The notes beneath the pieces are model-generated. The model worked only from the letters and a program-made list of their open reading frames with translations. It was not told where the DNA came from and did not search any database. A program made the translations under genes and the position numbers. 64,000 nt of DNA, taken from positions 1 through 64,000 of the forward strand of contig CBFGJG010000003.1 in the NCBI GenBank assembly GCA_965649055.1, written 5' to 3'. Numbering within the stretch: the first letter of the stretch is position 1; each line of letters opens with the position of its first letter. Positions 1 to 64,000 of this stretch are shown here, piece by piece. This stretch comes from a candidate division WOR-3 bacterium (GTDB lineage: Bacteria; Hydrothermota; UBA3072; B12-G15).

Positions 1-96
1 CCAGGGCAATCCTCTCTTCATTCATTACCCCTATCTTCACTATCTTAACTGTACCACCATGTGCATGATCTTTTCCAGAAAAGAAAAAAATTTTGC

Positions 97-125
97 TTGA
101 CAAAATTAAAAAATTTCATTATAAT
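97..125 (+). promoter_or_regulatory. sigma70-type promoter TTGACA-17-TATAAT for the 143..529 gene
   Basis: Exact consensus -35 (97-102) and -10 (120-125); AAGGAGG SD before ATG 143. Confidence 0.85.
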
Positions 126-142
126 TTAAAAAAGGAGGTTTT

Positions 143-529
143 ATGAAGTTCTTCTTTTTACTTTTGGTGATTTTTGTTTTGTTTACACCTGTTATTTTGA
201 ATGCACAATTCACTGATGCATGCGCACAGGCAAGTGCTGATGCACAGAAAGAGGTTAATGGAACAATGTGGCTTGCCATTGGATTTCTTCTTGGTTTCCC
301 TATTGGTTGGCCTTTACTCCCAATGTTGCTAGAACCTTCTCCCCCAGCAGCAAAACTTCTCGGTATGCCACCTGATTATGTTACAAGTTATACTTCATGT
401 TTCAAAGATGAAGGGAAGAAAGTTCAGCAGTCAGCAGCTTTAAAAGGATGTATTATCGGAGCTGTAATTTATCTTGGCTGTTACATAATATACTATATTT
501 TGCTTCTTGGGTCCCTTTCAACAATATAA
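143..529 (+). CDS. Hypothetical membrane protein with signal peptide
   Basis: Signal peptide MKFFFLLLV..LNA|Q, two further hydrophobic segments, strong SD, own promoter and terminator. Confidence 0.8.
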   Translation: MKFFFLLLVIFVLFTPVILNAQFTDACAQASADAQKEVNGTMWLAIGFLLGFPIGWPLLPMLLEPSPPAAKLLGMPPDYVTSYTSCFKDEGKKVQQSAALKGCIIGAVIYLGCYIIYYILLLGSLSTI

Positions 530-557
530 AAATGACGGGGGAAACCCCGTCATTTTT
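528..557. terminator. Bidirectional intrinsic terminator
   Basis: AAAAATGACGGGG-GAAA-CCCCGTCATTTTT perfect hairpin, T-runs on both strands, between convergent genes. Confidence 0.9.
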
Positions 558-1833
558 TCAATGCTTCTTTTAACAATTTTATAGCACAGTATTCACCGCA
601 CATTGAACATACATCTTGGATTTTTGATTTTCTCTTTTCCCTTATTTCTTTTGCTTTATCCTTATCTATTGATAATTGATATTCTTTTTCCCAGTCAAGA
701 TTTTTCCTTGCAATACCCATCATTTTGTCAATTTCAATAGCCCCTTTTATCCCTTTTCCAATATCACCAGCATGTGCTGCAATTCTTGATGCAATAACAC
801 CTTCTTTGACATCATCAATTGAAGGTAATGAAAGATGTTCAGATGGTGTTACATAACATAGAAAATCAGCTCCATAATATGCCGCTATCGCTCCACCAAT
901 CGCTGAAACTATATGGTCATAACCAGGGGCAATATCTGTAACAACAGGCCCTAAAACATAAAAAGGGGCATTATGACACAATTTCTTCTCAAGTTCAATA
1001 TTCATTTTAATCTCATTAATTGGAATATGCCCAGGACCTTCTATCATAACCTGAACTCCAGCTTTTAATGCCCTCTGTTGTAGTTCTCCTAATAAAATCA
1101 ATTCATGGAATTGAGAACGGTCTGATGAATCTATTATTGAACCTGGCCTAAATCCATCACCAAGGCTTAAAGTTAAATCGTATTCCCTTGCAATTTCAAG
1201 AAGTTCATCGAAATATTCATAAAGTGGGTTTTCCTTTTTATTGTAAAGCATCCATACTGTTAACATTGTGCCACCCCGAGAAACAATATCAAGAAGCCTT
1301 CCTTCATTCTTCAATCTATCAAGTGTAGATAATGTTACACCACAGTGAACTGTGATGAAATCTACACCATCTTCTGCATGCTTTATAATTGCATCGAAAA
1401 TATCGTCTTTTGTCATATTTACAATACCGTTTTTTTTCTTTGCAGCATTGATAGCCGCCTGGTATATTGGAACTGTTCCTATTGGAATATCAATGTTCTT
1501 TATAATCTGTTTTCTAATTAAATCAATATCACCACCAGTACTTAAATCCATTATTGTGTCTGCTCCTGAAATTTCTGCAATTTTTGCTTTCTTTATTTCC
1601 TGCTCGATATCTGCAAAGTCTTCTGATGTTCCAATATTTGCATTAACTTTTGTTTTAAGACCTTTACCAATACCACATATTTTGGAAAAATTGTGTTTTT
1701 TGTTTTTAGGAATAATTATTTCTCCTTCCTTTAAACCTTCAAGAATAAAATTCAAATCAACTTTTTCACTTTTTGCAACCTTTTTTATTTCATCTGTTAT
1801 CTTACCTTTTCTTGCTGCTTCAATTAGTGTCAT
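550..1833 (-). CDS. thiC: Phosphomethylpyrimidine synthase ThiC (radical SAM)
   Basis: TKVNANIGTS, MDLSTGG, SLGDGFRPG, EGPGH, YVTPSEHL, C-terminal CSMCGEYC. Confidence 0.92.
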   Translation of the reverse strand: MTLIEAARKGKITDEIKKVAKSEKVDLNFILEGLKEGEIIIPKNKKHNFSKICGIGKGLKTKVNANIGTSEDFADIEQEIKKAKIAEISGADTIMDLSTGGDIDLIRKQIIKNIDIPIGTVPIYQAAINAAKKKNGIVNMTKDDIFDAIIKHAEDGVDFITVHCGVTLSTLDRLKNEGRLLDIVSRGGTMLTVWMLYNKKENPLYEYFDELLEIAREYDLTLSLGDGFRPGSIIDSSDRSQFHELILLGELQQRALKAGVQVMIEGPGHIPINEIKMNIELEKKLCHNAPFYVLGPVVTDIAPGYDHIVSAIGGAIAAYYGADFLCYVTPSEHLSLPSIDDVKEGVIASRIAAHAGDIGKGIKGAIEIDKMMGIARKNLDWEKEYQLSIDKDKAKEIREKRKSKIQDVCSMCGEYCAIKLLKEALKK

Positions 1834-2639
1834 ATTTCCTCCAATATGAAATCTTCAGGATTAACATATATTTCTCCCTTTTTTATTTCGTAATATAGAA
1901 TAGGGTAGGGAATCTTACCGGATTTTCCCAAATTACCAATTATCTGTCCCCTTTTTATTTTTTGTCCCTGGCTCACACTAATATTCCCTAAATGGGCATA
2001 TGTTGTTTTAAAAATATTATTATGATTTATAACTATATAGTTTCCCATTTCTTTGTTATTCCCTATTTTTTCAACAATACCAAATGCAGTGGCAATAACT
2101 GGTTCACCTGATTTACCTGCAATTCCTATACCATTAAATGGTTTCCATCTTTCTGTGTAATAATCATAAGCTTTTCCGAATCTTCTTACAATCCTTCCTG
2201 AGACAGGATAGATGGAAGGGAAAAAATCTTTATATTTTGATATTTCTTTATTAGCAAATTCAAAAATAGAATCCACCTTTATAATGTAATTTAATATTGA
2301 ATCAATGCTATTGCTTAAATTGAAATCATTTTTTTCATCTTGAAAAAGTTTGTATTTGCTCATAATTTCATTCTGGATTTTTTTTAAAGAATCTATCTGT
2401 TGTGAAAGTAAAGGCATTTCCTTCTCGAGTTGTTCTATATATTTTTTTAAACTTCTATTATCATTCTCGATTGTATATATCGAAGAAGTATCAATATATC
2501 TTGAGAGATTAATGTATGTGAAAATTCCAAGTGAAACAATTAAAATAGAAAAAAATAAAATAATATAAATATGAATATTAAATTTTTTATGTCTTTCAGT
2601 CGGTTTGTGAGGAATTATAAAAATCTTAATTTTTTTCAC
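1830..2639 (-). CDS. M23/LytM-domain protein with TM anchor and coiled coil; Zn ligands degenerate
   Basis: YPVSGRIVRRFG, GNYIVINH, YAHL, GQIIGNLGKSG, VNP; HxxxD reads FNGIG and HxH reads ILY. Confidence 0.85.
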   Translation of the reverse strand: MKKIKIFIIPHKPTERHKKFNIHIYIILFFSILIVSLGIFTYINLSRYIDTSSIYTIENDNRSLKKYIEQLEKEMPLLSQQIDSLKKIQNEIMSKYKLFQDEKNDFNLSNSIDSILNYIIKVDSIFEFANKEISKYKDFFPSIYPVSGRIVRRFGKAYDYYTERWKPFNGIGIAGKSGEPVIATAFGIVEKIGNNKEMGNYIVINHNNIFKTTYAHLGNISVSQGQKIKRGQIIGNLGKSGKIPYPILYYEIKKGEIYVNPEDFILEEI

Positions 2640-3450
2640 TTTCTTCGTAATATGCCTTTAATTTTTCGACTGCTCTATTTCTGAGCTGCCTAACTCTTTC
2701 TCTTGAAAGCTTCATAATACTTCCTATATCTTCAAGTGTATGCGGGACTTCTTCATCGAGACCAAAATAAAGTTTTATGATATCCCTTTCCCTTGGTGTA
2801 AGTTTTTTTATACCTTCTTTTATCTTCTCAAAAAACTTTTTCTTGAAATAGACCTCTTCAGGTGAAGCAACAGTTTCATCTTTTATCACATCTTTTACTT
2901 CAAGATCATCTGTATGGAGTATACCATTGTCAAGTGATATGTCCTGTTTCGCAATATTCATTGCATCAACAATCTCTTCGGGTTCAACCCCAAGTTCTTT
3001 TGCTATTTCTTCAATAGATGGCTCCCTACCTAACGATTGTCCTATTTTGCTTTCAGCCTTTGCAACCTTTATTATTTTACCAGCCTGGCTCATAGGAAGT
3101 CTAAAAGCTTTTATATGTTCTGTGACAGCCTTCATTATTGATTGTTTTATCCACCATACTGCATAGGAAAGAAATCTTACACCTTTTCTCTCATCATATC
3201 TTTCAGCAGCCCTAACTAACCCCAGGTTCCCTTCATTGATTAAATCAGATAAAGGAGTTCCTAAGTTTTGATATGCTTTTGCAACATTTACAACAAATCT
3301 TAGATGGGAATTAATTAATAAATCTCTTGCTTCTTTGTCTCCAAGCCTTGCTTTTCTTGCAATAACCTTCTCTTCTTCTGCTGTAAGAAGTGGATATTTT
3401 TGAATCTCTCTTATGTAAATTGCTAAGCTCTCTTCGTCATATTTTGCCAT
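2626..3450 (-). CDS. RNA polymerase sigma70-family factor (RpoD/SigA/RpoS-like, no region 1.1)
   Basis: LRFVVNVAKAY, DLINEGNLGL, SYAVWWIKQ, SRERVRQ. Confidence 0.92.
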   Translation of the reverse strand: MAKYDEESLAIYIREIQKYPLLTAEEEKVIARKARLGDKEARDLLINSHLRFVVNVAKAYQNLGTPLSDLINEGNLGLVRAAERYDERKGVRFLSYAVWWIKQSIMKAVTEHIKAFRLPMSQAGKIIKVAKAESKIGQSLGREPSIEEIAKELGVEPEEIVDAMNIAKQDISLDNGILHTDDLEVKDVIKDETVASPEEVYFKKKFFEKIKEGIKKLTPRERDIIKLYFGLDEEVPHTLEDIGSIMKLSRERVRQLRNRAVEKLKAYYEESEKN

Positions 3451-4920
3451 TTATTTTCTAACTGAAATTACCCTTGTTATTCCATCTTGTTTTTTAACAT
3501 AGAAAATGACTGCATCGTCATTTTTGTAAGAATCCATTGCCCTGTAGAAATCATTAACAGAGAGGATATTTATTTTACCTATCCTTTTTATTATATCACC
3601 AACTTCTATTCCGCTTTCATATGCTGGAGAATCTTCCTGTATCTCTACAACTATTACCCCTTTTTCATCACTTTTAAGTCTCAAATCTTTTCTCAAATCA
3701 TTTGTAATATCCTTAACTTTTAAACCAAGCCAATACTCATTTTTTTGTTGATAGCCTGAAGCAATCTCAGGTCTTTCACCGAGTTTCACAATCTTCTTTA
3801 TCCTTTTCTTATCTCTTATTAATTCTATCTCTATCTTTTTCCCAGCTGGATATGATGCAATGGTATTCCTTGCATCAGACACACTTTTAACATCTTTACC
3901 TTCTATTTTTACAATAACATCACCCTGTTCAATTCCTGCATTTTCAGCTGGTGAGTTTGGTTCAACTTCAGCAACTAAAACTCCTGTTATATTTTTATCA
4001 ATACCGAAGTCTTTCTTTAGTTCATCTGTCAATTCCTGTAATAAAACACCGAGATATCCTCTTGATATCTTACCTTCTTTTATGAGTTCATTTGCAACCT
4101 GTAAGGCAAGATTAATAGGTATAGCAAATCCTATTCCTATATTTGTTGTATTCACTATTGCCGTGTTTATACCTACAACTTCCCCGTATATATTGAGCAT
4201 AGGACCACCTGAATTTCCAGGGTTTATCGCGGCATCCGTCTGGATAAAATCTTCTATTACAATAGACTCAAGTGGAATATTACTTCTACCTTTTGCACTT
4301 ACAACCCCGACTGTTACAGTTCCTTTTAGACCAAACGGACTACCAATAGCAATAACCCATTCTCCAACTTCGAGTTTATCAGAATCACCAATCTTCAGAG
4401 TTGTGTATTTCTTTGAATCCTTAAGCCTTATAACTGCGATATCTGTTGTTTTATCAGAACCCAAGATTTCAAAATCCTTTTCTTCAAGTATTTCGCCATT
4501 GTCGAGTGTTATTTCAAGTTTTTGTGCACCTGAAATAACATGGTTATTAGTGAATATGTAATTTTTTCCGTTAATCTCAACAATGAATCCGGAACCAAGC
4601 CATTCCCTTTTATACTTTCTTTTTTCGACTTCTGGAATTCCAAAAAATCTCCTGAAAAATGGGTCATTCCTGAAAAGGTCATCCCATGGTGATGAGATAT
4701 ACTCAGTTTTTTCTCCCCTGATTGAAACCACTGCACCTTTTGCGTTTTTCACAACATCTACAAATGGATTCAAGGTGTTAATGTTTCTTTCCTGAATATT
4801 TTGTGCGTTAACATTTCCAGTAAATTTAAGTGTTGAAGAAATTACAACACCTAAAATGAAAGAAAATATTGCAACAGCTGCTACAAAAAAAGCAAAACTT
4901 ATTATTATTCTTTTTTTCAT
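3451..4920 (-). CDS. degP: Do/DegP/HtrA serine endopeptidase with two PDZ domains
   Basis: GSGF, TNNHV, DIAV, IQTDAAINPGNSGGP, two PDZ repeats. Confidence 0.93.
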   Translation of the reverse strand: MKKRIIISFAFFVAAVAIFSFILGVVISSTLKFTGNVNAQNIQERNINTLNPFVDVVKNAKGAVVSIRGEKTEYISSPWDDLFRNDPFFRRFFGIPEVEKRKYKREWLGSGFIVEINGKNYIFTNNHVISGAQKLEITLDNGEILEEKDFEILGSDKTTDIAVIRLKDSKKYTTLKIGDSDKLEVGEWVIAIGSPFGLKGTVTVGVVSAKGRSNIPLESIVIEDFIQTDAAINPGNSGGPMLNIYGEVVGINTAIVNTTNIGIGFAIPINLALQVANELIKEGKISRGYLGVLLQELTDELKKDFGIDKNITGVLVAEVEPNSPAENAGIEQGDVIVKIEGKDVKSVSDARNTIASYPAGKKIEIELIRDKKRIKKIVKLGERPEIASGYQQKNEYWLGLKVKDITNDLRKDLRLKSDEKGVIVVEIQEDSPAYESGIEVGDIIKRIGKINILSVNDFYRAMDSYKNDDAVIFYVKKQDGITRVISVRK

Positions 4921-4954
4921 AAAACCTCCCTATTTTATTTAATATTTATTATTT

Positions 4955-4984
4955 ATTCTATATATGAAACAAAAAAAATGTCAA
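4955..4984 (-). promoter_or_regulatory. Putative sigma70 promoter of the degP operon (TTGACA-18-TAGAAT)
   Basis: Reverse-strand TTGACA 4984-4979 and TAGAAT 4960-4955; GGAGG SD before degP. Confidence 0.55.
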
Positions 4985-4993
4985 TATGTTACT

Positions 4994-5410
4994 TTAGAAA
5001 CGCAGTCCTATTACACCGCCACCGTCAATGAAGAAATCCATTATAACATATACCGTAGGACCTGTTTCTATAAAAAACTGGTATTTATCAAAGTCAAGTT
5101 TTAAACCAATCCTCATTGTAGGTCCTGCAAGTAAAAAATCCCTGTACCAGGTACTCCAGATGCTAATGTTGCCTGAGATACCTGGTTTTAAATATAACTT
5201 TAAATTCCTCATTTCAGGTGTTAAATTCCCAAAATCAGCAAGTTCGAATTCATATCCACCAAAGGCACCAATATATCCCCAATGGTAAGAAAATCCAACC
5301 TGAAAGTCAATAGCATTTTTTCCTGAAGGCATATAAAATGCTACACCAGTAGGTTCTCCTAAAACCAATCCTAATCTCGCGGCACTAAGTAAAAATAGCA
5401 TTGGAAACAT
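4994..5410 (-). CDS. Small outer-membrane beta-barrel-like protein (DUF3996-like)
   Basis: LGLVLGEPTG motif, alternating amphipathic strands, C-terminal GLRF; AGGAGG SD. Confidence 0.6.
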   Translation of the reverse strand: MFPMLFLLSAARLGLVLGEPTGVAFYMPSGKNAIDFQVGFSYHWGYIGAFGGYEFELADFGNLTPEMRNLKLYLKPGISGNISIWSTWYRDFLLAGPTMRIGLKLDFDKYQFFIETGPTVYVIMDFFIDGGGVIGLRF

Positions 5411-5428
5411 ACAACCTCCTTTTTAAAA

Positions 5429-5496
5429 ATCATACAAAAAAATTTTAAAAAAATCAAGAAATTTTTCTTGAAAAAATTTTTTTTTTATATTATAGT
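5429..5496. promoter_or_regulatory. Back-to-back sigma70 promoters
   Basis: Minus: TTGATT(5457-5452)-17-TATGAT; plus: TTGAAA(5468-5473)-17-TATAGT(5491-5496), 9 nt before ATG 5506. Confidence 0.6.
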
Positions 5497-5505
5497 AAAA
5501 AAACT

Positions 5506-5937
5506 ATGGACGATAAATTTGAACCTAAAATAGTGACATTCTTGTGTAACTGGTGTAGTTATGCAGGTGCTGACCTTGCTGGCGTTTCAAGACTCCAGTA
5601 TCCAACAAATCCAAGGGTTATAAGAGTTCCATGTTCAGGAAGAATAAATCCTTTCTTTATTCTTAAAGCACTTTATGAAGGGGCTGATGGTGTATGGGTT
5701 TCCGGATGCCATCCAATGGATTGTCATTATCAGGATGGTAATTTCTACGCAAGAAGAAGATTTTTTGTAATTCAAAGTCTTTTGAATTTTGTTGGTATCG
5801 AGAAAGAAAGGGTGAATTTTTCATGGGTTAGTGCTTCGGAAGCAAGCAAATTTGCAGAGACAGCAAAGGTTGTTACAGAAAGGGTAAAAAAAGTTGGACC
5901 ATTAAAAAAGTTTGTAAAGGAGAAAGAAATTGATTGA
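5506..5937 (+). CDS. flxD: MvhD/FlxD-type [2Fe-2S] subunit
   Basis: [35 protein letters not shown]. Confidence 0.9.
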
Positions 5938-6805
5938 TAAGATAAAAGAAATAGCAAGAGAACTAATAAGAAACAAAAAGGTTGACGTGATTATCGGTTT
6001 TGAAAAAGGAACTATTCCTTTTAAATCAAGGCCTGTTTTTATAGAGAAAGAAGAAGATATTGAAAAATTAGTATTTGATAGGTTCTGTGAGAATAATCTT
6101 GCAGCATATATCAGGAGGTATCCTGATAAAAAGATTGGTATAATTGCTAAAGGTTGCGATTCAAGGGCAATTGTTCAATTAATTATAGAGAAACAGGTAA
6201 AAAGAGAAAATCTTATTATTATCGGTGTTGTTTGTGATGGTATATATGATAGGAAGAAGATAATTGAAGATGGGAAAAAGATAGAAGAAATAAATGATGA
6301 CTATCTGTATATAAACTGTAAAACCTGTCAATATCCAGAACCCGTTATATATGATTATATAGCTGGTGAAAAAAATAGGAAAAGGGAAAGAAATTATGAT
6401 GATATCGAAAAGATAGAAAAAATGAGCGATGAAGAGCGATGGGAATTCTTTAAATCTGAATTCGCAAAATGCATAAGATGCTATGCTTGCAGGGAAGCTT
6501 GTCCTATGTGTTATTGTGAATTCTGTTTTGTTGATATTAATCAACCGAGATGGTTGGAAGGTGGGGGTGATGTCTCTGAAAAGGGATTCTGGAATATTGG
6601 GAGAGTGTATCATTTATCAGGAAGATGCGTGGAATGCGGTGCTTGTGAAAGGGCATGCCCTATGGATATAAGCATCTTCACACTCCTTAGGAAAATAAAC
6701 AAAGATATTTATAATGAGTTTGGGCATGAAGCAGGGTTAAAAATAGATGATAAACCATTCCTTGATCAGTATAAATTTGAAGACAAACAGGAATTCATAT
6801 TATGA
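5930..6805 (+). CDS. flxC: FlxC-like 4Fe-4S protein
   Basis: [32 protein letters not shown]; operon position. Confidence 0.82.
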
Positions 6806-7752
6806 AAAGAATAAAGAAAGAAAAATTCTTTGACGAACTATTTAAACTTAATAGAAAAGTGATTGCTCCTAAAGGTGAACAATTTTCAACAGTGAAAAAT
6901 AAAGATGAAATAATAACAAAAGGACTTTTAACGAGGATTTCACCGAAGTCTTTTTATTTCCCGTTTGAGGAGAAACTTTTTATTTGGAAAAATCAGGATA
7001 TTAAAGTAGTTGAAGATGATGAAAGGTACATTCTTTTTGGATTGAGGCCCTGTGAGGCAAAAGCATACAAAGCACTTGATAGAACATTCTATAATGAAAT
7101 CCCAGACCCTTATTATATAAGAAGAAGAAACAATACTGCAATCATATCTATTGCTTGTAATGAGCCTTTACCAACCTGTTTCTGCACATCATTGGGTGGT
7201 AGCCCTTTTGATAAAGAAGGTTCTGACATTCTTTTAATTGAAAAAGGAGAATTTTATTATACTGATGGTTATAATTTAGATTTAGGTTTTTCCTTTGAAG
7301 AAACAGACGAAAAGATAGATGATTTAAGAGAAAATGCAATCTCAAAGATTAAGAAATACGATTTTGAGAAGATAAAAGAAAAACTCGATAAGATATGGGA
7401 TACTGATTTCTTTTATAAAATTACCCAGAGGTGTCTAACATGTGGTGCGTGCACATTTCTGTGCCCTACATGTTACTGTTTTGATATTGAAGATAAGGAA
7501 AGGAAAGATGGTGGAAAAAGGGTTAGAATTTGGGATGCATGCACATTCAAGATATACACACAGGAGGCATCTGGGCATAATCCAAGATTGGATGAGTCTA
7601 AAAGAATGAGACAGAGGATTATGCATAAATTTTCATATTATCCTGAACTTTACAATATTTTTGGATGTGTTGGTTGTGGAAGATGTATAACATATTGTCC
7701 TGTAAATTTTGATATTAGAGAAGTTTTGTTTGAAGCAATGGAGAGAGAATGA
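6802..7752 (+). CDS. flxB: FlxB/AsrA-like 4Fe-4S dicluster protein
   Basis: GLRPCE, CFCTS, CLTCGACTFLCPTCYCF, CVGCGRCITYCP. Confidence 0.85.
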   Translation: MKRIKKEKFFDELFKLNRKVIAPKGEQFSTVKNKDEIITKGLLTRISPKSFYFPFEEKLFIWKNQDIKVVEDDERYILFGLRPCEAKAYKALDRTFYNEIPDPYYIRRRNNTAIISIACNEPLPTCFCTSLGGSPFDKEGSDILLIEKGEFYYTDGYNLDLGFSFEETDEKIDDLRENAISKIKKYDFEKIKEKLDKIWDTDFFYKITQRCLTCGACTFLCPTCYCFDIEDKERKDGGKRVRIWDACTFKIYTQEASGHNPRLDESKRMRQRIMHKFSYYPELYNIFGCVGCGRCITYCPVNFDIREVLFEAMERE

Positions 7753-8561
7753 ACCCATACATTCCATTAAAAGCAGAAGTGAAGCTTGCAAGATTTGAAT
7801 CAAATGACAGGTCATTAAAAACAATAGACCTTGTGTTAAATGAAAAATTCAATTTTATACCAGGTCAATTCTGTGAAGTTGGGATACTTGGAAAAGGGGA
7901 AGGGCCTTTCGGTATAGCATCTTCACCTGAAGAGGACTTTCTTCGCTTCACAATAAATAAAACTGGATTTTTGACGACATACCTCCACCATCTTGAAAAA
8001 GGTGATACTGTCTATGTCAGAGGTCCTTACGGGAATGGTTATCCGGTGCATTTATTCCAAGGTAAAAACATAGTTATTGTTTCAGGAGGTTTCGCATTCA
8101 CCACATTAAGGTCTTTGACACTTTATCTTTTAAAAGAAAGAGATAAATATGGAAAGATAACAATTATATATGGTGCAAGGAAACCTGATCTTCTGATTTA
8201 CAGAGACGAACTTGAAGAATGGTCAAAGAGAGGGGATATAGAAATACACCTGACAATCGATACACCTGTTGAGGGATGGAGTAGACATGTTGGTTTTGTT
8301 CCTGTTGTTTTAAAACAGGTTTCTCCAAGCCCAGAAAATGCACATCTTGTTATGTGCGGACCACCAGCTATGATAAAGTTCACATTGCCTGTTATAAATG
8401 AGCTTGGATTTGAGCCGAAGAATGTCTGGACATCCCTTGAACGAAGAATGAAATGTGGTATTGGAAAATGTGGAAGATGCAATATAGGGAAACAATTTGT
8501 TTGTAAAGATGGTCCTGTATTCAGTTTTGAAGAACTCAAATCTCTTCCAAAGGAATATTAA
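7749..8561 (+). CDS. flxA: FlxA FAD/NAD(P)-binding oxidoreductase with [2Fe-2S]
   Basis: PGQF, RGPYGNGY, CGPPAM, MKCGIGKCGRC, CKDGPVF. Confidence 0.88.
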   Translation: MNPYIPLKAEVKLARFESNDRSLKTIDLVLNEKFNFIPGQFCEVGILGKGEGPFGIASSPEEDFLRFTINKTGFLTTYLHHLEKGDTVYVRGPYGNGYPVHLFQGKNIVIVSGGFAFTTLRSLTLYLLKERDKYGKITIIYGARKPDLLIYRDELEEWSKRGDIEIHLTIDTPVEGWSRHVGFVPVVLKQVSPSPENAHLVMCGPPAMIKFTLPVINELGFEPKNVWTSLERRMKCGIGKCGRCNIGKQFVCKDGPVFSFEELKSLPKEY

Positions 8562-8573
8562 ATCGGAGGATAA

Positions 8574-11408
8574 ATGAAGGTCTTGATAATAGGTTCAGGG
8601 ATTTCAGGAATAGTTTCAGGTATTGATGTTGCAGATGCTGGTAATGATGTTGTCATAGTAGAAAAGAATAATTACGCAACTGGAACACTTGCAAAACTCG
8701 AAAGACAATTTCCAAACGATGCCTGTGGAATGTGTCAGATTTACCCTTTTACAGGTGATGATATTCCACAGTATTGTTTAAGAAGAATATTTTCACATAA
8801 TAATGTAGAGATAAGGACAAACACAGAGGTCGTAGATGTTAAGGGTGAAGGCCCATTTAAAGTAAAGTTTAAGAAATCACCAAGAGGTGTGATTATAGAA
8901 AGATGTATATCGTGTAGAAAATGTGAAGAAGTTTGCCCTGTTGAAACAGAAGATGAATTCAATCCTATATTTGGTAGAAGGAAGGCAATATATACTGATT
9001 ATCCAATGCCTTATCCCTTAAGTTATTCAATAGATTTTAAATCATGCACGAAGTGTAAAAAATGTGTTGAAGTATGCCCGACTAATGCGATAGACCTTGA
9101 AATGAAAGAAGAATATTATGAGATGGAATTTGATAGAATAATTGTAACAGCTGGATTTGAAGATATAAATCCTTTCAATCTTAAAGAATATGGTTATAAA
9201 AGGTTCAAAAATGTTATAACGAGTATAGAACTTGAAAGGAATATGAGTTTTACAGGTCCTAACATGGGTGAATTGTTTAGACCTTCTGATAAGAAAAGAC
9301 CAAAGAATGTAGCCTTTATTCAGTGTGTTGGTTCAAGGGATAAGGACAACCCATTCTGTTCTTATGCATGCTGTATGTTTGCATTAAAGGAAATAAATCT
9401 TATAAAAAGATTTTTCCCTGATATAAATACATCCATATTCTATATGGATATGAGAACTTTTGGTAAAGGATACTATAATTATCAAATAAATACAAAGGCA
9501 AATTTCATAAAACAGAGGGTAGCATCAATAGATCAGGATAACGAGGATAATCTTATAATAAAATATGAAGATAATGATGGGAAACTTAGGACGGAAAAAT
9601 TTGAACTTGTTGTTCTTTCAATTGGGCAAAGGCCTAATTACCAGGATTTTTTGATAAAAGATGAGAATGGTTATCCTGTATGCGATTTTATAACATCTGA
9701 AAATAAGAAGGGTATAGTAATTGCAGGTTCTTCATCATATCCAAAGGATTTGATGGATTCAGTGATAGAAGCCCATTCATCGGTTCTTGAAATAGTTAAG
9801 GAATCAGGTGGGATGAAAAAAGAGAAATATATAATAAGAAAAGAAGATGAGAAAAAGATTGGGTTGGTTCTTTGTGATTGCTTCGGTCTAATTAATTATG
9901 GTGGAATGGATTATAAAGATGTTGATATCCTAAGGATGAAGGATTTTTGTCAGAATTTAGAAGAAGTTAAAAACTGGATAAATGAAAAACAGATAAACTA
10001 TATTCTTGTGAGTGCATGTTCAAGATATTTCCTTGAACCAATACTTAAAAAATTCAGGATAAATTTTGATATTGCAGATGTTAGGGAACAGTTTGCCTTT
10101 AATAACAATGATATCAACGGTATAAATTTCCTTATAAATTCAAGATTGAATATGATTAAAGAAAGGGAAATTAATGAATCTATAGAAATTCAGATTAATA
10201 AGGATGTTGCTGTCATAGGTGGGGGATTATCAGGACTTATGGTTGCAGATGAACTCTCAGATGCAGGTTTAAATGTTTATTTGATTGAAAAGACGGATAA
10301 ATTAGGTGGTAATGCATTAAAGATTAAAAGACATATAACAGGGTTTGATGTAAATGGACTCTTAAATAATTTAATCGACAGGATTGGAAAAAAGGAAAAT
10401 GTGAAGATAATTTTTAATAAAGAATTAATTGAAATAAGAGGTTCCCTCGGTGATTTTAATGTAAAACTAAACGATGGGAATGAGATACAGGCTGGTTTTA
10501 TTGTCCTTGCAACCGGTGCGAATGAATACAAACCGAAGGAATATGGTTACGGGAAAAACAGAAACATATTAACGCAGATAGAATTTGAAGATATAATTGA
10601 AAAGGAAGATTTTAACAATAAGAATATCATAATGATACAATGTGTTGGTTCAAGAAATGATGAAGCAAGTTTCTGTTCAAGGGTATGCTGTTCAAGGGCA
10701 GTCCAGAATGCTTTAAGGATTAAAGAAAAATTTAAAGATGCAAATGTTTATGTTTTATACAGGGATATGATGACTTATGGTGTTAAAGAATTGTATTATA
10801 AAAAGGCAAGGGAGCTTGGTGTTGTATTTTTAAGATTTGAGGAAGGTAAAGAGCCGGATGTTTTGTTGAATGATAATATCGCTGTTAGATTTCATGATGA
10901 AATATTAAATGATGAATTAGAAATAAAAGCAGATTACCTGATTCTTTCAACCGGTATCAGGAACGGAAATAAAGAATTTTATGAGAGGATTGGTATAGAT
11001 ACAGATGAAAATGGTTTTGTTAATGAAGCGAATATTAAATTTAAGCCCCTTGAGACGAGAAGGCCGGGTATTTTTGTCTGTGGTCTTGCTCATTCTCCAA
11101 GGGATACATTTGAATCCATAAAGCAGGCAAGGGGTGTTGCAACACAGGTATTAAGTATCATAAAGAAGGGTATAAGTTCAAAAAATAGGATTTCATACAC
11201 AAAAGAGAGAATGTGTGCTGGATGTGGTTTCTGTGTGGATGTTTGTCCTTATAATGCAAGGGTTATAGATGAAGATAGGAAGGTTGCTATGGTTTATATC
11301 CATCTCTGTCAGGGATGTGGAGCATGTATAAGTGTATGTCCATCTGGTGCAGCAGATATGAGGGAGATGGGTTATAACGAGATGTTCACAGGAATGAAAA
11401 ATCTATGA
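8574..11408 (+). CDS. hdrA: Heterodisulfide reductase subunit A-like protein, tandem (two FAD modules)
   Basis: Two GxGxxG sites, two IQCVGSR..CSxxCC motifs, inserted and C-terminal 2x[4Fe-4S] domains. Confidence 0.9.
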   Translation: MKVLIIGSGISGIVSGIDVADAGNDVVIVEKNNYATGTLAKLERQFPNDACGMCQIYPFTGDDIPQYCLRRIFSHNNVEIRTNTEVVDVKGEGPFKVKFKKSPRGVIIERCISCRKCEEVCPVETEDEFNPIFGRRKAIYTDYPMPYPLSYSIDFKSCTKCKKCVEVCPTNAIDLEMKEEYYEMEFDRIIVTAGFEDINPFNLKEYGYKRFKNVITSIELERNMSFTGPNMGELFRPSDKKRPKNVAFIQCVGSRDKDNPFCSYACCMFALKEINLIKRFFPDINTSIFYMDMRTFGKGYYNYQINTKANFIKQRVASIDQDNEDNLIIKYEDNDGKLRTEKFELVVLSIGQRPNYQDFLIKDENGYPVCDFITSENKKGIVIAGSSSYPKDLMDSVIEAHSSVLEIVKESGGMKKEKYIIRKEDEKKIGLVLCDCFGLINYGGMDYKDVDILRMKDFCQNLEEVKNWINEKQINYILVSACSRYFLEPILKKFRINFDIADVREQFAFNNNDINGINFLINSRLNMIKEREINESIEIQINKDVAVIGGGLSGLMVADELSDAGLNVYLIEKTDKLGGNALKIKRHITGFDVNGLLNNLIDRIGKKENVKIIFNKELIEIRGSLGDFNVKLNDGNEIQAGFIVLATGANEYKPKEYGYGKNRNILTQIEFEDIIEKEDFNNKNIIMIQCVGSRNDEASFCSRVCCSRAVQNALRIKEKFKDANVYVLYRDMMTYGVKELYYKKARELGVVFLRFEEGKEPDVLLNDNIAVRFHDEILNDELEIKADYLILSTGIRNGNKEFYERIGIDTDENGFVNEANIKFKPLETRRPGIFVCGLAHSPRDTFESIKQARGVATQVLSIIKKGISSKNRISYTKERMCAGCGFCVDVCPYNARVIDEDRKVAMVYIHLCQGCGACISVCPSGAADMREMGYNEMFTGMKNL

Positions 11409-12340
11409 AGAAACCTGAAAATCAAATGAAAAATTTAATTATTGATAAAAAACCAAATGATATAAAGATAGTTATAGAAGATAACAGGGAGAAACAAAGA
11501 TATTTACTTGAAGAAATTAAAAACAAGATTATCTTAGGGGATTTATTTGAAGTTTTAAAAAAAATAGATGATGAAGTTTTTGATTTAGTATTTATTGATC
11601 CACCATATTTTTTACAATTGCCCAATAAAGAATTAAGAAGATGGTCAGTAAAAACAGTTGTTGAAGGAGTTAATGATGCTTGGGATAAGTTTTCCTCATT
11701 TCAGGAATACGATGATTTTATTAAAAAGCTTCTTTCGGAAGTTAAAAGGGTGATGAAACCAAATGCTACAATATGGATAATTGCTACTTATCATAGTATT
11801 TTTAGAATTGGTAAATTAATGCAGGATTTAGGTTTCTGGATACTTAACGATGTAATCTGGATAAAGACAAATCCTATGCCAAACTGGCTTGGTGTTAGAT
11901 TTACTAATGCTACAGAGACTCTTATTTGGGCCGTAAAAGACAAAAAATCTAAAAATTATACTTTCAATAAAGAATATGCAAAAATGTTTGGAATTGGGAA
12001 GGTTGGAGCAAATGTTTGGGTATTGCCTCTTTGTTGGGGCAATGAAAGACTTAAGGATGAAAAAGGGAGAAAATTACATTCTACACAAAAACCAATAGAT
12101 CTTCTTAAAAGAGTTATTTTAACATCAACTAAAGAAGATGATGTGATTTTAGATCCTGTAGCTGGAAGTGGAACAACAGGGTATGTGGCTCAGGCGTTAA
12201 AAAGAAATTTTGTTATGATTGAAATCAACCCGAAGTATGTAAAAGGTATGGAAGAAAGGTTTAAACACCCATTGAAAATAATTGATAGCCCATTACAAAG
12301 TAAAAAAGATTTAAATAAATATTTGAAAATGATTAAATAA
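11405..12340 (+). CDS. Beta-class N6-adenine DNA methyltransferase, CcrM/M.HinfI/M.HpyAIV-like (probably GANTC)
   Basis: DPPYFLQL, YHSIFRIG, WILNDVIWIKTNPMPN, ETLIWA, HSTQKP, LDPVAGSGTT. Confidence 0.88.
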   Translation: MKKPENQMKNLIIDKKPNDIKIVIEDNREKQRYLLEEIKNKIILGDLFEVLKKIDDEVFDLVFIDPPYFLQLPNKELRRWSVKTVVEGVNDAWDKFSSFQEYDDFIKKLLSEVKRVMKPNATIWIIATYHSIFRIGKLMQDLGFWILNDVIWIKTNPMPNWLGVRFTNATETLIWAVKDKKSKNYTFNKEYAKMFGIGKVGANVWVLPLCWGNERLKDEKGRKLHSTQKPIDLLKRVILTSTKEDDVILDPVAGSGTTGYVAQALKRNFVMIEINPKYVKGMEERFKHPLKIIDSPLQSKKDLNKYLKMIK

Positions 12341-12341
12341 A

Positions 12342-13217
12342 ATGAACTATAAAAAATTTTGTGAAATTTTGAATAAGCATATATTTGAAGGGGAGAAGAA
12401 AGAACTTCTCAGAAAGATTGTTGAGAATCCGGAACGTTTTGTCGGTTTGTTTAGACCAACAAAGCCCCATGCAAAAATTTTACAGCATCTCTTTCAATCT
12501 CATGAAATAAGAATGGGAGATGCTCTGGAGGAAATTGTGGAAGAAATACTGAAAGAACTTAATTTTGAGACATTGCCGAAAAGTATACAAGATGAAAAAG
12601 GGAAACAGTTGTCTTTGGATCAATATTTTACAGATAATATCGTATTCTATTTTATCGAGCAAAAGATTAGAGATGACCACGACTCTTCAAAAAAGCGAGG
12701 ACAAATTTTAAATTTTGAAACTAAACTCGAAATTTTGAGTAAAATCCATAAATCAAAATTAATTGGTATTATGTACTTTGTAGATCCAGATCTCTCAAAA
12801 AACAAAAATTATTATCTTTATGAATTGCTTAGACTTGAAAAATTTTATGGTGTTAAGCTTTTTCTTTTTTATGGTAAAGAGTTTTTTGAATATTTAAAGG
12901 TACCAGAAATTTGGGAACAAATACTCAATTGGCTAAAACAATGGAAAGATAGTTTGCCTGAATTGCCCGAAATAAATTTTGATGTTGTAGCTGAAGAGAG
13001 TTACCAAGCCATTAGAGACTTAGAGTTAAGAACTTGGAGAAAATTTTGTGAAAATGAAATTTTATGGAGAGAAGGAATAGTGCAAACAATATTTAAAGAA
13101 GGAACTACACTTAGGCTTTTGTTAAAATTTTTCGAAAGACAAGACACTTTTTCCTATCAACAGTTGAAAAATTTGTTAATTGAAAAACTAAAAACTTATT
13201 ATGGAAAAATTGTTTGA
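12342..13217 (+). CDS. Type II restriction endonuclease, HpyAIV-like
   Basis: Adjacent to MTase; PD-(D/E)xK-like LDQYF..EQKIRDDHDSSKKRGQ recalled from the HpyAIV family. Confidence 0.72.
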   Translation: MNYKKFCEILNKHIFEGEKKELLRKIVENPERFVGLFRPTKPHAKILQHLFQSHEIRMGDALEEIVEEILKELNFETLPKSIQDEKGKQLSLDQYFTDNIVFYFIEQKIRDDHDSSKKRGQILNFETKLEILSKIHKSKLIGIMYFVDPDLSKNKNYYLYELLRLEKFYGVKLFLFYGKEFFEYLKVPEIWEQILNWLKQWKDSLPELPEINFDVVAEESYQAIRDLELRTWRKFCENEILWREGIVQTIFKEGTTLRLLLKFFERQDTFSYQQLKNLLIEKLKTYYGKIV

Positions 13218-13271
13218 AAATTAAGAAATGATATTTTTAAAATTAAAAAATGTAAAAAAAGGAGATTTATT

Positions 13272-13775
13272 ATGCCTGTAAAGGTTAATGAACTTGATAC
13301 AAAATTTAAGGAAAAGATAATGAAAGAACCGGGTGGTGAGTATCTTTCAAGATGTTTTGCCTGTGGAACATGTAGTGCAAGTTGTCCTGTTCGTGAAATA
13401 GATGAAAGATTCAATCCAAGGAAGATAATAAGAATGGTTTTACTTGGGATGAAGGAAGAGGTTTTAAAGAGTGATTTTATCTGGTTATGCACAGCCTGCT
13501 ATATGTGTCAGGAAAGATGTCCACAGGATGTGGTGGTGACCGAACTTATGAATGCAATAAAGAATGTAGCAGTGAAGGAAGGGTATATTCACCCATCGTA
13601 TATAGCACAGTATGAAGCACTTGATAAATTTTCAAGGTTATATGAAGTTGGTGATTTTGAAAACAAAAAAAGGGAGAAGATAGGGCTTCCACCACTTGAA
13701 TCTTCAAGGAAAGAGGAGTTTGTGAAGATAATCAATGAAAGATTGGGCCTGTTGTTAAAGAAGGAGGAAAAATGA
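13272..13775 (+). CDS. hdrC: Heterodisulfide reductase subunit C
   Basis: CFACGTCSASCP, WLCTACYMCQERCPQ. Confidence 0.92.
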   Translation: MPVKVNELDTKFKEKIMKEPGGEYLSRCFACGTCSASCPVREIDERFNPRKIIRMVLLGMKEEVLKSDFIWLCTACYMCQERCPQDVVVTELMNAIKNVAVKEGYIHPSYIAQYEALDKFSRLYEVGDFENKKREKIGLPPLESSRKEEFVKIINERLGLLLKKEEK

Positions 13776-14644
13776 GATACGGGCTTTTCCTTGGTTGCAC
13801 TGTTCCAGTTCGTTCACAGAATTATGAATTATCAGGTAGGAAGGTCGCAGAAAAACTTGGTATAGAACTCGTTGATATTCCTGAGTTCAGGTGTTGTGGT
13901 TATCCCTTGAAGGCAGTTGACTCATTCACACAACTTCTTTTAAGTTCTTATAATCTTGCAGTTGCAGAATCGAAAGGAATAGATAGTATAACAACATTCT
14001 GTAATGCATGTAGTGTAACTATGATAGAAGCAAATGAAGAAATAAAACACAGTGAGGATATAAAAAATAAGGTTAACGAGGAACTTAAAAAACAAGGTCT
14101 TCAGTACAATGGAAATGTTAAGGTTAAACATTTTGCAAGGGTCTTATACGAAGATTATGGTATTGAAAATTTAAAAAATAAAATTGTAAAGAAACTTGAA
14201 GGTTATAAATTTGCAGCACATTATGGCTGTCATTTCATAAGACCATCAAAGGTTTATTCAGAATTTGATGACCCGCAGTTTCCTGTATCATTAGATGAAC
14301 TTATTAAAGCAATTGGTGCAGAAAATGTTGAATATCCTGAAAAACAACTTTGTTGTGGTGGTGGTATACTTGGTATAAAAGAAGACACAGCATTTGCACT
14401 TTCAAATAAAAAATTGAATTATCTTAAAGAGAAGAATATAGATGGCCTTGTCTCCATATGTCCTTTTTGCAGTGTGATGTATGAAAGCAACCAGAAAAAG
14501 ATTGAAAAGGCTTTTAACAAAGAATATAACATTCCAGTTGTATATTATACCCAGATCCTTGGGATTGCACTTGGGTTTTCACCGGATGATGTCGGATTAA
14601 AGCAGAATAGAATCAAGCCTGAGAAACTTCTTTCTATTGTATGA
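13772..14644 (+). CDS. hdrB: Heterodisulfide reductase subunit B
   Basis: Two CCG domains: LGC..CCG..CNAC and HYGCH..CCGG..CPFC. Confidence 0.92.
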   Translation: MRYGLFLGCTVPVRSQNYELSGRKVAEKLGIELVDIPEFRCCGYPLKAVDSFTQLLLSSYNLAVAESKGIDSITTFCNACSVTMIEANEEIKHSEDIKNKVNEELKKQGLQYNGNVKVKHFARVLYEDYGIENLKNKIVKKLEGYKFAAHYGCHFIRPSKVYSEFDDPQFPVSLDELIKAIGAENVEYPEKQLCCGGGILGIKEDTAFALSNKKLNYLKEKNIDGLVSICPFCSVMYESNQKKIEKAFNKEYNIPVVYYTQILGIALGFSPDDVGLKQNRIKPEKLLSIV

Positions 14645-15033
14645 TTGAAAAAAGAAGAGAAGACATATCAAAAGAGACAGCATTCAATCAGGACGAAGAA
14701 CAAAAAGGTATAAATTACTCACTAAATAAGTTCAGAAAAGAAAGGGAGGAATTCGTAAGATCATTTCTTGAAATGTGGAGGAAATCAAAATCAGAAGGTA
14801 GCATCCCTTTAAAATACAAGGAACTTGCTTCACTTGCTATTGTTCTTGTTCAGCATTGTAAGCCTTGCATATTTCTTCATACAAAGATATGTCTTGAAGT
14901 TGGATGTTCGAGGGAAGAGATCCTTGAGATAGCAGAGGTTGCTGTTTCCATGGGTGGTGGGATTGTTTATGAGTATGCAGGTTATCTTATTGAGGCTTTG
15001 GATTTTTACGGTGCAAAGGAGAAGAAGGTTTGA
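14641..15033 (+). CDS. Carboxymuconolactone decarboxylase/AhpD-family protein
   Basis: KYKELASLAI..CKPCIFLH..EILEIAEVAVSMGGG. Confidence 0.85.
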   Translation: MIEKRREDISKETAFNQDEEQKGINYSLNKFRKEREEFVRSFLEMWRKSKSEGSIPLKYKELASLAIVLVQHCKPCIFLHTKICLEVGCSREEILEIAEVAVSMGGGIVYEYAGYLIEALDFYGAKEKKV

Positions 15034-15386
15034 ATGAGAATATAACTATCATACTCTCCGGGAAAGACGAAAATAGGGCATTACTCGCTCTTGTAATAGC
15101 TACAACCAGCGCTTCACTTGGTAAAAATGTTAACATTTTTTTTGCATTTGAAGGAATTGAGTTTATAAAAAAGGATTTTATAGAAAAATCGGAGAATCAG
15201 AAAAAAACTACCTTAATAAAAAGATTAATAAATGATTGCAGGGATTTAAATGTAAAATTTCTTGCATGCTCTTTATCCTTCGAGATGTTCGATATTAAAA
15301 AAGATGAAATAATTGAAAATGTTGAAATTGCAAGTTCTATTACCTTAATAAACTCAATGGATACAGGGAAGACAATCTTTATATGA
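15030..15386 (+). CDS. DsrE/DsrF/DrsH-like protein
   Basis: VNIFFAFEG, VKFLACSLS with conserved Cys; TTG start. Confidence 0.8.
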   Translation: MNENITIILSGKDENRALLALVIATTSASLGKNVNIFFAFEGIEFIKKDFIEKSENQKKTTLIKRLINDCRDLNVKFLACSLSFEMFDIKKDEIIENVEIASSITLINSMDTGKTIFI

Positions 15387-16999
15387 TAGGAATATTCCTT
15401 GAACAGCTTTTCATTCTTTTTTTTATCCTTACTTTTGGAACAATTATAGGTAGTCTTTCTTTTAAGGGTTTTTCATTGGGCTCTGCTGGTGTTCTTTTCG
15501 TAGCCCTTGTTTTTGGACATTTTGGTAAAACAATACATAAGGAAATAATGGATATTGGATTAATATTATTTGTTTATTCTGTTGGTTTGAGTGCTGGTCC
15601 TGGTTTTCTGAGAAGCTTCAGAAAAGATGGAATTAAGTTCATATCTGTTGCATTGATAATAACAGTTATAGGTGCCATTATATCAGTAATATTTGGATTT
15701 ATTTTCAGACTTTCCCCATCCCTCATTGTTGGCATTTATACAGGTGCTTTAACCTGTACACCTGCCTTTGCATCTGTCCTTGATATTATAAGACAGCAGA
15801 TACCTGATGGTGTCTCGCTTTTATCAGTTGGTTATGGTATCGCATATCCTTATGGTATGATAGGAGTGGTTCTTATAATAAATTTACTACCAAAGATATT
15901 AAAGATATCAATTAAAAGTGAAGAAGAAAAATGGAAAGAAAAGAATAAAGATTTGGCAAAACCATTGCTTGTAAAATACTTCAAGGTTACTAATCCAAAT
16001 TGTGATGGCAGGATGATAAAGGATATTACACCTAAAAAACTTGTTGATGTTGCATTCTCAAGGATAAAGCATAATGATGAGGTGAAGGTTGTAGGTCCTG
16101 AAACAGTCCTTCATACAGGTGATATTATAATTGCAGTGGGAACAGAAGAAGACCTTGACAAAGTGAAATTCATAATTGGGGAGGAGACTGAAAGTATACA
16201 TGAGGAGAAAGATACTAATATTATAAGTTATGATCTTGAAGTGATTGACCATAGAATAATAAATAAACAGCTTTCAAGGCTTGGTTTATGGGAAAAGTAT
16301 GGTATAAGGCTTACAAGAATAAGAAGGCAGGGATTTGAAATGGTTCCCGATGGTAATATGACACTTATGATGGGTGATATAATAAGAATAGTTGGTGCAA
16401 GGAATGATGTTGAGAGATTTGTGAATGAGGTGAGGGGTTCATCAAAAAAGATAAATGAGACAAGCATGGGAACTTTCCTTGCAGGTATTTTAATTGGTAT
16501 TGTTATTGGTATGATACCTTTAAGGGTTACAGGTGACATAACAATAAGGCTTGGGATGGCAGGGGGTGTTTTTATAACGAGTCTATTTATTGGGCACTTC
16601 AGGAAGATTGGCAGATTTTACCTTTATGTTCCAGTAGCAGCAAGGTCTTTTTCAAGGGAGTTTGGAATAATGTTGTTTCTTGCTGGTGTTGGAACAAGTG
16701 CTGGAACAAGGCTTGTAGAAATACTGAAATCGCAGGGAGTTGTTCTTTTCTCCGCTGGATTTATTACAACCACACTTTCCTGTATAATAGGTATGTTTCT
16801 AATGTTGAGAATATACAGGTTTAATCCACTTGAAGCTATGGGTGCTCTAACTGCTTCTATGACAAACCCACCTGCATTAAAGGCAGCTGATGAACTCACC
16901 ACAACTGAGATACCAACCATTGCATACGCTGCAACATATCCTGCCGGACTCATTTTTAAAATAATTATAGCACAGATTCTATTTCAGTTATTGAGATAA
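15383..16999 (+). CDS. YidE/YbjL/AspT-family antiporter with TrkA-C domains
   Basis: SLGSAGVLFVAL, GALTCTPA, GYGIAYPYG, central TrkA-C domains, MTNPPAL, YAATYP. Confidence 0.88.
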   Translation: MIGIFLEQLFILFFILTFGTIIGSLSFKGFSLGSAGVLFVALVFGHFGKTIHKEIMDIGLILFVYSVGLSAGPGFLRSFRKDGIKFISVALIITVIGAIISVIFGFIFRLSPSLIVGIYTGALTCTPAFASVLDIIRQQIPDGVSLLSVGYGIAYPYGMIGVVLIINLLPKILKISIKSEEEKWKEKNKDLAKPLLVKYFKVTNPNCDGRMIKDITPKKLVDVAFSRIKHNDEVKVVGPETVLHTGDIIIAVGTEEDLDKVKFIIGEETESIHEEKDTNIISYDLEVIDHRIINKQLSRLGLWEKYGIRLTRIRRQGFEMVPDGNMTLMMGDIIRIVGARNDVERFVNEVRGSSKKINETSMGTFLAGILIGIVIGMIPLRVTGDITIRLGMAGGVFITSLFIGHFRKIGRFYLYVPVAARSFSREFGIMLFLAGVGTSAGTRLVEILKSQGVVLFSAGFITTTLSCIIGMFLMLRIYRFNPLEAMGALTASMTNPPALKAADELTTTEIPTIAYAATYPAGLIFKIIIAQILFQLLR

Positions 17000-17004
17000 A
17001 TTTT

Positions 17005-17030
17005 TGTAACGAATTCATCTTATAATTGTT
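17005..17030 (+). promoter_or_regulatory. Possible ECF-type promoter TGTAAC-N16-TGTT upstream of the efflux operon
   Basis: AAC-16-xGT spacing; nearby TATAAT boxes lack a matching -35. Confidence 0.35.
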
Positions 17031-17057
17031 TTATAATTAATAAAAAACGGAGGTCCA

Positions 17058-17708
17058 ATGGCTTTAATTAAAATAATTTTTGAACCTTTTAAAGCTTTCG
17101 GGCATATAAAAGAAAAGGATGACTGGTGGATTCCTTATCTTGTATTTTCTATAATTTTGATTATCTCTCAAATTGTATCATTCCCGATTGTTATGAAAAT
17201 AATGAGCGAAACAATGGGAAATGATATGCAGCCACCACAGGGGAACTTCTCACTTTTCAGGATAGTTGGGCTTATTTCTATACCGGTTGTAACAATAATA
17301 ACATTTCTTTCATTAAGTCTATTAGTTTATTTTTTCACTTTCCTTTTCGGTAAGAATCTGCCTTTCATAAAAGGATTAGACCTTATATCTTACATATCAA
17401 TCGTTAATTCTATAAAGACTGTTATTGGAACCATTCTGATAATAATAAGAAGAAATGCTATAAGTTCGTTTGCTGATATGAGGCTAAAGTCAGGGCTTGA
17501 CCTATTTTTTCATTCTGATAACAGGAAATTAAATTTACTTATTTCTGAAATAGATATATTTAATGTCTGGTTTTATATTCTTTTAGCATTGGGTATCTCT
17601 TATCTTACAGGTTTGGATAAGAAGAAGAGCGGGATAATATCGTTTATGGTATTTATTTTCTCTTTAGGTATTAAATTTTTAACAGCGGGAAGGGGAAGAT
17701 GGTTCTAA
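17058..17708 (+). CDS. Yip1-family membrane protein (YknW-like)
   Basis: IIFEPFKAF..WWIP, IDIFNVW..LGIS; upstream of MacAB-type genes. Confidence 0.8.
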   Translation: MALIKIIFEPFKAFGHIKEKDDWWIPYLVFSIILIISQIVSFPIVMKIMSETMGNDMQPPQGNFSLFRIVGLISIPVVTIITFLSLSLLVYFFTFLFGKNLPFIKGLDLISYISIVNSIKTVIGTILIIIRRNAISSFADMRLKSGLDLFFHSDNRKLNLLISEIDIFNVWFYILLALGISYLTGLDKKKSGIISFMVFIFSLGIKFLTAGRGRWF

Positions 17709-18898
17709 TATTTTTTTCTATAACATTAACACTCGAAGAAGCAATAGAGCGTATGTTAAAGGTTTCAGAATCTTCTATGATACTTAATTATAAAATGAGG
17801 GTTGAACAGAAGGTTAATTCTTACAACTGGTCTTCATTGCTACCTTCGATTGAATCTAATTTATCATATTCTAAGATGTATCCAACAAAGAATGAAAGTT
17901 ATAGTATAGGTCTTTCAGGTTCTCAAAATCTATCAATATATAATTTTCTTCAGGGTGTAGAGGCATACTATAACAACAATGAATCCGAATTCAATTATTA
18001 TTATAACTTGAATGAACTGATCTATAACACAATAACTTTGTATCTAAATTGTTACACAGCTGAGAAACTACTTGAAGTTCGGAAAAAGGCCGTTGAAAGG
18101 TCTGAATACTACAAATCAAAGGTTGATGAGATGTTTAAACTCGGTTCAGCATCAAGGGCAGACCTTTTAAAGGCAGAGGTGAGTAATTTACAGGCACAGC
18201 TTGAATACATAAAGGCTGAGAAAACTCAAAAAGAGCTTATTTCACAATTTAAGAGCCTGCTTGATATCAATGAAGATGTAGAACTTTCTTTACCAACACC
18301 TGATATTTTTATAGATTCTTTGAATGTTTTTAAAGATAAGGTCCTGAAAGATAATTTTGAGCTAATAGCAATGAGGAATAGTATTGCATCTATGAGATTA
18401 AAACTTGCTGAGAATATTACACAATATCTTCCTTCAATTTACCTTCGGGGAAATTATGGTTATTCCGGTAGCGAATTCCCTGATAGTAAAGAAGAGTGGG
18501 ATTTAAAAGATTCATATAGTATTGGATTTGGTCTTTCAATGCCTATTTTTGCTGGATTTAAAAGGATTAACAATACAATAGTCCAGAAGATGCAACTTGA
18601 TATTGAAGTTTTGAATTTGAAGAAAAAGGAGAAAGATATATTATTAGAAATAGAGAATTCCTATAATAACTATTTAGAATCAAGAAAGATGCTTGAGATA
18701 TCAGAGAAGAATGTGCTTGTAGCTACTGAGAGTATGGAGGCAACAAGATTAAGGTTTGAGATGGGTGAGGCAAGTATAATAGAACTTCTTTCAAGTGAGG
18801 AAGACCTATTGAATGCACATTACAATCTTGAATTAGCAATGAAGGAATATCTTCTTTCAATATACAAGATAAAAAAGATAGAAGGGAGGATAATGTGA
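17699..18898 (+). CDS. TolC-family outer membrane channel
   Basis: LTLEEAI, LPSI, GSASRADLLKAEV, LSMPIFAGF, GEASIIELL. Confidence 0.88.
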   Translation: MVLIFFSITLTLEEAIERMLKVSESSMILNYKMRVEQKVNSYNWSSLLPSIESNLSYSKMYPTKNESYSIGLSGSQNLSIYNFLQGVEAYYNNNESEFNYYYNLNELIYNTITLYLNCYTAEKLLEVRKKAVERSEYYKSKVDEMFKLGSASRADLLKAEVSNLQAQLEYIKAEKTQKELISQFKSLLDINEDVELSLPTPDIFIDSLNVFKDKVLKDNFELIAMRNSIASMRLKLAENITQYLPSIYLRGNYGYSGSEFPDSKEEWDLKDSYSIGFGLSMPIFAGFKRINNTIVQKMQLDIEVLNLKKKEKDILLEIENSYNNYLESRKMLEISEKNVLVATESMEATRLRFEMGEASIIELLSSEEDLLNAHYNLELAMKEYLLSIYKIKKIEGRIM

Positions 18899-20016
18899 AG
18901 AAATGGTTTATTGTGATAATAGTTGTTGTGGTAATAGGTCTTATAATATTTTTTAATGTGAGGGGGACAAACAAGGTTCAGGTAGAGACAGAGGTTGTTA
19001 AGAAAGGTGATGTTTCAAAGATAGTTTCATCAACAGGGAAGATTACTGCGGCTGAAGAGGTGAACATAAGTTCGGACATTATGGGAAAAGTTATAAAATT
19101 GTATGTTAAAGAGGGTGAGAATGTAAAAGCAGGGCAGGTCCTTGCAAAACTTGATGATACGGATGCAAAGGCAAGCTATGATAAGGCAGTAAGTTATTAT
19201 GAATCACAGAAGACAAACTATAGTTTAAAAAAATCAGATTTTGAGAGGAAAAAGGTTTTATATGAGAAGAATCTTATATCAAAAAAAGAATACGAGGATG
19301 CTGAATCTTCACTTTTAATGGCAGAAAATACATTAAAACAGGCAGAGGCAGATGTTATTTCAAGCAAGAACAGGCTTGACAAATGCACGATTATTTCACC
19401 AATAGATGCGATTGTAACAAAGATAAAGGTGAAGGAAGGTGAAAATGTGATAACAGGGACAATGAATAATCCAGGAACGGTTCTCTTTGTCCTATCAAAT
19501 GTTAATGATATAGACCTTGTCGCAGATGTTAATGAGAGTGAGGTCCCAATTGTGAGTATAGGGGATTCTGTAATGATAGATGTAGATGCATTCCCGAATA
19601 AGAAGTTTTCAGGTTATGTGTATGATATATCGAAGTATCCTACAACATCATCAACGGGTGTTGTAACATATCCTGTAAAGATAAGGATTATAGATAAAGA
19701 TATAAAATTTTATCCAGGTATGACAGGTAATTGCGAGATTATAGTGGATAAAAAGAAAGATGTTATTAATATACCATTAAGGGGAATGATAAAGAAAAAA
19801 GGAAGTGGTGTTTTCTTATACAAAAATGGAATAGCAAAATTTAAAGAGATAAAGATAGGACTAATGGGTGATTTGAATGTTGAGGTAGTTGAAGGTTTAA
19901 ATGAAGGAGATACAATAATAACAGGGCCTTTTAAAATACTGAAGGAGTTAAAAGATGGACAGAGGGTTTTTACAGGAAATAGTTCGCTCCGCCATAATTT
20001 CAATAAAGGCGAATAA
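18895..20016 (+). CDS. Efflux periplasmic adaptor (MacA-like)
   Basis: VKEGENVKAGQVLAKLD, ISPIDAIV, VNESEV, PGMTG. Confidence 0.9.
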   Translation: MKKWFIVIIVVVVIGLIIFFNVRGTNKVQVETEVVKKGDVSKIVSSTGKITAAEEVNISSDIMGKVIKLYVKEGENVKAGQVLAKLDDTDAKASYDKAVSYYESQKTNYSLKKSDFERKKVLYEKNLISKKEYEDAESSLLMAENTLKQAEADVISSKNRLDKCTIISPIDAIVTKIKVKEGENVITGTMNNPGTVLFVLSNVNDIDLVADVNESEVPIVSIGDSVMIDVDAFPNKKFSGYVYDISKYPTTSSTGVVTYPVKIRIIDKDIKFYPGMTGNCEIIVDKKKDVINIPLRGMIKKKGSGVFLYKNGIAKFKEIKIGLMGDLNVEVVEGLNEGDTIITGPFKILKELKDGQRVFTGNSSLRHNFNKGE

Positions 20017-21187
20017 GTTAAGATCCATTCTTACAACACTCGGAATAATTATTGGTGTTACAACCGTTATCGCGGTGGTTTCTACGATACAGGGTATTCA
20101 AAAGAAAGTTTCAAGCACTTTTTCATCCCTGGGTGCAGATGTGATATATATACAAAAATTTCCCTGGGTGATGGGAGGACCTCAAACAAGACCTGGTGGA
20201 TGGAGGAGATACTGGTCAAGAAAGGATATAACACTTGGTGAATATAATTATTTAAAAACCCACGCAAGTTCAATAGAATTCATAACACCTTCTATAAACT
20301 ACAGGACAACATTAAAAAATAAAGATAAAACAGTTGAAGATGCCGAGATTGTTGGAACAGGTAGTGAACTTCCAAAGATAAATCAACAGGATGTTGAGTT
20401 TGGAAGATTCTTTACTGATGACGATGTCCTTTTTAGAAGGGCTGTTTGTGTTGTTGGAAAAGACATTGTTAAAAATCTTTTTCCGAATGAAGAAGTCCTT
20501 GGTAATACATTAATTATTAATGGATTGAGATGTCTAATTATAGGAGTGCTTGAAGAAAAAGGTAATGTTATGGGAAGGAGTATGGATAATGTTGTGGTAA
20601 TTCCTTACACAACATTCCAGAAAATATTCGGTTTTAATAGAAGTTTCAGTATTCTTATACTTGCAAAGGATAAGGAAAATGCTATTGAAGAGGTAAGGTT
20701 TCTTTTAAGAAACTACAGGCATGTGAAAGAAGGTCAGGAAGACGACTTTGCAATAAATACATCTGACGCATTGATAAAAGGATGGAATGAACTAACAAGG
20801 ACTATTTTTCTTGTTATGATAGGTATTGCATCTGTAGCGCTTATTGTTGGTGGTATAGGAATTATGAACATTATGCTTGTTTCTGTTACGGAAAGGACAA
20901 GGGAGATCGGTATAAGAAAGGCAATAGGTGCTAAGAAAAACGAAATACTCTTGCAATTCCTGACAGAAGCAGTGATCATATCACTTATAGGTGGCATTCT
21001 CGGAATAGTTGTAGGGATATTGGTATTTTCAGCTGTTAGTGGGATTGCAAAACTTCCATTTTCTATCCCATTCTGGATTGTGATATTAGGTTTTGCCTTC
21101 TCTTCTATAGTTGGAATATTCTTTGGTTTTTATCCTGCAAAGGTTGCATCCGAACTTAATCCTGTGGAGGCTTTGAGATATGAATAA
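19955..21187 (+). CDS. MacB-like ABC permease
   Basis: NKLRSILTTLGIIIG, GGIGIMNIMLVSVTERTREIGIRKAIGA, PVEALRYE. Confidence 0.93.
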   Translation: MDRGFLQEIVRSAIISIKANKLRSILTTLGIIIGVTTVIAVVSTIQGIQKKVSSTFSSLGADVIYIQKFPWVMGGPQTRPGGWRRYWSRKDITLGEYNYLKTHASSIEFITPSINYRTTLKNKDKTVEDAEIVGTGSELPKINQQDVEFGRFFTDDDVLFRRAVCVVGKDIVKNLFPNEEVLGNTLIINGLRCLIIGVLEEKGNVMGRSMDNVVVIPYTTFQKIFGFNRSFSILILAKDKENAIEEVRFLLRNYRHVKEGQEDDFAINTSDALIKGWNELTRTIFLVMIGIASVALIVGGIGIMNIMLVSVTERTREIGIRKAIGAKKNEILLQFLTEAVIISLIGGILGIVVGILVFSAVSGIAKLPFSIPFWIVILGFAFSSIVGIFFGFYPAKVASELNPVEALRYE

Positions 21188-21875
21188 GAATATAATATCA
21201 CTCAAAAATATAAAGAAATTCTATGAAATGGGAGAAGTAGAATATCCTGCTGTTCGTGGAGTTGATCTTGAAGTAAAGAAAGGAGAATTTCTTTGCATAA
21301 TGGGACCTTCTGGTTCAGGTAAATCAACATTATTACATATTATAGGTTGTCTTGATACACCAACTGAAGGTGAATACATACTTGAGCAAGAAAGGGTTTC
21401 TGAACTTGATGAGAATAGACTAGCAGAGATAAGGAAGAAAAAGATAGGTTTTGTATTCCAGAACTTTTATCTTCTTCCAAGGTCAACTGTTGAATACAAT
21501 GTAACTTTACCTATGATTTATAACAGAATTCCACCTAAAGAGAGGGTGGAAAGGGCGAGGGAACTTTTAAAGAGCGTTGGTCTTGGTGAGAGGATAAATT
21601 ATCTTCCAAACAAGCTCTCAGGCGGTGAAAGACAGAGGGTAGCAATAGCAAGGGCACTTGCTAATACACCTGAAATAATACTCGCTGATGAACCTACCGG
21701 AAATCTTGATTCAAAGTCAGGTGAAGAGATAATGAATATATTCACAAAATTACATAAAGAGGGAAAAACTATAATCCTTGTAACACATGAAAGAGATATA
21801 GCAATGTATTCAGAGAGGATTGTTCACATAAAAGATGGTGTAATTGATTTTGAAGAGAAATTGAAAAGAAAATAA
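21180..21875 (+). CDS. ABC transporter ATP-binding protein (MacB/LolD-like)
   Basis: GPSGSGKST, LSGGERQRVAIARAL, ADEPTGNLD. Confidence 0.95.
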   Translation: MNKNIISLKNIKKFYEMGEVEYPAVRGVDLEVKKGEFLCIMGPSGSGKSTLLHIIGCLDTPTEGEYILEQERVSELDENRLAEIRKKKIGFVFQNFYLLPRSTVEYNVTLPMIYNRIPPKERVERARELLKSVGLGERINYLPNKLSGGERQRVAIARALANTPEIILADEPTGNLDSKSGEEIMNIFTKLHKEGKTIILVTHERDIAMYSERIVHIKDGVIDFEEKLKRK

Positions 21876-21881
21876 ATTTAA

Positions 21882-21909
21882 TTGATTATTCCTTTTTTTA
21901 ATATAAAAT
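21882..21909 (+). promoter_or_regulatory. Putative leaderless promoter TTGATT-16-TAAAAT, 6 nt before ATG 21916
   Basis: Boxes at 21882-21887 and 21904-21909; no SD. Confidence 0.55.
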
Positions 21910-21915
21910 CATTAT

Positions 21916-23028
21916 ATGCAAAAGAAGAAAATCCTTATTATAAACTGGCAGGATATAAAAAACCCATTATCAGGTGGGGCAGAGGTTCATCTTTTTGAAA
22001 TATTTAGAAGACTCACTGAATATTATGAAATTCATCTCTTGTGTGACCATTTTAATAACACAGAAAAAGAAGAGATTCTTGATGGAATTCATATTCACAG
22101 GATAGGTAAAAGAAATACATTTAATTTCTATGTCCCTTATGCGTATAAAGAACTTGACAGAAGATATAATTTTGACCTTGTAATAGAGGACTTAAACAAG
22201 ATCCCTTTCTATGGTTCATTATATATCCCTAAAAAGAGGATAGCAATACTGCATCATTTCTTTGGTAATGTAATTTTCCAGGAAACAAACTTTTTATTCG
22301 GTTCTTATGTTTATATAAATGAAAGGATGGTTCCGCGTTTATATAAAGACATTGATTTTATTTGTGTTTCAGAAGGGACTAAAAAAGAACTTGTAAAATA
22401 TGGAATTCAAAAAGAAAGAGTAAGGGTGATATATAATGGGGTTAATCTTTCAAAATTCAGGACCTTTAAAAAATCCGATTTTCCACTGTTCACTGCTGTT
22501 GGCAGGATAAAAAGATATAAAAGGTTTGATTTATTAATAAATGCAGTCGAATTAGCATATAGAGAAGGTGCATTTTTTAGATTGGTTATTATAGGTGATG
22601 GAGATGATAAAGAAAGATTAAAAAAAATCACTGAAAAAAAAGGTCTGAAAGACAGGATAACATTTACAGGTTATCTGATTGAAGATGAAAAGATTAAAAT
22701 TGTTGGTTCATCCTGGGCACATATAAATACATCACCTAAAGAGGGATGGGGTTTGACAAGTATAGAGGCACAGGCATCCGGAACATTATCAATTGTGCCG
22801 GATAGTCCTGGATTGAATGAGACTGTTATAGATGAAAAAACAGGTTTCATATATGAATTCGGTGATGTAAATGAATTAAAGGAAATATTAATCCGAATAT
22901 CAAATGAAAAAAATCTGGCTGAAAATATGGGGAAGAATGCAAGGCATTTTGCTTCAAATTTTAGTTGGGACAGGTCAGCTAAACAGATGAAGAAATTTAT
23001 AGATGAGAAAATTTCTCGTTCTTTCTAA
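21916..23028 (+). CDS. Glycosyltransferase family 4
   Basis: GGAEVH, VGRIKRYKR, EGWGLTSIEAQASG, FSWD. Confidence 0.92.
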   Translation: MQKKKILIINWQDIKNPLSGGAEVHLFEIFRRLTEYYEIHLLCDHFNNTEKEEILDGIHIHRIGKRNTFNFYVPYAYKELDRRYNFDLVIEDLNKIPFYGSLYIPKKRIAILHHFFGNVIFQETNFLFGSYVYINERMVPRLYKDIDFICVSEGTKKELVKYGIQKERVRVIYNGVNLSKFRTFKKSDFPLFTAVGRIKRYKRFDLLINAVELAYREGAFFRLVIIGDGDDKERLKKITEKKGLKDRITFTGYLIEDEKIKIVGSSWAHINTSPKEGWGLTSIEAQASGTLSIVPDSPGLNETVIDEKTGFIYEFGDVNELKEILIRISNEKNLAENMGKNARHFASNFSWDRSAKQMKKFIDEKISRSF

Positions 23029-24022
23029 AGATTATATTCATGGTCCTAATGGGATGAGGGCAAGATATCTTTTTGATGATAAAAATTTTTTTATTTTATA
23101 CAGGAAAAATAGATTTATAACTTATTTAAGGTTCTTATATATAATTTTGTCTTCAAGGCCTTTTGTATACTTTGTAGGTTTTGAGACATTATCACTTTTT
23201 ATACTTTATTTATTAGGGTATAAAAAATTTATTATTGATACAGGGGATAATGAATGTGAATTATCAAAAAGTTACAGAAAAAGATTTCTTTCCAATCTTA
23301 TATGTATAATAGAAAGATGGGCTATCAAAAATTCTCTTATTTTAATTGTGAGGACAGAAACGTATAAAGAAATCCTTGAGAAAAGGAGAAAAGACGTGTA
23401 TTTAATAAGAGATTGTATAGATGTGGATTCTTTGAAAGAATATAAAAGAATACCTGATGTTTTAACAATAGGTATGATTGGGAATTTAAATATTGATAAA
23501 AGAACAGGAAATATCAACGGCAGGGAAATAATAGAAGTTGTTGAAATTTTAAATAGGGAAGGTTATAATGTAAAGGGGTTTATTTTCGGGAAGGGAAAGG
23601 CATTCCCGTATCTAAAAAAAATTGCCTGTAATAAAAATGTTGAAATTATTGAAGATTGGGTTTCTATTGAAAATATCGGAGAAATAATGGAAAAAATCTC
23701 AATAGGTATAAATATTCAAACAAATGATTTGGTAGGGAATATAAGGTTAGGTGCAAAAGTTTTAGTTTATCTTGCGACTTCAAGGTATATTCTTTCAACA
23801 AAAATAGGGGATTGTCCAAGAATTTTACCATCTGAGTATCTGATTGATTATAAAGGTGTATATGACCCTGATTTTACTTTTAGGCTTGCCAGAGAGTTAA
23901 AAAAGATTATTAGAGAACCGGAAAGATTAAAAATAAGGTTTTCAGGACCCGAAATAGCCTTAAGATACTTTGATTGCAAAATTCTAAGGAAAGAATTATA
24001 TAAGATACTTGAATCACTTTAA
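23003..24022 (+). CDS. Putative GT-B glycosyltransferase (divergent)
   Basis: IGMIGNL, AKVLVYLATSRYILSTKIGD resemble the GT4 C-terminal domain; follows a GT4 gene. Confidence 0.6.
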   Translation: MRKFLVLSKDYIHGPNGMRARYLFDDKNFFILYRKNRFITYLRFLYIILSSRPFVYFVGFETLSLFILYLLGYKKFIIDTGDNECELSKSYRKRFLSNLICIIERWAIKNSLILIVRTETYKEILEKRRKDVYLIRDCIDVDSLKEYKRIPDVLTIGMIGNLNIDKRTGNINGREIIEVVEILNREGYNVKGFIFGKGKAFPYLKKIACNKNVEIIEDWVSIENIGEIMEKISIGINIQTNDLVGNIRLGAKVLVYLATSRYILSTKIGDCPRILPSEYLIDYKGVYDPDFTFRLARELKKIIREPERLKIRFSGPEIALRYFDCKILRKELYKILESL

Positions 24023-24924
24023 TCTTCTAAATTTCTCAATAAGAGTTCAAACGATCTGGAAAGAAATATATCTTCAGGTATTTCTATTACATAACCTTCA
24101 TTTTCCTTTTTTAAAATAATCTCTTTTTTCTGGAACAATGTATAGTCCTTAAAAAGAACTATAAGATGAATATCTGGTTCCTCGTTTATTATCTTCAAAA
24201 TCTTTACGATAGAATTTCCATCCTGTAAATCTTTATTTAATAATTTCAGGATCCTATCCTTTGAAGAATTTATCTTTATCTTATTTTCGAACTTGAGTTC
24301 TTTTATTTTTCTTTCACAAAAAGGATGCATAACCTTTTGGAACAAAATATAATAAATCTCTTTTCCCAGATTTTTCCATTTTTTGCAATATTTTGTTTCA
24401 ATAATATTTTCAAGGTTGGATTGATATCCATTTTCAAATATTGGCCTTAAAACCTTGTAATGCAACATTTCTTCAAGTATAAAATCCCTGTAAAATGAAT
24501 GGTCTGTAAGTATGTGTATATACCCTTTGTCTTTTAATCTTGATGTCGCAAGTAGACTGAATTCCTTATCAAGAAGCCTTCTTTTCTCGTGCCTATTTTT
24601 GGGCCACGGGTCAGGAAAATTAATGTATATATTTTCAATCGAAGATTCTGGTATTAATAATTCAAATGCTGTGCTTGCATCAAGTAATACAAGATTGACA
24701 TTATTTATTTTATTCATCTTTATCTTTCTTAAAGTCTTTCTTAAACAAACCTTTGAATATTCAATACCAATAAAATTTCTGTTTTTTTCATTAAGCGCCT
24801 TCTTGACAATAAAATCACCTTCACCAAAACCTATTTCACAATCAACAGGATTATTATTATTGAAAATCTTCTGTAGATTAAGTGGTTTTTCTAATCTATA
24901 CCAGTCTAATATATTTTCCATCAT
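24019..24924 (-). CDS. trmB: tRNA (guanine-N7)-methyltransferase TrmB with C-terminal extension
   Basis: EIGFGEG, NFIGIE, NFPDPWPKNRHEKRRL, TDH, TKY; true start probably ATG 24924/24921 because the listed TTG is the TTGACA box. Confidence 0.92.
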   Translation of the reverse strand: MMENILDWYRLEKPLNLQKIFNNNNPVDCEIGFGEGDFIVKKALNEKNRNFIGIEYSKVCLRKTLRKIKMNKINNVNLVLLDASTAFELLIPESSIENIYINFPDPWPKNRHEKRRLLDKEFSLLATSRLKDKGYIHILTDHSFYRDFILEEMLHYKVLRPIFENGYQSNLENIIETKYCKKWKNLGKEIYYILFQKVMHPFCERKIKELKFENKIKINSSKDRILKLLNKDLQDGNSIVKILKIINEEPDIHLIVLFKDYTLFQKKEIILKKENEGYVIEIPEDIFLSRSFELLLRNLED

Positions 24925-24985
24925 TATAATAATTATAAAAAATCTGCTGATTGTCAAGTGAGGGATTTATTTTCTTGATAATAAT

Positions 24986-25002
24986 TGCAACATTCTGTTG
25001 CA
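24986..25002. promoter_or_regulatory. Perfect palindrome TGCAACA-N3-TGTTGCA, candidate transcription-factor site
   Basis: 7-bp inverted repeat in the divergent intergenic region; resembles the NtrC box TGCACCA-N3-TGGTGCA. Confidence 0.55.
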
Positions 25003-25124
25003 TTTTTCAAATACTATAAATCCTTCTTTAATATTAATATTTTGAAAATGAATAGAATAAAATTTATAAAAACGGGAATGTAATTTTTTTATTTATTAAT
25101 AGAATCCCAAAAAAGGGAGGAGGT

Positions 25125-25352
25125 ATGGAGTGTGAATTGTGCGGTTGCTGTTCTTTTTGTAAAAAAAATATTACAGATCTTGGAGGAACTCTAAAATATG
25201 TAAGGTCTAAGTATTGTAAGAAAAACGCAGAGGATTGTGCAAGATTCATTGTTTATAAGGCTCTTGGAAGGGATAGGGTTCCTGATGATTTATTCCCGGG
25301 TGAAAAAGAAAGAGCTTTTAAGATAATAGAGAGGTTTAAAGAGAATAGATAG
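25125..25352 (+). CDS. Small Cys-rich hypothetical protein
   Basis: GGAGGAGG SD; CELCGCCSFC..YC..CARF..VPDDLFP. Confidence 0.75.
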   Translation: MECELCGCCSFCKKNITDLGGTLKYVRSKYCKKNAEDCARFIVYKALGRDRVPDDLFPGEKERAFKIIERFKENR

Positions 25353-25354
25353 AA

Positions 25355-25824
25355 CTATTCAATATACCCTAAATTCATAATGAAGTTAAAACCGAAATAG
25401 GGAAATTCTGGATTTAGATTTAATTCAATTTCCGGTCCTATACCTATATAATAAAAATTGAACGAGAAAGAAGCTATCAAAGGAAAACCTATTAAGAAGC
25501 TTCTTCTTCGTTAGTTATCTGATTGAAAATCGGGATTATATTAAGACCAAAAAGAATCGAGCTCATAAAATGTTTACTTTTCTGTGCATAACCTTTTAAA
25601 AATGATAAGGAGAAAATTTTTATATCAATCGAAAAATCATAAGGAATTAAAACAGATGTTAGTTCCATTGCAAGCAAACCATTCCTGTCAAGATATGATA
25701 GTCCAATAGATATAGATGGGAGAACATAAGATTTATTGTATAATCTTATTCCACCTAATTTCCCCTGTGACCATAAAAAGTAGTCATTATTATTTTCTTG
25801 TAAAGCAAACAGAATTAATATCAT
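25355..25824 (-). pseudogene. Frameshifted putative outer-membrane beta-barrel gene
   Basis: ORF stops at 25492; a shifted frame continues FLIGFPLIASFSFNFYYIGIGPEIELNLNPEFPYFGFNFIMNLGYIE* to TAG at 25355. Confidence 0.6.
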
Positions 25825-26901
25825 TTATACCTCTATAATCTCGTATTTTCTTTCTCCAAGTCCTATCTTTTCAGCGTATTCAATCTGATAGGTTGAATTT
25901 ATTTCTGGATATATTATTGAAAATTTATCCTGATTTTCATCTATTTTTCTCCCAAAGAAAGAAGAAACACCTGCAGATGATTTCACAAGGTCAAAAGAAC
26001 ACTGGTCAATAGAAACAGGGTCATCAGAGATAAGTATACCTATATCAGGGACCATATAACCTTTTGAATGTGGATAACAATCACATTCAGGTGTTATATC
26101 CATCAGGATATTCACATAAACAACCTTTTTATTTATAATTGCACCTAGTGCATATTCAACCATCTTCTCCATAAACTCAATTGAGTGTGCATCCCAGCTT
26201 ATTCCGATTGCATGAAAATGACAGAATACGATACATTCACCGCAACCAATACATTTCTTTTTATCTATAATTGCTATTTTATTTATAATCTCTATTGCTT
26301 TAGCAGGGCATATTAATTCACATTTTCTACATCCAGTGCATTTTTCTTTCCTTATTACAGGAATATTTCCAGAATGCATTGAAAGTTTTCCCTCCTTTGT
26401 TGAACATCCCATCCCGAGATTCTTTATAGCACCACCGAATCCAGAAAGTTCATGACCTTTGAAATGCGATAGACACAGAATCTTATCAGCATAGAAAATA
26501 CCTTCTGCAATCTTCACTTTCTTATAATGTTTCTTTTTTATCTCAACCTCAACCCCTGAATTACCTGAAAGACCGTCAGCAATGATTATGGGAGCAAAAT
26601 CAAAACCATTCCATCTTGCAGTATTAAGATAATCTATTGCTGTTCCCCTTGAGCCTTTATAAAGGGTTGTAGTATCGGTTAGAAAAGGGTTTGTATTAAG
26701 GTTAACAAGTATCTCGTAAATCTTCCTTGCATAGATTGGTCTTACAAATGCAGTATTATCCTTCTCACCCATATGTAGTTTTATGGCAACAGAATCGTTC
26801 TGATCAAAGAATCTGTAATATCCACCTCTTTTAAAAATATCTTCAATCTTTTTTAAGATACTTTTTTCAGATTTTACAGGTATGAAATATACTTTGCTCA
26901 T
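25825..26901 (-). CDS. DUF362-domain protein with 2x[4Fe-4S] ferredoxin insert
   Basis: VAIKLHMGE, SHFKGH..GGAIKNLGMG, CTGCRKCELICP, CIGCGEC, ECDC, DPVSID. Confidence 0.88.
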   Translation of the reverse strand: MSKVYFIPVKSEKSILKKIEDIFKRGGYYRFFDQNDSVAIKLHMGEKDNTAFVRPIYARKIYEILVNLNTNPFLTDTTTLYKGSRGTAIDYLNTARWNGFDFAPIIIADGLSGNSGVEVEIKKKHYKKVKIAEGIFYADKILCLSHFKGHELSGFGGAIKNLGMGCSTKEGKLSMHSGNIPVIRKEKCTGCRKCELICPAKAIEIINKIAIIDKKKCIGCGECIVFCHFHAIGISWDAHSIEFMEKMVEYALGAIINKKVVYVNILMDITPECDCYPHSKGYMVPDIGILISDDPVSIDQCSFDLVKSSAGVSSFFGRKIDENQDKFSIIYPEINSTYQIEYAEKIGLGERKYEIIEV

Positions 26902-27143
26902 TCTATCCCCAGTATTTTTTTTATTCTTGGTTCGAGGTAAACATTCTTATCAATTTTTTCCCTCAAAATCTGAATCAATAGTTTTTTTTTGAATGAATCT
27001 GAAAGGTTCTTGTTTATAACAATGTATTTCTTCCTGTATATCCTGCATGCACCACCTGAAGATAGTATTCTATCAACATAGACTTTAAAACCCAGCTTCT
27101 CTGCTATATCAATTAAAAATTTAAGGTCTTCATTTTTTTTCAT
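26898..27143 (-). CDS. Small hypothetical protein
   Basis: Overlaps both neighbours in an operon; GGACRI..IVINKNL motif. Confidence 0.65.
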   Translation of the reverse strand: MKKNEDLKFLIDIAEKLGFKVYVDRILSSGGACRIYRKKYIVINKNLSDSFKKKLLIQILREKIDKNVYLEPRIKKILGIE

Positions 27144-28479
27144 TTATAAATCCCATTACTAAATCTCTTATCTCGTTAAGTCTTTTTTCATCCTTTGCCT
27201 CAAACCTTGCGACTATTACGGGTTGGGTGTTTGAAGCACGTACAAGTCCCCAACCATCACCAAAAAGAATCCTTGCGCCATCAATACCAATAATATCATA
27301 TTTCCCTTTGAAATGTTTAATTACGTCCTCCACAATCTTCCATTTTTTATCTTCGGTTGTATCTATTCTTATTTCAGGAGTTGTATAATAATAGGGGATT
27401 TCTTTTATCATCGCGGATATATTTTTTTCAGAATTTGAAACAATATCATAAAGCCTTAATGAGGAAAATATAGCATCATCGTATCCATAGTAGTCACCAC
27501 CGAAGAATATATGCCCGCTCATTTCACCTGCTAATGGTGAATTCAATTCCTTCATCTTTGCTTTAATCAATGAATGTCCAGTCTTCCACATAAACGGTCT
27601 TCCACCTATTTTTTCTATGAATTCAGAAGCACCCTGCGAAGACTTAACATCAAATATTATGTAAGAATTGGGGTATTTCTTCAAAACATATTTAGAAAAT
27701 ATACAGAGAAGTTTGTCTCCCCAAACAATATTTCCTTTATCGTCGATAACACCTATCCTGTCCGCATCTCCGTCATATCCAATACCAAAATCAGCATTAT
27801 TTTCAAGAACCTTCTTTTTCAAAGATTGCATATATTCTGGGATTGTCGGGTCAGGAAGATGATTTGGAAAATCTCCATCAGGTTCGCAGAAAATACATTC
27901 AAAATCAGCACCAATTGAATTGAATAACCTTGAAGCTATCTCACCAGCAGTTCCATTACCAGGATCTATAACTATCTTAAGTTTTTTATTTGGATATGTG
28001 ATTGAAAGTGTTTTCTCAACATAATCATCTTTAACATCTTTCTTTAGAATCTTACCTTTCCCTTTCATAAAATCATTCTTTAATATAATATTCTTTATTT
28101 CCTGTATAGATTCTCCGAAAAGTGTCTCTTCTCCAATCATCATCTTTAAACCATTGTATTCCTTCGGATTGTGGCTTCCTGTTACCATAACACCGCCATC
28201 AAAACCATAATGAAAAACTGTAAAATATAGAAGTGGTGTTGGACACATACCAATATCAATAACATCTATCCCTGTTGAAATGATTCCTTTGCAAAGTGCC
28301 TCTTTAATCCTTGGAGATGTCTTTCTTGCATCAAATCCAACTGCTACTTCATTCCCAATCCTTTTTCTTCTTAACATTGAACCGTATGCCTTACCTATAA
28401 GTTCGACGATATCATCAGTTAATTCCTCATCTGCTATTCCTCTTATATCGTACATCCTGAAAATTTCTTCATTCATCAT
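27130..28479 (-). CDS. Phosphomannomutase/phosphoglucomutase (AlgC-like)
   Basis: FRMYDIRG, TGSHNP, DGDADR, GEMSGH, RASNT; start probably ATG 28479 after GGAGG. Confidence 0.93.
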   Translation of the reverse strand: MMNEEIFRMYDIRGIADEELTDDIVELIGKAYGSMLRRKRIGNEVAVGFDARKTSPRIKEALCKGIISTGIDVIDIGMCPTPLLYFTVFHYGFDGGVMVTGSHNPKEYNGLKMMIGEETLFGESIQEIKNIILKNDFMKGKGKILKKDVKDDYVEKTLSITYPNKKLKIVIDPGNGTAGEIASRLFNSIGADFECIFCEPDGDFPNHLPDPTIPEYMQSLKKKVLENNADFGIGYDGDADRIGVIDDKGNIVWGDKLLCIFSKYVLKKYPNSYIIFDVKSSQGASEFIEKIGGRPFMWKTGHSLIKAKMKELNSPLAGEMSGHIFFGGDYYGYDDAIFSSLRLYDIVSNSEKNISAMIKEIPYYYTTPEIRIDTTEDKKWKIVEDVIKHFKGKYDIIGIDGARILFGDGWGLVRASNTQPVIVARFEAKDEKRLNEIRDLVMGFINEKK

Positions 28480-28500
28480 TACCTCCATATTTAATTTTTT

Positions 28501-29343
28501 TTAAGTTCCTTTTTTAATTTTAATCTTTAACCCTATAATATGTGTAGGCTCAAAATATGAACCCGTAATTGTATAATACAATGAAATTTGGGAAAAATCA
28601 AGTCCAATTCCGAATGAAATTTTTTTCAATTGTGAATAACCGGCCCTTATTGAGATAATGTCTCTTATTGTTATTTCAGAACCAAATGAGAAAAAATTCT
28701 TATAATCGTTTAAAATATAAGAGATCTCAGCGAAACCATTATAACCTTCAAATTTATAAGGTAGTGATGTTGCAATTATTGTAGTCTGCGGTATTTTGTC
28801 TACTGTCTTTCCAAACCATGATATCTCAGTGCCCATAATGTCTTTTATTATCATTGAAATCCTTAATTTTTTTTCAAAGGTTAAACCGATGTCGTATCCA
28901 AATCCTGTTCCATGAAAATCAACTATTTCCTGCTCATAGTTCTTAATATTAAATCCTATATTCACTAATTTCATCTTCGTTGCCAAAGAGAATGTCAGAA
29001 CCCTTTCATTAACGCTAAAATAATCGATAGTTTCAGGGATAATGGTGTCTTCAATATCAGGGTTTAGTGGCATTTCACCTGATGTAAAATAATTTATACC
29101 AAAGGCAAGATATAAGCCATAGGCATTAAATCCAGTAGTAAGATTATAAAGATGAAAATTTTGAATAAGGTTTGTCCAGTCAATATAAAGGGAAGGGCTC
29201 TTGACACATATATTTGCTGGATTCCACCATATTGATGATATATCTTCATATGTGAAATAACTTGAACAGGAAATTCCTCTTGCACCTGCACCGGGAAATA
29301 GATAATCGAAAGGAATACTGAAACTCAATAAAATCAATATCAT
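28501..29343 (-). CDS. PorV/PorQ-like outer-membrane beta-barrel
   Basis: GAGARG..SIWWNPA N-terminal motif, GYDIG, ISIRAGY, ISFGIG. Confidence 0.72.
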   Translation of the reverse strand: MILILLSFSIPFDYLFPGAGARGISCSSYFTYEDISSIWWNPANICVKSPSLYIDWTNLIQNFHLYNLTTGFNAYGLYLAFGINYFTSGEMPLNPDIEDTIIPETIDYFSVNERVLTFSLATKMKLVNIGFNIKNYEQEIVDFHGTGFGYDIGLTFEKKLRISMIIKDIMGTEISWFGKTVDKIPQTTIIATSLPYKFEGYNGFAEISYILNDYKNFFSFGSEITIRDIISIRAGYSQLKKISFGIGLDFSQISLYYTITGSYFEPTHIIGLKIKIKKGT

Positions 29344-32300
29344 CTTTTCAATACCGCCATTTTTCTTTTTTCCTTTGTTTCAAAAATCCCAAGTTTAGCC
29401 CTGACAACGTAAAGGTAAACCCCATTAGGAATATAATTTCCATTATCGTCTCTTAAATGCCACTCAATTATATTTTTCCCTTCTTTCAAATCGTAGAAAA
29501 CTTTTTTACAAACGATATTACCGGAAGGTTGATAAATTTCGAGAGTAGCAGAATCAGGTTTTTTTGTCAATTCAACTAAAAACTTTGTTAAATCCCTTGC
29601 GGGGTTTGGATAGTTTGAAAGAAAAGTAATTAAAAATGGTGTTTGTATATTTATGAATATATCTTTTGAAATCATATTCCCGTGAACATCGTAAGCGAAA
29701 AACTTTGCATTGTAGAAACCATCATTTAGGGAACTTTCAAGATTAAGATTCATAATGTTTAAATCCCTTGTTTCGTTCACTTCCAATATTATCTCTTTCT
29801 GGTTTATCATAAAATAAGGTTTTCTTATCCATATATCTATTCCATTATCGTCCTCAGCAGTAAGGTTTATTTTTATATTTCCATCCTTAGAATACAACGT
29901 ATCTTTTAATATTTTCACAATTGGTTTTGTATTATCACTGGTAAAACCGTAAGTGTAAAAACCTGTATCCTTCACCCAGACGCTATCCCCGGAAAGATTA
30001 ATCCATTTTAATTTCTTCCTTATATATATGGAACCATTTGATGAATCCGGAAAGATTTTTAGGAAAAATGGCTTTTGAATTGTATCATAATATATTATTT
30101 TAAAAACCTTATTGAAATTATCAAAACTTCCAGGTTTAAAATCTTCCTGTTTTAAAGGGGGTTCGTATTCATCTTCAAATACAAAAAAATATCCATCTTT
30201 TTTAAATGTTTCTGGTAATATAGTTATTTCCCAGAATCTATCACTTATGATGTTTGTATCTAAATGATTAATTTTATAGAAATTTTTCTTCTTTATATAA
30301 TAGATTACATTATTATTTTCGTTTAGTTCGTTAATCCAGTTATAACTATCAATAAAAATCTTGAAATTTATATCCTTAAAAGTATCATTAACGAATTCTT
30401 CGATAGGGATTAAGACTTCTTCTTTTACCAAAGGTTTTATATCTGATATTATGGTATCATATATCCAATAATAATCATCATCTTTAAATTTATATATTGA
30501 CAATACTGTTGAGTCCGCTTTTTTTTCACCTGAATTTATAACATTTAATCTTAGTAATAATGTTTTGTTATCACAAAATATTTCCGGTTCTGTAAGGAAT
30601 TTTAAATCCGACCTTTTTATAATATATTCTGAAAATATCCTTGACCTGTTGAAGTTTAGAGAATCAAACAATTCAATTCTAAAGTTCAGATTTAAACCTT
30701 CTTTTATAATCGGAATTCTGCAATAATATGTTCCTGAAGAATCATTCATAAAAATCTTATTATTTAATATTCCGTCGTAACCAAATACACAGAATATTGA
30801 ATCAGGTTGAATCTTCAACTTTGCTTTTATATTTATTGTATCATTTAAACATAAAATCTCAGGATAATAGATTATACTTTCAAAAATATCCTTTTTAAAT
30901 ACGTTATCTTCACCTGCGATTGAGTAAAGGTTATTTTTCAATAAAGAGATAATCCTTGTATTTTCGGATAACAATTCTATATAAAATGAAGTATCTTTTG
31001 AATACCCGGTTTTATTAAAGGAATATTCATAAATATTTAAAGAATCAATCACTTTAAAATGGAATCTTCCTGTCATACTGTTTTCACATCTGATATATAA
31101 TGTGTCATTTTTATAAAGGTTAGAAAATTTAAGTGTATCTTTCGCAATCTTCAGTTTAAATAAAGGGTCGCCTATTAAATGATAACAAATGGAGTTATAT
31201 GAATCCGGAAATAGAAATTTATAATAAAAAATAATATCTCCAAGTCTTCTCAGGTCTTTTCTGAAAATTCCGTTCAGTAAAAATTTATCTGTGTGAATAT
31301 TATCAGAGAAATAAGTGAGCCCTGATGGTGCAACAGAACCTATCATTCCAACCCCGGGGAACATTACAGAATATTCACTAACGGATCTCAATTGCGGGTC
31401 ATCCATTATACCATTAACACAGGAGAAGGCAAGCATAAAGGTTAGTTTCCCATAGTTTGTCAGTCTTGGTATATCATATATCCTGAAGTATCTTCCAGCC
31501 CCCAGATCTTCTTCACCACCATGACCGTGAAAATTAAATATAGTTTGACCATAAGAAAGAGCCCTTATAACTTCCTCCCATACGCTTGTCCCTTCCCTTG
31601 AATAAACACGTGTAATATCATATCCTGAAGGTATAATACTTTTTATGATCTGCTCAGAGATTACATCTGAATTTTGTAGTGCGTAATCAGCACCAAAGAA
31701 TAATCTGTTTTCTTTTGGTTCATCAGAATTTGAACCATTTATTATCTTATCGATGTATCCTGCCATCTCTGTTCTTGTAATTGCGGGAATCCTGCCTACC
31801 ACGATATCTGGAAACTCGTCATTTCCACATATTTTTGAATACTCAAAATCAGAAGAATAGTATCCACCCAGAACATTTTTCATAATAACAGGGACAAGGT
31901 CAGAATTGTTTTTGTAGATATTTTTTGGGTCGTAAGTTCCCTTTCCCATAATGATAAGGTAATAGGGAGGATTATCGAGTTCAAAACAGTATCTCAAGAA
32001 GTCTTTTATCGCAAAAGGTGATTTTTCACCATAATTGAAACAGTTATAAATTTCGTCTGTTGTAAATATACTAACAGATATTGAATCATAAGATTCATAA
32101 TAATTTTTATAATTCAACGCATAATCATAAAATATCGGATGGGTTATAACAACAGCATCAGAACCATTGAAAGAGTTCATTTTATCTTCAATATTGAAAT
32201 ATCTTATATCTTTAGGAATCCTTTCCGTCCCTGTTAAATATACAATATAATTGGCTTTTCCATTGGTTGTATCCGAGAAAGTAACTGAATAACATTCTTT

Positions 32301-33473
32301 ATCCGTTTCGATAACCGGATTAACAATTTTATATCCGTCTATTCTCATTATATTTATTCTGTTTGACTGAAAATTATTAATTGTCACCTTAAAATTACTC
32401 TTTTCGCTCTTAAACTTCAAAATTTTCCCGTCTGATATGAATTTCCTTTTATAAAAAATTCTCAAATCTTTAAGATATATGAAAGATTGTGATTTAATAT
32501 TTATCTTTTTAATCTTCACATTGGTTGTGCATTGAATCTCTTGAAACGATTGTCCTTGAATATTAAGATTTTTTATGAATAAATCATTAACATATAAGTT
32601 TATATTCTGACTCAATAAAGAATTGTTATATAATTTTATCCTGATTATCCCGGAGTTATCATACCAATTTATTGTATCAAATAAGAATGTAAAAAAAGTA
32701 TCCTGTTCGTAAAACCAGCATCCGGAACTTCTTGAAAAGATTTTTTCCTTATCGATGCATATAGAATCTTGGAAGAAATTCAAAACTTCATCGGATTCTT
32801 CTGTATTAATATGGATATAATGTTTTCCTTCACCTATCTTTAGCCAGTAATAGTCTAAAGTATCGAAATCCGATTTGTAATCTTCAGCATAAAAAATCAA
32901 ATAATCATTATTATTGAATATATTATCTCCGTCAATATCGTATACATCAACAGGGACTGTTTTATCTTTATGTTTTAATGATATCTCACTTATTGGTGGT
33001 GAGAAGTTAATATTGTTTTTTAACAACATTCTGTGTGTTAATTTATAAATACCTGAAGAATCAACAGAGATTCTTATTCCATCTTTTAATTTTATACTAA
33101 CTGAATTTCTTCTATTATTGCTGGAATTAAGTTGGTTCAGGACGATTTCATCATAAAATCTATTCTGTTTTAAGCTTAAACAACCATTTTTTTTAAAATT
33201 AAAGTTAATTAAAATAACATCGTAATTTTTTATTTTTGTTGTATCAATCTCAATAATTAAAACCTTTCTTTTCCTGAAATCAAATGTCCCAATTATCCTT
33301 AATAAATCATTGCTTAACTTTTTTTCTCCGTTAAATAATTCATAATTAAATCCATACTCATCGGGAATAGAAATAATAGTTCTGTTTGAGATATCATTAT
33401 TTATAAATATCAGTGAGATTGATTTATCTGAATAATCTATTAATTTGAAAACCGAAAAAATTAAGAAAATCAT
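29340..33473 (-). CDS. C25 (gingipain/PorU-like) cysteine peptidase with CARDB-like and C-terminal FlgD/CTD-like domains
   Basis: GIYKLT, YLIFYAE, IKDFLRY, VGRIP, NFHGHGG (His), FSCVNG (Cys), LIGDP, INELNENNN, NYPNP..NGVYLY. Confidence 0.88.
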   Translation of the reverse strand: MIFLIFSVFKLIDYSDKSISLIFINNDISNRTIISIPDEYGFNYELFNGEKKLSNDLLRIIGTFDFRKRKVLIIEIDTTKIKNYDVILINFNFKKNGCLSLKQNRFYDEIVLNQLNSSNNRRNSVSIKLKDGIRISVDSSGIYKLTHRMLLKNNINFSPPISEISLKHKDKTVPVDVYDIDGDNIFNNNDYLIFYAEDYKSDFDTLDYYWLKIGEGKHYIHINTEESDEVLNFFQDSICIDKEKIFSRSSGCWFYEQDTFFTFLFDTINWYDNSGIIRIKLYNNSLLSQNINLYVNDLFIKNLNIQGQSFQEIQCTTNVKIKKINIKSQSFIYLKDLRIFYKRKFISDGKILKFKSEKSNFKVTINNFQSNRINIMRIDGYKIVNPVIETDKECYSVTFSDTTNGKANYIVYLTGTERIPKDIRYFNIEDKMNSFNGSDAVVITHPIFYDYALNYKNYYESYDSISVSIFTTDEIYNCFNYGEKSPFAIKDFLRYCFELDNPPYYLIIMGKGTYDPKNIYKNNSDLVPVIMKNVLGGYYSSDFEYSKICGNDEFPDIVVGRIPAITRTEMAGYIDKIINGSNSDEPKENRLFFGADYALQNSDVISEQIIKSIIPSGYDITRVYSREGTSVWEEVIRALSYGQTIFNFHGHGGEEDLGAGRYFRIYDIPRLTNYGKLTFMLAFSCVNGIMDDPQLRSVSEYSVMFPGVGMIGSVAPSGLTYFSDNIHTDKFLLNGIFRKDLRRLGDIIFYYKFLFPDSYNSICYHLIGDPLFKLKIAKDTLKFSNLYKNDTLYIRCENSMTGRFHFKVIDSLNIYEYSFNKTGYSKDTSFYIELLSENTRIISLLKNNLYSIAGEDNVFKKDIFESIIYYPEILCLNDTINIKAKLKIQPDSIFCVFGYDGILNNKIFMNDSSGTYYCRIPIIKEGLNLNFRIELFDSLNFNRSRIFSEYIIKRSDLKFLTEPEIFCDNKTLLLRLNVINSGEKKADSTVLSIYKFKDDDYYWIYDTIISDIKPLVKEEVLIPIEEFVNDTFKDINFKIFIDSYNWINELNENNNVIYYIKKKNFYKINHLDTNIISDRFWEITILPETFKKDGYFFVFEDEYEPPLKQEDFKPGSFDNFNKVFKIIYYDTIQKPFFLKIFPDSSNGSIYIRKKLKWINLSGDSVWVKDTGFYTYGFTSDNTKPIVKILKDTLYSKDGNIKINLTAEDDNGIDIWIRKPYFMINQKEIILEVNETRDLNIMNLNLESSLNDGFYNAKFFAYDVHGNMISKDIFINIQTPFLITFLSNYPNPARDLTKFLVELTKKPDSATLEIYQPSGNIVCKKVFYDLKEGKNIIEWHLRDDNGNYIPNGVYLYVVRAKLGIFETKEKRKMAVLKR

Positions 33474-34789
33474 CTTTTAATATGGATTATTTTTCTTTTT
33501 TCAATTCCATCTTTTTTATTTAGAATTAGAATGTAAATTCCCTGTGGATAATTTACAAATTCAATATCAAGCCATCCATTTTGAATTTCTTCCTCTTTTA
33601 TTTTTCTACCGTCAACACCTATAAGTGTATATTTTTTTGCATCAACCTGGATTTCTAATTTTCTTTCAACTATATGACTTTCTGAAACAAAAAATTTCTT
33701 TTTGCCGTTGTCGTAAAACTTGTAAAAAATCTTTTTATCGGGACTGCCCAAAATATATCCGTTCCAGAAAACAAAAATGTTCCCTTCAGAATCCTTTTTT
33801 ATCAATGGATTTGAACAAAGATATGAAGATTCATTAAGTTTTATCGGTTCATTTATATTGTCATCAAAATAGAATATATCACCATTTTCTGACCAGACGA
33901 AACTCCTGTATTCGCTAATATCAAGGTCGATTTCTGTAAGACTATTTGAAATATGTATTGTTTCTTTATCCTTCCAGGAATTTTCATATTCCCTATAAAT
34001 AATGTGAATCTTACCGTTCCTTAATTCATTCCAGATCACTCCTATTTTACCGGAATGAAAATCAGAAACAGGGTTAAATGAATTTACCATTGTATCTGAT
34101 ATTATAATTGAAGAACCTTCATTAAAATTTTTACATTTGATAACTATTTTCCCATTCTTAACTTCTTCGAATATTAAAAAAGGTGAATTATTATATAATG
34201 CTATGGAAGGGAAACCCGCATATATTTCAGAGTTAGAGACGATTAAATCGCTGGACCAGATACCTCTTTGTAAATACTTGTACAATATTTCTGATAGTCC
34301 ATTTCTTGTGTCCTGCCAGACAATATGTATTACATTATTCCTTAAAAGAACTGATGGATTTATAGACCAATTTCCATCATTTTCGGTTACATTTTCGATA
34401 CCGCTGAAAATACCGCCAGAAATATTATGGTAATATTTTCTTAAAAAAATCTCGTTCTGGAAATTCATATGTTGATAGGATATCCTTCTATCATCCCAGA
34501 TAATGTATATACAACTATCAGTAAAGAGAAGATTAGAATATCCTGCCCATAGAGAATAGACACTTCCAGCCCTTGATACATTCTTAAAGTAATCTATGTT
34601 ACAGTTTTTATTAACCCTTGCAAAGTAAACTTCAAGATAAGGGCTTGTATAACTTGAAAGAAAACTTATATACACATTACCGTTATTATCTGTATCGAGA
34701 GAATGAACAAATGATGGCGAGAGTATATTAACCTTATCACCTATATTTAATAATTTCTCTTGTGACCAGAAAGAAATAATCAGAATCAT
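33470..34789 (-). CDS. Secreted protein with repeated beta-rich motifs and T9SS-CTD-like tail
   Basis: Repeats IYIIWDDRR / IHIVWQDTRNG / IGVIWNE; tail DGRKI..QGIYIL..KRKII. Confidence 0.7.
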   Translation of the reverse strand: MILIISFWSQEKLLNIGDKVNILSPSFVHSLDTDNNGNVYISFLSSYTSPYLEVYFARVNKNCNIDYFKNVSRAGSVYSLWAGYSNLLFTDSCIYIIWDDRRISYQHMNFQNEIFLRKYYHNISGGIFSGIENVTENDGNWSINPSVLLRNNVIHIVWQDTRNGLSEILYKYLQRGIWSSDLIVSNSEIYAGFPSIALYNNSPFLIFEEVKNGKIVIKCKNFNEGSSIIISDTMVNSFNPVSDFHSGKIGVIWNELRNGKIHIIYREYENSWKDKETIHISNSLTEIDLDISEYRSFVWSENGDIFYFDDNINEPIKLNESSYLCSNPLIKKDSEGNIFVFWNGYILGSPDKKIFYKFYDNGKKKFFVSESHIVERKLEIQVDAKKYTLIGVDGRKIKEEEIQNGWLDIEFVNYPQGIYILILNKKDGIEKRKIIHIKR

Positions 34790-36033
34790 TTTAATCTAAT
34801 TATCTTCTTCAAAATCCCGTTTTTTTTTAAAAAATAAACACCATTCTTAGAAATAGAATTTTTTCTACCTGTAATATCCAAAATTAAACTATCATTTTCA
34901 AAAAGCATGTTATTCCCTGAACCAACGAGATTCCCTTCTTTGTCTATCAACCTGTAAGATATTATATTACCATCAAACCTTATAATTTCGCTTTTTTTTA
35001 CCTCCATAAGACATACAATTGTATCTTCTTTTGATCCTTCAAGAAGAATTTCTTTATCTATTGTAATCTTATCTTTAGAAACAATCTCTAAATAACCATC
35101 TAAGTTCGAAATAATTTTTTTATTATCTATTATAAGGTTTATACCATTATTCTTATCAACGAACATTTTTCTTTGATTGAGAAACCATTTCCACATTATG
35201 CAGAAGGAATTAAAATCATTATAGTCCATTAATCCGTCAGGTAGGCAATAAATATCCGGGAGCCTACCAGAATAAGGACCTGTTTCAAAATATGTATCAT
35301 TGTTTAGAAAAGCATTCCTGAATATTACAAAATCAAGAGAATTAACCTGGAGGTCAAGATCGAAATCACCTAAAGGAGAAATTATATAATTTACATATAT
35401 ATCATCTAAAGGGCTTCCATCTTCAAAATTGTTCCAGTTCCCGTCTATTTTATTTCCAAAGATATCCTTTACTGAATCACCATTAAATTTAAATACGAGG
35501 TTGTCATTAGAACGTGGAATAGGATAGAGGTAAACATAGATAGTATCTTTTTTTATTTTTATCTCTTTCTTTGAATAAAAGATTGTATCCTGATAATTGT
35601 AGGAGAAAATTTCAGTTCCACTATTAAAACTTGAAGAATCTATGTGAGAATTGAAGACAAATTTGAAAAGCCTTCCATCCGTTATTCCCTGGACAGGGGT
35701 TATGCTAACAAGTTGTGGTGGAGCAGGTGTGGGAACTTTTATAGTATCCTTAAAGATTACCCCGTTCGTTAGTTTTGAAAAAAAAGTATAGTAATAATAG
35801 TATCCAGGAGAGAGTGAAACTGAATCAATAAACATATATGGTTTTAATGGCTCAAGGGGAATTCTTAGAAAACACCACCATTCATTTGGTGAGTTTGCAA
35901 ATCTATCATATCTTCTTACGATAAACAATGATTCAATGGAACTTGAATCGGGGGATACAAATGTTATAAGGTTGAATGATTTGTATTTTGTTATTGAAAG
36001 ATTATAGAGAAATGATATCTCAATAAATAACAA
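34786..36033 (-). CDS. Secreted protein with Ig-like domain, dockerin/EF-hand-like module and reduced CTD-like tail
   Basis: GDFDLDLQVNSLDF and DGLMDYNDF repeats; DITGRK..NGVYF..KKIIRLK; probable TTG start 36033 after GGAGG. Confidence 0.65.
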   Translation of the reverse strand: MLFIEISFLYNLSITKYKSFNLITFVSPDSSSIESLFIVRRYDRFANSPNEWWCFLRIPLEPLKPYMFIDSVSLSPGYYYYYTFFSKLTNGVIFKDTIKVPTPAPPQLVSITPVQGITDGRLFKFVFNSHIDSSSFNSGTEIFSYNYQDTIFYSKKEIKIKKDTIYVYLYPIPRSNDNLVFKFNGDSVKDIFGNKIDGNWNNFEDGSPLDDIYVNYIISPLGDFDLDLQVNSLDFVIFRNAFLNNDTYFETGPYSGRLPDIYCLPDGLMDYNDFNSFCIMWKWFLNQRKMFVDKNNGINLIIDNKKIISNLDGYLEIVSKDKITIDKEILLEGSKEDTIVCLMEVKKSEIIRFDGNIISYRLIDKEGNLVGSGNNMLFENDSLILDITGRKNSISKNGVYFLKKNGILKKIIRLK

Positions 36034-36739
36034 TCGTTCCTCCATTTAGTGTATCTACAGGTATTTCAAATCCAAGTGAATCAAATATCTTTCCTTCCTT
36101 TATTTTAAATTCATATTTTCCTGTTTCATTTGAAGAAAATTTGAAATTCCCGATTATGAAATCCTGCTCAGGAAATCCATTCATGTTTGTCCTATAAATC
36201 TCAAGTGAACATTGATATTCTTTGACTAAAACAATCGGTAGTGAATTCCCTGAAAAAACAGAGCTGTCTATCCTGTATTCGATTAAATTAATCTCTTTAT
36301 CCCATGCCAATTTAACATATTCAAAACTATGTGTTTTTAGATTTTCACCTTTTAAGAGGATGTTAATATCCTGATATAAGCGCAATGAGTCAAAAATAGG
36401 GGAGATTGAGAACCCATTTTTTAAACCATCGATACAGAAGATAATTTCAGGATAATTTTCTTCTTTTTCACCAAGGATATTTTTACCCCTTACCCAGAAA
36501 TTATGCCACCCATCGTCGAGAATAAATGATACCGATTCAGAGATTGTCCAGTCTGATAATTTACCGTCAATTGAATACTGATAATATACCGTGCCATCAC
36601 CTTTCCAGACAATCTTTACAATGTTTGTGTTTATAATAGAACAATTTTCAGGACCTTTAATTATATTTGTCTTTGGAGATATTAGTTTCTCATTATAACA
36701 TCCTATCAGGAAAATGATTAGAATCAATGGTTTCTTCAT
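36020..36739 (-). CDS. Lipoprotein with Y_Y_Y-like Ig domain and cohesin-like C-terminal domain
   Basis: Lipobox LIGC; YQYSIDG..W..GWHNFWVRG; C-terminal KLAWD..IGNFKF..NGGTIVI. Confidence 0.6.
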   Translation of the reverse strand: MKKPLILIIFLIGCYNEKLISPKTNIIKGPENCSIINTNIVKIVWKGDGTVYYQYSIDGKLSDWTISESVSFILDDGWHNFWVRGKNILGEKEENYPEIIFCIDGLKNGFSISPIFDSLRLYQDINILLKGENLKTHSFEYVKLAWDKEINLIEYRIDSSVFSGNSLPIVLVKEYQCSLEIYRTNMNGFPEQDFIIGNFKFSSNETGKYEFKIKEGKIFDSLGFEIPVDTLNGGTIVIY

Positions 36740-37602
36740 ATTCCGGAAAGATAATTATATTTTTCCTTTATAGAATTTATTTTATCAAGGATACTGTCTC
36801 CGTTTATTCTTTCCAGAATCTCAACTGTATTTTTTACTGATAAGAAAGGATCTTTTGTATTCAGGAAGAAAGATATAAAAATTCCTGAAAATATATCACC
36901 TGCACCAATAATATGTTTTTTCTCAGGATTTTTTGATACATAATGTTCAAGTCTTTTCTTATTGTATATATATGCACCTTTTTCAGCATCCGAAACTATT
37001 ATTATCTTATCATCAGGAAATATCTCAATACCTTCAGGGAAAAAACTGTGAACCAGAGCATAATATTCCCTCATATTCATCTGTATTATATCAAAATTTT
37101 CTATGAGGATACGAGATTCTTCTTTTTCAAGCATTTTCTGGAATCTCTCACCATTTTCCTTTATACCTAATGTAAGGCTATGCACATCAAGCATTTTAAA
37201 TGGTATTTTCAATTCTTTGATCCTATTCAGTGTTTCATATTTGAATTCCCAGCCCATCACAGGATTAATGAGAATAAGTTCAATATCTTCATCCATGTTT
37301 TCTAATAAACTTATATCTATTTCAGGTGAATATGGTGTTATGAATTCATACCTTTCATTATTGTAAACGTGAAGGACATTCCTGTTTGTCATTTCAATCT
37401 CTATAACATATTTCAAGTCAATATTAGGTGTCATTAAGCTCATGAATTCTTTTTTTATATCCTTTCCGAGATAGGTTACAGGAAAAATCTTGATCCTCCT
37501 GTCAAGTGCTAAAGATAAAAGATTATATGTTATTCCACCAAGAGATTCAATATTCCCAATTTTGTCATAACTTATACTTCCTGCAATACCGACATTTCTC
37601 AT
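36736..37602 (-). CDS. PfkB-family carbohydrate kinase
   Basis: AGSISYD, LGGITYN, EKGA, IGAGDIFSG. Confidence 0.8.
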   Translation of the reverse strand: MRNVGIAGSISYDKIGNIESLGGITYNLLSLALDRRIKIFPVTYLGKDIKKEFMSLMTPNIDLKYVIEIEMTNRNVLHVYNNERYEFITPYSPEIDISLLENMDEDIELILINPVMGWEFKYETLNRIKELKIPFKMLDVHSLTLGIKENGERFQKMLEKEESRILIENFDIIQMNMREYYALVHSFFPEGIEIFPDDKIIIVSDAEKGAYIYNKKRLEHYVSKNPEKKHIIGAGDIFSGIFISFFLNTKDPFLSVKNTVEILERINGDSILDKINSIKEKYNYLSGI

Positions 37603-37608
37603 TTTAAT

Positions 37609-37673
37609 ATTATAAAAAATAATAAAAAATTTTCAATATAAATCTTGACATTTTTTTTATTTTTGATTATTTT
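37609..37673. promoter_or_regulatory. Divergent sigma70 promoters, both SD-less
   Basis: Minus: TTGAAA(37636-37631)-16-TATAAT-6-ATG; plus: TTGACA(37645-37650)-17-TATTTT-9-ATG. Confidence 0.62.
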
Positions 37674-37682
37674 TTAATTAAT

Positions 37683-38063
37683 ATGATTATTTTATTTATA
37701 GCACAGTTAGGAATGATACAGTCTAATATAAGTATAAACATCCAGGTTTGGGGTGAGGTTAGGAATCCAGGTATATTCAATGTCCCACCAAACATTAATG
37801 TTATTGAGGCAATATCATTTGCAGGTGGTCCACTTAATACATCTGATCTTTCTAATGTAAAGATAGTTAGTTTGAACGGGAACATAAAGTTCATAAATAT
37901 TTCTTCTTATCTAAAAGGAGGAAAGGTCGACATTCCAATGATCTCACCCGGAGATATAGTTATCGTTCCAAGATCTGCCCTTTCAAATCTCGTCGAGTTT
38001 GTTAGATTTATGAGTATCGTAATAGGTGCTGCAGGAATTATCTTTTCCATAGTGGGGAGATAA
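37683..38063 (+). CDS. SLBB-domain protein (mini Wza-like)
   Basis: VWGEVRNPG, AISFAGGP, PGDIVIVP, C-terminal helix; upstream of wzc. Confidence 0.82.
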   Translation: MIILFIAQLGMIQSNISINIQVWGEVRNPGIFNVPPNINVIEAISFAGGPLNTSDLSNVKIVSLNGNIKFINISSYLKGGKVDIPMISPGDIVIVPRSALSNLVEFVRFMSIVIGAAGIIFSIVGR

Positions 38064-40162
38064 TGTCTCCTGAAACTTATCAGTATGACCTTTTGAAGTT
38101 TATAAAAATATTGAAGAGGAGGCAATGGGTAATATATAATTCAATTATTTTACTTGTTTTTCTTACTATCATATATATATTTGTAGCACCAAAATACTAT
38201 GAAGCAAGTTCCAAAATATTGATTACTTCACGAAAATATACACTTGGTCCTGAAATTATGTATAAAGATGAGGAAAAAGAGATAGAAAACGAACTTGAAA
38301 TACTTAATAGTGCTAATTTTATTTTAAAGGTTTTCGAAAATCTAAAGATGAAGAAAAAACTTCCGCTGTTCTCGTCTAATAACCCGTACTATGAATTCAG
38401 CAGAAATATTAGCATCCTGCCCATAGGAAGGAGTAATACAATTAGATTAAGTTATGTATCAAAAAATCCTGAAGAAGCAATGATTGTTGCAAATACACTT
38501 GCTGAAACTGCAGTTGAATTTTCACTTGACTTTGAAAAGGCAGAAATAATACAGGTTATGAAATTTCTTGAGACACAGATTCCTTTAGCACAGGAAAGAT
38601 TAAAGGATATTGAAAAAAAACTTGAAGAGTATAAAAGTTCTACCGGAATATTATCTGTTTCTGAATACGTAAATGTGCTCTCAAACGAAATTTCAAGTTT
38701 TGACCATATTTATAATGAAACAATACTTGAATATGCCAGTAAAGAAACCGCATTGAAGTTTTACAAGGAAAGATTGAATGACATAAAGAAAAACCTATCT
38801 GATGACTTGAGTGGAATAGTGAACGCATCTATAAAAAACATTAGAACAGAACTATTCAATCTTGAAAATGAACTTTTGACATTTGAACTTAAAGGTGTAT
38901 CCGAGGATAATCCCAGGAAGATGTTATTGAAGAAAAACATTGAAGATTTAAAGAAGAAGTTGAGGGAAGAGGTTCTGAAGGTTGCCGGTGATAGTTTATT
39001 TGTTAATGATCCTTTATCTTTAACCTTCGATTTATCACTTAAAATAGTAGAGACAGAGATAGATTTTGAGATACTCAAATCAAAGAAACAGGTTCTTGAG
39101 AACCTTAAAGAGAATTATGACAAAAAATGGCGTTCTTTCCCATATCAGGAAACCAAACTTGTCAGTCTAATAAGGGAGTATAAGATTGCAGAAGATGTTG
39201 TAAAACTTTTGACTGAGAAATATGAAGAATTCAGGATTGAAGAGGCAAAGAAAATAGGGAATGTAAGGATAATTGAATTTGCAACAATCCCAATTTTTCC
39301 TGTAAGGCCACAGAAAAAATTAAGTCTGTTACTGGGATTCTTTGGAGGTGTATTTATCGGTATCATTGGTGTTATAATCCTTGAAGTATTTGCAAACAAA
39401 ATAGTCGATGAAGATGACTTAAAGGAATTTACTCATATTCCTGTTATTGGTATTATCCCTGAAGTTAAACCCAAAGAAATGGGTGGAGGGCTTACGAGGT
39501 ATCTTGTTACAAATTTTGATAACAATAATAATATCGTCGAATCCTACAGAATATTAAAAACAAATCTTAGTTTTATGAATGTTGATAAGAAATTAAAGAC
39601 TTTTCTTATAACAAGTTCTTTACCGGAAGAAGGTAAGACAACTGTATGTGTTAATCTTGCGTTAACAACAGCTCTTGCAGGTTATAAAACATTGATTATT
39701 GATTTTGATCTGAGAAAACCTGCTCTCCATAAGGTTTTTGGTACCGATAATTCAAAGGGACTGACAGAGGTGGTTTTTGACATTAAAAAAACTGATGGAA
39801 TTATGAACAAAATAAATGATAATCTCTATTTAATCACATCGGGTAGAATTCCACCGGATGCATCTGAGTTGATAAATTCGGATAGTATGAAAGACTTAAT
39901 TGAGAAGGTTTCAAAAGGGTTTGATTATGTTTTCTTTGATTCCACTCCATTTATTGTTCCTGAAACAAGGCTTATAGGTATGCTGAGTGACTCTATTATA
40001 CTTGTTTTAAGAAGCAACTTTGAAAGCCCCGATGTTCTAAACAGAACAATTAATGTTATTCATTCTATCAACAAGAAGATTATAGGAATAGTTATAACAC
40101 GATTACTAAGAAAGCATCATCATTATTATTCTTCTTATTATTATTACAAGGAGGAAAAATGA
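38063..40162 (+). CDS. wzc: Polysaccharide co-polymerase/tyrosine autokinase Wzc
   Basis: Wzz-like N-terminus, PVRPQK, ESYRILKTN, Walker A PEEGKT, DFDLRKP, Tyr tail YYSSYYYY. Confidence 0.9.
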   Translation: MSPETYQYDLLKFIKILKRRQWVIYNSIILLVFLTIIYIFVAPKYYEASSKILITSRKYTLGPEIMYKDEEKEIENELEILNSANFILKVFENLKMKKKLPLFSSNNPYYEFSRNISILPIGRSNTIRLSYVSKNPEEAMIVANTLAETAVEFSLDFEKAEIIQVMKFLETQIPLAQERLKDIEKKLEEYKSSTGILSVSEYVNVLSNEISSFDHIYNETILEYASKETALKFYKERLNDIKKNLSDDLSGIVNASIKNIRTELFNLENELLTFELKGVSEDNPRKMLLKKNIEDLKKKLREEVLKVAGDSLFVNDPLSLTFDLSLKIVETEIDFEILKSKKQVLENLKENYDKKWRSFPYQETKLVSLIREYKIAEDVVKLLTEKYEEFRIEEAKKIGNVRIIEFATIPIFPVRPQKKLSLLLGFFGGVFIGIIGVIILEVFANKIVDEDDLKEFTHIPVIGIIPEVKPKEMGGGLTRYLVTNFDNNNNIVESYRILKTNLSFMNVDKKLKTFLITSSLPEEGKTTVCVNLALTTALAGYKTLIIDFDLRKPALHKVFGTDNSKGLTEVVFDIKKTDGIMNKINDNLYLITSGRIPPDASELINSDSMKDLIEKVSKGFDYVFFDSTPFIVPETRLIGMLSDSIILVLRSNFESPDVLNRTINVIHSINKKIIGIVITRLLRKHHHYYSSYYYYKEEK

Positions 40163-41253
40163 TAAGAAATGGTTTAATCCTAGGTATTTTAGGTTTTGTT
40201 GTAGTTTTTGGTGTTTTATTTGTTACTGATAAATTTACAAAATCAGATTCACAGAATATTGTCGAAATGATCGCGAACGATTATATTGCTCGTGCAAAAT
40301 TACTTTCACTAATAATCAGAGAATCGATCGAGATGGAAGACGAGATAAGTTCAACTGCTATCTTGAATTTGGTTAAGTCAAATTTCAGTGATGTTTTAAA
40401 CCTGACTATTATAGGAAAAGATGGAACAGTACTTGCTGATCTTGACTCCACAAAACTTCTAAGCAAATTTAAAGGGACGATGGTAGGGAGTAAGGAATTT
40501 CTAAAATTATCAGAAAATAGTAGATATTATCTTGGTGTTCCTATTAAATCCGGGAATAACAAAATAGGTGAGATACATATCACCCTTGACTCCAAAAAAT
40601 ATTCTGCACAAAAACCTTTATTTGACATTAATAAACTGATATACTCAGGAGCAGCTTTATTAATTTTCTTTATAGTTGGTCTTTTTATTGGAAAGGGAGG
40701 AAAGAAAACAGAGATAGTAGAATCACCTGATACATCAGGATTACAGAGGGATGTTGAGACATTAAAAGAGGTTATCTCCAATCTTAAGAAAGAAGAAGAA
40801 GATACTATAAAAATGATAGAAGATAAAAAGAATGAGATTGAGAGGATTGAAAAGGAGATAAAAAATAAGAAAAAAGAACTTGAGGCAATAAATAGTGAGT
40901 TCGGGAACATTGCAGAGAAAAGGAAAGAACTCGAAAATCTAAAGACGGAGTTTGCTTCAATTGAAGTGAAGCTTTCTGATAAAAAGGCTGAACTTGAAGA
41001 GCTGGATAGAAAATTAAAAGAGAGAAAAGAAATGGTTCCTGCTGAAAATGAAGAAGAAGCTTTGATAGGTGGACTTATTGATAACGATATTGATTCAAGG
41101 ATAGAAGAAAAGAAGAAACAAGAAGTTGAATTGACACAGAGGATAGTTGCAAAAAGAAGGGAAGAAATCACTATATCAGCAAGGATTGAGGCTAAAAAGA
41201 AAGAATTAATAGAACTTGAGAAAAAAATAGATACTTTAAAAAAACAGGCATAA
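40159..41253 (+). CDS. Membrane protein: periplasmic Cache/PAS-like domain plus long cytoplasmic coiled coil
   Basis: TM, IIGKDGTVLAD..VPIKSGNNKIGEIHI, TM, E/K-rich heptads; no kinase or MCP domain. Confidence 0.7.
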   Translation: MIRNGLILGILGFVVVFGVLFVTDKFTKSDSQNIVEMIANDYIARAKLLSLIIRESIEMEDEISSTAILNLVKSNFSDVLNLTIIGKDGTVLADLDSTKLLSKFKGTMVGSKEFLKLSENSRYYLGVPIKSGNNKIGEIHITLDSKKYSAQKPLFDINKLIYSGAALLIFFIVGLFIGKGGKKTEIVESPDTSGLQRDVETLKEVISNLKKEEEDTIKMIEDKKNEIERIEKEIKNKKKELEAINSEFGNIAEKRKELENLKTEFASIEVKLSDKKAELEELDRKLKERKEMVPAENEEEALIGGLIDNDIDSRIEEKKKQEVELTQRIVAKRREEITISARIEAKKKELIELEKKIDTLKKQA

Positions 41254-41258
41254 AAATA

Positions 41259-41286
41259 TTGACAATTTTTCTTATTAAAATATTAT
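41259..41286 (+). promoter_or_regulatory. tRNA promoter TTGACA-16-TATTAT
   Basis: Boxes at 41259-41264 and 41281-41286, 8 nt before the tRNA. Confidence 0.7.
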
Positions 41287-41294
41287 ATAAGAAG

Positions 41295-41375
41295 GCCGGG
41301 GTGGCGGAATTGGCAGACGCGCACGTTTGAGGGGCGTGTGGGATTCCCGTGGGGGTTCAAATCCCCCCTCCGGCA
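41295..41375 (+). tRNA. tRNA-Leu(GAG), CCA not encoded
   Basis: Acceptor GCCGGGG/CTCCGGC-A, anticodon arm CACGT-TTGAGGG-GCGTG, long variable arm, GGTTCAAATCC. Confidence 0.96.
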
Positions 41376-42373
41376 TTTTTCAAGAATTCAGTTGCTTTCT
41401 CAGGTGGCATAGGGTTTATATAGAATCCTGTTCCCCATTCGAATCCTGCAACCTTAGTTAATTTAGGAATTATTTCAATATGCCAGTGATAATCATATTC
41501 TAATGTAGGCCATTTGCCTGACATATGTATCGGGGCAGTATGGATTATATAATTATATGATGGGTCATTTAAAACTTTATAATAATTCAGGAAGACAAAG
41601 GAAAAGATACTCACAAGAGAATTTATTTCCTCATCCCTTATATCTTCGAAGAATGCAACATGCCTTTTTGGTAAAATCCATAACTCAAACGGAAATCTTG
41701 ATGCGAATGGTGCAAAACATATGAAATGTTCATTTTCCATCACAATCCTTGTTTTTTCTTCAAGCTCTTTTTTTATCATTTCACAGAAGATACAGCTTCT
41801 GTTCTCGAGATAAAAATTCCTACTGCTATATAGCTCTTCCGAGACCCTTTTTGGAACAATAGGTGTTGCAATTAACTGGGAGTGAGAATGTGAAAGTGAT
41901 GCACCTGCTTCAAAACCATAATTTTTAAAGATTAATATATACCTTAATCTTGAATCATTCTTTAAATCATTATACCTTACTTTATATGTCTCTATAATTA
42001 GTTTAATCTCATCATTATCCATATTATGAAGAAATTTCGTATGCAAAGGCGTCTCTATGATTACTTCGTGCCTTCCTATGCCTGTTATACTTCTGTATAT
42101 TCCGTCTTTTTGCGATTTGATTTCACCATCTGAAGATAATGCAGGGAATTTATTTGGAACGACCCTTATTTTCCAGTTGGGTGTATCTTTCCCTGAGCCA
42201 TTCCTTATTGCATAAACTTCAGGTGGTGTCTTATTCTCATTACCTTCGCAGAAAGGACAAAAACCTTCAACCTTGTATTGTTTTTCAACAACAAAATCAT
42301 CAGGCCTTTTAGCCCTTTCAGTTGCAATAATAACCCATCTACCACTTATAGGGTCTTTTCTTAAATCAGGCAT
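41357..42373 (-). CDS. galT: GalT-family nucleotidylyltransferase
   Basis: LRKDP..WVIIATERAKRP, CPFC, NKFPAL, GASLSHSHSQ, HWHIEI. Confidence 0.92.
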   Translation of the reverse strand: MPDLRKDPISGRWVIIATERAKRPDDFVVEKQYKVEGFCPFCEGNENKTPPEVYAIRNGSGKDTPNWKIRVVPNKFPALSSDGEIKSQKDGIYRSITGIGRHEVIIETPLHTKFLHNMDNDEIKLIIETYKVRYNDLKNDSRLRYILIFKNYGFEAGASLSHSHSQLIATPIVPKRVSEELYSSRNFYLENRSCIFCEMIKKELEEKTRIVMENEHFICFAPFASRFPFELWILPKRHVAFFEDIRDEEINSLVSIFSFVFLNYYKVLNDPSYNYIIHTAPIHMSGKWPTLEYDYHWHIEIIPKLTKVAGFEWGTGFYINPMPPEKATEFLKNAGGGI

Positions 42374-43541
42374 TTTTAAACCATCCTTTCGCTACAACAA
42401 TTCTATTTTTCTCTGTTATGTCAAGACCGTATTTCTTCCAATCTGAACATATATCTTTTTCATTTATATAATTGTCTTTGTCTACAATAGTATTTATTAA
42501 TCTCACTCCTTCACCAATTACACATCTCTCGAATATAATACTATTCTCAACATAGGCATTTTTTTCAATTTTAACAAGGGGTGAGATTATACTGTTTATC
42601 ACTTTTGCACCGTTAATTTCAGCGCCATTCGAGATATAAGAATTTACAACCTCACTACCTTTTAATATCTGTGCTGGTGGAAGAGGAGGAAAGTATGTCC
42701 TTATAGGGAACTCAGGGTCTTTAAGATTAATGGGTTTTGTGCCTTCATTAAGAAAATCATTGTTTGTTTCAAAGTAAGAGTCAAGTGTTCCTATATCTTT
42801 CCAGTAACCATCAAAGACATATGCATAGACTTTATAACCTTCGTTAATCATCTTTGGTATAACATCTTTACCAAAGTCGTGCGTGCTGTAACTATTCCTT
42901 GCGTCTTCTATAAGAATCTTCACAAGGGTCTCTGTCTTTGCTATATAAATACCTGCATTAACAAGAGAGAACTTTTCGTCTTTCTTATATGGAGGTGGAT
43001 TTGATGGCTTTTCTATAAAACCGAGCACCCTGTTTTCCCTGTTAATATCAACGGTTCCGAATCTTGATGATTCAACCCTTGGATAAAGTAATGCTACAAG
43101 TGTAAAATCAGCATCCTTTTTCATATGTTGTTCTAACAACGGCTGGTAATTCATCTTGTATATATGGTCTCCAGAAAGTATAAGTAGGTGCTCAGGTCTT
43201 TCCATCTGCAATGTGTATATATTTTGATAAACCGCATCTGCAGTCCCTTCATACCATCTTTCTCCATATCTTTGTTGTGCAGGTAATGGATAGAGGTATC
43301 CATCAACATCGTATTTAAATAAATCCCATCCTTGTCTTATATGTCTGTCAAGTGAAAGAGAAAGATACTGGGTTAATAATACAATCTTTCTTAACCCAGA
43401 ATTCACAGTGTTTGATAAAACAAAATCAATAATCCTATAGACACCCATAAAAGGAACTGCAGGTTTCGCCCTATTTTTAGTCAGAGGATAAAGCCGAACA
43501 CCTTTACCACCTGCAAGGATAAATGTGAGAATGTTTTTCAT
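42366..43541 (-). CDS. glgC: Glucose-1-phosphate adenylyltransferase
   Basis: LAGGKGVRLYPLT..RAKPAVPF, GTADAVYQN, LSGDHIYKMNY, DFGKD, YWKDIGT. Confidence 0.93.
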   Translation of the reverse strand: MKNILTFILAGGKGVRLYPLTKNRAKPAVPFMGVYRIIDFVLSNTVNSGLRKIVLLTQYLSLSLDRHIRQGWDLFKYDVDGYLYPLPAQQRYGERWYEGTADAVYQNIYTLQMERPEHLLILSGDHIYKMNYQPLLEQHMKKDADFTLVALLYPRVESSRFGTVDINRENRVLGFIEKPSNPPPYKKDEKFSLVNAGIYIAKTETLVKILIEDARNSYSTHDFGKDVIPKMINEGYKVYAYVFDGYWKDIGTLDSYFETNNDFLNEGTKPINLKDPEFPIRTYFPPLPPAQILKGSEVVNSYISNGAEINGAKVINSIISPLVKIEKNAYVENSIIFERCVIGEGVRLINTIVDKDNYINEKDICSDWKKYGLDITEKNRIVVAKGWFKNA

Positions 43542-43891
43542 CCTATAAGCTCTTTAACCTTGTTTATCAAGGTATCAATAGAAGACGATTTAATAAGATA
43601 GGCATCGGCACCCCATGTAAGAAAATTATCCCTGTAAGTTCCGTAAGCTGAATTTATTATTATCTTTGTTTCTTTCTTAGCATTCAGAATTCTTCCCAGT
43701 GCTTCAATCCCGTCCATCTGTGGCATCCTTATATCAAGTATAACGAGTTCAAAATTACCTTTTTCAAATTTCTCCACACCTTCTATACCGTTTCTCGCAC
43801 ATTCCACAAAATATCCTTCGCCTTCAAGGACATCTTTATAAAGGTTCAATATATCCTCATCATCCTCAACCAGAAGAATTTTTTTGGGCAT
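43538..43891 (-). CDS. Single-domain response regulator
   Basis: ILLVEDD, LDIRMPQMDG, SAY, YLIK. Confidence 0.92.
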   Translation of the reverse strand: MPKKILLVEDDEDILNLYKDVLEGEGYFVECARNGIEGVEKFEKGNFELVILDIRMPQMDGIEALGRILNAKKETKIIINSAYGTYRDNFLTWGADAYLIKSSSIDTLINKVKELIG

Positions 43892-45203
43892 TTTCCTCCC
43901 TTTTTACGGGTATTTTCATCCTTATTCTTGTTCCAAAACCTTCCTTACTTTCAACTTCTATTTTACCATTATGTAATATAATAATTTTTTTGGTTATCGC
44001 AAGACCTAATCCCAACCCATCCATTTTTAATGTATGAAAAGGAATAAAAAGATTTTTCATTATTTCATCCGGGATTCCAGAGCCATTATCTTTTATTTCG
44101 ATTACTGCATTGTTGTTCTCTTTATATAATAAAATAAAAATCTCTCCATCTTTCTCAATAGCATCTATACTATTTCTTATAACATTTAAAATAGCGTGCT
44201 CAAGTAAAGAACTGTCTGCTACTATGTTAAAATCATCCCTATAATCTTTTATAAGTCGGATATTCTTCCTTGATATATCAGTTTCTACAAAGGATATTAC
44301 ATTATCAAGAAATTTACATATGTTAAATTCTTTTAGATCCGGGACAGGGCTTCTTATGTAGTCTGAAAGATTCTGTATAATTAATTCAAGCCTCTTGGCG
44401 GTCTTTGAGATAATCTGGATATAATTTTTCACATCTTGTGGTATATCAGCCCTTTTTGATAATTTTTCAGAATAACCACCTATTATTGCAACGGGTGTCC
44501 TGAGTTCGTGTGCAAAAGTTGATGCTATTTCACCAATAGTGGCAAATTTTTCAAGCCTTATCAGATTCATCTGAGAATTTTTTAATTCAGTATATGCAGC
44601 TTCAAGTTCCATTTGTTTTTTTTTAACATTCTCGAATAACATTGATCTTTCTATTACATTCGATGCTATTGCAGCATAAAGTTCAAGTGTTTTCATATCT
44701 TTCTCTGTGATTGGGTTGTTTGTGTATCTGTTATCAGCAATTATCAGTCCGAAGAATTCACTTTCACTCCTTAACGGAACGACTACACAGGGAGAAAATT
44801 TGAAATATTTTTTAAATGACGCTGATAAGGTAGATACATCTTCTATTTTTACAGGTCCGTTGCTTAACAACTGTTCAGGGACTTCTGAAAGGAGCACCTC
44901 GTCATTTGCTTCAAGCTTTGCAGCTGCCTTTCTTAATGGACATGTATCGAGCAGTTCTTCAAGACCTGTAGGTGAACGGGACATCTCTTCCCATATTTTT
45001 AATGCCTCCTCTTTTGTCTCAGGACCTATCCTTAGTCTTGGTATTAGTTTATCAACTTTTTTTTCCATTAAAACAGCATAATTGAAGGCAAGCCCTTCGC
45101 CAGCGGTTAATGCAGTGAGAATTCTACATAAAGAATCATCTATATCCAGTGATGTATGTAATTCTCTTGATATCCTCCAGAGTTTTTCAAATTCTATATC
45201 CAT
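43866..45203 (-). CDS. Cytoplasmic GAF-domain histidine kinase
   Basis: GAF (VPL..GLIIADN), AHELRTP H-box, N-box, DNGSGI, GLGLGL. Confidence 0.9.
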   Translation of the reverse strand: MDIEFEKLWRISRELHTSLDIDDSLCRILTALTAGEGLAFNYAVLMEKKVDKLIPRLRIGPETKEEALKIWEEMSRSPTGLEELLDTCPLRKAAAKLEANDEVLLSEVPEQLLSNGPVKIEDVSTLSASFKKYFKFSPCVVVPLRSESEFFGLIIADNRYTNNPITEKDMKTLELYAAIASNVIERSMLFENVKKKQMELEAAYTELKNSQMNLIRLEKFATIGEIASTFAHELRTPVAIIGGYSEKLSKRADIPQDVKNYIQIISKTAKRLELIIQNLSDYIRSPVPDLKEFNICKFLDNVISFVETDISRKNIRLIKDYRDDFNIVADSSLLEHAILNVIRNSIDAIEKDGEIFILLYKENNNAVIEIKDNGSGIPDEIMKNLFIPFHTLKMDGLGLGLAITKKIIILHNGKIEVESKEGFGTRIRMKIPVKREENAQKNSSG

Positions 45204-45209
45204 AATTTA

Positions 45210-45237
45210 ATTATATTTTCTATATTTTTTATGTCAA
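45210..45237 (-). promoter_or_regulatory. Leaderless promoter TTGACA-16-TATAAT-6-ATG for the HK operon
   Basis: Exact boxes at 45237-45232 and 45215-45210; -35 overlaps the truD stop; no SD. Confidence 0.78.
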
Positions 45238-46385
45238 GTTTGATTTGTTAGTTTTTTTATAAGTATTGTAGCGTAAGAACCTGAAGGTAGTATAAAATTA
45301 AGCAATGCCTTCTTTTTCCCTTTATAAATTTCATCGTTTTTGAAAGATATGGTAAATTCTTCAGGAAAAATGATAAATTTCCTTTGAAATGTTTTGAATC
45401 TTACACCTCTTAATCTCAATTTGTTTAAAGAGAACATTTTTATCTCTATCCCTTCTTTCTCCAAAATCTTATTTATTTTCTCTCCTATATAACCAGTTAA
45501 TTCTGTTTTATCGTTTATAACAGGGACATAAAAATCCTTTAATGTTTCTACATTCTTAAGCCTTTTATAAAAAAGAAAATTTCCTAATATATATGGAATC
45601 TCGTAAATCCCTTCCCCATAATCAGATATAATTTCGTTTATAGTCTCATTGAATATAAAAGACTGATAGGATAAAAGGTAAAGATTCAGTAATTCTCTAT
45701 CAATAAGTTTAACAGCATTTTTAAAATCATTTGGATTTTCTTTTAGATATTCAAAGATTTTCTTATACTTTTGAGGTGCTTTATGAAATATCTCTTCCCA
45801 TTTTCCCCAGTTATCAATACAAAAATCCTTAAAGGTTTTTATCTCTTTCGGGTCTTCTTTATATTTGTAAAATAAAGATTTTATTGCCCCGTTATAATGT
45901 CCTAACATAAGATATTTTGCGAAGAATCCTTTCCTATGTCTTACGGAACCAAATCTTTGTTCATCAAAAAAATTAGGAAGACCGAAGGATTTTACATCCT
46001 CATAGTTTTGCTCTATTATTGAACAATCTTTATCTTTAAGTTCCCTTATTGTTATATAAAATCTATTTCCTGCAGTAGAATTCAAATTAACAGGTTTTTT
46101 TGACCTTCCAATAACTTCAATTGTAAAATTTTTTTCTTTTATATTTTTATAAATATTCCCTTTATAAGACAAAAACTGGATTGAAAGAGAATATCTATCC
46201 TTAAGCCCGGCTCTTGAAAAGAGTTCCTTCTTCAGATGATATTTCTTTGTTATAAAATCTATAACATCAATTGTATTCCAGAATCTCTTTGTGAGTTTTA
46301 ATATTGTAAACTCACCATTATCATTAAACTGAATATCAGGAACCTCTTCAACTATAAAATCTTCTGGTTTTACCTTTATCTTCAC
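45234..46385 (-). CDS. truD: tRNA pseudouridine(13) synthase TruD
   Basis: KVKPEDFIVEE, AGLKD, GNRFYITIR, PNFFDEQRFG, LPSGSYAT. Confidence 0.92.
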   Translation of the reverse strand: MKIKVKPEDFIVEEVPDIQFNDNGEFTILKLTKRFWNTIDVIDFITKKYHLKKELFSRAGLKDRYSLSIQFLSYKGNIYKNIKEKNFTIEVIGRSKKPVNLNSTAGNRFYITIRELKDKDCSIIEQNYEDVKSFGLPNFFDEQRFGSVRHRKGFFAKYLMLGHYNGAIKSLFYKYKEDPKEIKTFKDFCIDNWGKWEEIFHKAPQKYKKIFEYLKENPNDFKNAVKLIDRELLNLYLLSYQSFIFNETINEIISDYGEGIYEIPYILGNFLFYKRLKNVETLKDFYVPVINDKTELTGYIGEKINKILEKEGIEIKMFSLNKLRLRGVRFKTFQRKFIIFPEEFTISFKNDEIYKGKKKALLNFILPSGSYATILIKKLTNQT

Positions 46386-46390
46386 TTATT

Positions 46391-46696
46391 TTATTTTTTC
46401 TTTGATTTTGGCTTATATTTTTCTTTAAATATATGATGTTTCAGATAAGGTTTATCATCATCTGATTCAATTATTACATATGTTTTTAAAATGTAAGGTG
46501 GTTTTTGAACTTCAATCCATCTGTTATCTTTAAAAATAAAGTAAACTTTTGTCTCAGGATTGTAGTAAATTTCATATTCAGGATAATACCAGAAAATATA
46601 CCTGTGTTTATTACCGTATGCATGACCATAAGGTGGCATTTTTATAACAACACAGGATAAGGTTAATAAAAATAAAAATGTATATACACTCTTCAT
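46391..46696 (-). CDS. Small Tyr/Pro-rich lipoprotein
   Basis: Lipobox LTLSC; YYPEYEIYYNP motif. Confidence 0.7.
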   Translation of the reverse strand: MKSVYTFLFLLTLSCVVIKMPPYGHAYGNKHRYIFWYYPEYEIYYNPETKVYFIFKDNRWIEVQKPPYILKTYVIIESDDDKPYLKHHIFKEKYKPKSKKK

Positions 46697-46702
46697 AATA
46701 TT

Positions 46703-46777
46703 AATTTATAAAAAAAAATTAATGTGTCAAATAAATTTTCACTTTATCCTTGACATAAATTTTTATTCTTATAAATT
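46703..46777. promoter_or_regulatory. Divergent promoters, both TTGACA-16-TAAATT, SD-less
   Basis: Minus: 46730-46725 and 46708-46703, ATG 6 nt later; plus: 46750-46755 and 46772-46777, ATG 8 nt later. Confidence 0.65.
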
Positions 46778-46785
46778 TTACTAAA

Positions 46786-47280
46786 ATGGAAAAAGAAAAA
46801 AATAAACCTCTTTTTATTGCAGATGGTGTTAAGATATTTGGAGATGTCCGTTTTGGAAAAAATGTGAATATATGGTATAATGCAGTATTAAGAGGTGATA
46901 TAACATACATAGATATTGGTGATTATACAAATATTCAGGATAATTGTGTTATTCACGTTGATTATGATATGCCAGCAATAATAGGGTCTTATGTTACTGT
47001 TGGTCATAGTGCAATCATTCATGGTGCAAAGATTTCATCAAATACGCTCATTGGTATGGGTTCAATAATCTTAAGCGGTGCAGAAATAGGTGAAGGTTCA
47101 ATTATTGCAGCTGGTGCAGTGGTGAAAGAAAAGGAGAAGATACCACCTTTCTCACTTGTTGCAGGTGTTCCGGGAAAGATTATAAAGACACTTCCTGATG
47201 ATGTTATTGAAAAGATCAGGAAATCTGCAGAAGAATATGTTAAACTTGCAATTACACATCTAAATAATGACAAAAAATAA
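46786..47280 (+). CDS. Gamma carbonic anhydrase-family protein
   Basis: Hexapeptide repeats, VLRGD, NIQDNCVIH, VGHSAIIHG. Confidence 0.9.
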   Translation: MEKEKNKPLFIADGVKIFGDVRFGKNVNIWYNAVLRGDITYIDIGDYTNIQDNCVIHVDYDMPAIIGSYVTVGHSAIIHGAKISSNTLIGMGSIILSGAEIGEGSIIAAGAVVKEKEKIPPFSLVAGVPGKIIKTLPDDVIEKIRKSAEEYVKLAITHLNNDKK

Positions 47281-47291
47281 AAGGAGGTTAG

Positions 47292-48437
47292 GTGAAAATA
47301 CATGAATATCAGGCAAGAGAATTTTTTGTTAAGTATGGAATTCCTGTTCCTGAAGCTGGTGTAGCAAGTTCCAAAGAAGAGGTGTTCAATATTGCAAAGA
47401 AAATAGGTTCAAAGGTTGTTATAAAGGCACAGGTTCATGTTGGCGGAAGAGGTAAGGCTGGTGGTGTAAAACTTGCGTCCACACCTGAAGAGGCAAAAGA
47501 GGTTGGAGAAAAAATTCTCAATATGGAGATAAAAGGCTTGAAAGTTAAAAAGGTCTTTGTAATGAAGGCAGTTGAAATAAAGAGTGAATCGTATATTGGA
47601 GTAATAGTTGATAGAAGGACAAAGAGGCCAGTTATAATGGTAAGTCCTGCCGGTGGAATTGATATTGAAGAGGTTGCAAAAGAAACACCTGAAAAAATAT
47701 TCAAGGTTACTGTTGACCCTTTATATGGACTTCTTTCCCATCAGGCAAGGGAACTTGCTTCAAAACTATACGATGATTTCAATCTTGTTAATAAAGCTGC
47801 TGATATAATAATGAAATTATATAAGTTATTTATAGAGACAGATGCATCTATAGCAGAGATAAATCCGTTTGTTCTAACTAAATCAGGTGAGCTTCTTGCA
47901 ATTGATTCAAAGATTAACTTCGATGACAATGCATTATTCAGACATCCTGAATACGAGGAACTGAAAGACCTTACAGAAGATGAAAAGATAGAAGAAGATG
48001 CGAAGAAGGTTGGTCTGAGTTTCATAAAACTTAATGGTAGTATTGGATGTGTTGTTAATGGTGCAGGTCTTGCAATGGCAACCATGGATGTTATAAAATA
48101 TTTTGGTGGTGAACCCGCTAATTTCCTTGATGTTGGGGGTTCTTCAAATCCTGAAAAGGTTAAATATGCTATGGATATACTTCTAAAAGATAAGAATGTG
48201 AAATCTATCTGGTTTAATATATTTGGTGGGATAACAAGATGCGACGATATTGCCAATGGACTTGTTGAGGCCTTAAAAGGTTTAAATTTGAATATTCCAA
48301 TTGTTGTGAGGATAAAAGGGACAAATGAAGAACTGGCAAGGGATATAATTAAAGATTCCAATCTACCTATTATTTTTGCAGATTCAATGTCAGATGGTGC
48401 AAAAAAAGCGATAAAAGCAAGTGGAGGAAAGATATGA
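47292..48437 (+). CDS. sucC: Succinyl-CoA synthetase beta subunit
   Basis: [38 protein letters not shown]. Confidence 0.95.
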
Positions 48438-49309
48438 GTGTTCTTGTTGATGAAAGGACAAGGGTTGTTGTTCAGGGTATAACTGGAAGGGATGGTTCAT
48501 TCCATGCAAAGAAGATGAAAGAGTATGGGACAAAGGTCGTTGCAGGTGTAACACCTGGAAAAGGTGGAACATTCGTAGATGGTATACCTGTTTTCAATTC
48601 GGTTATTGAGGCAGTAGAGAATGAAGGTGCAAATACTTCCTGCATATTTGTCCCTTCAAGATTTGCATCTGATGCAATATTTGAAGCAGGTGATAGTGGG
48701 GTTTCTTTAATTGTTGCAATAACAGAAGGTGTTCCAGTGATTGATATGGTTAAGGCAGTAAGGTTCCTTGAAGAAAGAGGGGTAAGGCTTATTGGCCCTA
48801 ATTGTCCAGGAATCATCTCACCTGGAAAATCAAAGGTCGGTATTCTACCGGAAAGATTTTGTAAACCTGGTAGAATAGGTGTTGTATCAAGGAGTGGAAC
48901 ATTGACATATGAGATTGTGAGCCATATTTCCGATGCAGGTTTAGGCCAATCCACAGCAGTTGGGATTGGCGGTGACCCTGTTATAGGAACAAAATTCATC
49001 GATATGCTTGAACTTTTCAGGGACGACCCTGAAACAGATGCAGTGGTTATTATTGGTGAAATAGGTGGTTCAGATGAAGAAGATACTGCAAAATATATAG
49101 TTGAGACAAAATTTGAAAAACCTGTTGTAGGTATAATTGCAGGTAAAACAGCACCACCCGGTAAGAGGATGGGGCATGCAGGTGCAATAATAACAGGTGG
49201 AACAGGAACCGCTATAGATAAGATAAAGGCATTCAAAGAGGCCGGTATTTTAGTCGCAGATATACCTGAAGATGTTGTAAAACTACTTAAAAATGCACTT
49301 GCGGGGTAA
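48434..49309 (+). CDS. sucD: Succinyl-CoA synthetase alpha subunit
   Basis: [27 protein letters not shown]. Confidence 0.95.
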
Positions 49310-49311
49310 CT

Positions 49312-49536
49312 ATGAAGAAAAGTTTTAAGGTTGAAATAGATAAAAAATGGTGTAAGGGTTGTGAGATATGTGTTTTTTTCTGCCCTGTAAAAATTTTAAA
49401 GATAAGTGATGATAGAAAGGCAGAAGTTATAGATGAAGAAAAATGCACCGGTTGTCTTATGTGTGAATATCATTGTCCTGATTTCGCAATATTTGTAACA
49501 CCAAAAGAACCCGTTGAAACAAAGGAAATGAAATGA
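49312..49536 (+). CDS. korD: 2x[4Fe-4S] ferredoxin, 2-oxoacid oxidoreductase delta subunit
   Basis: WCKGCEICVFFCP, CTGCLMCEYHCPDFAI. Confidence 0.85.
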   Translation: MKKSFKVEIDKKWCKGCEICVFFCPVKILKISDDRKAEVIDEEKCTGCLMCEYHCPDFAIFVTPKEPVETKEMK

Positions 49537-50378
49537 GAGAAATAGATTATAATTTAATAGTTGATAAAGTAAAAGATTTATGTATGGATGCAAATTATTT
49601 TGAGCCTGAGGATGTGATTGAAAAAATGAAGGAATTTATGGAGAAAGAAGAGTCTGATGTTGCAAAAAATATAATGAATGTCCTTATTGAAAATTATAAG
49701 ATTGCTAAGGAAGAAAAGATATCCATATGTCAGGATACTGGTTTTGCATTCTTTATAGTAGAAATCGGTGAAGATGTTAAGGTGAAAAATGGTAATATAG
49801 TTGATGCTATTTACGAAGGGGTAAGAAGAGGTTATAAGGAAGGATATTTAAGAAAGTCTATCGTGAATGACCCTGTATTTCTAAGGAAAAACACAGGTGA
49901 TAATACCCCACCTGTTATCCATTTTGAGATAGCTAAGGGCGATAAAATTAAGATAAAGTTCGCACCAAAAGGTGGTGGTTCAGAAAATATGAGCGAGGTT
50001 CGTATGCTTGTTGCAGCTGATGGTGTTGAAGGAATTAAGAAATTTGTTATAGAAAGGGTACAAAAGTCAGGCGGGAATCCATGCCCACCTGTTGTTATAG
50101 GAATAGGAATAGGTGGAACCTTTGATTATGTTACATACCTTGCAAAAAAGGCATTGTTTAGGAAATTGGGAGAACATAACCCTGATGAAAGATATGCGAA
50201 ACTTGAAGATGAATTATTACAGGAGGTGAACAAACTCGGAATTGGCCCAATGGGACTTGGTGGAAGGACTACTGCACTTGCTGTTCATATAGAATTTTAT
50301 CCCTGTCATATTGCAAGTATGCCTGTTGCTATAAATATGCAATGCCATGCAGCAAGGCACAAAGAAATTGAAATTTAG
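49533..50378 (+). CDS. Fe-S fumarate hydratase alpha subunit
   Basis: ICQDTG, GYLRKS, KGGGSEN, GNPCPP, CHAARH. Confidence 0.9.
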   Translation: MREIDYNLIVDKVKDLCMDANYFEPEDVIEKMKEFMEKEESDVAKNIMNVLIENYKIAKEEKISICQDTGFAFFIVEIGEDVKVKNGNIVDAIYEGVRRGYKEGYLRKSIVNDPVFLRKNTGDNTPPVIHFEIAKGDKIKIKFAPKGGGSENMSEVRMLVAADGVEGIKKFVIERVQKSGGNPCPPVVIGIGIGGTFDYVTYLAKKALFRKLGEHNPDERYAKLEDELLQEVNKLGIGPMGLGGRTTALAVHIEFYPCHIASMPVAINMQCHAARHKEIEI

Positions 50379-50383
50379 GAGGG

Positions 50384-50938
50384 ATGATGATAAAGGTTAA
50401 TTCCCCTTTAGACGAGAAAATTATTAAGGAATTAAAGGTTGGTGATTATGTGCTTTTGACTGGAATTATTTATACAGGTAGGGACGCTGCACATAAAAGA
50501 TTCATTGAAACTATTGAAAAAGGCGAGAAACTCCCATTCGATATAAAAAATGCGGTGATATATTATGTTGGGCCAACACCGGCAAAACCAGGAATGCCAA
50601 TAGGTTCTTGTGGACCAACAACGAGTTACAGGATGGATAAATACACACCAAAATTACTTGAACTCGGTCTTAAAGGTATGATAGGTAAAGGTGAAAGAAA
50701 AAAAGAAGTGATAGATGCAATGGTAAGATTTGGTGGTGTTTATTTTACTGCCTTTGGCGGTGCTGGAGCATACTATTCAAAATGTGTTAAGAAGGCAGAT
50801 ATAATAGCATATGAAGATTTAGGTCCTGAAGCGGTTATGAGGCTTGATGTTGTTGATTTTCCACTTATTGTGACTATAGATACTTATGGTAATGATCTAT
50901 CTTTGATAGGTATTGAAAAATACAGGAGCATAAAATGA
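50384..50938 (+). CDS. Fe-S fumarate hydratase beta subunit
   Basis: TGRDAAHKR, GPTTSYRMD, IGKG, DLGPEA. Confidence 0.9.
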   Translation: MMIKVNSPLDEKIIKELKVGDYVLLTGIIYTGRDAAHKRFIETIEKGEKLPFDIKNAVIYYVGPTPAKPGMPIGSCGPTTSYRMDKYTPKLLELGLKGMIGKGERKKEVIDAMVRFGGVYFTAFGGAGAYYSKCVKKADIIAYEDLGPEAVMRLDVVDFPLIVTIDTYGNDLSLIGIEKYRSIK

Positions 50939-52059
50939 AAAGAAGTCTTGTATCAGGGAATGAAGCAATTGCTTATGGAGCACTTGCAGCAGGTATTAAA
51001 TTCTATGCTGGTTATCCTATAACCCCTTCTTCTGATATTGCAGAGATACTTGCGAGGGAACTTCCTAAAAAAGGTGGTAGATTCATTCAGATGGAGGATG
51101 AAATTGCTTCAATGGGCGCAATAATAGGCGCATCACTTGCTGGAATGAAAACAATGACTGCAACAAGCGGTCCCGGGCTTTCTTTAATGCTTGAAAACAT
51201 AGGTTTTGGGATTATGGTAGAAGCACCCTGTGTAGTTGTGGATGTCCAGAGGGGAGGCCCTTCAACAGGACTTCCAACTTTTCCTTCACAGGGAGATTTA
51301 ATACAGGCAAGATGGGGAACACATGGTGACCATGAGATAATAGTTATTTACCCAAATTCAGTTATGGAATGTTTTGAGTTGACCGTTAAGGCATTCAATC
51401 TTGCTGAAGAATACAGAACACCTGTTATTCTTCTTTCCGACGAGATAATTGCACATTTGAGGGAGATAGTTGAATTCCCTGATAAAGTTGAAATTGTTGA
51501 CAGGAAAAAACCAACTGTCCCACCTGAAAAATTTCTACCTTATACCGATGAATTTGGTGATGTTCCACCAATGCCTGATTATGGTTCAGAATACAGGTAT
51601 CATACAACAGGTCTTGCACATGATGAGACAGGATTCCCTGTTCATCATCCTGATAAGGTTGAGAAACTTCTTTTAAGGATAACAGGAAAGATAACAAAAA
51701 ATAGGGATAAAATGGCAGATATTGAGATTCGTTATCCGGAATCTGAATATTTTGTCTTTTCACTTGGTTGTGTTTCAAGGGCTGCAGGTGAAATTGTTGA
51801 ATATTTCAGGGGAAAAGGTATAAATATAGGTCTTATAAGACCAAGGGTCTTATTCCCATTCCCTGAAAAACAAATCAGGTCTTTAGGTGATAAGGCTAAG
51901 AAGATTTTTATATTTGAAATGAACCATGGACAGATAGTCCATGTTGTGAGAAGATGTGTAAAAACAGAAAAAATCAAATGGTTTGGAAAGGCTAATGGTG
52001 AAATAATCACGCCTGATGAGATGGAGAAAATAATACTGGAGGAATTAAATGGTAACTGA
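50935..52059 (+). CDS. korA: 2-oxoacid:ferredoxin oxidoreductase alpha subunit
   Basis: GYPITPSS, QMEDEIAS, TSGPG, QRGGPSTG. Confidence 0.9.
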   Translation: MKRSLVSGNEAIAYGALAAGIKFYAGYPITPSSDIAEILARELPKKGGRFIQMEDEIASMGAIIGASLAGMKTMTATSGPGLSLMLENIGFGIMVEAPCVVVDVQRGGPSTGLPTFPSQGDLIQARWGTHGDHEIIVIYPNSVMECFELTVKAFNLAEEYRTPVILLSDEIIAHLREIVEFPDKVEIVDRKKPTVPPEKFLPYTDEFGDVPPMPDYGSEYRYHTTGLAHDETGFPVHHPDKVEKLLLRITGKITKNRDKMADIEIRYPESEYFVFSLGCVSRAAGEIVEYFRGKGINIGLIRPRVLFPFPEKQIRSLGDKAKKIFIFEMNHGQIVHVVRRCVKTEKIKWFGKANGEIITPDEMEKIILEELNGN

Positions 52060-52879
52060 AATTGCAAGAAAATATTTAAGGAAGGAAAAATTCCCTTCAA
52101 TATGGTGTTCAGGATGCGGGCATGGAATAATACTCGGTTCACTCTTAAGATCCATTGACAAACTTGGTCTTGATAAAAATAAGATAGTTCTTATTTCAGG
52201 AATAGGATGTTCTGGAAGGACACCCGGATATGTTGATTTCTTTACATTACATACAACACATGGAAGGGCTTTAACATTCGCAACAGGTATAAAGATTTCA
52301 AGGCCTGAACTTAATGTTATTGTTGTAATGGGTGATGGAGATGCAGCTGCAATAGGTGGGAATCATCTCATACATTCTGCAAGGAGGAATATAGATATAA
52401 CTGCGATTGTTTACAATAATTCAATATATGGTATGACAGGTGGACAGGTTTCACCAACAACAGGGTATGGATATTATGCTACAACTGCACCATATGGACA
52501 ATACGAATATCCTTTTGATATCGCACAATTGGCAATCGGTGCAGGGGCAACTTTTGTCGCAAGGGGTTCTTCTTATCATATACCTATGCTTGATAATTTG
52601 ATAAAGAAAGGTATTGAACACAAGGGTTTTTCCGTTATTGATGTTATAACAACCTGCCCTGTAAATTTTGGTAGGAGAAACAAGATAACATCAGACCCTT
52701 ATGAGAATCTGAAATTCATCTCAAACATTGTTGTTCCAAAATCAAAATATGACCAGATGACCGAAGAAGAAAGAAAAGGAAAATTCCCTATGGGAATACT
52801 GAAAGAAGAAATAAAGCCTGAATTAACAGAGATATACAGGATGAAAGAAGAAGAGCTGGGGGTAAAATATGAAGTATGA
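52049..52879 (+). CDS. korB: 2-oxoacid:ferredoxin oxidoreductase beta subunit
   Basis: WCSGCG, SGIGCS, HTTHGR, GDGD, YGMTGGQ. Confidence 0.9.
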   Translation: MVTEIARKYLRKEKFPSIWCSGCGHGIILGSLLRSIDKLGLDKNKIVLISGIGCSGRTPGYVDFFTLHTTHGRALTFATGIKISRPELNVIVVMGDGDAAAIGGNHLIHSARRNIDITAIVYNNSIYGMTGGQVSPTTGYGYYATTAPYGQYEYPFDIAQLAIGAGATFVARGSSYHIPMLDNLIKKGIEHKGFSVIDVITTCPVNFGRRNKITSDPYENLKFISNIVVPKSKYDQMTEEERKGKFPMGILKEEIKPELTEIYRMKEEELGVKYEV

Positions 52880-53408
52880 AGTTAGATTTTCCGGTTCCGG
52901 TGGTCAGGGTATTATCCTTGCAGGTTTGATATTTGCAGAGGCAGCAGGGATTGATGAGAAGAAAAACGTTGTTCAGACACAACTTTATGGTGCTGCAACA
53001 AGGGGCGAGATAAGTAAGACAGAGGTTATAATCTCTGATGAAAAGATTAATTATATAAAGGTGAGGAAAGCAGACCTTCTACTTGCACTTAATCAAGATT
53101 CTTTCAACGCATACAAGGATAATGTTAAGGAAAACGGAATAATTTTAATTGACAGTTTTTATGTGAAAGATTATAATAAGGATGATAAAAGGATAATTGC
53201 TTTACCATTGAGTGAAACATCCATTAAAATAACTAAAAGAGAGATTGCAACTAATATAGTTGCGTTAGGTGTTATTACTGTTATAAGTAAGATTATAAGT
53301 AAAGAAAGTATGAAAAATGCTGTTTTAAGAAGGATACCAAAAGGAACGGAGGAAATGAATATTGAAGCATTAAATGCGGGATTTTTACTCGGTGAAGGGA
53401 TAAAATGA
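52869..53408 (+). CDS. korC: 2-oxoacid:ferredoxin oxidoreductase gamma subunit
   Basis: GSGGQG, YGAATRG, NIVALG. Confidence 0.88.
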   Translation: MKYEVRFSGSGGQGIILAGLIFAEAAGIDEKKNVVQTQLYGAATRGEISKTEVIISDEKINYIKVRKADLLLALNQDSFNAYKDNVKENGIILIDSFYVKDYNKDDKRIIALPLSETSIKITKREIATNIVALGVITVISKIISKESMKNAVLRRIPKGTEEMNIEALNAGFLLGEGIK

Positions 53409-54298
53409 TATTGTTATTTGTATCAATAGAATTTGATAATTTCTACAGGGATTTTAAAAATATTATTGACTGGTTTAACAGAATTGGTTCACCTGTTGGT
53501 TTTGAGATGTTATACATTGATAAAGAACCTGTGATAAGTGGTTCTGGAGGAATTTATTTCTTCAGTCCTGAAAACTCAGGTTCATTAAATCCATCTTACC
53601 CTTTAAGTAAAGATAATTATAAGTTTATTTCAGTTTCTCACAGGACACACTATGCAGGTTCATTCTTTGATAAGATTACATATTTGAATGTGAAAGAAAA
53701 ATTTTATTTAGGTGTTATTTTAGAAGGTTTTTTCTCAAATCAAATGGAATTACACGACACAATCCCTGAGACTTCAGACGAATACTATAATGGATATGAC
53801 ATTTCTTTAAACATTAGTTCAGGTTATGAATTAAAAAATATGCAGTTAGGTTTAACTATTAAATATCTTTACGAGAAAATATTTATAGAAGATGTTTCAA
53901 CATACGGATTTGACATTGGAATTTCAAGGAATTTTGATTCAGGAAAATTTGGTTTTTCTCTGCTTAATCTTGGGCCAAAATACTACGGGAAATTAAAAAA
54001 CAGACTACCTATAACATGGAGGATAGGTGGTTCCTATGAAAAAAGTTTTAGTGAAATAAATTCAGGTTTAGGCATTGACATTGTAAAGCCATTACATAAT
54101 GTAACAGAATTTCATACTGGTCTAATATTTGAATATAGTTTTATGAGGATATTCTTAGGTAAGAAGTTCAGGAACACACTTGAAGACTTTTCAACCGGAT
54201 TTGAATTCTCAATTAATAAATTTGTTTTTTCCTATTCTTTTTTAATACTGAAAAATTCAGGATTTTCGTCTAATATTAAAACACTCTGGAGATTTTAA
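53405..54298 (+). CDS. PorV/PorQ-like outer-membrane beta-barrel
   Basis: [37 protein letters not shown]-terminal WRF. Confidence 0.68.
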
Positions 54299-55254
54299 TG
54301 CCAACCTATCTTGATTTTGAAAAACCAATAGAAGAACTTGAAAAGAAGATTGAAGAATTAAGGAATCTTTCTACTGAACAAAATGTCTCACTTGACGAGG
54401 AGATAAAACCACTTGAAAGGAAACTGAATGAATTGAGGAGAAAGATATTCCAGAATCTTACGCCATGGCAGAAGGTTCAACTTGCAAGACACCCTGATAG
54501 ACCATACACACTTGATTATATAAAACACATATTCACAGACTGGATTGAATTGCATGGAGACAGATTATTTGCAGATGATCCATCTATTGTTGCAGGTTTC
54601 GGTAAGATAGATGGACAGACATTTACAATTGTAGGGACACAGAAAGGAAGGACCGTTGAAGAGAAATTAAAAAGAAATTTTGGTATGCCACATCCTGAAG
54701 GATACAGAAAGGCATTAAGGGTGATGAAGACAGGTGCAAAATTTAATCGTCCTATTATTAGTTTCATTGATACCCCTGGTGCATTTCCCGGTATTGGTGC
54801 TGAAGAAAGAGGACAGGCTATGGCTATAGCAGTAAACATAAAAGAAATGGGTGTTATCCCTGTCCCAATCATTGTTATTATTACTGGAGAAGGTGGGAGT
54901 GGTGGTGCATTAGGAATAGGTGTAGGTGATAGGGTTTTTATACAGGAGAACGCAGTTTATTCAGTAATATCACCGGAAGGTTGTGCATCTATACTTTGGA
55001 GGGACCAGAAGTTTAAAGATAAGGCAGCAGAAGCCTTAAAGATAACAGCAGAAGATATGTTAAGACTTGGTGTTGTTGACAAGATAATACCGGAACCTGA
55101 AGGTGGTGCACACAGGGATTATTATCGCGCATCTATGATAATTAAGGATTTTATTATAAATGCATATAACGAATTGAAATCTATAGATAAAGAGAGATTA
55201 ATAAAAGAAAGGATAGAAAAATTTGGGAAAATGGGAATATTTGAGGAGCAATAA
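54298..55254 (+). CDS. accA: Acetyl-CoA carboxylase carboxyltransferase alpha
   Basis: [40 protein letters not shown]. Confidence 0.96.
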
Positions 55255-55883
55255 TGCCACTCTCTGGGAGCCTTGAAGATTTTGAAATAACCGATGTCTT
55301 ACAGGTTATACATATATCAAATAAAGATGGTGTTCTTTATATAAGGACAGCAAAAGGAAGGGCAATGATGTACTTTAAAGGTGGATTGCTTCTACACGCA
55401 GAGATAGAAGACGCGATTGGTATGGATGCGGTAAGAAAGATTATTATTTTAAGACAGGGAACTTTTGAATTCAGACCTGGTGATTCAACACCAAATGTTT
55501 CTATAGAACTCCCAATACAGAATGTTATCATTGAAGCAGCAAGACAGATAGACGAATGGAAACAGATGAGGAAATTGATTCCTTCGGTTAATATAATAGT
55601 AGATTTTGTTGAAGAACCGGAGATATCAAAGATAGAACTTACACCTGATGAATGGAAGATACTAACATCTGTTGATGGAAAGAAGACACTTAAAGAACTT
55701 GCAAAAACATTATCACTTGATGAATTCACAGTTGCAAAGACACTCTATGGCCTTATCTCATCAGGGCTTCTTAAGGTAACAGGTGAAAAATCAGAAGAAA
55801 TCGTTCAAACAAAAGAAGAACCAAAGGAAGAAAAGAAAGAAGAAGATGATAAAAAAAGAGGTGGATTCTTTAGAAGGCGTTAA
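55254..55883 (+). CDS. DUF4388 (PATAN-like) domain protein with winged-helix-like C-terminus
   Basis: LSGSLEDF..DVLQ..GVL..YFKGG..GTFEF..EAARQIDEW; EWKIL..VDG. Confidence 0.82.
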   Translation: MPLSGSLEDFEITDVLQVIHISNKDGVLYIRTAKGRAMMYFKGGLLLHAEIEDAIGMDAVRKIIILRQGTFEFRPGDSTPNVSIELPIQNVIIEAARQIDEWKQMRKLIPSVNIIVDFVEEPEISKIELTPDEWKILTSVDGKKTLKELAKTLSLDEFTVAKTLYGLISSGLLKVTGEKSEEIVQTKEEPKEEKKEEDDKKRGGFFRRR

Positions 55884-56281
55884 TGTCAGAAAAATCCATT
55901 TACAAAGGTTTTTCCTTAATTGAATTAATTGTCTCAATATCTATTATTTCAATAATTTTATTGTTTTTTTCAGGTATAACAATTTATAATCTAAAAATGA
56001 CAAGAAAATTGAATAATTTGAGGATTGCCAAGGAAATAGCCTACCAGAAATTGTCATATCTTAATTCCATTCCTTTTGATAGCGAAGAATTAAAGAAAGG
56101 AAGACATAAGCAGGAAACAATCGGTAAAAAGTTTGTTCTGAGTTATTCAGTGAAAGAGAAGGAAGAAGCAAAAGGACTGAAATGGATAGAACTTTTTGTT
56201 TATATTATACCCGAGAATGATTCTTTAAGATTCACATGTTTCGTTTCAGAAACAAAATATGAAAAAAATTACACAGAATAA
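55883..56281 (+). CDS. Prepilin-type protein (PilV-like)
   Basis: KG|FSLIELIVSI. Confidence 0.8.
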   Translation: MSEKSIYKGFSLIELIVSISIISIILLFFSGITIYNLKMTRKLNNLRIAKEIAYQKLSYLNSIPFDSEELKKGRHKQETIGKKFVLSYSVKEKEEAKGLKWIELFVYIIPENDSLRFTCFVSETKYEKNYTE

Positions 56282-56362
56282 AGATTTATTTTTATTAATA
56301 TGTTGAAAATCAATAATGGATAATCGGGAACAAAAATTTTTTATAAATAATAGGAGGTAAAT

Positions 56363-56884
56363 ATGAGAAAGAAAGGTTTTTCAATAGTTGAACTTGTTGT
56401 AATAATTGCAGTTATGGGACTATTATTCGGGATAGCAGTTCCGCCAACAGTCCAGGTTTTCAGAAGGGCTGTGGACCAAAAGGTGAATGAGGTTGTATCT
56501 GATCTTAAAGATTTAAGGGAGATAGCGATTGCAAGTAGTGCTAATATTACGATACAGAAGACAGCTGATAATAAACTCACTGTAACAATAGATTATCCTG
56601 ACCCGAATACACCGGATGTTCAAAGGGAATATACATACGATAAGATTGTTTTTAAACCTGCTTATGGTTTAAGCACCCCTGTTCCAGATATAGGTGGCAC
56701 TATCGATTCTGATGGATTCACATTCCCGAATAATACTATAACTTTTTTAAGATATGGTTCACCCACAAATTCAGGTGCTATATATATCACGGATGCTAAA
56801 AAAGGTAAACAAATATATGCAATAAGTATAACACTTGCAGGCAGGATAAAACTCTGGAAATGGGTGGGAGGAGGTTGGAAATGA
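56363..56884 (+). CDS. FimT/FimU-like minor pilin
   Basis: RKKG|FSIVELVVII..AVPP; ITF..YG..GAIYI..GRIK. Confidence 0.85.
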   Translation: MRKKGFSIVELVVIIAVMGLLFGIAVPPTVQVFRRAVDQKVNEVVSDLKDLREIAIASSANITIQKTADNKLTVTIDYPDPNTPDVQREYTYDKIVFKPAYGLSTPVPDIGGTIDSDGFTFPNNTITFLRYGSPTNSGAIYITDAKKGKQIYAISITLAGRIKLWKWVGGGWK

Positions 56885-57348
56885 GGTGTTGTGAACACTC
56901 ATCAAAAAAAAGAGGATTAAAAATCAAAGGATTTACAATACGTGGATTCACAATCCTTGAGGTTGTTATTGCTATAGTCCTTTTTGGACTCCTATATGCA
57001 GGTCTTTTCAATGCGATATTCATTGGTTTAAGGATGCAGCCAGTTATAAGAACAAGGATTTATGCACATAATGTGATGAACAGATACACTGAGATTTTAA
57101 GGACTTTACCTGTTGAACATCCTTGGTTTACAAATGATGGTGAAAATAATGACACAAATAACATTGACGAACCTGATTTTGCAAGGGTTGATACATATAG
57201 TATTTCTGATAGTGTAAGATATGTTTACGATGTTATGTGGAATATTTTAGAGAATGTTCCTGAAAACAATATGATTTTTATAAGGGTATTTGTAAGGCGT
57301 GGAAATATTGTTGTCACAAATGATATTGTGAGATGGAGGGGAGAATGA
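56881..57348 (+). CDS. PilV-like minor pilin
   Basis: RG|FTILEVVIAI; start probably ATG 56881 after GGAGG. Confidence 0.8.
   Translation: MRCCEHSSKKRGLKIKGFTIRGFTILEVVIAIVLFGLLYAGLFNAIFIGLRMQPVIRTRIYAHNVMNRYTEILRTLPVEHPWFTNDGENNDTNNIDEPDFARVDTYSISDSVRYVYDVMWNILENVPENNMIFIRVFVRRGNIVVTNDIVRWRGE
56911..56955 (+). repeat. 3 x 15-bp degenerate tandem repeat in a prepilin leader
   Basis: AGAGGATTAAAAATC / AAAGGATTTACAATA / CGTGGATTCACAATC = RGLKI KGFTI RGFTI. Confidence 0.6.
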
Positions 57349-58298
57349 ATAAAAAAGGTTTGACACTTGTAGAACTTATGGTTGCCTTGGTTATATTTGG
57401 TCTTTTTATGGCTTCCATTGTTCAGGTTCTTTCCATGCAGAATAGAAAGAGTGTTCAGGTTCAATCAACATCAAATCTGCAGATGGATGCACAGGTTGCG
57501 TTCAATATATTGAAAAATGATATATATCATGCAGGTTTAGGGATAGGTGTTGAAAGATTTTCAATAATCTCCCAGGATGGTGGGACAAATGCACCAGACC
57601 AGATCACATTACTTGGTGTGGCTCTGGGTTCTGAGGTTCCGGTTGTTCGATGGAATCCTGTTGTTCAAAGGTCTGAAGGAGGTGTTTTAGTGTGTAGGAG
57701 ATGGGGTGATGTATCAAGGGATATTGCAGTGAATGACACTATCTTGATTCTTTCACCTGAAAAAAACCTTATCATTGACAACTTAAAAGTTCAACATATA
57801 ACAGTGGATGTATCCGACCCTACGATAATGGAAGTTAGGGTTAATAATACAAGTGCATCTGCAAATGCATCTTCAATTGTTTATTGTATTCAAAATAATA
57901 ATGTTTATACAAATGGGATAACATATAGAATACAGACAATAGATGGTATTCCTGTCCTTATGCGTGGGAATGAAAGGTTCCTTGAGAATGTAGAAGACCT
58001 TGAATTTGCTTATGGTATAGATGTTGATGATGATGGTGAGGTTGAACCAAATGAGTTTGAAAACAGTCTTGAAAATTTTCAAGCACGTATACAGGGCTTT
58101 AACTCTTCTGTCCTTTATGATAGAACTTTTGTAATAAGGGTTTCTATGCTTGTCAGGACTGAAAGCAGATTGCAGGATGTTAGGTTTGCAGAGACTATGC
58201 AGATTGAGAACAGAACTATAAATTTTACAGATACTGAAAGAAGATTTGATAGGTTATTACTTTCAACAACAATATCACCAAGGAATATAAGGAGGTGA
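57345..58298 (+). CDS. pilW: PilW-like minor pilin
   Basis: MNKKG|LTLVELMVAL, DIYHAG, ENVEDLEFAYGID, IRVSMLVRT, PRN. Confidence 0.85.
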   Translation: MNKKGLTLVELMVALVIFGLFMASIVQVLSMQNRKSVQVQSTSNLQMDAQVAFNILKNDIYHAGLGIGVERFSIISQDGGTNAPDQITLLGVALGSEVPVVRWNPVVQRSEGGVLVCRRWGDVSRDIAVNDTILILSPEKNLIIDNLKVQHITVDVSDPTIMEVRVNNTSASANASSIVYCIQNNNVYTNGITYRIQTIDGIPVLMRGNERFLENVEDLEFAYGIDVDDDGEVEPNEFENSLENFQARIQGFNSSVLYDRTFVIRVSMLVRTESRLQDVRFAETMQIENRTINFTDTERRFDRLLLSTTISPRNIRR

Positions 58299-58303
58299 TT
58301 AAA

Positions 58304-58762
58304 ATGAAATTTAAAAAAGGGGTTGTTCTTGTAACAACAGTCCTTGTTATGAGCCTTATCCTTGTTGCAGTCTCTGTTGCGCTTTTTTTAACATCAAAGT
58401 CAATAAGGATTACAGGTGCTGAATACAGGTCATACACATCTTTTGAAGCAGCAGAAGGTGGGATAGACAGAGGTTTACAGACAATACACAATGCATTCAG
58501 GATGGGAGAGAGGATTGATACAACATTTTCAATAAATATAACCAGATACAATGTCCAGATTCACCCGGAATTCCTTGCTACTGCACCACAGCCGGGTGGT
58601 GCTATTGAGTTTGCAGTCGGTTATCTCGGACTTGGTGTTGCAGCATCAAGGGGTGGTGCTATGAATGTTTATGCACTAACATCAACTGCATCAAGGACAA
58701 GGGGTGAATTTACATCACTTGAAACAATAATAAGAAAAGTTATAGGAATAGCAGGGAGGTAG
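58304..58762 (+). CDS. pilX: PilX-like minor pilin
   Basis: KKG|VVLVTT (no Glu5), FEAAEGG; lies between pilW and pilY1. Confidence 0.8.
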   Translation: MKFKKGVVLVTTVLVMSLILVAVSVALFLTSKSIRITGAEYRSYTSFEAAEGGIDRGLQTIHNAFRMGERIDTTFSINITRYNVQIHPEFLATAPQPGGAIEFAVGYLGLGVAASRGGAMNVYALTSTASRTRGEFTSLETIIRKVIGIAGR

Positions 58763-58764
58763 AT

Positions 58765-61700
58765 ATGAAAAAATTTATTTTAATTTTGTTACTGTTTTCT
58801 TTGTCAAGTTATACCCAGACAATGCCCTGTGATGCACCACCAACAATTATGAGGGCTGTAAAACCAAATCTTATTTTTCTCCTTGATATTTCACTCTCTA
58901 TGTATGCAAGGGCATACTGGTTTGGTAGTGGTGACCCAAGAACTAATTATAATCCAAATATGCGTTATTATGGTTATTTTCACCCTGATTCAATTTACGT
59001 TTATAGTGACCCGCAATGGGTTACAACAGGTCAAGGTGCAAATGGTGATTACCGAGTTACAACAACTAACTTTGATTTTAAGAATAAGAGAATACTTGGG
59101 AATATATTAAATTGGGCAACTATGTCAAGATGGGACATTATGAAGAAGGTTCTTGTTGGTGGTGAAGGGAATCCAACTTCAGACTATGTGAATGAAAAAC
59201 TGCAAAGCAGGGGTGGTTATACTTCTGGAGATGATGGTTGGCCTACTCCTTTGATTACCCTTGTTTCTGATTCGACAGTTCAATACAGATTTGACAGGAC
59301 ATCACAGGGAGCAACTTCAATAGTTGTTGATTCTTTTTATAATGGAAAATGGAAAAAGAATTTTACGGCATCGCTGACAAAAATAGATGTTTCAACTCTT
59401 TCTACTGATTACAGGATAGGAATCCTTGCTAAAATAGGTGACCAAGACCTTGATAGAAAATGGGACGGTGGGAATCAGATACCGAGATTTGCAGTTATGG
59501 TATATACTGAAGATTCTAAAGAAAATAAAATTCTAAAATTAATTAAAGATAATGGTTTCTCCGCTAATGATTCAGGGCAGAATGCTGCCGAATTAATTAC
59601 AGGTATAAAAGAACAACCGATTGGATATGCTACAAATGTTGGTGATGCCATCCTTCAGGCAATACATTATTTTGCTTCCGAAAAAGACCATTTTGGTAAC
59701 TACAATAAATTCCCCGATGACCCTTATCTTAGAAAGGTAATAGGAAATATATATGACACATTATGGTGTGCACATTCTTTCGTCGTTCTCCTTGGAGATG
59801 GACAGGCAAATAGGGATCAAATTGTTACAACAACCGATTATTCAGGAACCCACAGAATTCCTGTTGGCTATAGAGGGGACATACAGTCCTTATGTAGTTA
59901 TAATAATAATCTAACAGGATATGATACGGATAGTTGGGATGATGTGAATTCAAAGAAAGACTGTTCAGACGATGGTTATTATACAGAAACAGACCATAGG
60001 GCAGATGATTATGCATATTATGCACATGTTACAGATTTGAGGGTGGATGGTGGAACAAGAACGCCTTCTAACCTAAAAGGTGAACAAAAATTAACATTTT
60101 ATACAGTTTTTTGTTTTGGAAAAGGTGCAAATCTTTTTAAGAGTATAGCAAAATGGGGTGGATTCAATGATAGAAATTTGGACAAACTACCACAGAGAGA
60201 TGAATATGATGAAAACAACGATGGGGTTCCAGATAAATATTATGAAGCAGAAACGGGTGATTCCCTTGAATCATCCATAAGGAAGATTATTTACGAGGTT
60301 ATGGCAACTGTTTCTTCCGGAACTGCTACTGCAATAGTTGCAACAGGGACAAGGGGAGAAGGTGTTGGGACTTATGCAATGTATTATCCAAGAAAATTCT
60401 ATGGGCAGACTGCAATTGATTGGATAGGTATGCTTCATGGTGTCTGGGTAGATCCATTTGGAAATCTTAGAGAAGAAACAGAAGGTAATCTACAGATGCA
60501 TCTTAAGAATGATTTTGTTATAAGGATGGAATACGATACTGCTTCGGGAGAAACAAAGGTTTTAAGATACAGAGATATAAATGGTGATAACAAAAATTTA
60601 CAATTTGTAGATCAGGTAAATTATGATAATTTAAAAACAATATTCGACCTTGGAAAATATCTATTAGATGTTTCATCTAATATAAGAAATATCTGGACTT
60701 TTATTAACAATACTGAAATAGAATTTAAAGCTGCTAACAAAAATATTATAAAGCCATATTTAGATGTTTCTACTGATGGTGAGGCTGATACATTGATAAG
60801 ATATATAAGGGGGGAAAATGACTTTGGTTTTAGAAATAGGAAGCTTCCTGATAATAGACTTTACAAGTTGGGTGATATAATGTTCTCTTCACCACTTGTT
60901 GTAGGGCCGCCTATGGAAAGGTATGACCTGCTTTATGGTGATACAAGTTATATGTCTTATTTCAGAAAATATAATTTTGATGAAAAAAGAAGGTCTGTGG
61001 TTTATGCAGGTGCAAATGATGGAATGTTACACTGTGTAAATATTGGTCTTTACTATACTGATTCAGGTGTTGTTGCAGGACATCTCGACCCTGCAGGCCA
61101 TACCCCAGGTAAAGAACTCTGGGCTTATATACCATTTAACCTTTTACCACACCTAAAATGGTTAAAAGAGAAAGAATACTGTCATGTTTATTATGTTGAT
61201 TTAAAACCATATCCAACAGATGCTAAGATTTTCACAGCAGATAACACACATATAAATGGATGGGGAACAGTGCTTATTTCTGGCTTCAGAATGGGTGGAA
61301 CCAAATACACACTCCCAGGTGGAACAATACTTTCTTCGGGTTATGCATGTATTGATGTCACAAACCCATTAAACCCTGATGTCCTATGGGAATGGAAGAT
61401 ACCTGAATACACATATTCTACATCCTATCCAAATGTAATTAAAGTTCAAAATAACTGGTATATGATAGTTGGAACAGGACCAACACAATTCAATGGTTAT
61501 AGTTCAATAAATGCAAAACTTTATGTTCTTAATCTTTCTGATGGTTCTGTAGTTAAGACATTTACTTTATCAGAACCCCGTTCAGCAATAGGTGATATTA
61601 TTTCTGTTGACCTTGACCTTGATTATAATGTTGATCTTGTTTATTTTGGAACTTATTATGATGCAGTTGGGAATATTGCACCGGCAGATTTTAGGGGAAA

Positions 61701-62421
61701 TCTTTATAGATTAAACACAAGAGAATCAGCAGATCCAAACAATTGGACACTTACTAAATTATTTGGACCAACAAGGCCAATTACTGCTGCACCTGCTGCA
61801 ACACTTGATGAACAGGGTAAACTCTGGATTTACTTTGGCACTGGTAAATATTTTTCAAGCGATGATGTTTCAGATAAAACTACAGAATATTTTTATGGTA
61901 TTAAAGACACTGATACATCTTCAACTGTTTCAATTTCTGAACTTCAAAATGTTACAAATGTTAAAGTTTATGGACCTGATTCTGTTACTGGATTATCGGG
62001 TGTTAAAAATTTCAATGAATTGGAAACGTTCTTAAGAGGGAAGAAAGGATGGTACAGGGTCCTGTCATTTAGTGGTGAAAAATCATTCACAAGACCTTAC
62101 GTAATTGGTGGAACACTTGTATACACGACTTTCACCCCAACCGGTGATATATGTGAGGCGACCGGCAAGGGAAGACTTTATGCATTATATTATTACACTG
62201 GAACTGCCTATAAAAACCCTATTCTTCCCAAAAACCCTATTACAGGTGAACATGAGGTTTTAGCCGACTTAGGGCCAGGTCTTCCAGCTGAGCCAAGTTT
62301 GTATGTTGGTCCTACAGATGAAAAGATATATATACAGATTAGTGGTGCTGTAAAACAGATAGAAAATATAAACCTTGTAATGGACCCAAGGGGTGGTCTT
62401 ATAATGTGGAAAAGGAGGTAA
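58765..62421 (+). CDS. pilY1: PilY1/PilC type IV pilus adhesin with vWA-like domain
   Basis: LDISLSM MIDAS-like, KLGDIMFSSP, GANDGMLH, ELWAYIP, DLDLDYNVD Ca loop, YFGTGKY, KGWY. Confidence 0.92.
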   Translation: MKKFILILLLFSLSSYTQTMPCDAPPTIMRAVKPNLIFLLDISLSMYARAYWFGSGDPRTNYNPNMRYYGYFHPDSIYVYSDPQWVTTGQGANGDYRVTTTNFDFKNKRILGNILNWATMSRWDIMKKVLVGGEGNPTSDYVNEKLQSRGGYTSGDDGWPTPLITLVSDSTVQYRFDRTSQGATSIVVDSFYNGKWKKNFTASLTKIDVSTLSTDYRIGILAKIGDQDLDRKWDGGNQIPRFAVMVYTEDSKENKILKLIKDNGFSANDSGQNAAELITGIKEQPIGYATNVGDAILQAIHYFASEKDHFGNYNKFPDDPYLRKVIGNIYDTLWCAHSFVVLLGDGQANRDQIVTTTDYSGTHRIPVGYRGDIQSLCSYNNNLTGYDTDSWDDVNSKKDCSDDGYYTETDHRADDYAYYAHVTDLRVDGGTRTPSNLKGEQKLTFYTVFCFGKGANLFKSIAKWGGFNDRNLDKLPQRDEYDENNDGVPDKYYEAETGDSLESSIRKIIYEVMATVSSGTATAIVATGTRGEGVGTYAMYYPRKFYGQTAIDWIGMLHGVWVDPFGNLREETEGNLQMHLKNDFVIRMEYDTASGETKVLRYRDINGDNKNLQFVDQVNYDNLKTIFDLGKYLLDVSSNIRNIWTFINNTEIEFKAANKNIIKPYLDVSTDGEADTLIRYIRGENDFGFRNRKLPDNRLYKLGDIMFSSPLVVGPPMERYDLLYGDTSYMSYFRKYNFDEKRRSVVYAGANDGMLHCVNIGLYYTDSGVVAGHLDPAGHTPGKELWAYIPFNLLPHLKWLKEKEYCHVYYVDLKPYPTDAKIFTADNTHINGWGTVLISGFRMGGTKYTLPGGTILSSGYACIDVTNPLNPDVLWEWKIPEYTYSTSYPNVIKVQNNWYMIVGTGPTQFNGYSSINAKLYVLNLSDGSVVKTFTLSEPRSAIGDIISVDLDLDYNVDLVYFGTYYDAVGNIAPADFRGNLYRLNTRESADPNNWTLTKLFGPTRPITAAPAATLDEQGKLWIYFGTGKYFSSDDVSDKTTEYFYGIKDTDTSSTVSISELQNVTNVKVYGPDSVTGLSGVKNFNELETFLRGKKGWYRVLSFSGEKSFTRPYVIGGTLVYTTFTPTGDICEATGKGRLYALYYYTGTAYKNPILPKNPITGEHEVLADLGPGLPAEPSLYVGPTDEKIYIQISGAVKQIENINLVMDPRGGLIMWKRR

Positions 62422-62423
62422 TT

Positions 62424-62822
62424 ATGCAAATTTATGTGTTAATGTTTTTATTGTTATCAAAACCAAATATAAAATTACATTTAGATGATAAAGATGAAGG
62501 CTATCTTTATAGGGGTGGTGCATTTTGTGATAGTATTGTCAATAACATTATCTATCTAAGAGATTGTAAAGAGTTAATATTATCAGAAGATCTGGATATA
62601 ACCATAGGAAAAAATCCATATTTTTTTGTTGACACACTTGAAAATCCTGTTAATTTATTTACCTTGAAAATGCCCTGTGTTCTTTTAATAGAGATGATAT
62701 TGCCAAAATATTATCCTGAAGACAGTATAGAATTAATGCTTGAAAAGGCAAGAAGTATTCATCGGATTGTATATATAAAAGAAACAACTGAAGAAGAAAT
62801 ACAGAACTCTTATTGTAAGTGA
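62424..62822 (+). CDS. Hypothetical protein
   Basis: AGGAGG SD before ATG 62424; short hydrophobic N-terminus. Confidence 0.6.
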   Translation: MQIYVLMFLLLSKPNIKLHLDDKDEGYLYRGGAFCDSIVNNIIYLRDCKELILSEDLDITIGKNPYFFVDTLENPVNLFTLKMPCVLLIEMILPKYYPEDSIELMLEKARSIHRIVYIKETTEEEIQNSYCK

Positions 62823-62856
62823 AATGAAGATTTGAAAAATGGAGGTCGAAATAAAA

Positions 62857-63732
62857 ATGTTAATTTTATTGATAATATTATTATTTTTTTCCTGCAATAG
62901 GAAATCAGGTGAAAATGTAAAGAATTCTCCCCCTTCCATAGACAGGGCAGAGATAATTCCTTCAATGGTTTATAAAAACACGAAAGCACAGGTTCGCGTT
63001 TTTAGTAAAGATAATGACAAAGATAATATAACCTATAAATTCAAATGGTTCGTTAACGACGAAGAATATCTTGAAGAAAGTGAGATAGAACTTAAACTAC
63101 TTTCAAAAGGGGATAAGATTTATGTTGAAATAACACCTTTTGACGGAAAAGAATATGGAAAACCTTATAGAACGGCAGAAAAATATATAAGGAATTCAAA
63201 ACCTGTTATGATAAGCGCAAGGATAGAACCTGATACAATAACTTCCAATGTAAAGGAGATAAAGATTATAGGAAATGGAGAAGATATTGATGGTGATAAT
63301 CTGACTTATACCTGTGAATGGTTCTTAAATAACAAAAAACTCGATGAAACCTCAACTGTTTTAAAGGGAAATTTTAAAAAGAACGATGTTATAAATTTTA
63401 TTGTGCGTGCAAACGATGGAGAAGAGACATCTGAAAATTTTGTCAGCGCAGTCATTTATGTAAAGAATGCACCACCTGCATTTCAGATGAAAGAAGATTC
63501 CATAAAGATTTCATCTAATAGTTTCAATTTTAAGGTAAATGCAATTGATCATGATGGAGATAAGATTAAATATTCTATTGTTTCTTCAAATTTGCCTTTG
63601 ACCATTGATGAGAATACGGGTGTTGTTTCAGGACAGATACCCGAAGGGTTTACGGGAATAACTATTCAGGTTAAGGCAGAGGATGGTGAAGGGGCATACA
63701 GTATAAAAAATATAAATTTAGGAATAAGATAA
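62857..63732 (+). CDS. Lipoprotein with tandem Ig/cadherin-like domains
   Basis: Lipobox FFSC; repeats NSPP/NSKP/NAPP..DxDxD.ITY..WF.N; LTIDENTGVVSG. Confidence 0.75.
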   Translation: MLILLIILLFFSCNRKSGENVKNSPPSIDRAEIIPSMVYKNTKAQVRVFSKDNDKDNITYKFKWFVNDEEYLEESEIELKLLSKGDKIYVEITPFDGKEYGKPYRTAEKYIRNSKPVMISARIEPDTITSNVKEIKIIGNGEDIDGDNLTYTCEWFLNNKKLDETSTVLKGNFKKNDVINFIVRANDGEETSENFVSAVIYVKNAPPAFQMKEDSIKISSNSFNFKVNAIDHDGDKIKYSIVSSNLPLTIDENTGVVSGQIPEGFTGITIQVKAEDGEGAYSIKNINLGIR

Positions 63733-63841
63733 GAATTTTATGAATAATGGATACATACTTCTTTTGACAACTTTTTTAATATTGATTTTTTCTTTTATTG
63801 GATTTACAATTTTATTAAATTTAAATATTGAAATAAAAAAT

Positions 63842-64000
63842 GTGTCTAATGAGATTAATAGTTTTGTAGATATAAACAATGTTGAAGATGCACTTAAAGA
63901 AGTTATATTCAGGTTATCGGATTCTCAAAGCCAGTATTATATTGGTGAAACTGGTATTTTAAACCCTGATTGGTCCATTGTTATTACAAATAGTGAAATA
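63842..64000 (+). CDS. Partial ORF running off the window end (MSNEINSFVDINN...)
   Basis: Open frame from GTG 63842 to the end; upstream TTGATT-17-TACAAT (63782-63810). Confidence 0.5.
   Translation, partial: MSNEINSFVDINNVEDALKEVIFRLSDSQSQYYIGETGILNPDWSIVITNSEI

Follow-up and report, generated by a model that had tools for sequence, protein, structure and literature searches.

A genome-wide class of short export leaders, each made of Met and a short uncharged run of Ile, Leu and Phe, was found in a candidate division WOR-3 bacterium, where it opened 162 of 1845 called proteins under a strict pattern (about 1 in 11, or about 9% of the proteome). The usual bacterial export signal is charged and roughly twenty residues long, and these uncharged leaders of about seven residues fall below the textbook length rules. 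They were carried by BamA, LptD, SurA, TolC, secretin and PorU/PorV, among others. Based on sequence comparison, we consider it probable that the leaders are Sec/signal peptidase I signals of which little more than the hydrophobic core and a small residue at -1 is left, served by ordinary machinery, with cleavage presumed. If this is true, the natural lower limit for a cleavable bacterial export signal would be about seven residues, even for BamA, LptD and SurA. Predictors trained on tripartite signals would probably miss such proteins, so that secreted proteins may be more numerous than counted in WOR-3 and perhaps in further uncultured phyla. No description of such leaders was found in searches of the CC-licensed PubMed Central and bioRxiv literature, and the term 'signal peptide' was absent from the main text of the WOR-3 literature examined.

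Pattern, frequency and carriers of the short leaders

The strict pattern allowed no Lys, Arg, Asp or Glu at residues 2-6, demanded at least 5 hydrophobic residues among residues 2-7 and excluded a full transmembrane helix. Gene starts were our own calls, with the SD and overlap among the inputs. A genome-wide tally, of the kind proposed in the sequence-only reading, placed short uncharged starts far above chance, since the same pattern at internal Met occurred at 71 of 8848 positions overall and, as the null, at 18 of 7153 when only proteins lacking transmembrane helices were counted. The commonest form was Met-h5-Ser, with a range of about 6-12 residues; the hydrophobic run, counted with Met, was 6 residues long in 75/112 leaders and 7-9 in 37/112, and the core of the strict leaders was nearly pure Ile, Leu and Phe. 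A positively charged n-region was absent by definition of the class, and the core fell short of the canonical length, which is given as 7-15 residues in a review of eukaryotic signal peptides (PMC8584900).

Carriers were identified by a Pfam scan of 115 strict cases among the 150 that lie beyond the window, and location was judged from the family. A family was found in 60 of them, 43 being envelope or secreted and 4 cytoplasmic. Among 60 random other genes, 53 had a family and none a soluble envelope family. The resulting comparison (43/60 annotated carriers versus 0/53 annotated controls) supported the view that the leaders may be nearly confined to envelope proteins. T9SS-tail proteins with whole 5' ends (n=57) were divided, 25 having short leaders and 25 charged ones. 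A similar uncharged first strand opened some cytoplasmic enzymes, such as GT2 and Cas2, so the tag would be insufficient alone, and the short Lys/Arg-led starts judged by eye were all apparently cytoplasmic (13/13). The proposal of a second, minimal export signal class was supported, as the leaders were common, kept their character across orthologues and lay nearly all on envelope proteins, beside Lys/Arg-led signals.

Eleven examples had been cited in the window, the whole 64,000-nucleotide stretch analysed here. Each had a start codon (ATG in 10, and TTG at 36033), and the residues quoted for it came next; eight leaders (17699, 25824, 29343, 33473, 34789, 37683, 53405 and 62857) fitted the strict pattern, and those at 36033, 5410 and 62424 lay outside it. 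The labels given to these proteins (TolC, PorV at 29343 and 53405, PorU/C25, SLBB, a weak T9SS tail at 34789, and a barrel at 5410 through its look-alikes) held as well. The TolC-family outer membrane protein (PF02321; gene 17699-18898, + strand) had a 7-residue leader (17699..17719), overlapped the upstream gene and had a stop 8 codons upstream. The in-frame TAA at 17672 had been correctly read as barring a longer start, and all 21 whole class orthologues had a short, uncharged leader. Two PorV-family barrels matched NF033709 under its curated cut-off. One (gene 28501-29343, - strand; E 3e-17) had a leader of 7-9 residues (29317..29343), a type of start shared by four homologues, and the other (gene 53405-54298, + strand; E 6e-13) had a 7-residue leader (53405..53425), overlap-coupled and three codons past a stop. 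The PorU-like C25 protease with a T9SS tail (gene 29340-33473, - strand) carried a 7-residue leader (33453..33473), also overlap-coupled and one codon past an in-frame stop, and a T9SS-tail protein (gene 33470-34789, - strand; TIGR04183 E 4e-4, sub-cut-off) carried a leader of 6-9 residues (34763..34789) two codons past a stop. The polysaccharide-export protein matching the SLBB family had a 7-residue leader followed by Gln (37683..37703, + strand). A putative sigma-70-type promoter (37645..37673, + strand; 10/12 consensus matches) ended 9 nt 5' of its start and, if used, would leave no space for a longer signal.

Three further proteins had no family match in profile searches, and their export is putative: a 110-aa protein with a 7-residue leader (25804..25824, - strand) whose ATG lay directly 3' of a TAA; a pilus-operon protein with a 12-residue uncharged leader (62424..62459, + strand) and a strong SD 6 nt upstream; and a weak example (36007..36033, - strand) with the TTG start, Glu at position 5 and an in-frame ATG four codons upstream. 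The small putative outer-membrane barrel had a leader of 7-10 residues (5381..5410, - strand), starting at 5410 or 5401; the protein was 138 aa long and its look-alikes 153-156 aa. The lipoprotein leader at 62857..62895 (+ strand) consisted of 12 uncharged residues and a lipobox Cys, and an alternative SD-less ATG at 62839, six codons upstream, would add Lys. As controls, a lipoprotein signal of 13 residues plus Cys (36698..36739, - strand) and the 17-residue PilY1 signal (58765..58815, + strand) were both Lys-led, and the ordinary Lys-led signals noted earlier on DegP, PilY1 and the 143 gene were confirmed.

Presumed cleavage register and signal type

The absence of a clear AxA site, seen in the sequence-only reading, was true, yet a motif exists. 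Ser followed the N-terminal run in 70/112 cases versus 34/351 internal runs, and Ser, Ala or Gly followed it in 89/112 versus 100/351. Alignment with homologues, also proposed there, placed the ends of the short leaders at the cleavage register of long-signal orthologues in BamA and TolC. Of 19 uncharged BamA leaders without insertion, inspected by eye, 14 ended in Ser, Ala or Gly and 2 in Thr at the long-orthologue -1 register, and the terminal small residue of the TolC leader was likewise at -1. The small residue at this presumed site had exceptions. No Ser, Ala or Gly lay within residues 6-14 in 29 of 214 loosely defined leaders, and some orthologues of BamA and PorV had Asn, His, Tyr or Phe where the -1 residue was expected; the site is therefore uncertain by about 2 residues and perhaps absent in some. 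A small residue at -3, the rule for signal peptidase I sites according to section 2 of PMC9360617, and a polar c-region around it were lacking: the -3 residue of the 66 Met-h5-[SAG] cases was Ile in 29, Leu in 22, Phe in 12, Val in 3 and never Ala. The small -1 residue could be the leftover of a long ancestral signal.

The early mature region was poor in basic residues (0.39 Lys/Arg per short-leader protein in residues 8-14 versus 1.13 in other genes), and net charge did not differ between residues 8-19 and 31-42 of the same proteins (p=0.84). The leaders resembled the Sec/signal peptidase I signal described in PMC9360617 in being N-terminal and hydrophobic, variable in sequence and constant in character, borne by periplasmic, outer-membrane or secreted proteins, with a small -1, a Lys/Arg-poor early mature region and an end that falls, in alignments, at the h/c end of long orthologues. 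They differed from it in lacking both a charged n-region and a polar c-region and in having a core of roughly 5-8 residues, Ile/Leu/Phe at -3 and a total of about 7; according to that source, the basic end matters for efficiency and the apolar core is indispensable. The Bacteroidetes Q-rule (PMC5837995) was approached by an excess of Ser/Ala/Gly-Gln, found at residues 7-14 in 20/214 leaders versus 2-8 in ten control windows, and by a type II glutaminyl cyclase homologue encoded in the genome (type I was found in 0/5 genomes searched); unlike that rule, Gln followed the leader in a minority, 4/66 of the Met-h5-[SAG] cases.

Lipoproteins had been counted in the class, which held for 62857 and a handful without Lys/Arg, but not in general. 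Lys or Arg was kept in 68/75 lipobox proteins, with a median signal length of 15, and in 66/68 the last Lys/Arg lay at least 9 residues ahead of Cys. Signal peptidase II signals share a shorter h-region with the leaders, whereas the lipobox Cys was absent from 157/162 strict cases. No Arg occurred in residues 2-6, so twin arginines were lacking, and TatC was encoded. PF07963, the N-methylation motif of prepilins, whose signals have a basic leader and a Gly ahead of the hydrophobic stretch, matched only pilins at 55883-58298, and the short leaders are unlike such signals. A membrane-spanning helix, as in an uncleaved signal anchor, was excluded by the pattern, and no later helix was present in 137/157.

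We propose that the very hydrophobic Ile/Leu/Phe core and hydrophobic patches in the still unfolded mature domain would together engage SecA/SecYEG; targeting signals within mature domains are described in PMC5412566. SRP may assist here and would not be required across the phylum. A leader of this size could not reach across the membrane from a charged anchor in the cytoplasm; its N-terminus would therefore have to be uncharged, so that the entire leader could sink toward the periplasmic face. The single LepB, whose catalytic Ser and Lys are intact, might then bind the seven-residue leader whole, extended as a strand in subsites S7-S1, a footprint taken from a model (PMC2259416), with large -3 and Ser/Ala/Gly at -1, and cut. 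Lipoproteins would stay anchored until lipidation and hence retain Lys/Arg and a longer core.

A second Sec mode is possible but rather unlikely. The neutral N-terminus, probably formylated, would pass head-first, with no cytoplasmic hairpin, through a SecY whose plug is loosened by Val68 and Leu196; the seven residues would be a gate-opening patch and an exact LepB footprint, trimmed periplasmically. The absence of Lys/Arg would then be the sorting signal, distinguishing these tags from cytoplasmic enzymes that begin with a Lys-led strand. Peptide deformylase was present in 5/5 genomes, so formyl retention is not explained by gene loss. We consider it unlikely that the tags export through Sec with no LepB cleavage, being too short to anchor, pulled through, and left on or trimmed by an aminopeptidase. 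The 29/214 leaders without a small residue, the Asn, His, Tyr or Phe at -1 and the large -3 fit such a course, but the Ser bias over internal runs, the BamA/TolC register match and the Ser-Gln excess argue for cleavage, and in this genome Lys-led signals, too, frequently read large-x-Ala/Ser.

Targeting and translocation machinery

SecA, SecY, SecDF, YidC, LepB, Ffh, FtsY, 4.5S RNA and TatC were all present as ordinary genes, and the Ffh M domain was unremarkable (11 WOR-3 rows). In the phylum comparison, which used a FastTree tree, 53/91 WOR-3 BamA leaders were uncharged. Such leaders occurred in 33/49 genomes with the Ffh M domain and in 20/40 where it was not found (labels corrected by hand). 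Loss of SRP as the cause was rejected, since this genome keeps it and uncharged leaders occur with or without SRP phylum-wide. The converse, that SRP-dependent co-translational targeting makes the short leaders work with SecA secondary, is improbable. It agrees with the SRP genes here, the M domain in 18/19 class relatives, the nearly pure Ile/Leu/Phe core and the 33/49 genomes, but not with the 20/40, among them a 100% complete genome (G030) with an uncharged BamA leader that lacks both M domain and SRP RNA. Moreover, according to PMC8584900 the groove of eukaryotic SRP54 is matched to about 16 residues, and short cores are poor ligands for it. The independent-pairs tests, for SRP as for the SecY columns, had 4 pairs each and no power. 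With a cultured member, this one phylum offers paired long- and short-leader orthologues, with and without SRP.

Inspection of SecA, SecY, LepB and SRP, as the sequence-only reading had suggested, made only three positions stand out, and weakly. Position 68 in the SecY plug, which is Ser in E. coli and presumably the site to which prl alleles map, was Val in 53 of 56 short-leader genomes and Ala in the other 3, with no Ser or Thr. It was Ser in 67, Thr in 9 and Ala in 1 of 77 outgroup rows, which were mostly Myxococcota, Pseudomonadota and Bacteroidota. SecY Leu196, the best-tracking among 426 columns, occurred in 54/56 short-leader genomes, 7/26 long-leader genomes and 0/79 outgroup rows, and LepB Ile86 was Val in 18/19 short versus 3/10 long. 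SecY Val68 and Leu196 are weak leads to an altered translocase, and the modified SecA/SecY/SPase specificity suggested earlier would be possible through these and LepB Val86. In SecA no column separated short from long with a residue unlike E. coli. SecA groove residues followed no pattern by leader class. An insertion was present in SecA of 30/30 WOR-3 rows, long and short alike; its search matched 6 close relatives only, and no solved SecA covered it. Such an insertion also occurs in Bacteroidota.

Despite these columns, it is very unlikely that the leaders use a dedicated new route or a translocase that is strongly altered, such as a natural prl-like SecY. Val68 was also found in 16/26 long-leader genomes (Val or Ala in 19/26), and the six pore-ring isoleucines of SecY were intact. 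The PrlA4 substitutions F286Y and I408N (PMC10883268) were absent, and no unusual gene adjoined secA, lepB, yidC, secDF or ffh in neighbourhoods viewed by eye. The dedicated route raised earlier found no support. Signal-less export by prlA mutants of E. coli and targeting signals in mature domains (PMC12988166, PMC10883268, PMC5412566) show that SecA/SecY can export proteins with a weak or no signal via mature hydrophobic patches; those are laboratory mutants, whereas the trait here is natural and proteome-wide, keeps a residual leader and lacks the PrlA4 substitutions. With leaders of this kind, the purpose of the n-region, whether the hairpin is obligatory and the share of the mature domain in targeting become testable questions.

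Translation starts

Frame analysis showed that the short leaders are, as predicted from sequence, true N-termini. The nearest in-frame stop lay 0-27 codons 5' of the 11 cited starts and was TAA, TGA or TAG, so a longer signal is not rescued by any single recoded stop. The open frame 5' of the start had a median of 6 codons in short-leader (n=186) and other genes (n=1326) alike (p=0.68). Among 157 strict non-lipoprotein cases, the earliest possible start was used in 129, no Lys/Arg occurred anywhere upstream in frame, whatever the start codon, in 48, at most 2 open codons lay upstream in 34, and a -10 box stood 6 nt 5' of ATG in 14. At least one locking feature was found in 121. Miscalled starts are therefore not the explanation, given the upstream frame length and the 14 promoter-bound genes. 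Short contigs aligned over 28400-37700 had no reported difference at the starts in question, which is weak evidence. The frame features led to the rejection of stop recoding and of starts further upstream or out of frame, and out-of-frame Lys/Arg-led ATGs were not commoner (23/157 versus 205/1326).

The reading of the leaders as artefacts, with real starts upstream (odd start codons, read-through, frameshift or assembly error) or proteins that stay cytoplasmic, is already largely refuted and scarcely credible: a potential upstream start codon existed in 28/157, a few of which would bring Lys/Arg, and in 6/21 TolC orthologues, but BamA, LptD and SurA would be non-functional in the cytoplasm of a lineage with a cultured strain described as having two membranes (PMC12285271), and the leader trait recurred in the 34 families sampled.

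Short uncharged leaders in the window and across the genome

The sequence-only reading had cited 11 starts in the window at which proteins expected to be exported begin with a short, uncharged hydrophobic leader (mini-leader; about seven residues, typically Met-h5-Ser, where h is hydrophobic). All 11 were present with the residues as quoted, family searches upheld the family labels given to these proteins, and in-frame stops, with all three stop kinds represented, lay 0-27 codons upstream. The strict pattern (no K/R/D/E at residues 2-6, five of six residues hydrophobic, full helix absent) was found at 8 of the 11. Four examples were weak: 36033 has Glu at residue 5, lacks a family and has an ATG further upstream; the leaders at 62424 and 62857 run to 12 residues each; and 5410 has two possible ATGs.

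The genome holding the window (G000; 2.08 Mb, 93.8% complete), assigned to WOR-3 from the UniRef labels carried by two homologues, was searched with 1886 genes called by our own script, 1845 of them with a closed 5' frame. The strict pattern occurred at 162 of these 1845 gene starts versus 71 of 8848 internal Met, and at 18 of 7153 internal Met of proteins without helices; a looser pattern matched 214 gene starts genome-wide. Among 112 starts with at least five hydrophobic residues after Met, the hydrophobic run including Met was six residues long in 75, and Ser followed the run directly in 70, versus 34 of 351 internal runs. Since Ser is outside the pattern definition, its excess is a signature independent of that definition. 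All 66 Met-h5-[SAG] cases had a large residue at -3 (Ile, Leu, Phe or Val), which accounts for the lack of a clear AxA site remarked on earlier.

The called mini-leader starts were the true N-termini. Compared with other genes, short-leader genes did not have a longer upstream open frame (median 6 codons, p=0.68). In the 157 strict non-lipoprotein cases analyzed for how firmly the start is fixed, the first possible start was used in 129, a possible upstream start existed in 28, and at most two open codons lay upstream in 34. Overlap with the upstream stop (56/157) and a strong SD (50/157) are not independent of the start calls, because the calling script uses both. In 14 of the 157, the ATG was preceded at exactly 6 nt by a TAnnnT box, with a TTGA-type -35 in most, which is a signature of transcripts starting at the ATG. 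Strong SDs were rarer in short-leader genes (57/186) than in charged-signal genes (104/191), a difference that would be consistent with clients of lower flux managing on a weaker signal. Among all SD-less uncoupled genes of this genome, 132 of 450 had a TAnnnT box at a distance of exactly 6 nt from the start (ATG in 130), a leaderless-mRNA signature exemplified in the window at 37645-37683; TTG was present in the -35 zone of 119 of these 132, versus 84 of the 318 other SD-less uncoupled genes.

Mini-leader clients are envelope proteins

Family scans over the first 420 residues covered 115 of the 150 strict cases that lie beyond the window; 55 had no family and 60 had one. By our own assignment of location classes, 43 of the 60 were envelope or secreted proteins, including LptD, OstA/LptA, two SurA-type proteins, a LolA-like protein, secretin, TolC, AmiC, an EnvC-type protein, a TonB receptor, macroglobulin, C25 and S8. 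The other 17 comprised four membrane proteins whose N-terminal domain lies outside, four TPR-only proteins, five first helices or miscalled starts, and four cytoplasmic proteins. In the control, 60 of 100 randomly drawn other genes were scanned at a stricter E cut-off than the carriers, and 53 had a family, none of them a soluble envelope family. BamA of this genome also carries an uncharged leader of 7-8 residues. Lipoproteins depart from this pattern: Lys/Arg was kept in 68 of 75 lipobox candidates (median length 15 residues), a heuristic list that contains some false members. T9SS-tail proteins whose 5' end is complete numbered 57, of which 25 had short leaders, 25 had charged leaders and 7 had neither, the last being mostly broken or miscalled.

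Several minor observations were made on these gene sets. This 2.1-Mb non-Bacteroidota genome had 69 T9SS sorting tail matches, with a PorV-PorU operon at window 28501-36739. On contig C72, a T9SS-tail frame (match 3965-4132) has four copies of a short ILSY-type repeat at its 5' end and lacks a start codon ahead of its hydrophobic stretch. Mini-leaders also precede normally cytoplasmic domains in a nitroreductase (L339:6167-6745, minus strand) and a second YidD-like protein (L329:1-375, minus strand), which are either exported variants or false positives. An S49 (signal peptide peptidase family) protein of 721 aa (L313:1-1260, plus strand; C2:43863-46028) has a mini-leader and a long N-terminal part without family. 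A type II glutaminyl cyclase homologue (L335:1-810, minus strand; C6:14679-15491) has a mini-leader without a lipobox, and its best PDB match was a bacterial glutamine cyclotransferase (E 2.5e-41). Elsewhere in the window, a DNA methylase and an HpyAIV-family restriction enzyme (11405-13217) lie within a heterodisulfide-reductase-like Fe-S gene cluster (5506-14644), and 55883-62421 holds an operon of minor pilin, PilW and PilY1.

TolC and BamA leaders across WOR-3

Same-class TolC orthologues with whole N-termini had short, uncharged leaders in 21 of 21 cases, a count that leaves out three further loci with cut N-termini; the four orthologues from other families all had long leaders. BamA was present in 201 of 201 phylum genomes, and its leader was read in 91 of them, spanning 34 families. 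The script labeled 50 as uncharged and 36 as charged and left 5 unplaced; after nine rows were changed by eye, the labels were 53 uncharged, 36 charged and 2 ambiguous. In a FastTree BamA tree, short leaders formed three large clades with long ones nested, giving about five label changes; because the tree is unrooted, gain and loss of short leaders are indistinguishable. Where the leader is long, the predicted cleavage site has its Ala/Ser/Gly three residues ahead of the first POTRA strand. This register of a small -1 residue was matched by most of the short leaders: by eye, 19 uncharged insertion-free leaders had S/A/G in 14, Thr in 2, Asn in 2 and His in 1. At the BamA loci, in counts biased by the inclusion of BamA itself, long frames had the pattern at their first start in 15/95, 14/137 and 20/218 cases for the three short clades and in 2/115 for the long lineages.

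Export machinery and a proposed mechanism

The genome has ordinary export machinery, with one LepB, SecA, SecY, SecDF, YidC, TatC, deformylase, Ffh, FtsY and 4.5S RNA. SRP loss was rejected as a cause of short leaders: uncharged BamA leaders were found in 33 of 49 genomes with the Ffh M domain and 20 of 40 without it, and SRP loss is therefore neither needed nor sufficient. Across the phylum, 119 of 201 genomes yielded the M domain; the 82 in which it was not found fell as whole families together, and in one of these, G030 (100% complete), SRP RNA and TatC were likewise not found.

The SecY pore ring was unaltered in G000, and the PrlA4 changes looked for in SecY were absent. With six short charged leaders counted as short, plug residue 68 was Val/Ala in 56/56 short-leader and 19/26 long-leader genomes and Ser/Thr in 76/77 outgroup rows, and residue 196 was Leu in 54/56, 7/26 and 0/79, respectively. 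Neither association was significant, because only four independent pairs were present; the two residues remain as possible leads from the alignment. In LepB, residues 86 and 144 are Val and residue 142 is Asn (structural numbering), positions that line S1-S5 in a published model (PMC2259416). Val86 occurred in 18 of 19 short rows, 15 of these 19 being from one class, and in 3 of 10 long rows. SecA (L202; C16:14163-17249) has about 55 extra residues in its preprotein-binding domain, as do 30 of 30 WOR-3 SecA rows.

We propose that the I/L/F core would engage SecA/SecY together with mature-domain patches (PMC5412566). The uncharged N-terminus may sink, bringing Ser to LepB, which would cleave the leader. 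The published model (PMC2259416) has seven non-prime subsites, as many as there are residues in a leader of modal length. Lys/Arg was scarce at residues 8-14 of short-leader proteins (0.39 per protein vs 1.13 in other genes), as expected if the mature start moves outward; net charge after the leader did not differ from that in a later window of the protein. Two observations count against this mechanism: a small residue is missing from 29 of the 214 loosely defined leaders, and some cytoplasmic enzymes have similar N-terminal starts. No description of such leaders was found among the open-access papers searched. The mini-leader would work like a Sec/SPase I signal, but it lacks the n-region, core length and small -3 residue of the tripartite signal (PMC9360617, PMC8584900); because these three defining features fail, it is set apart from the tripartite family as a variant rather than a member.
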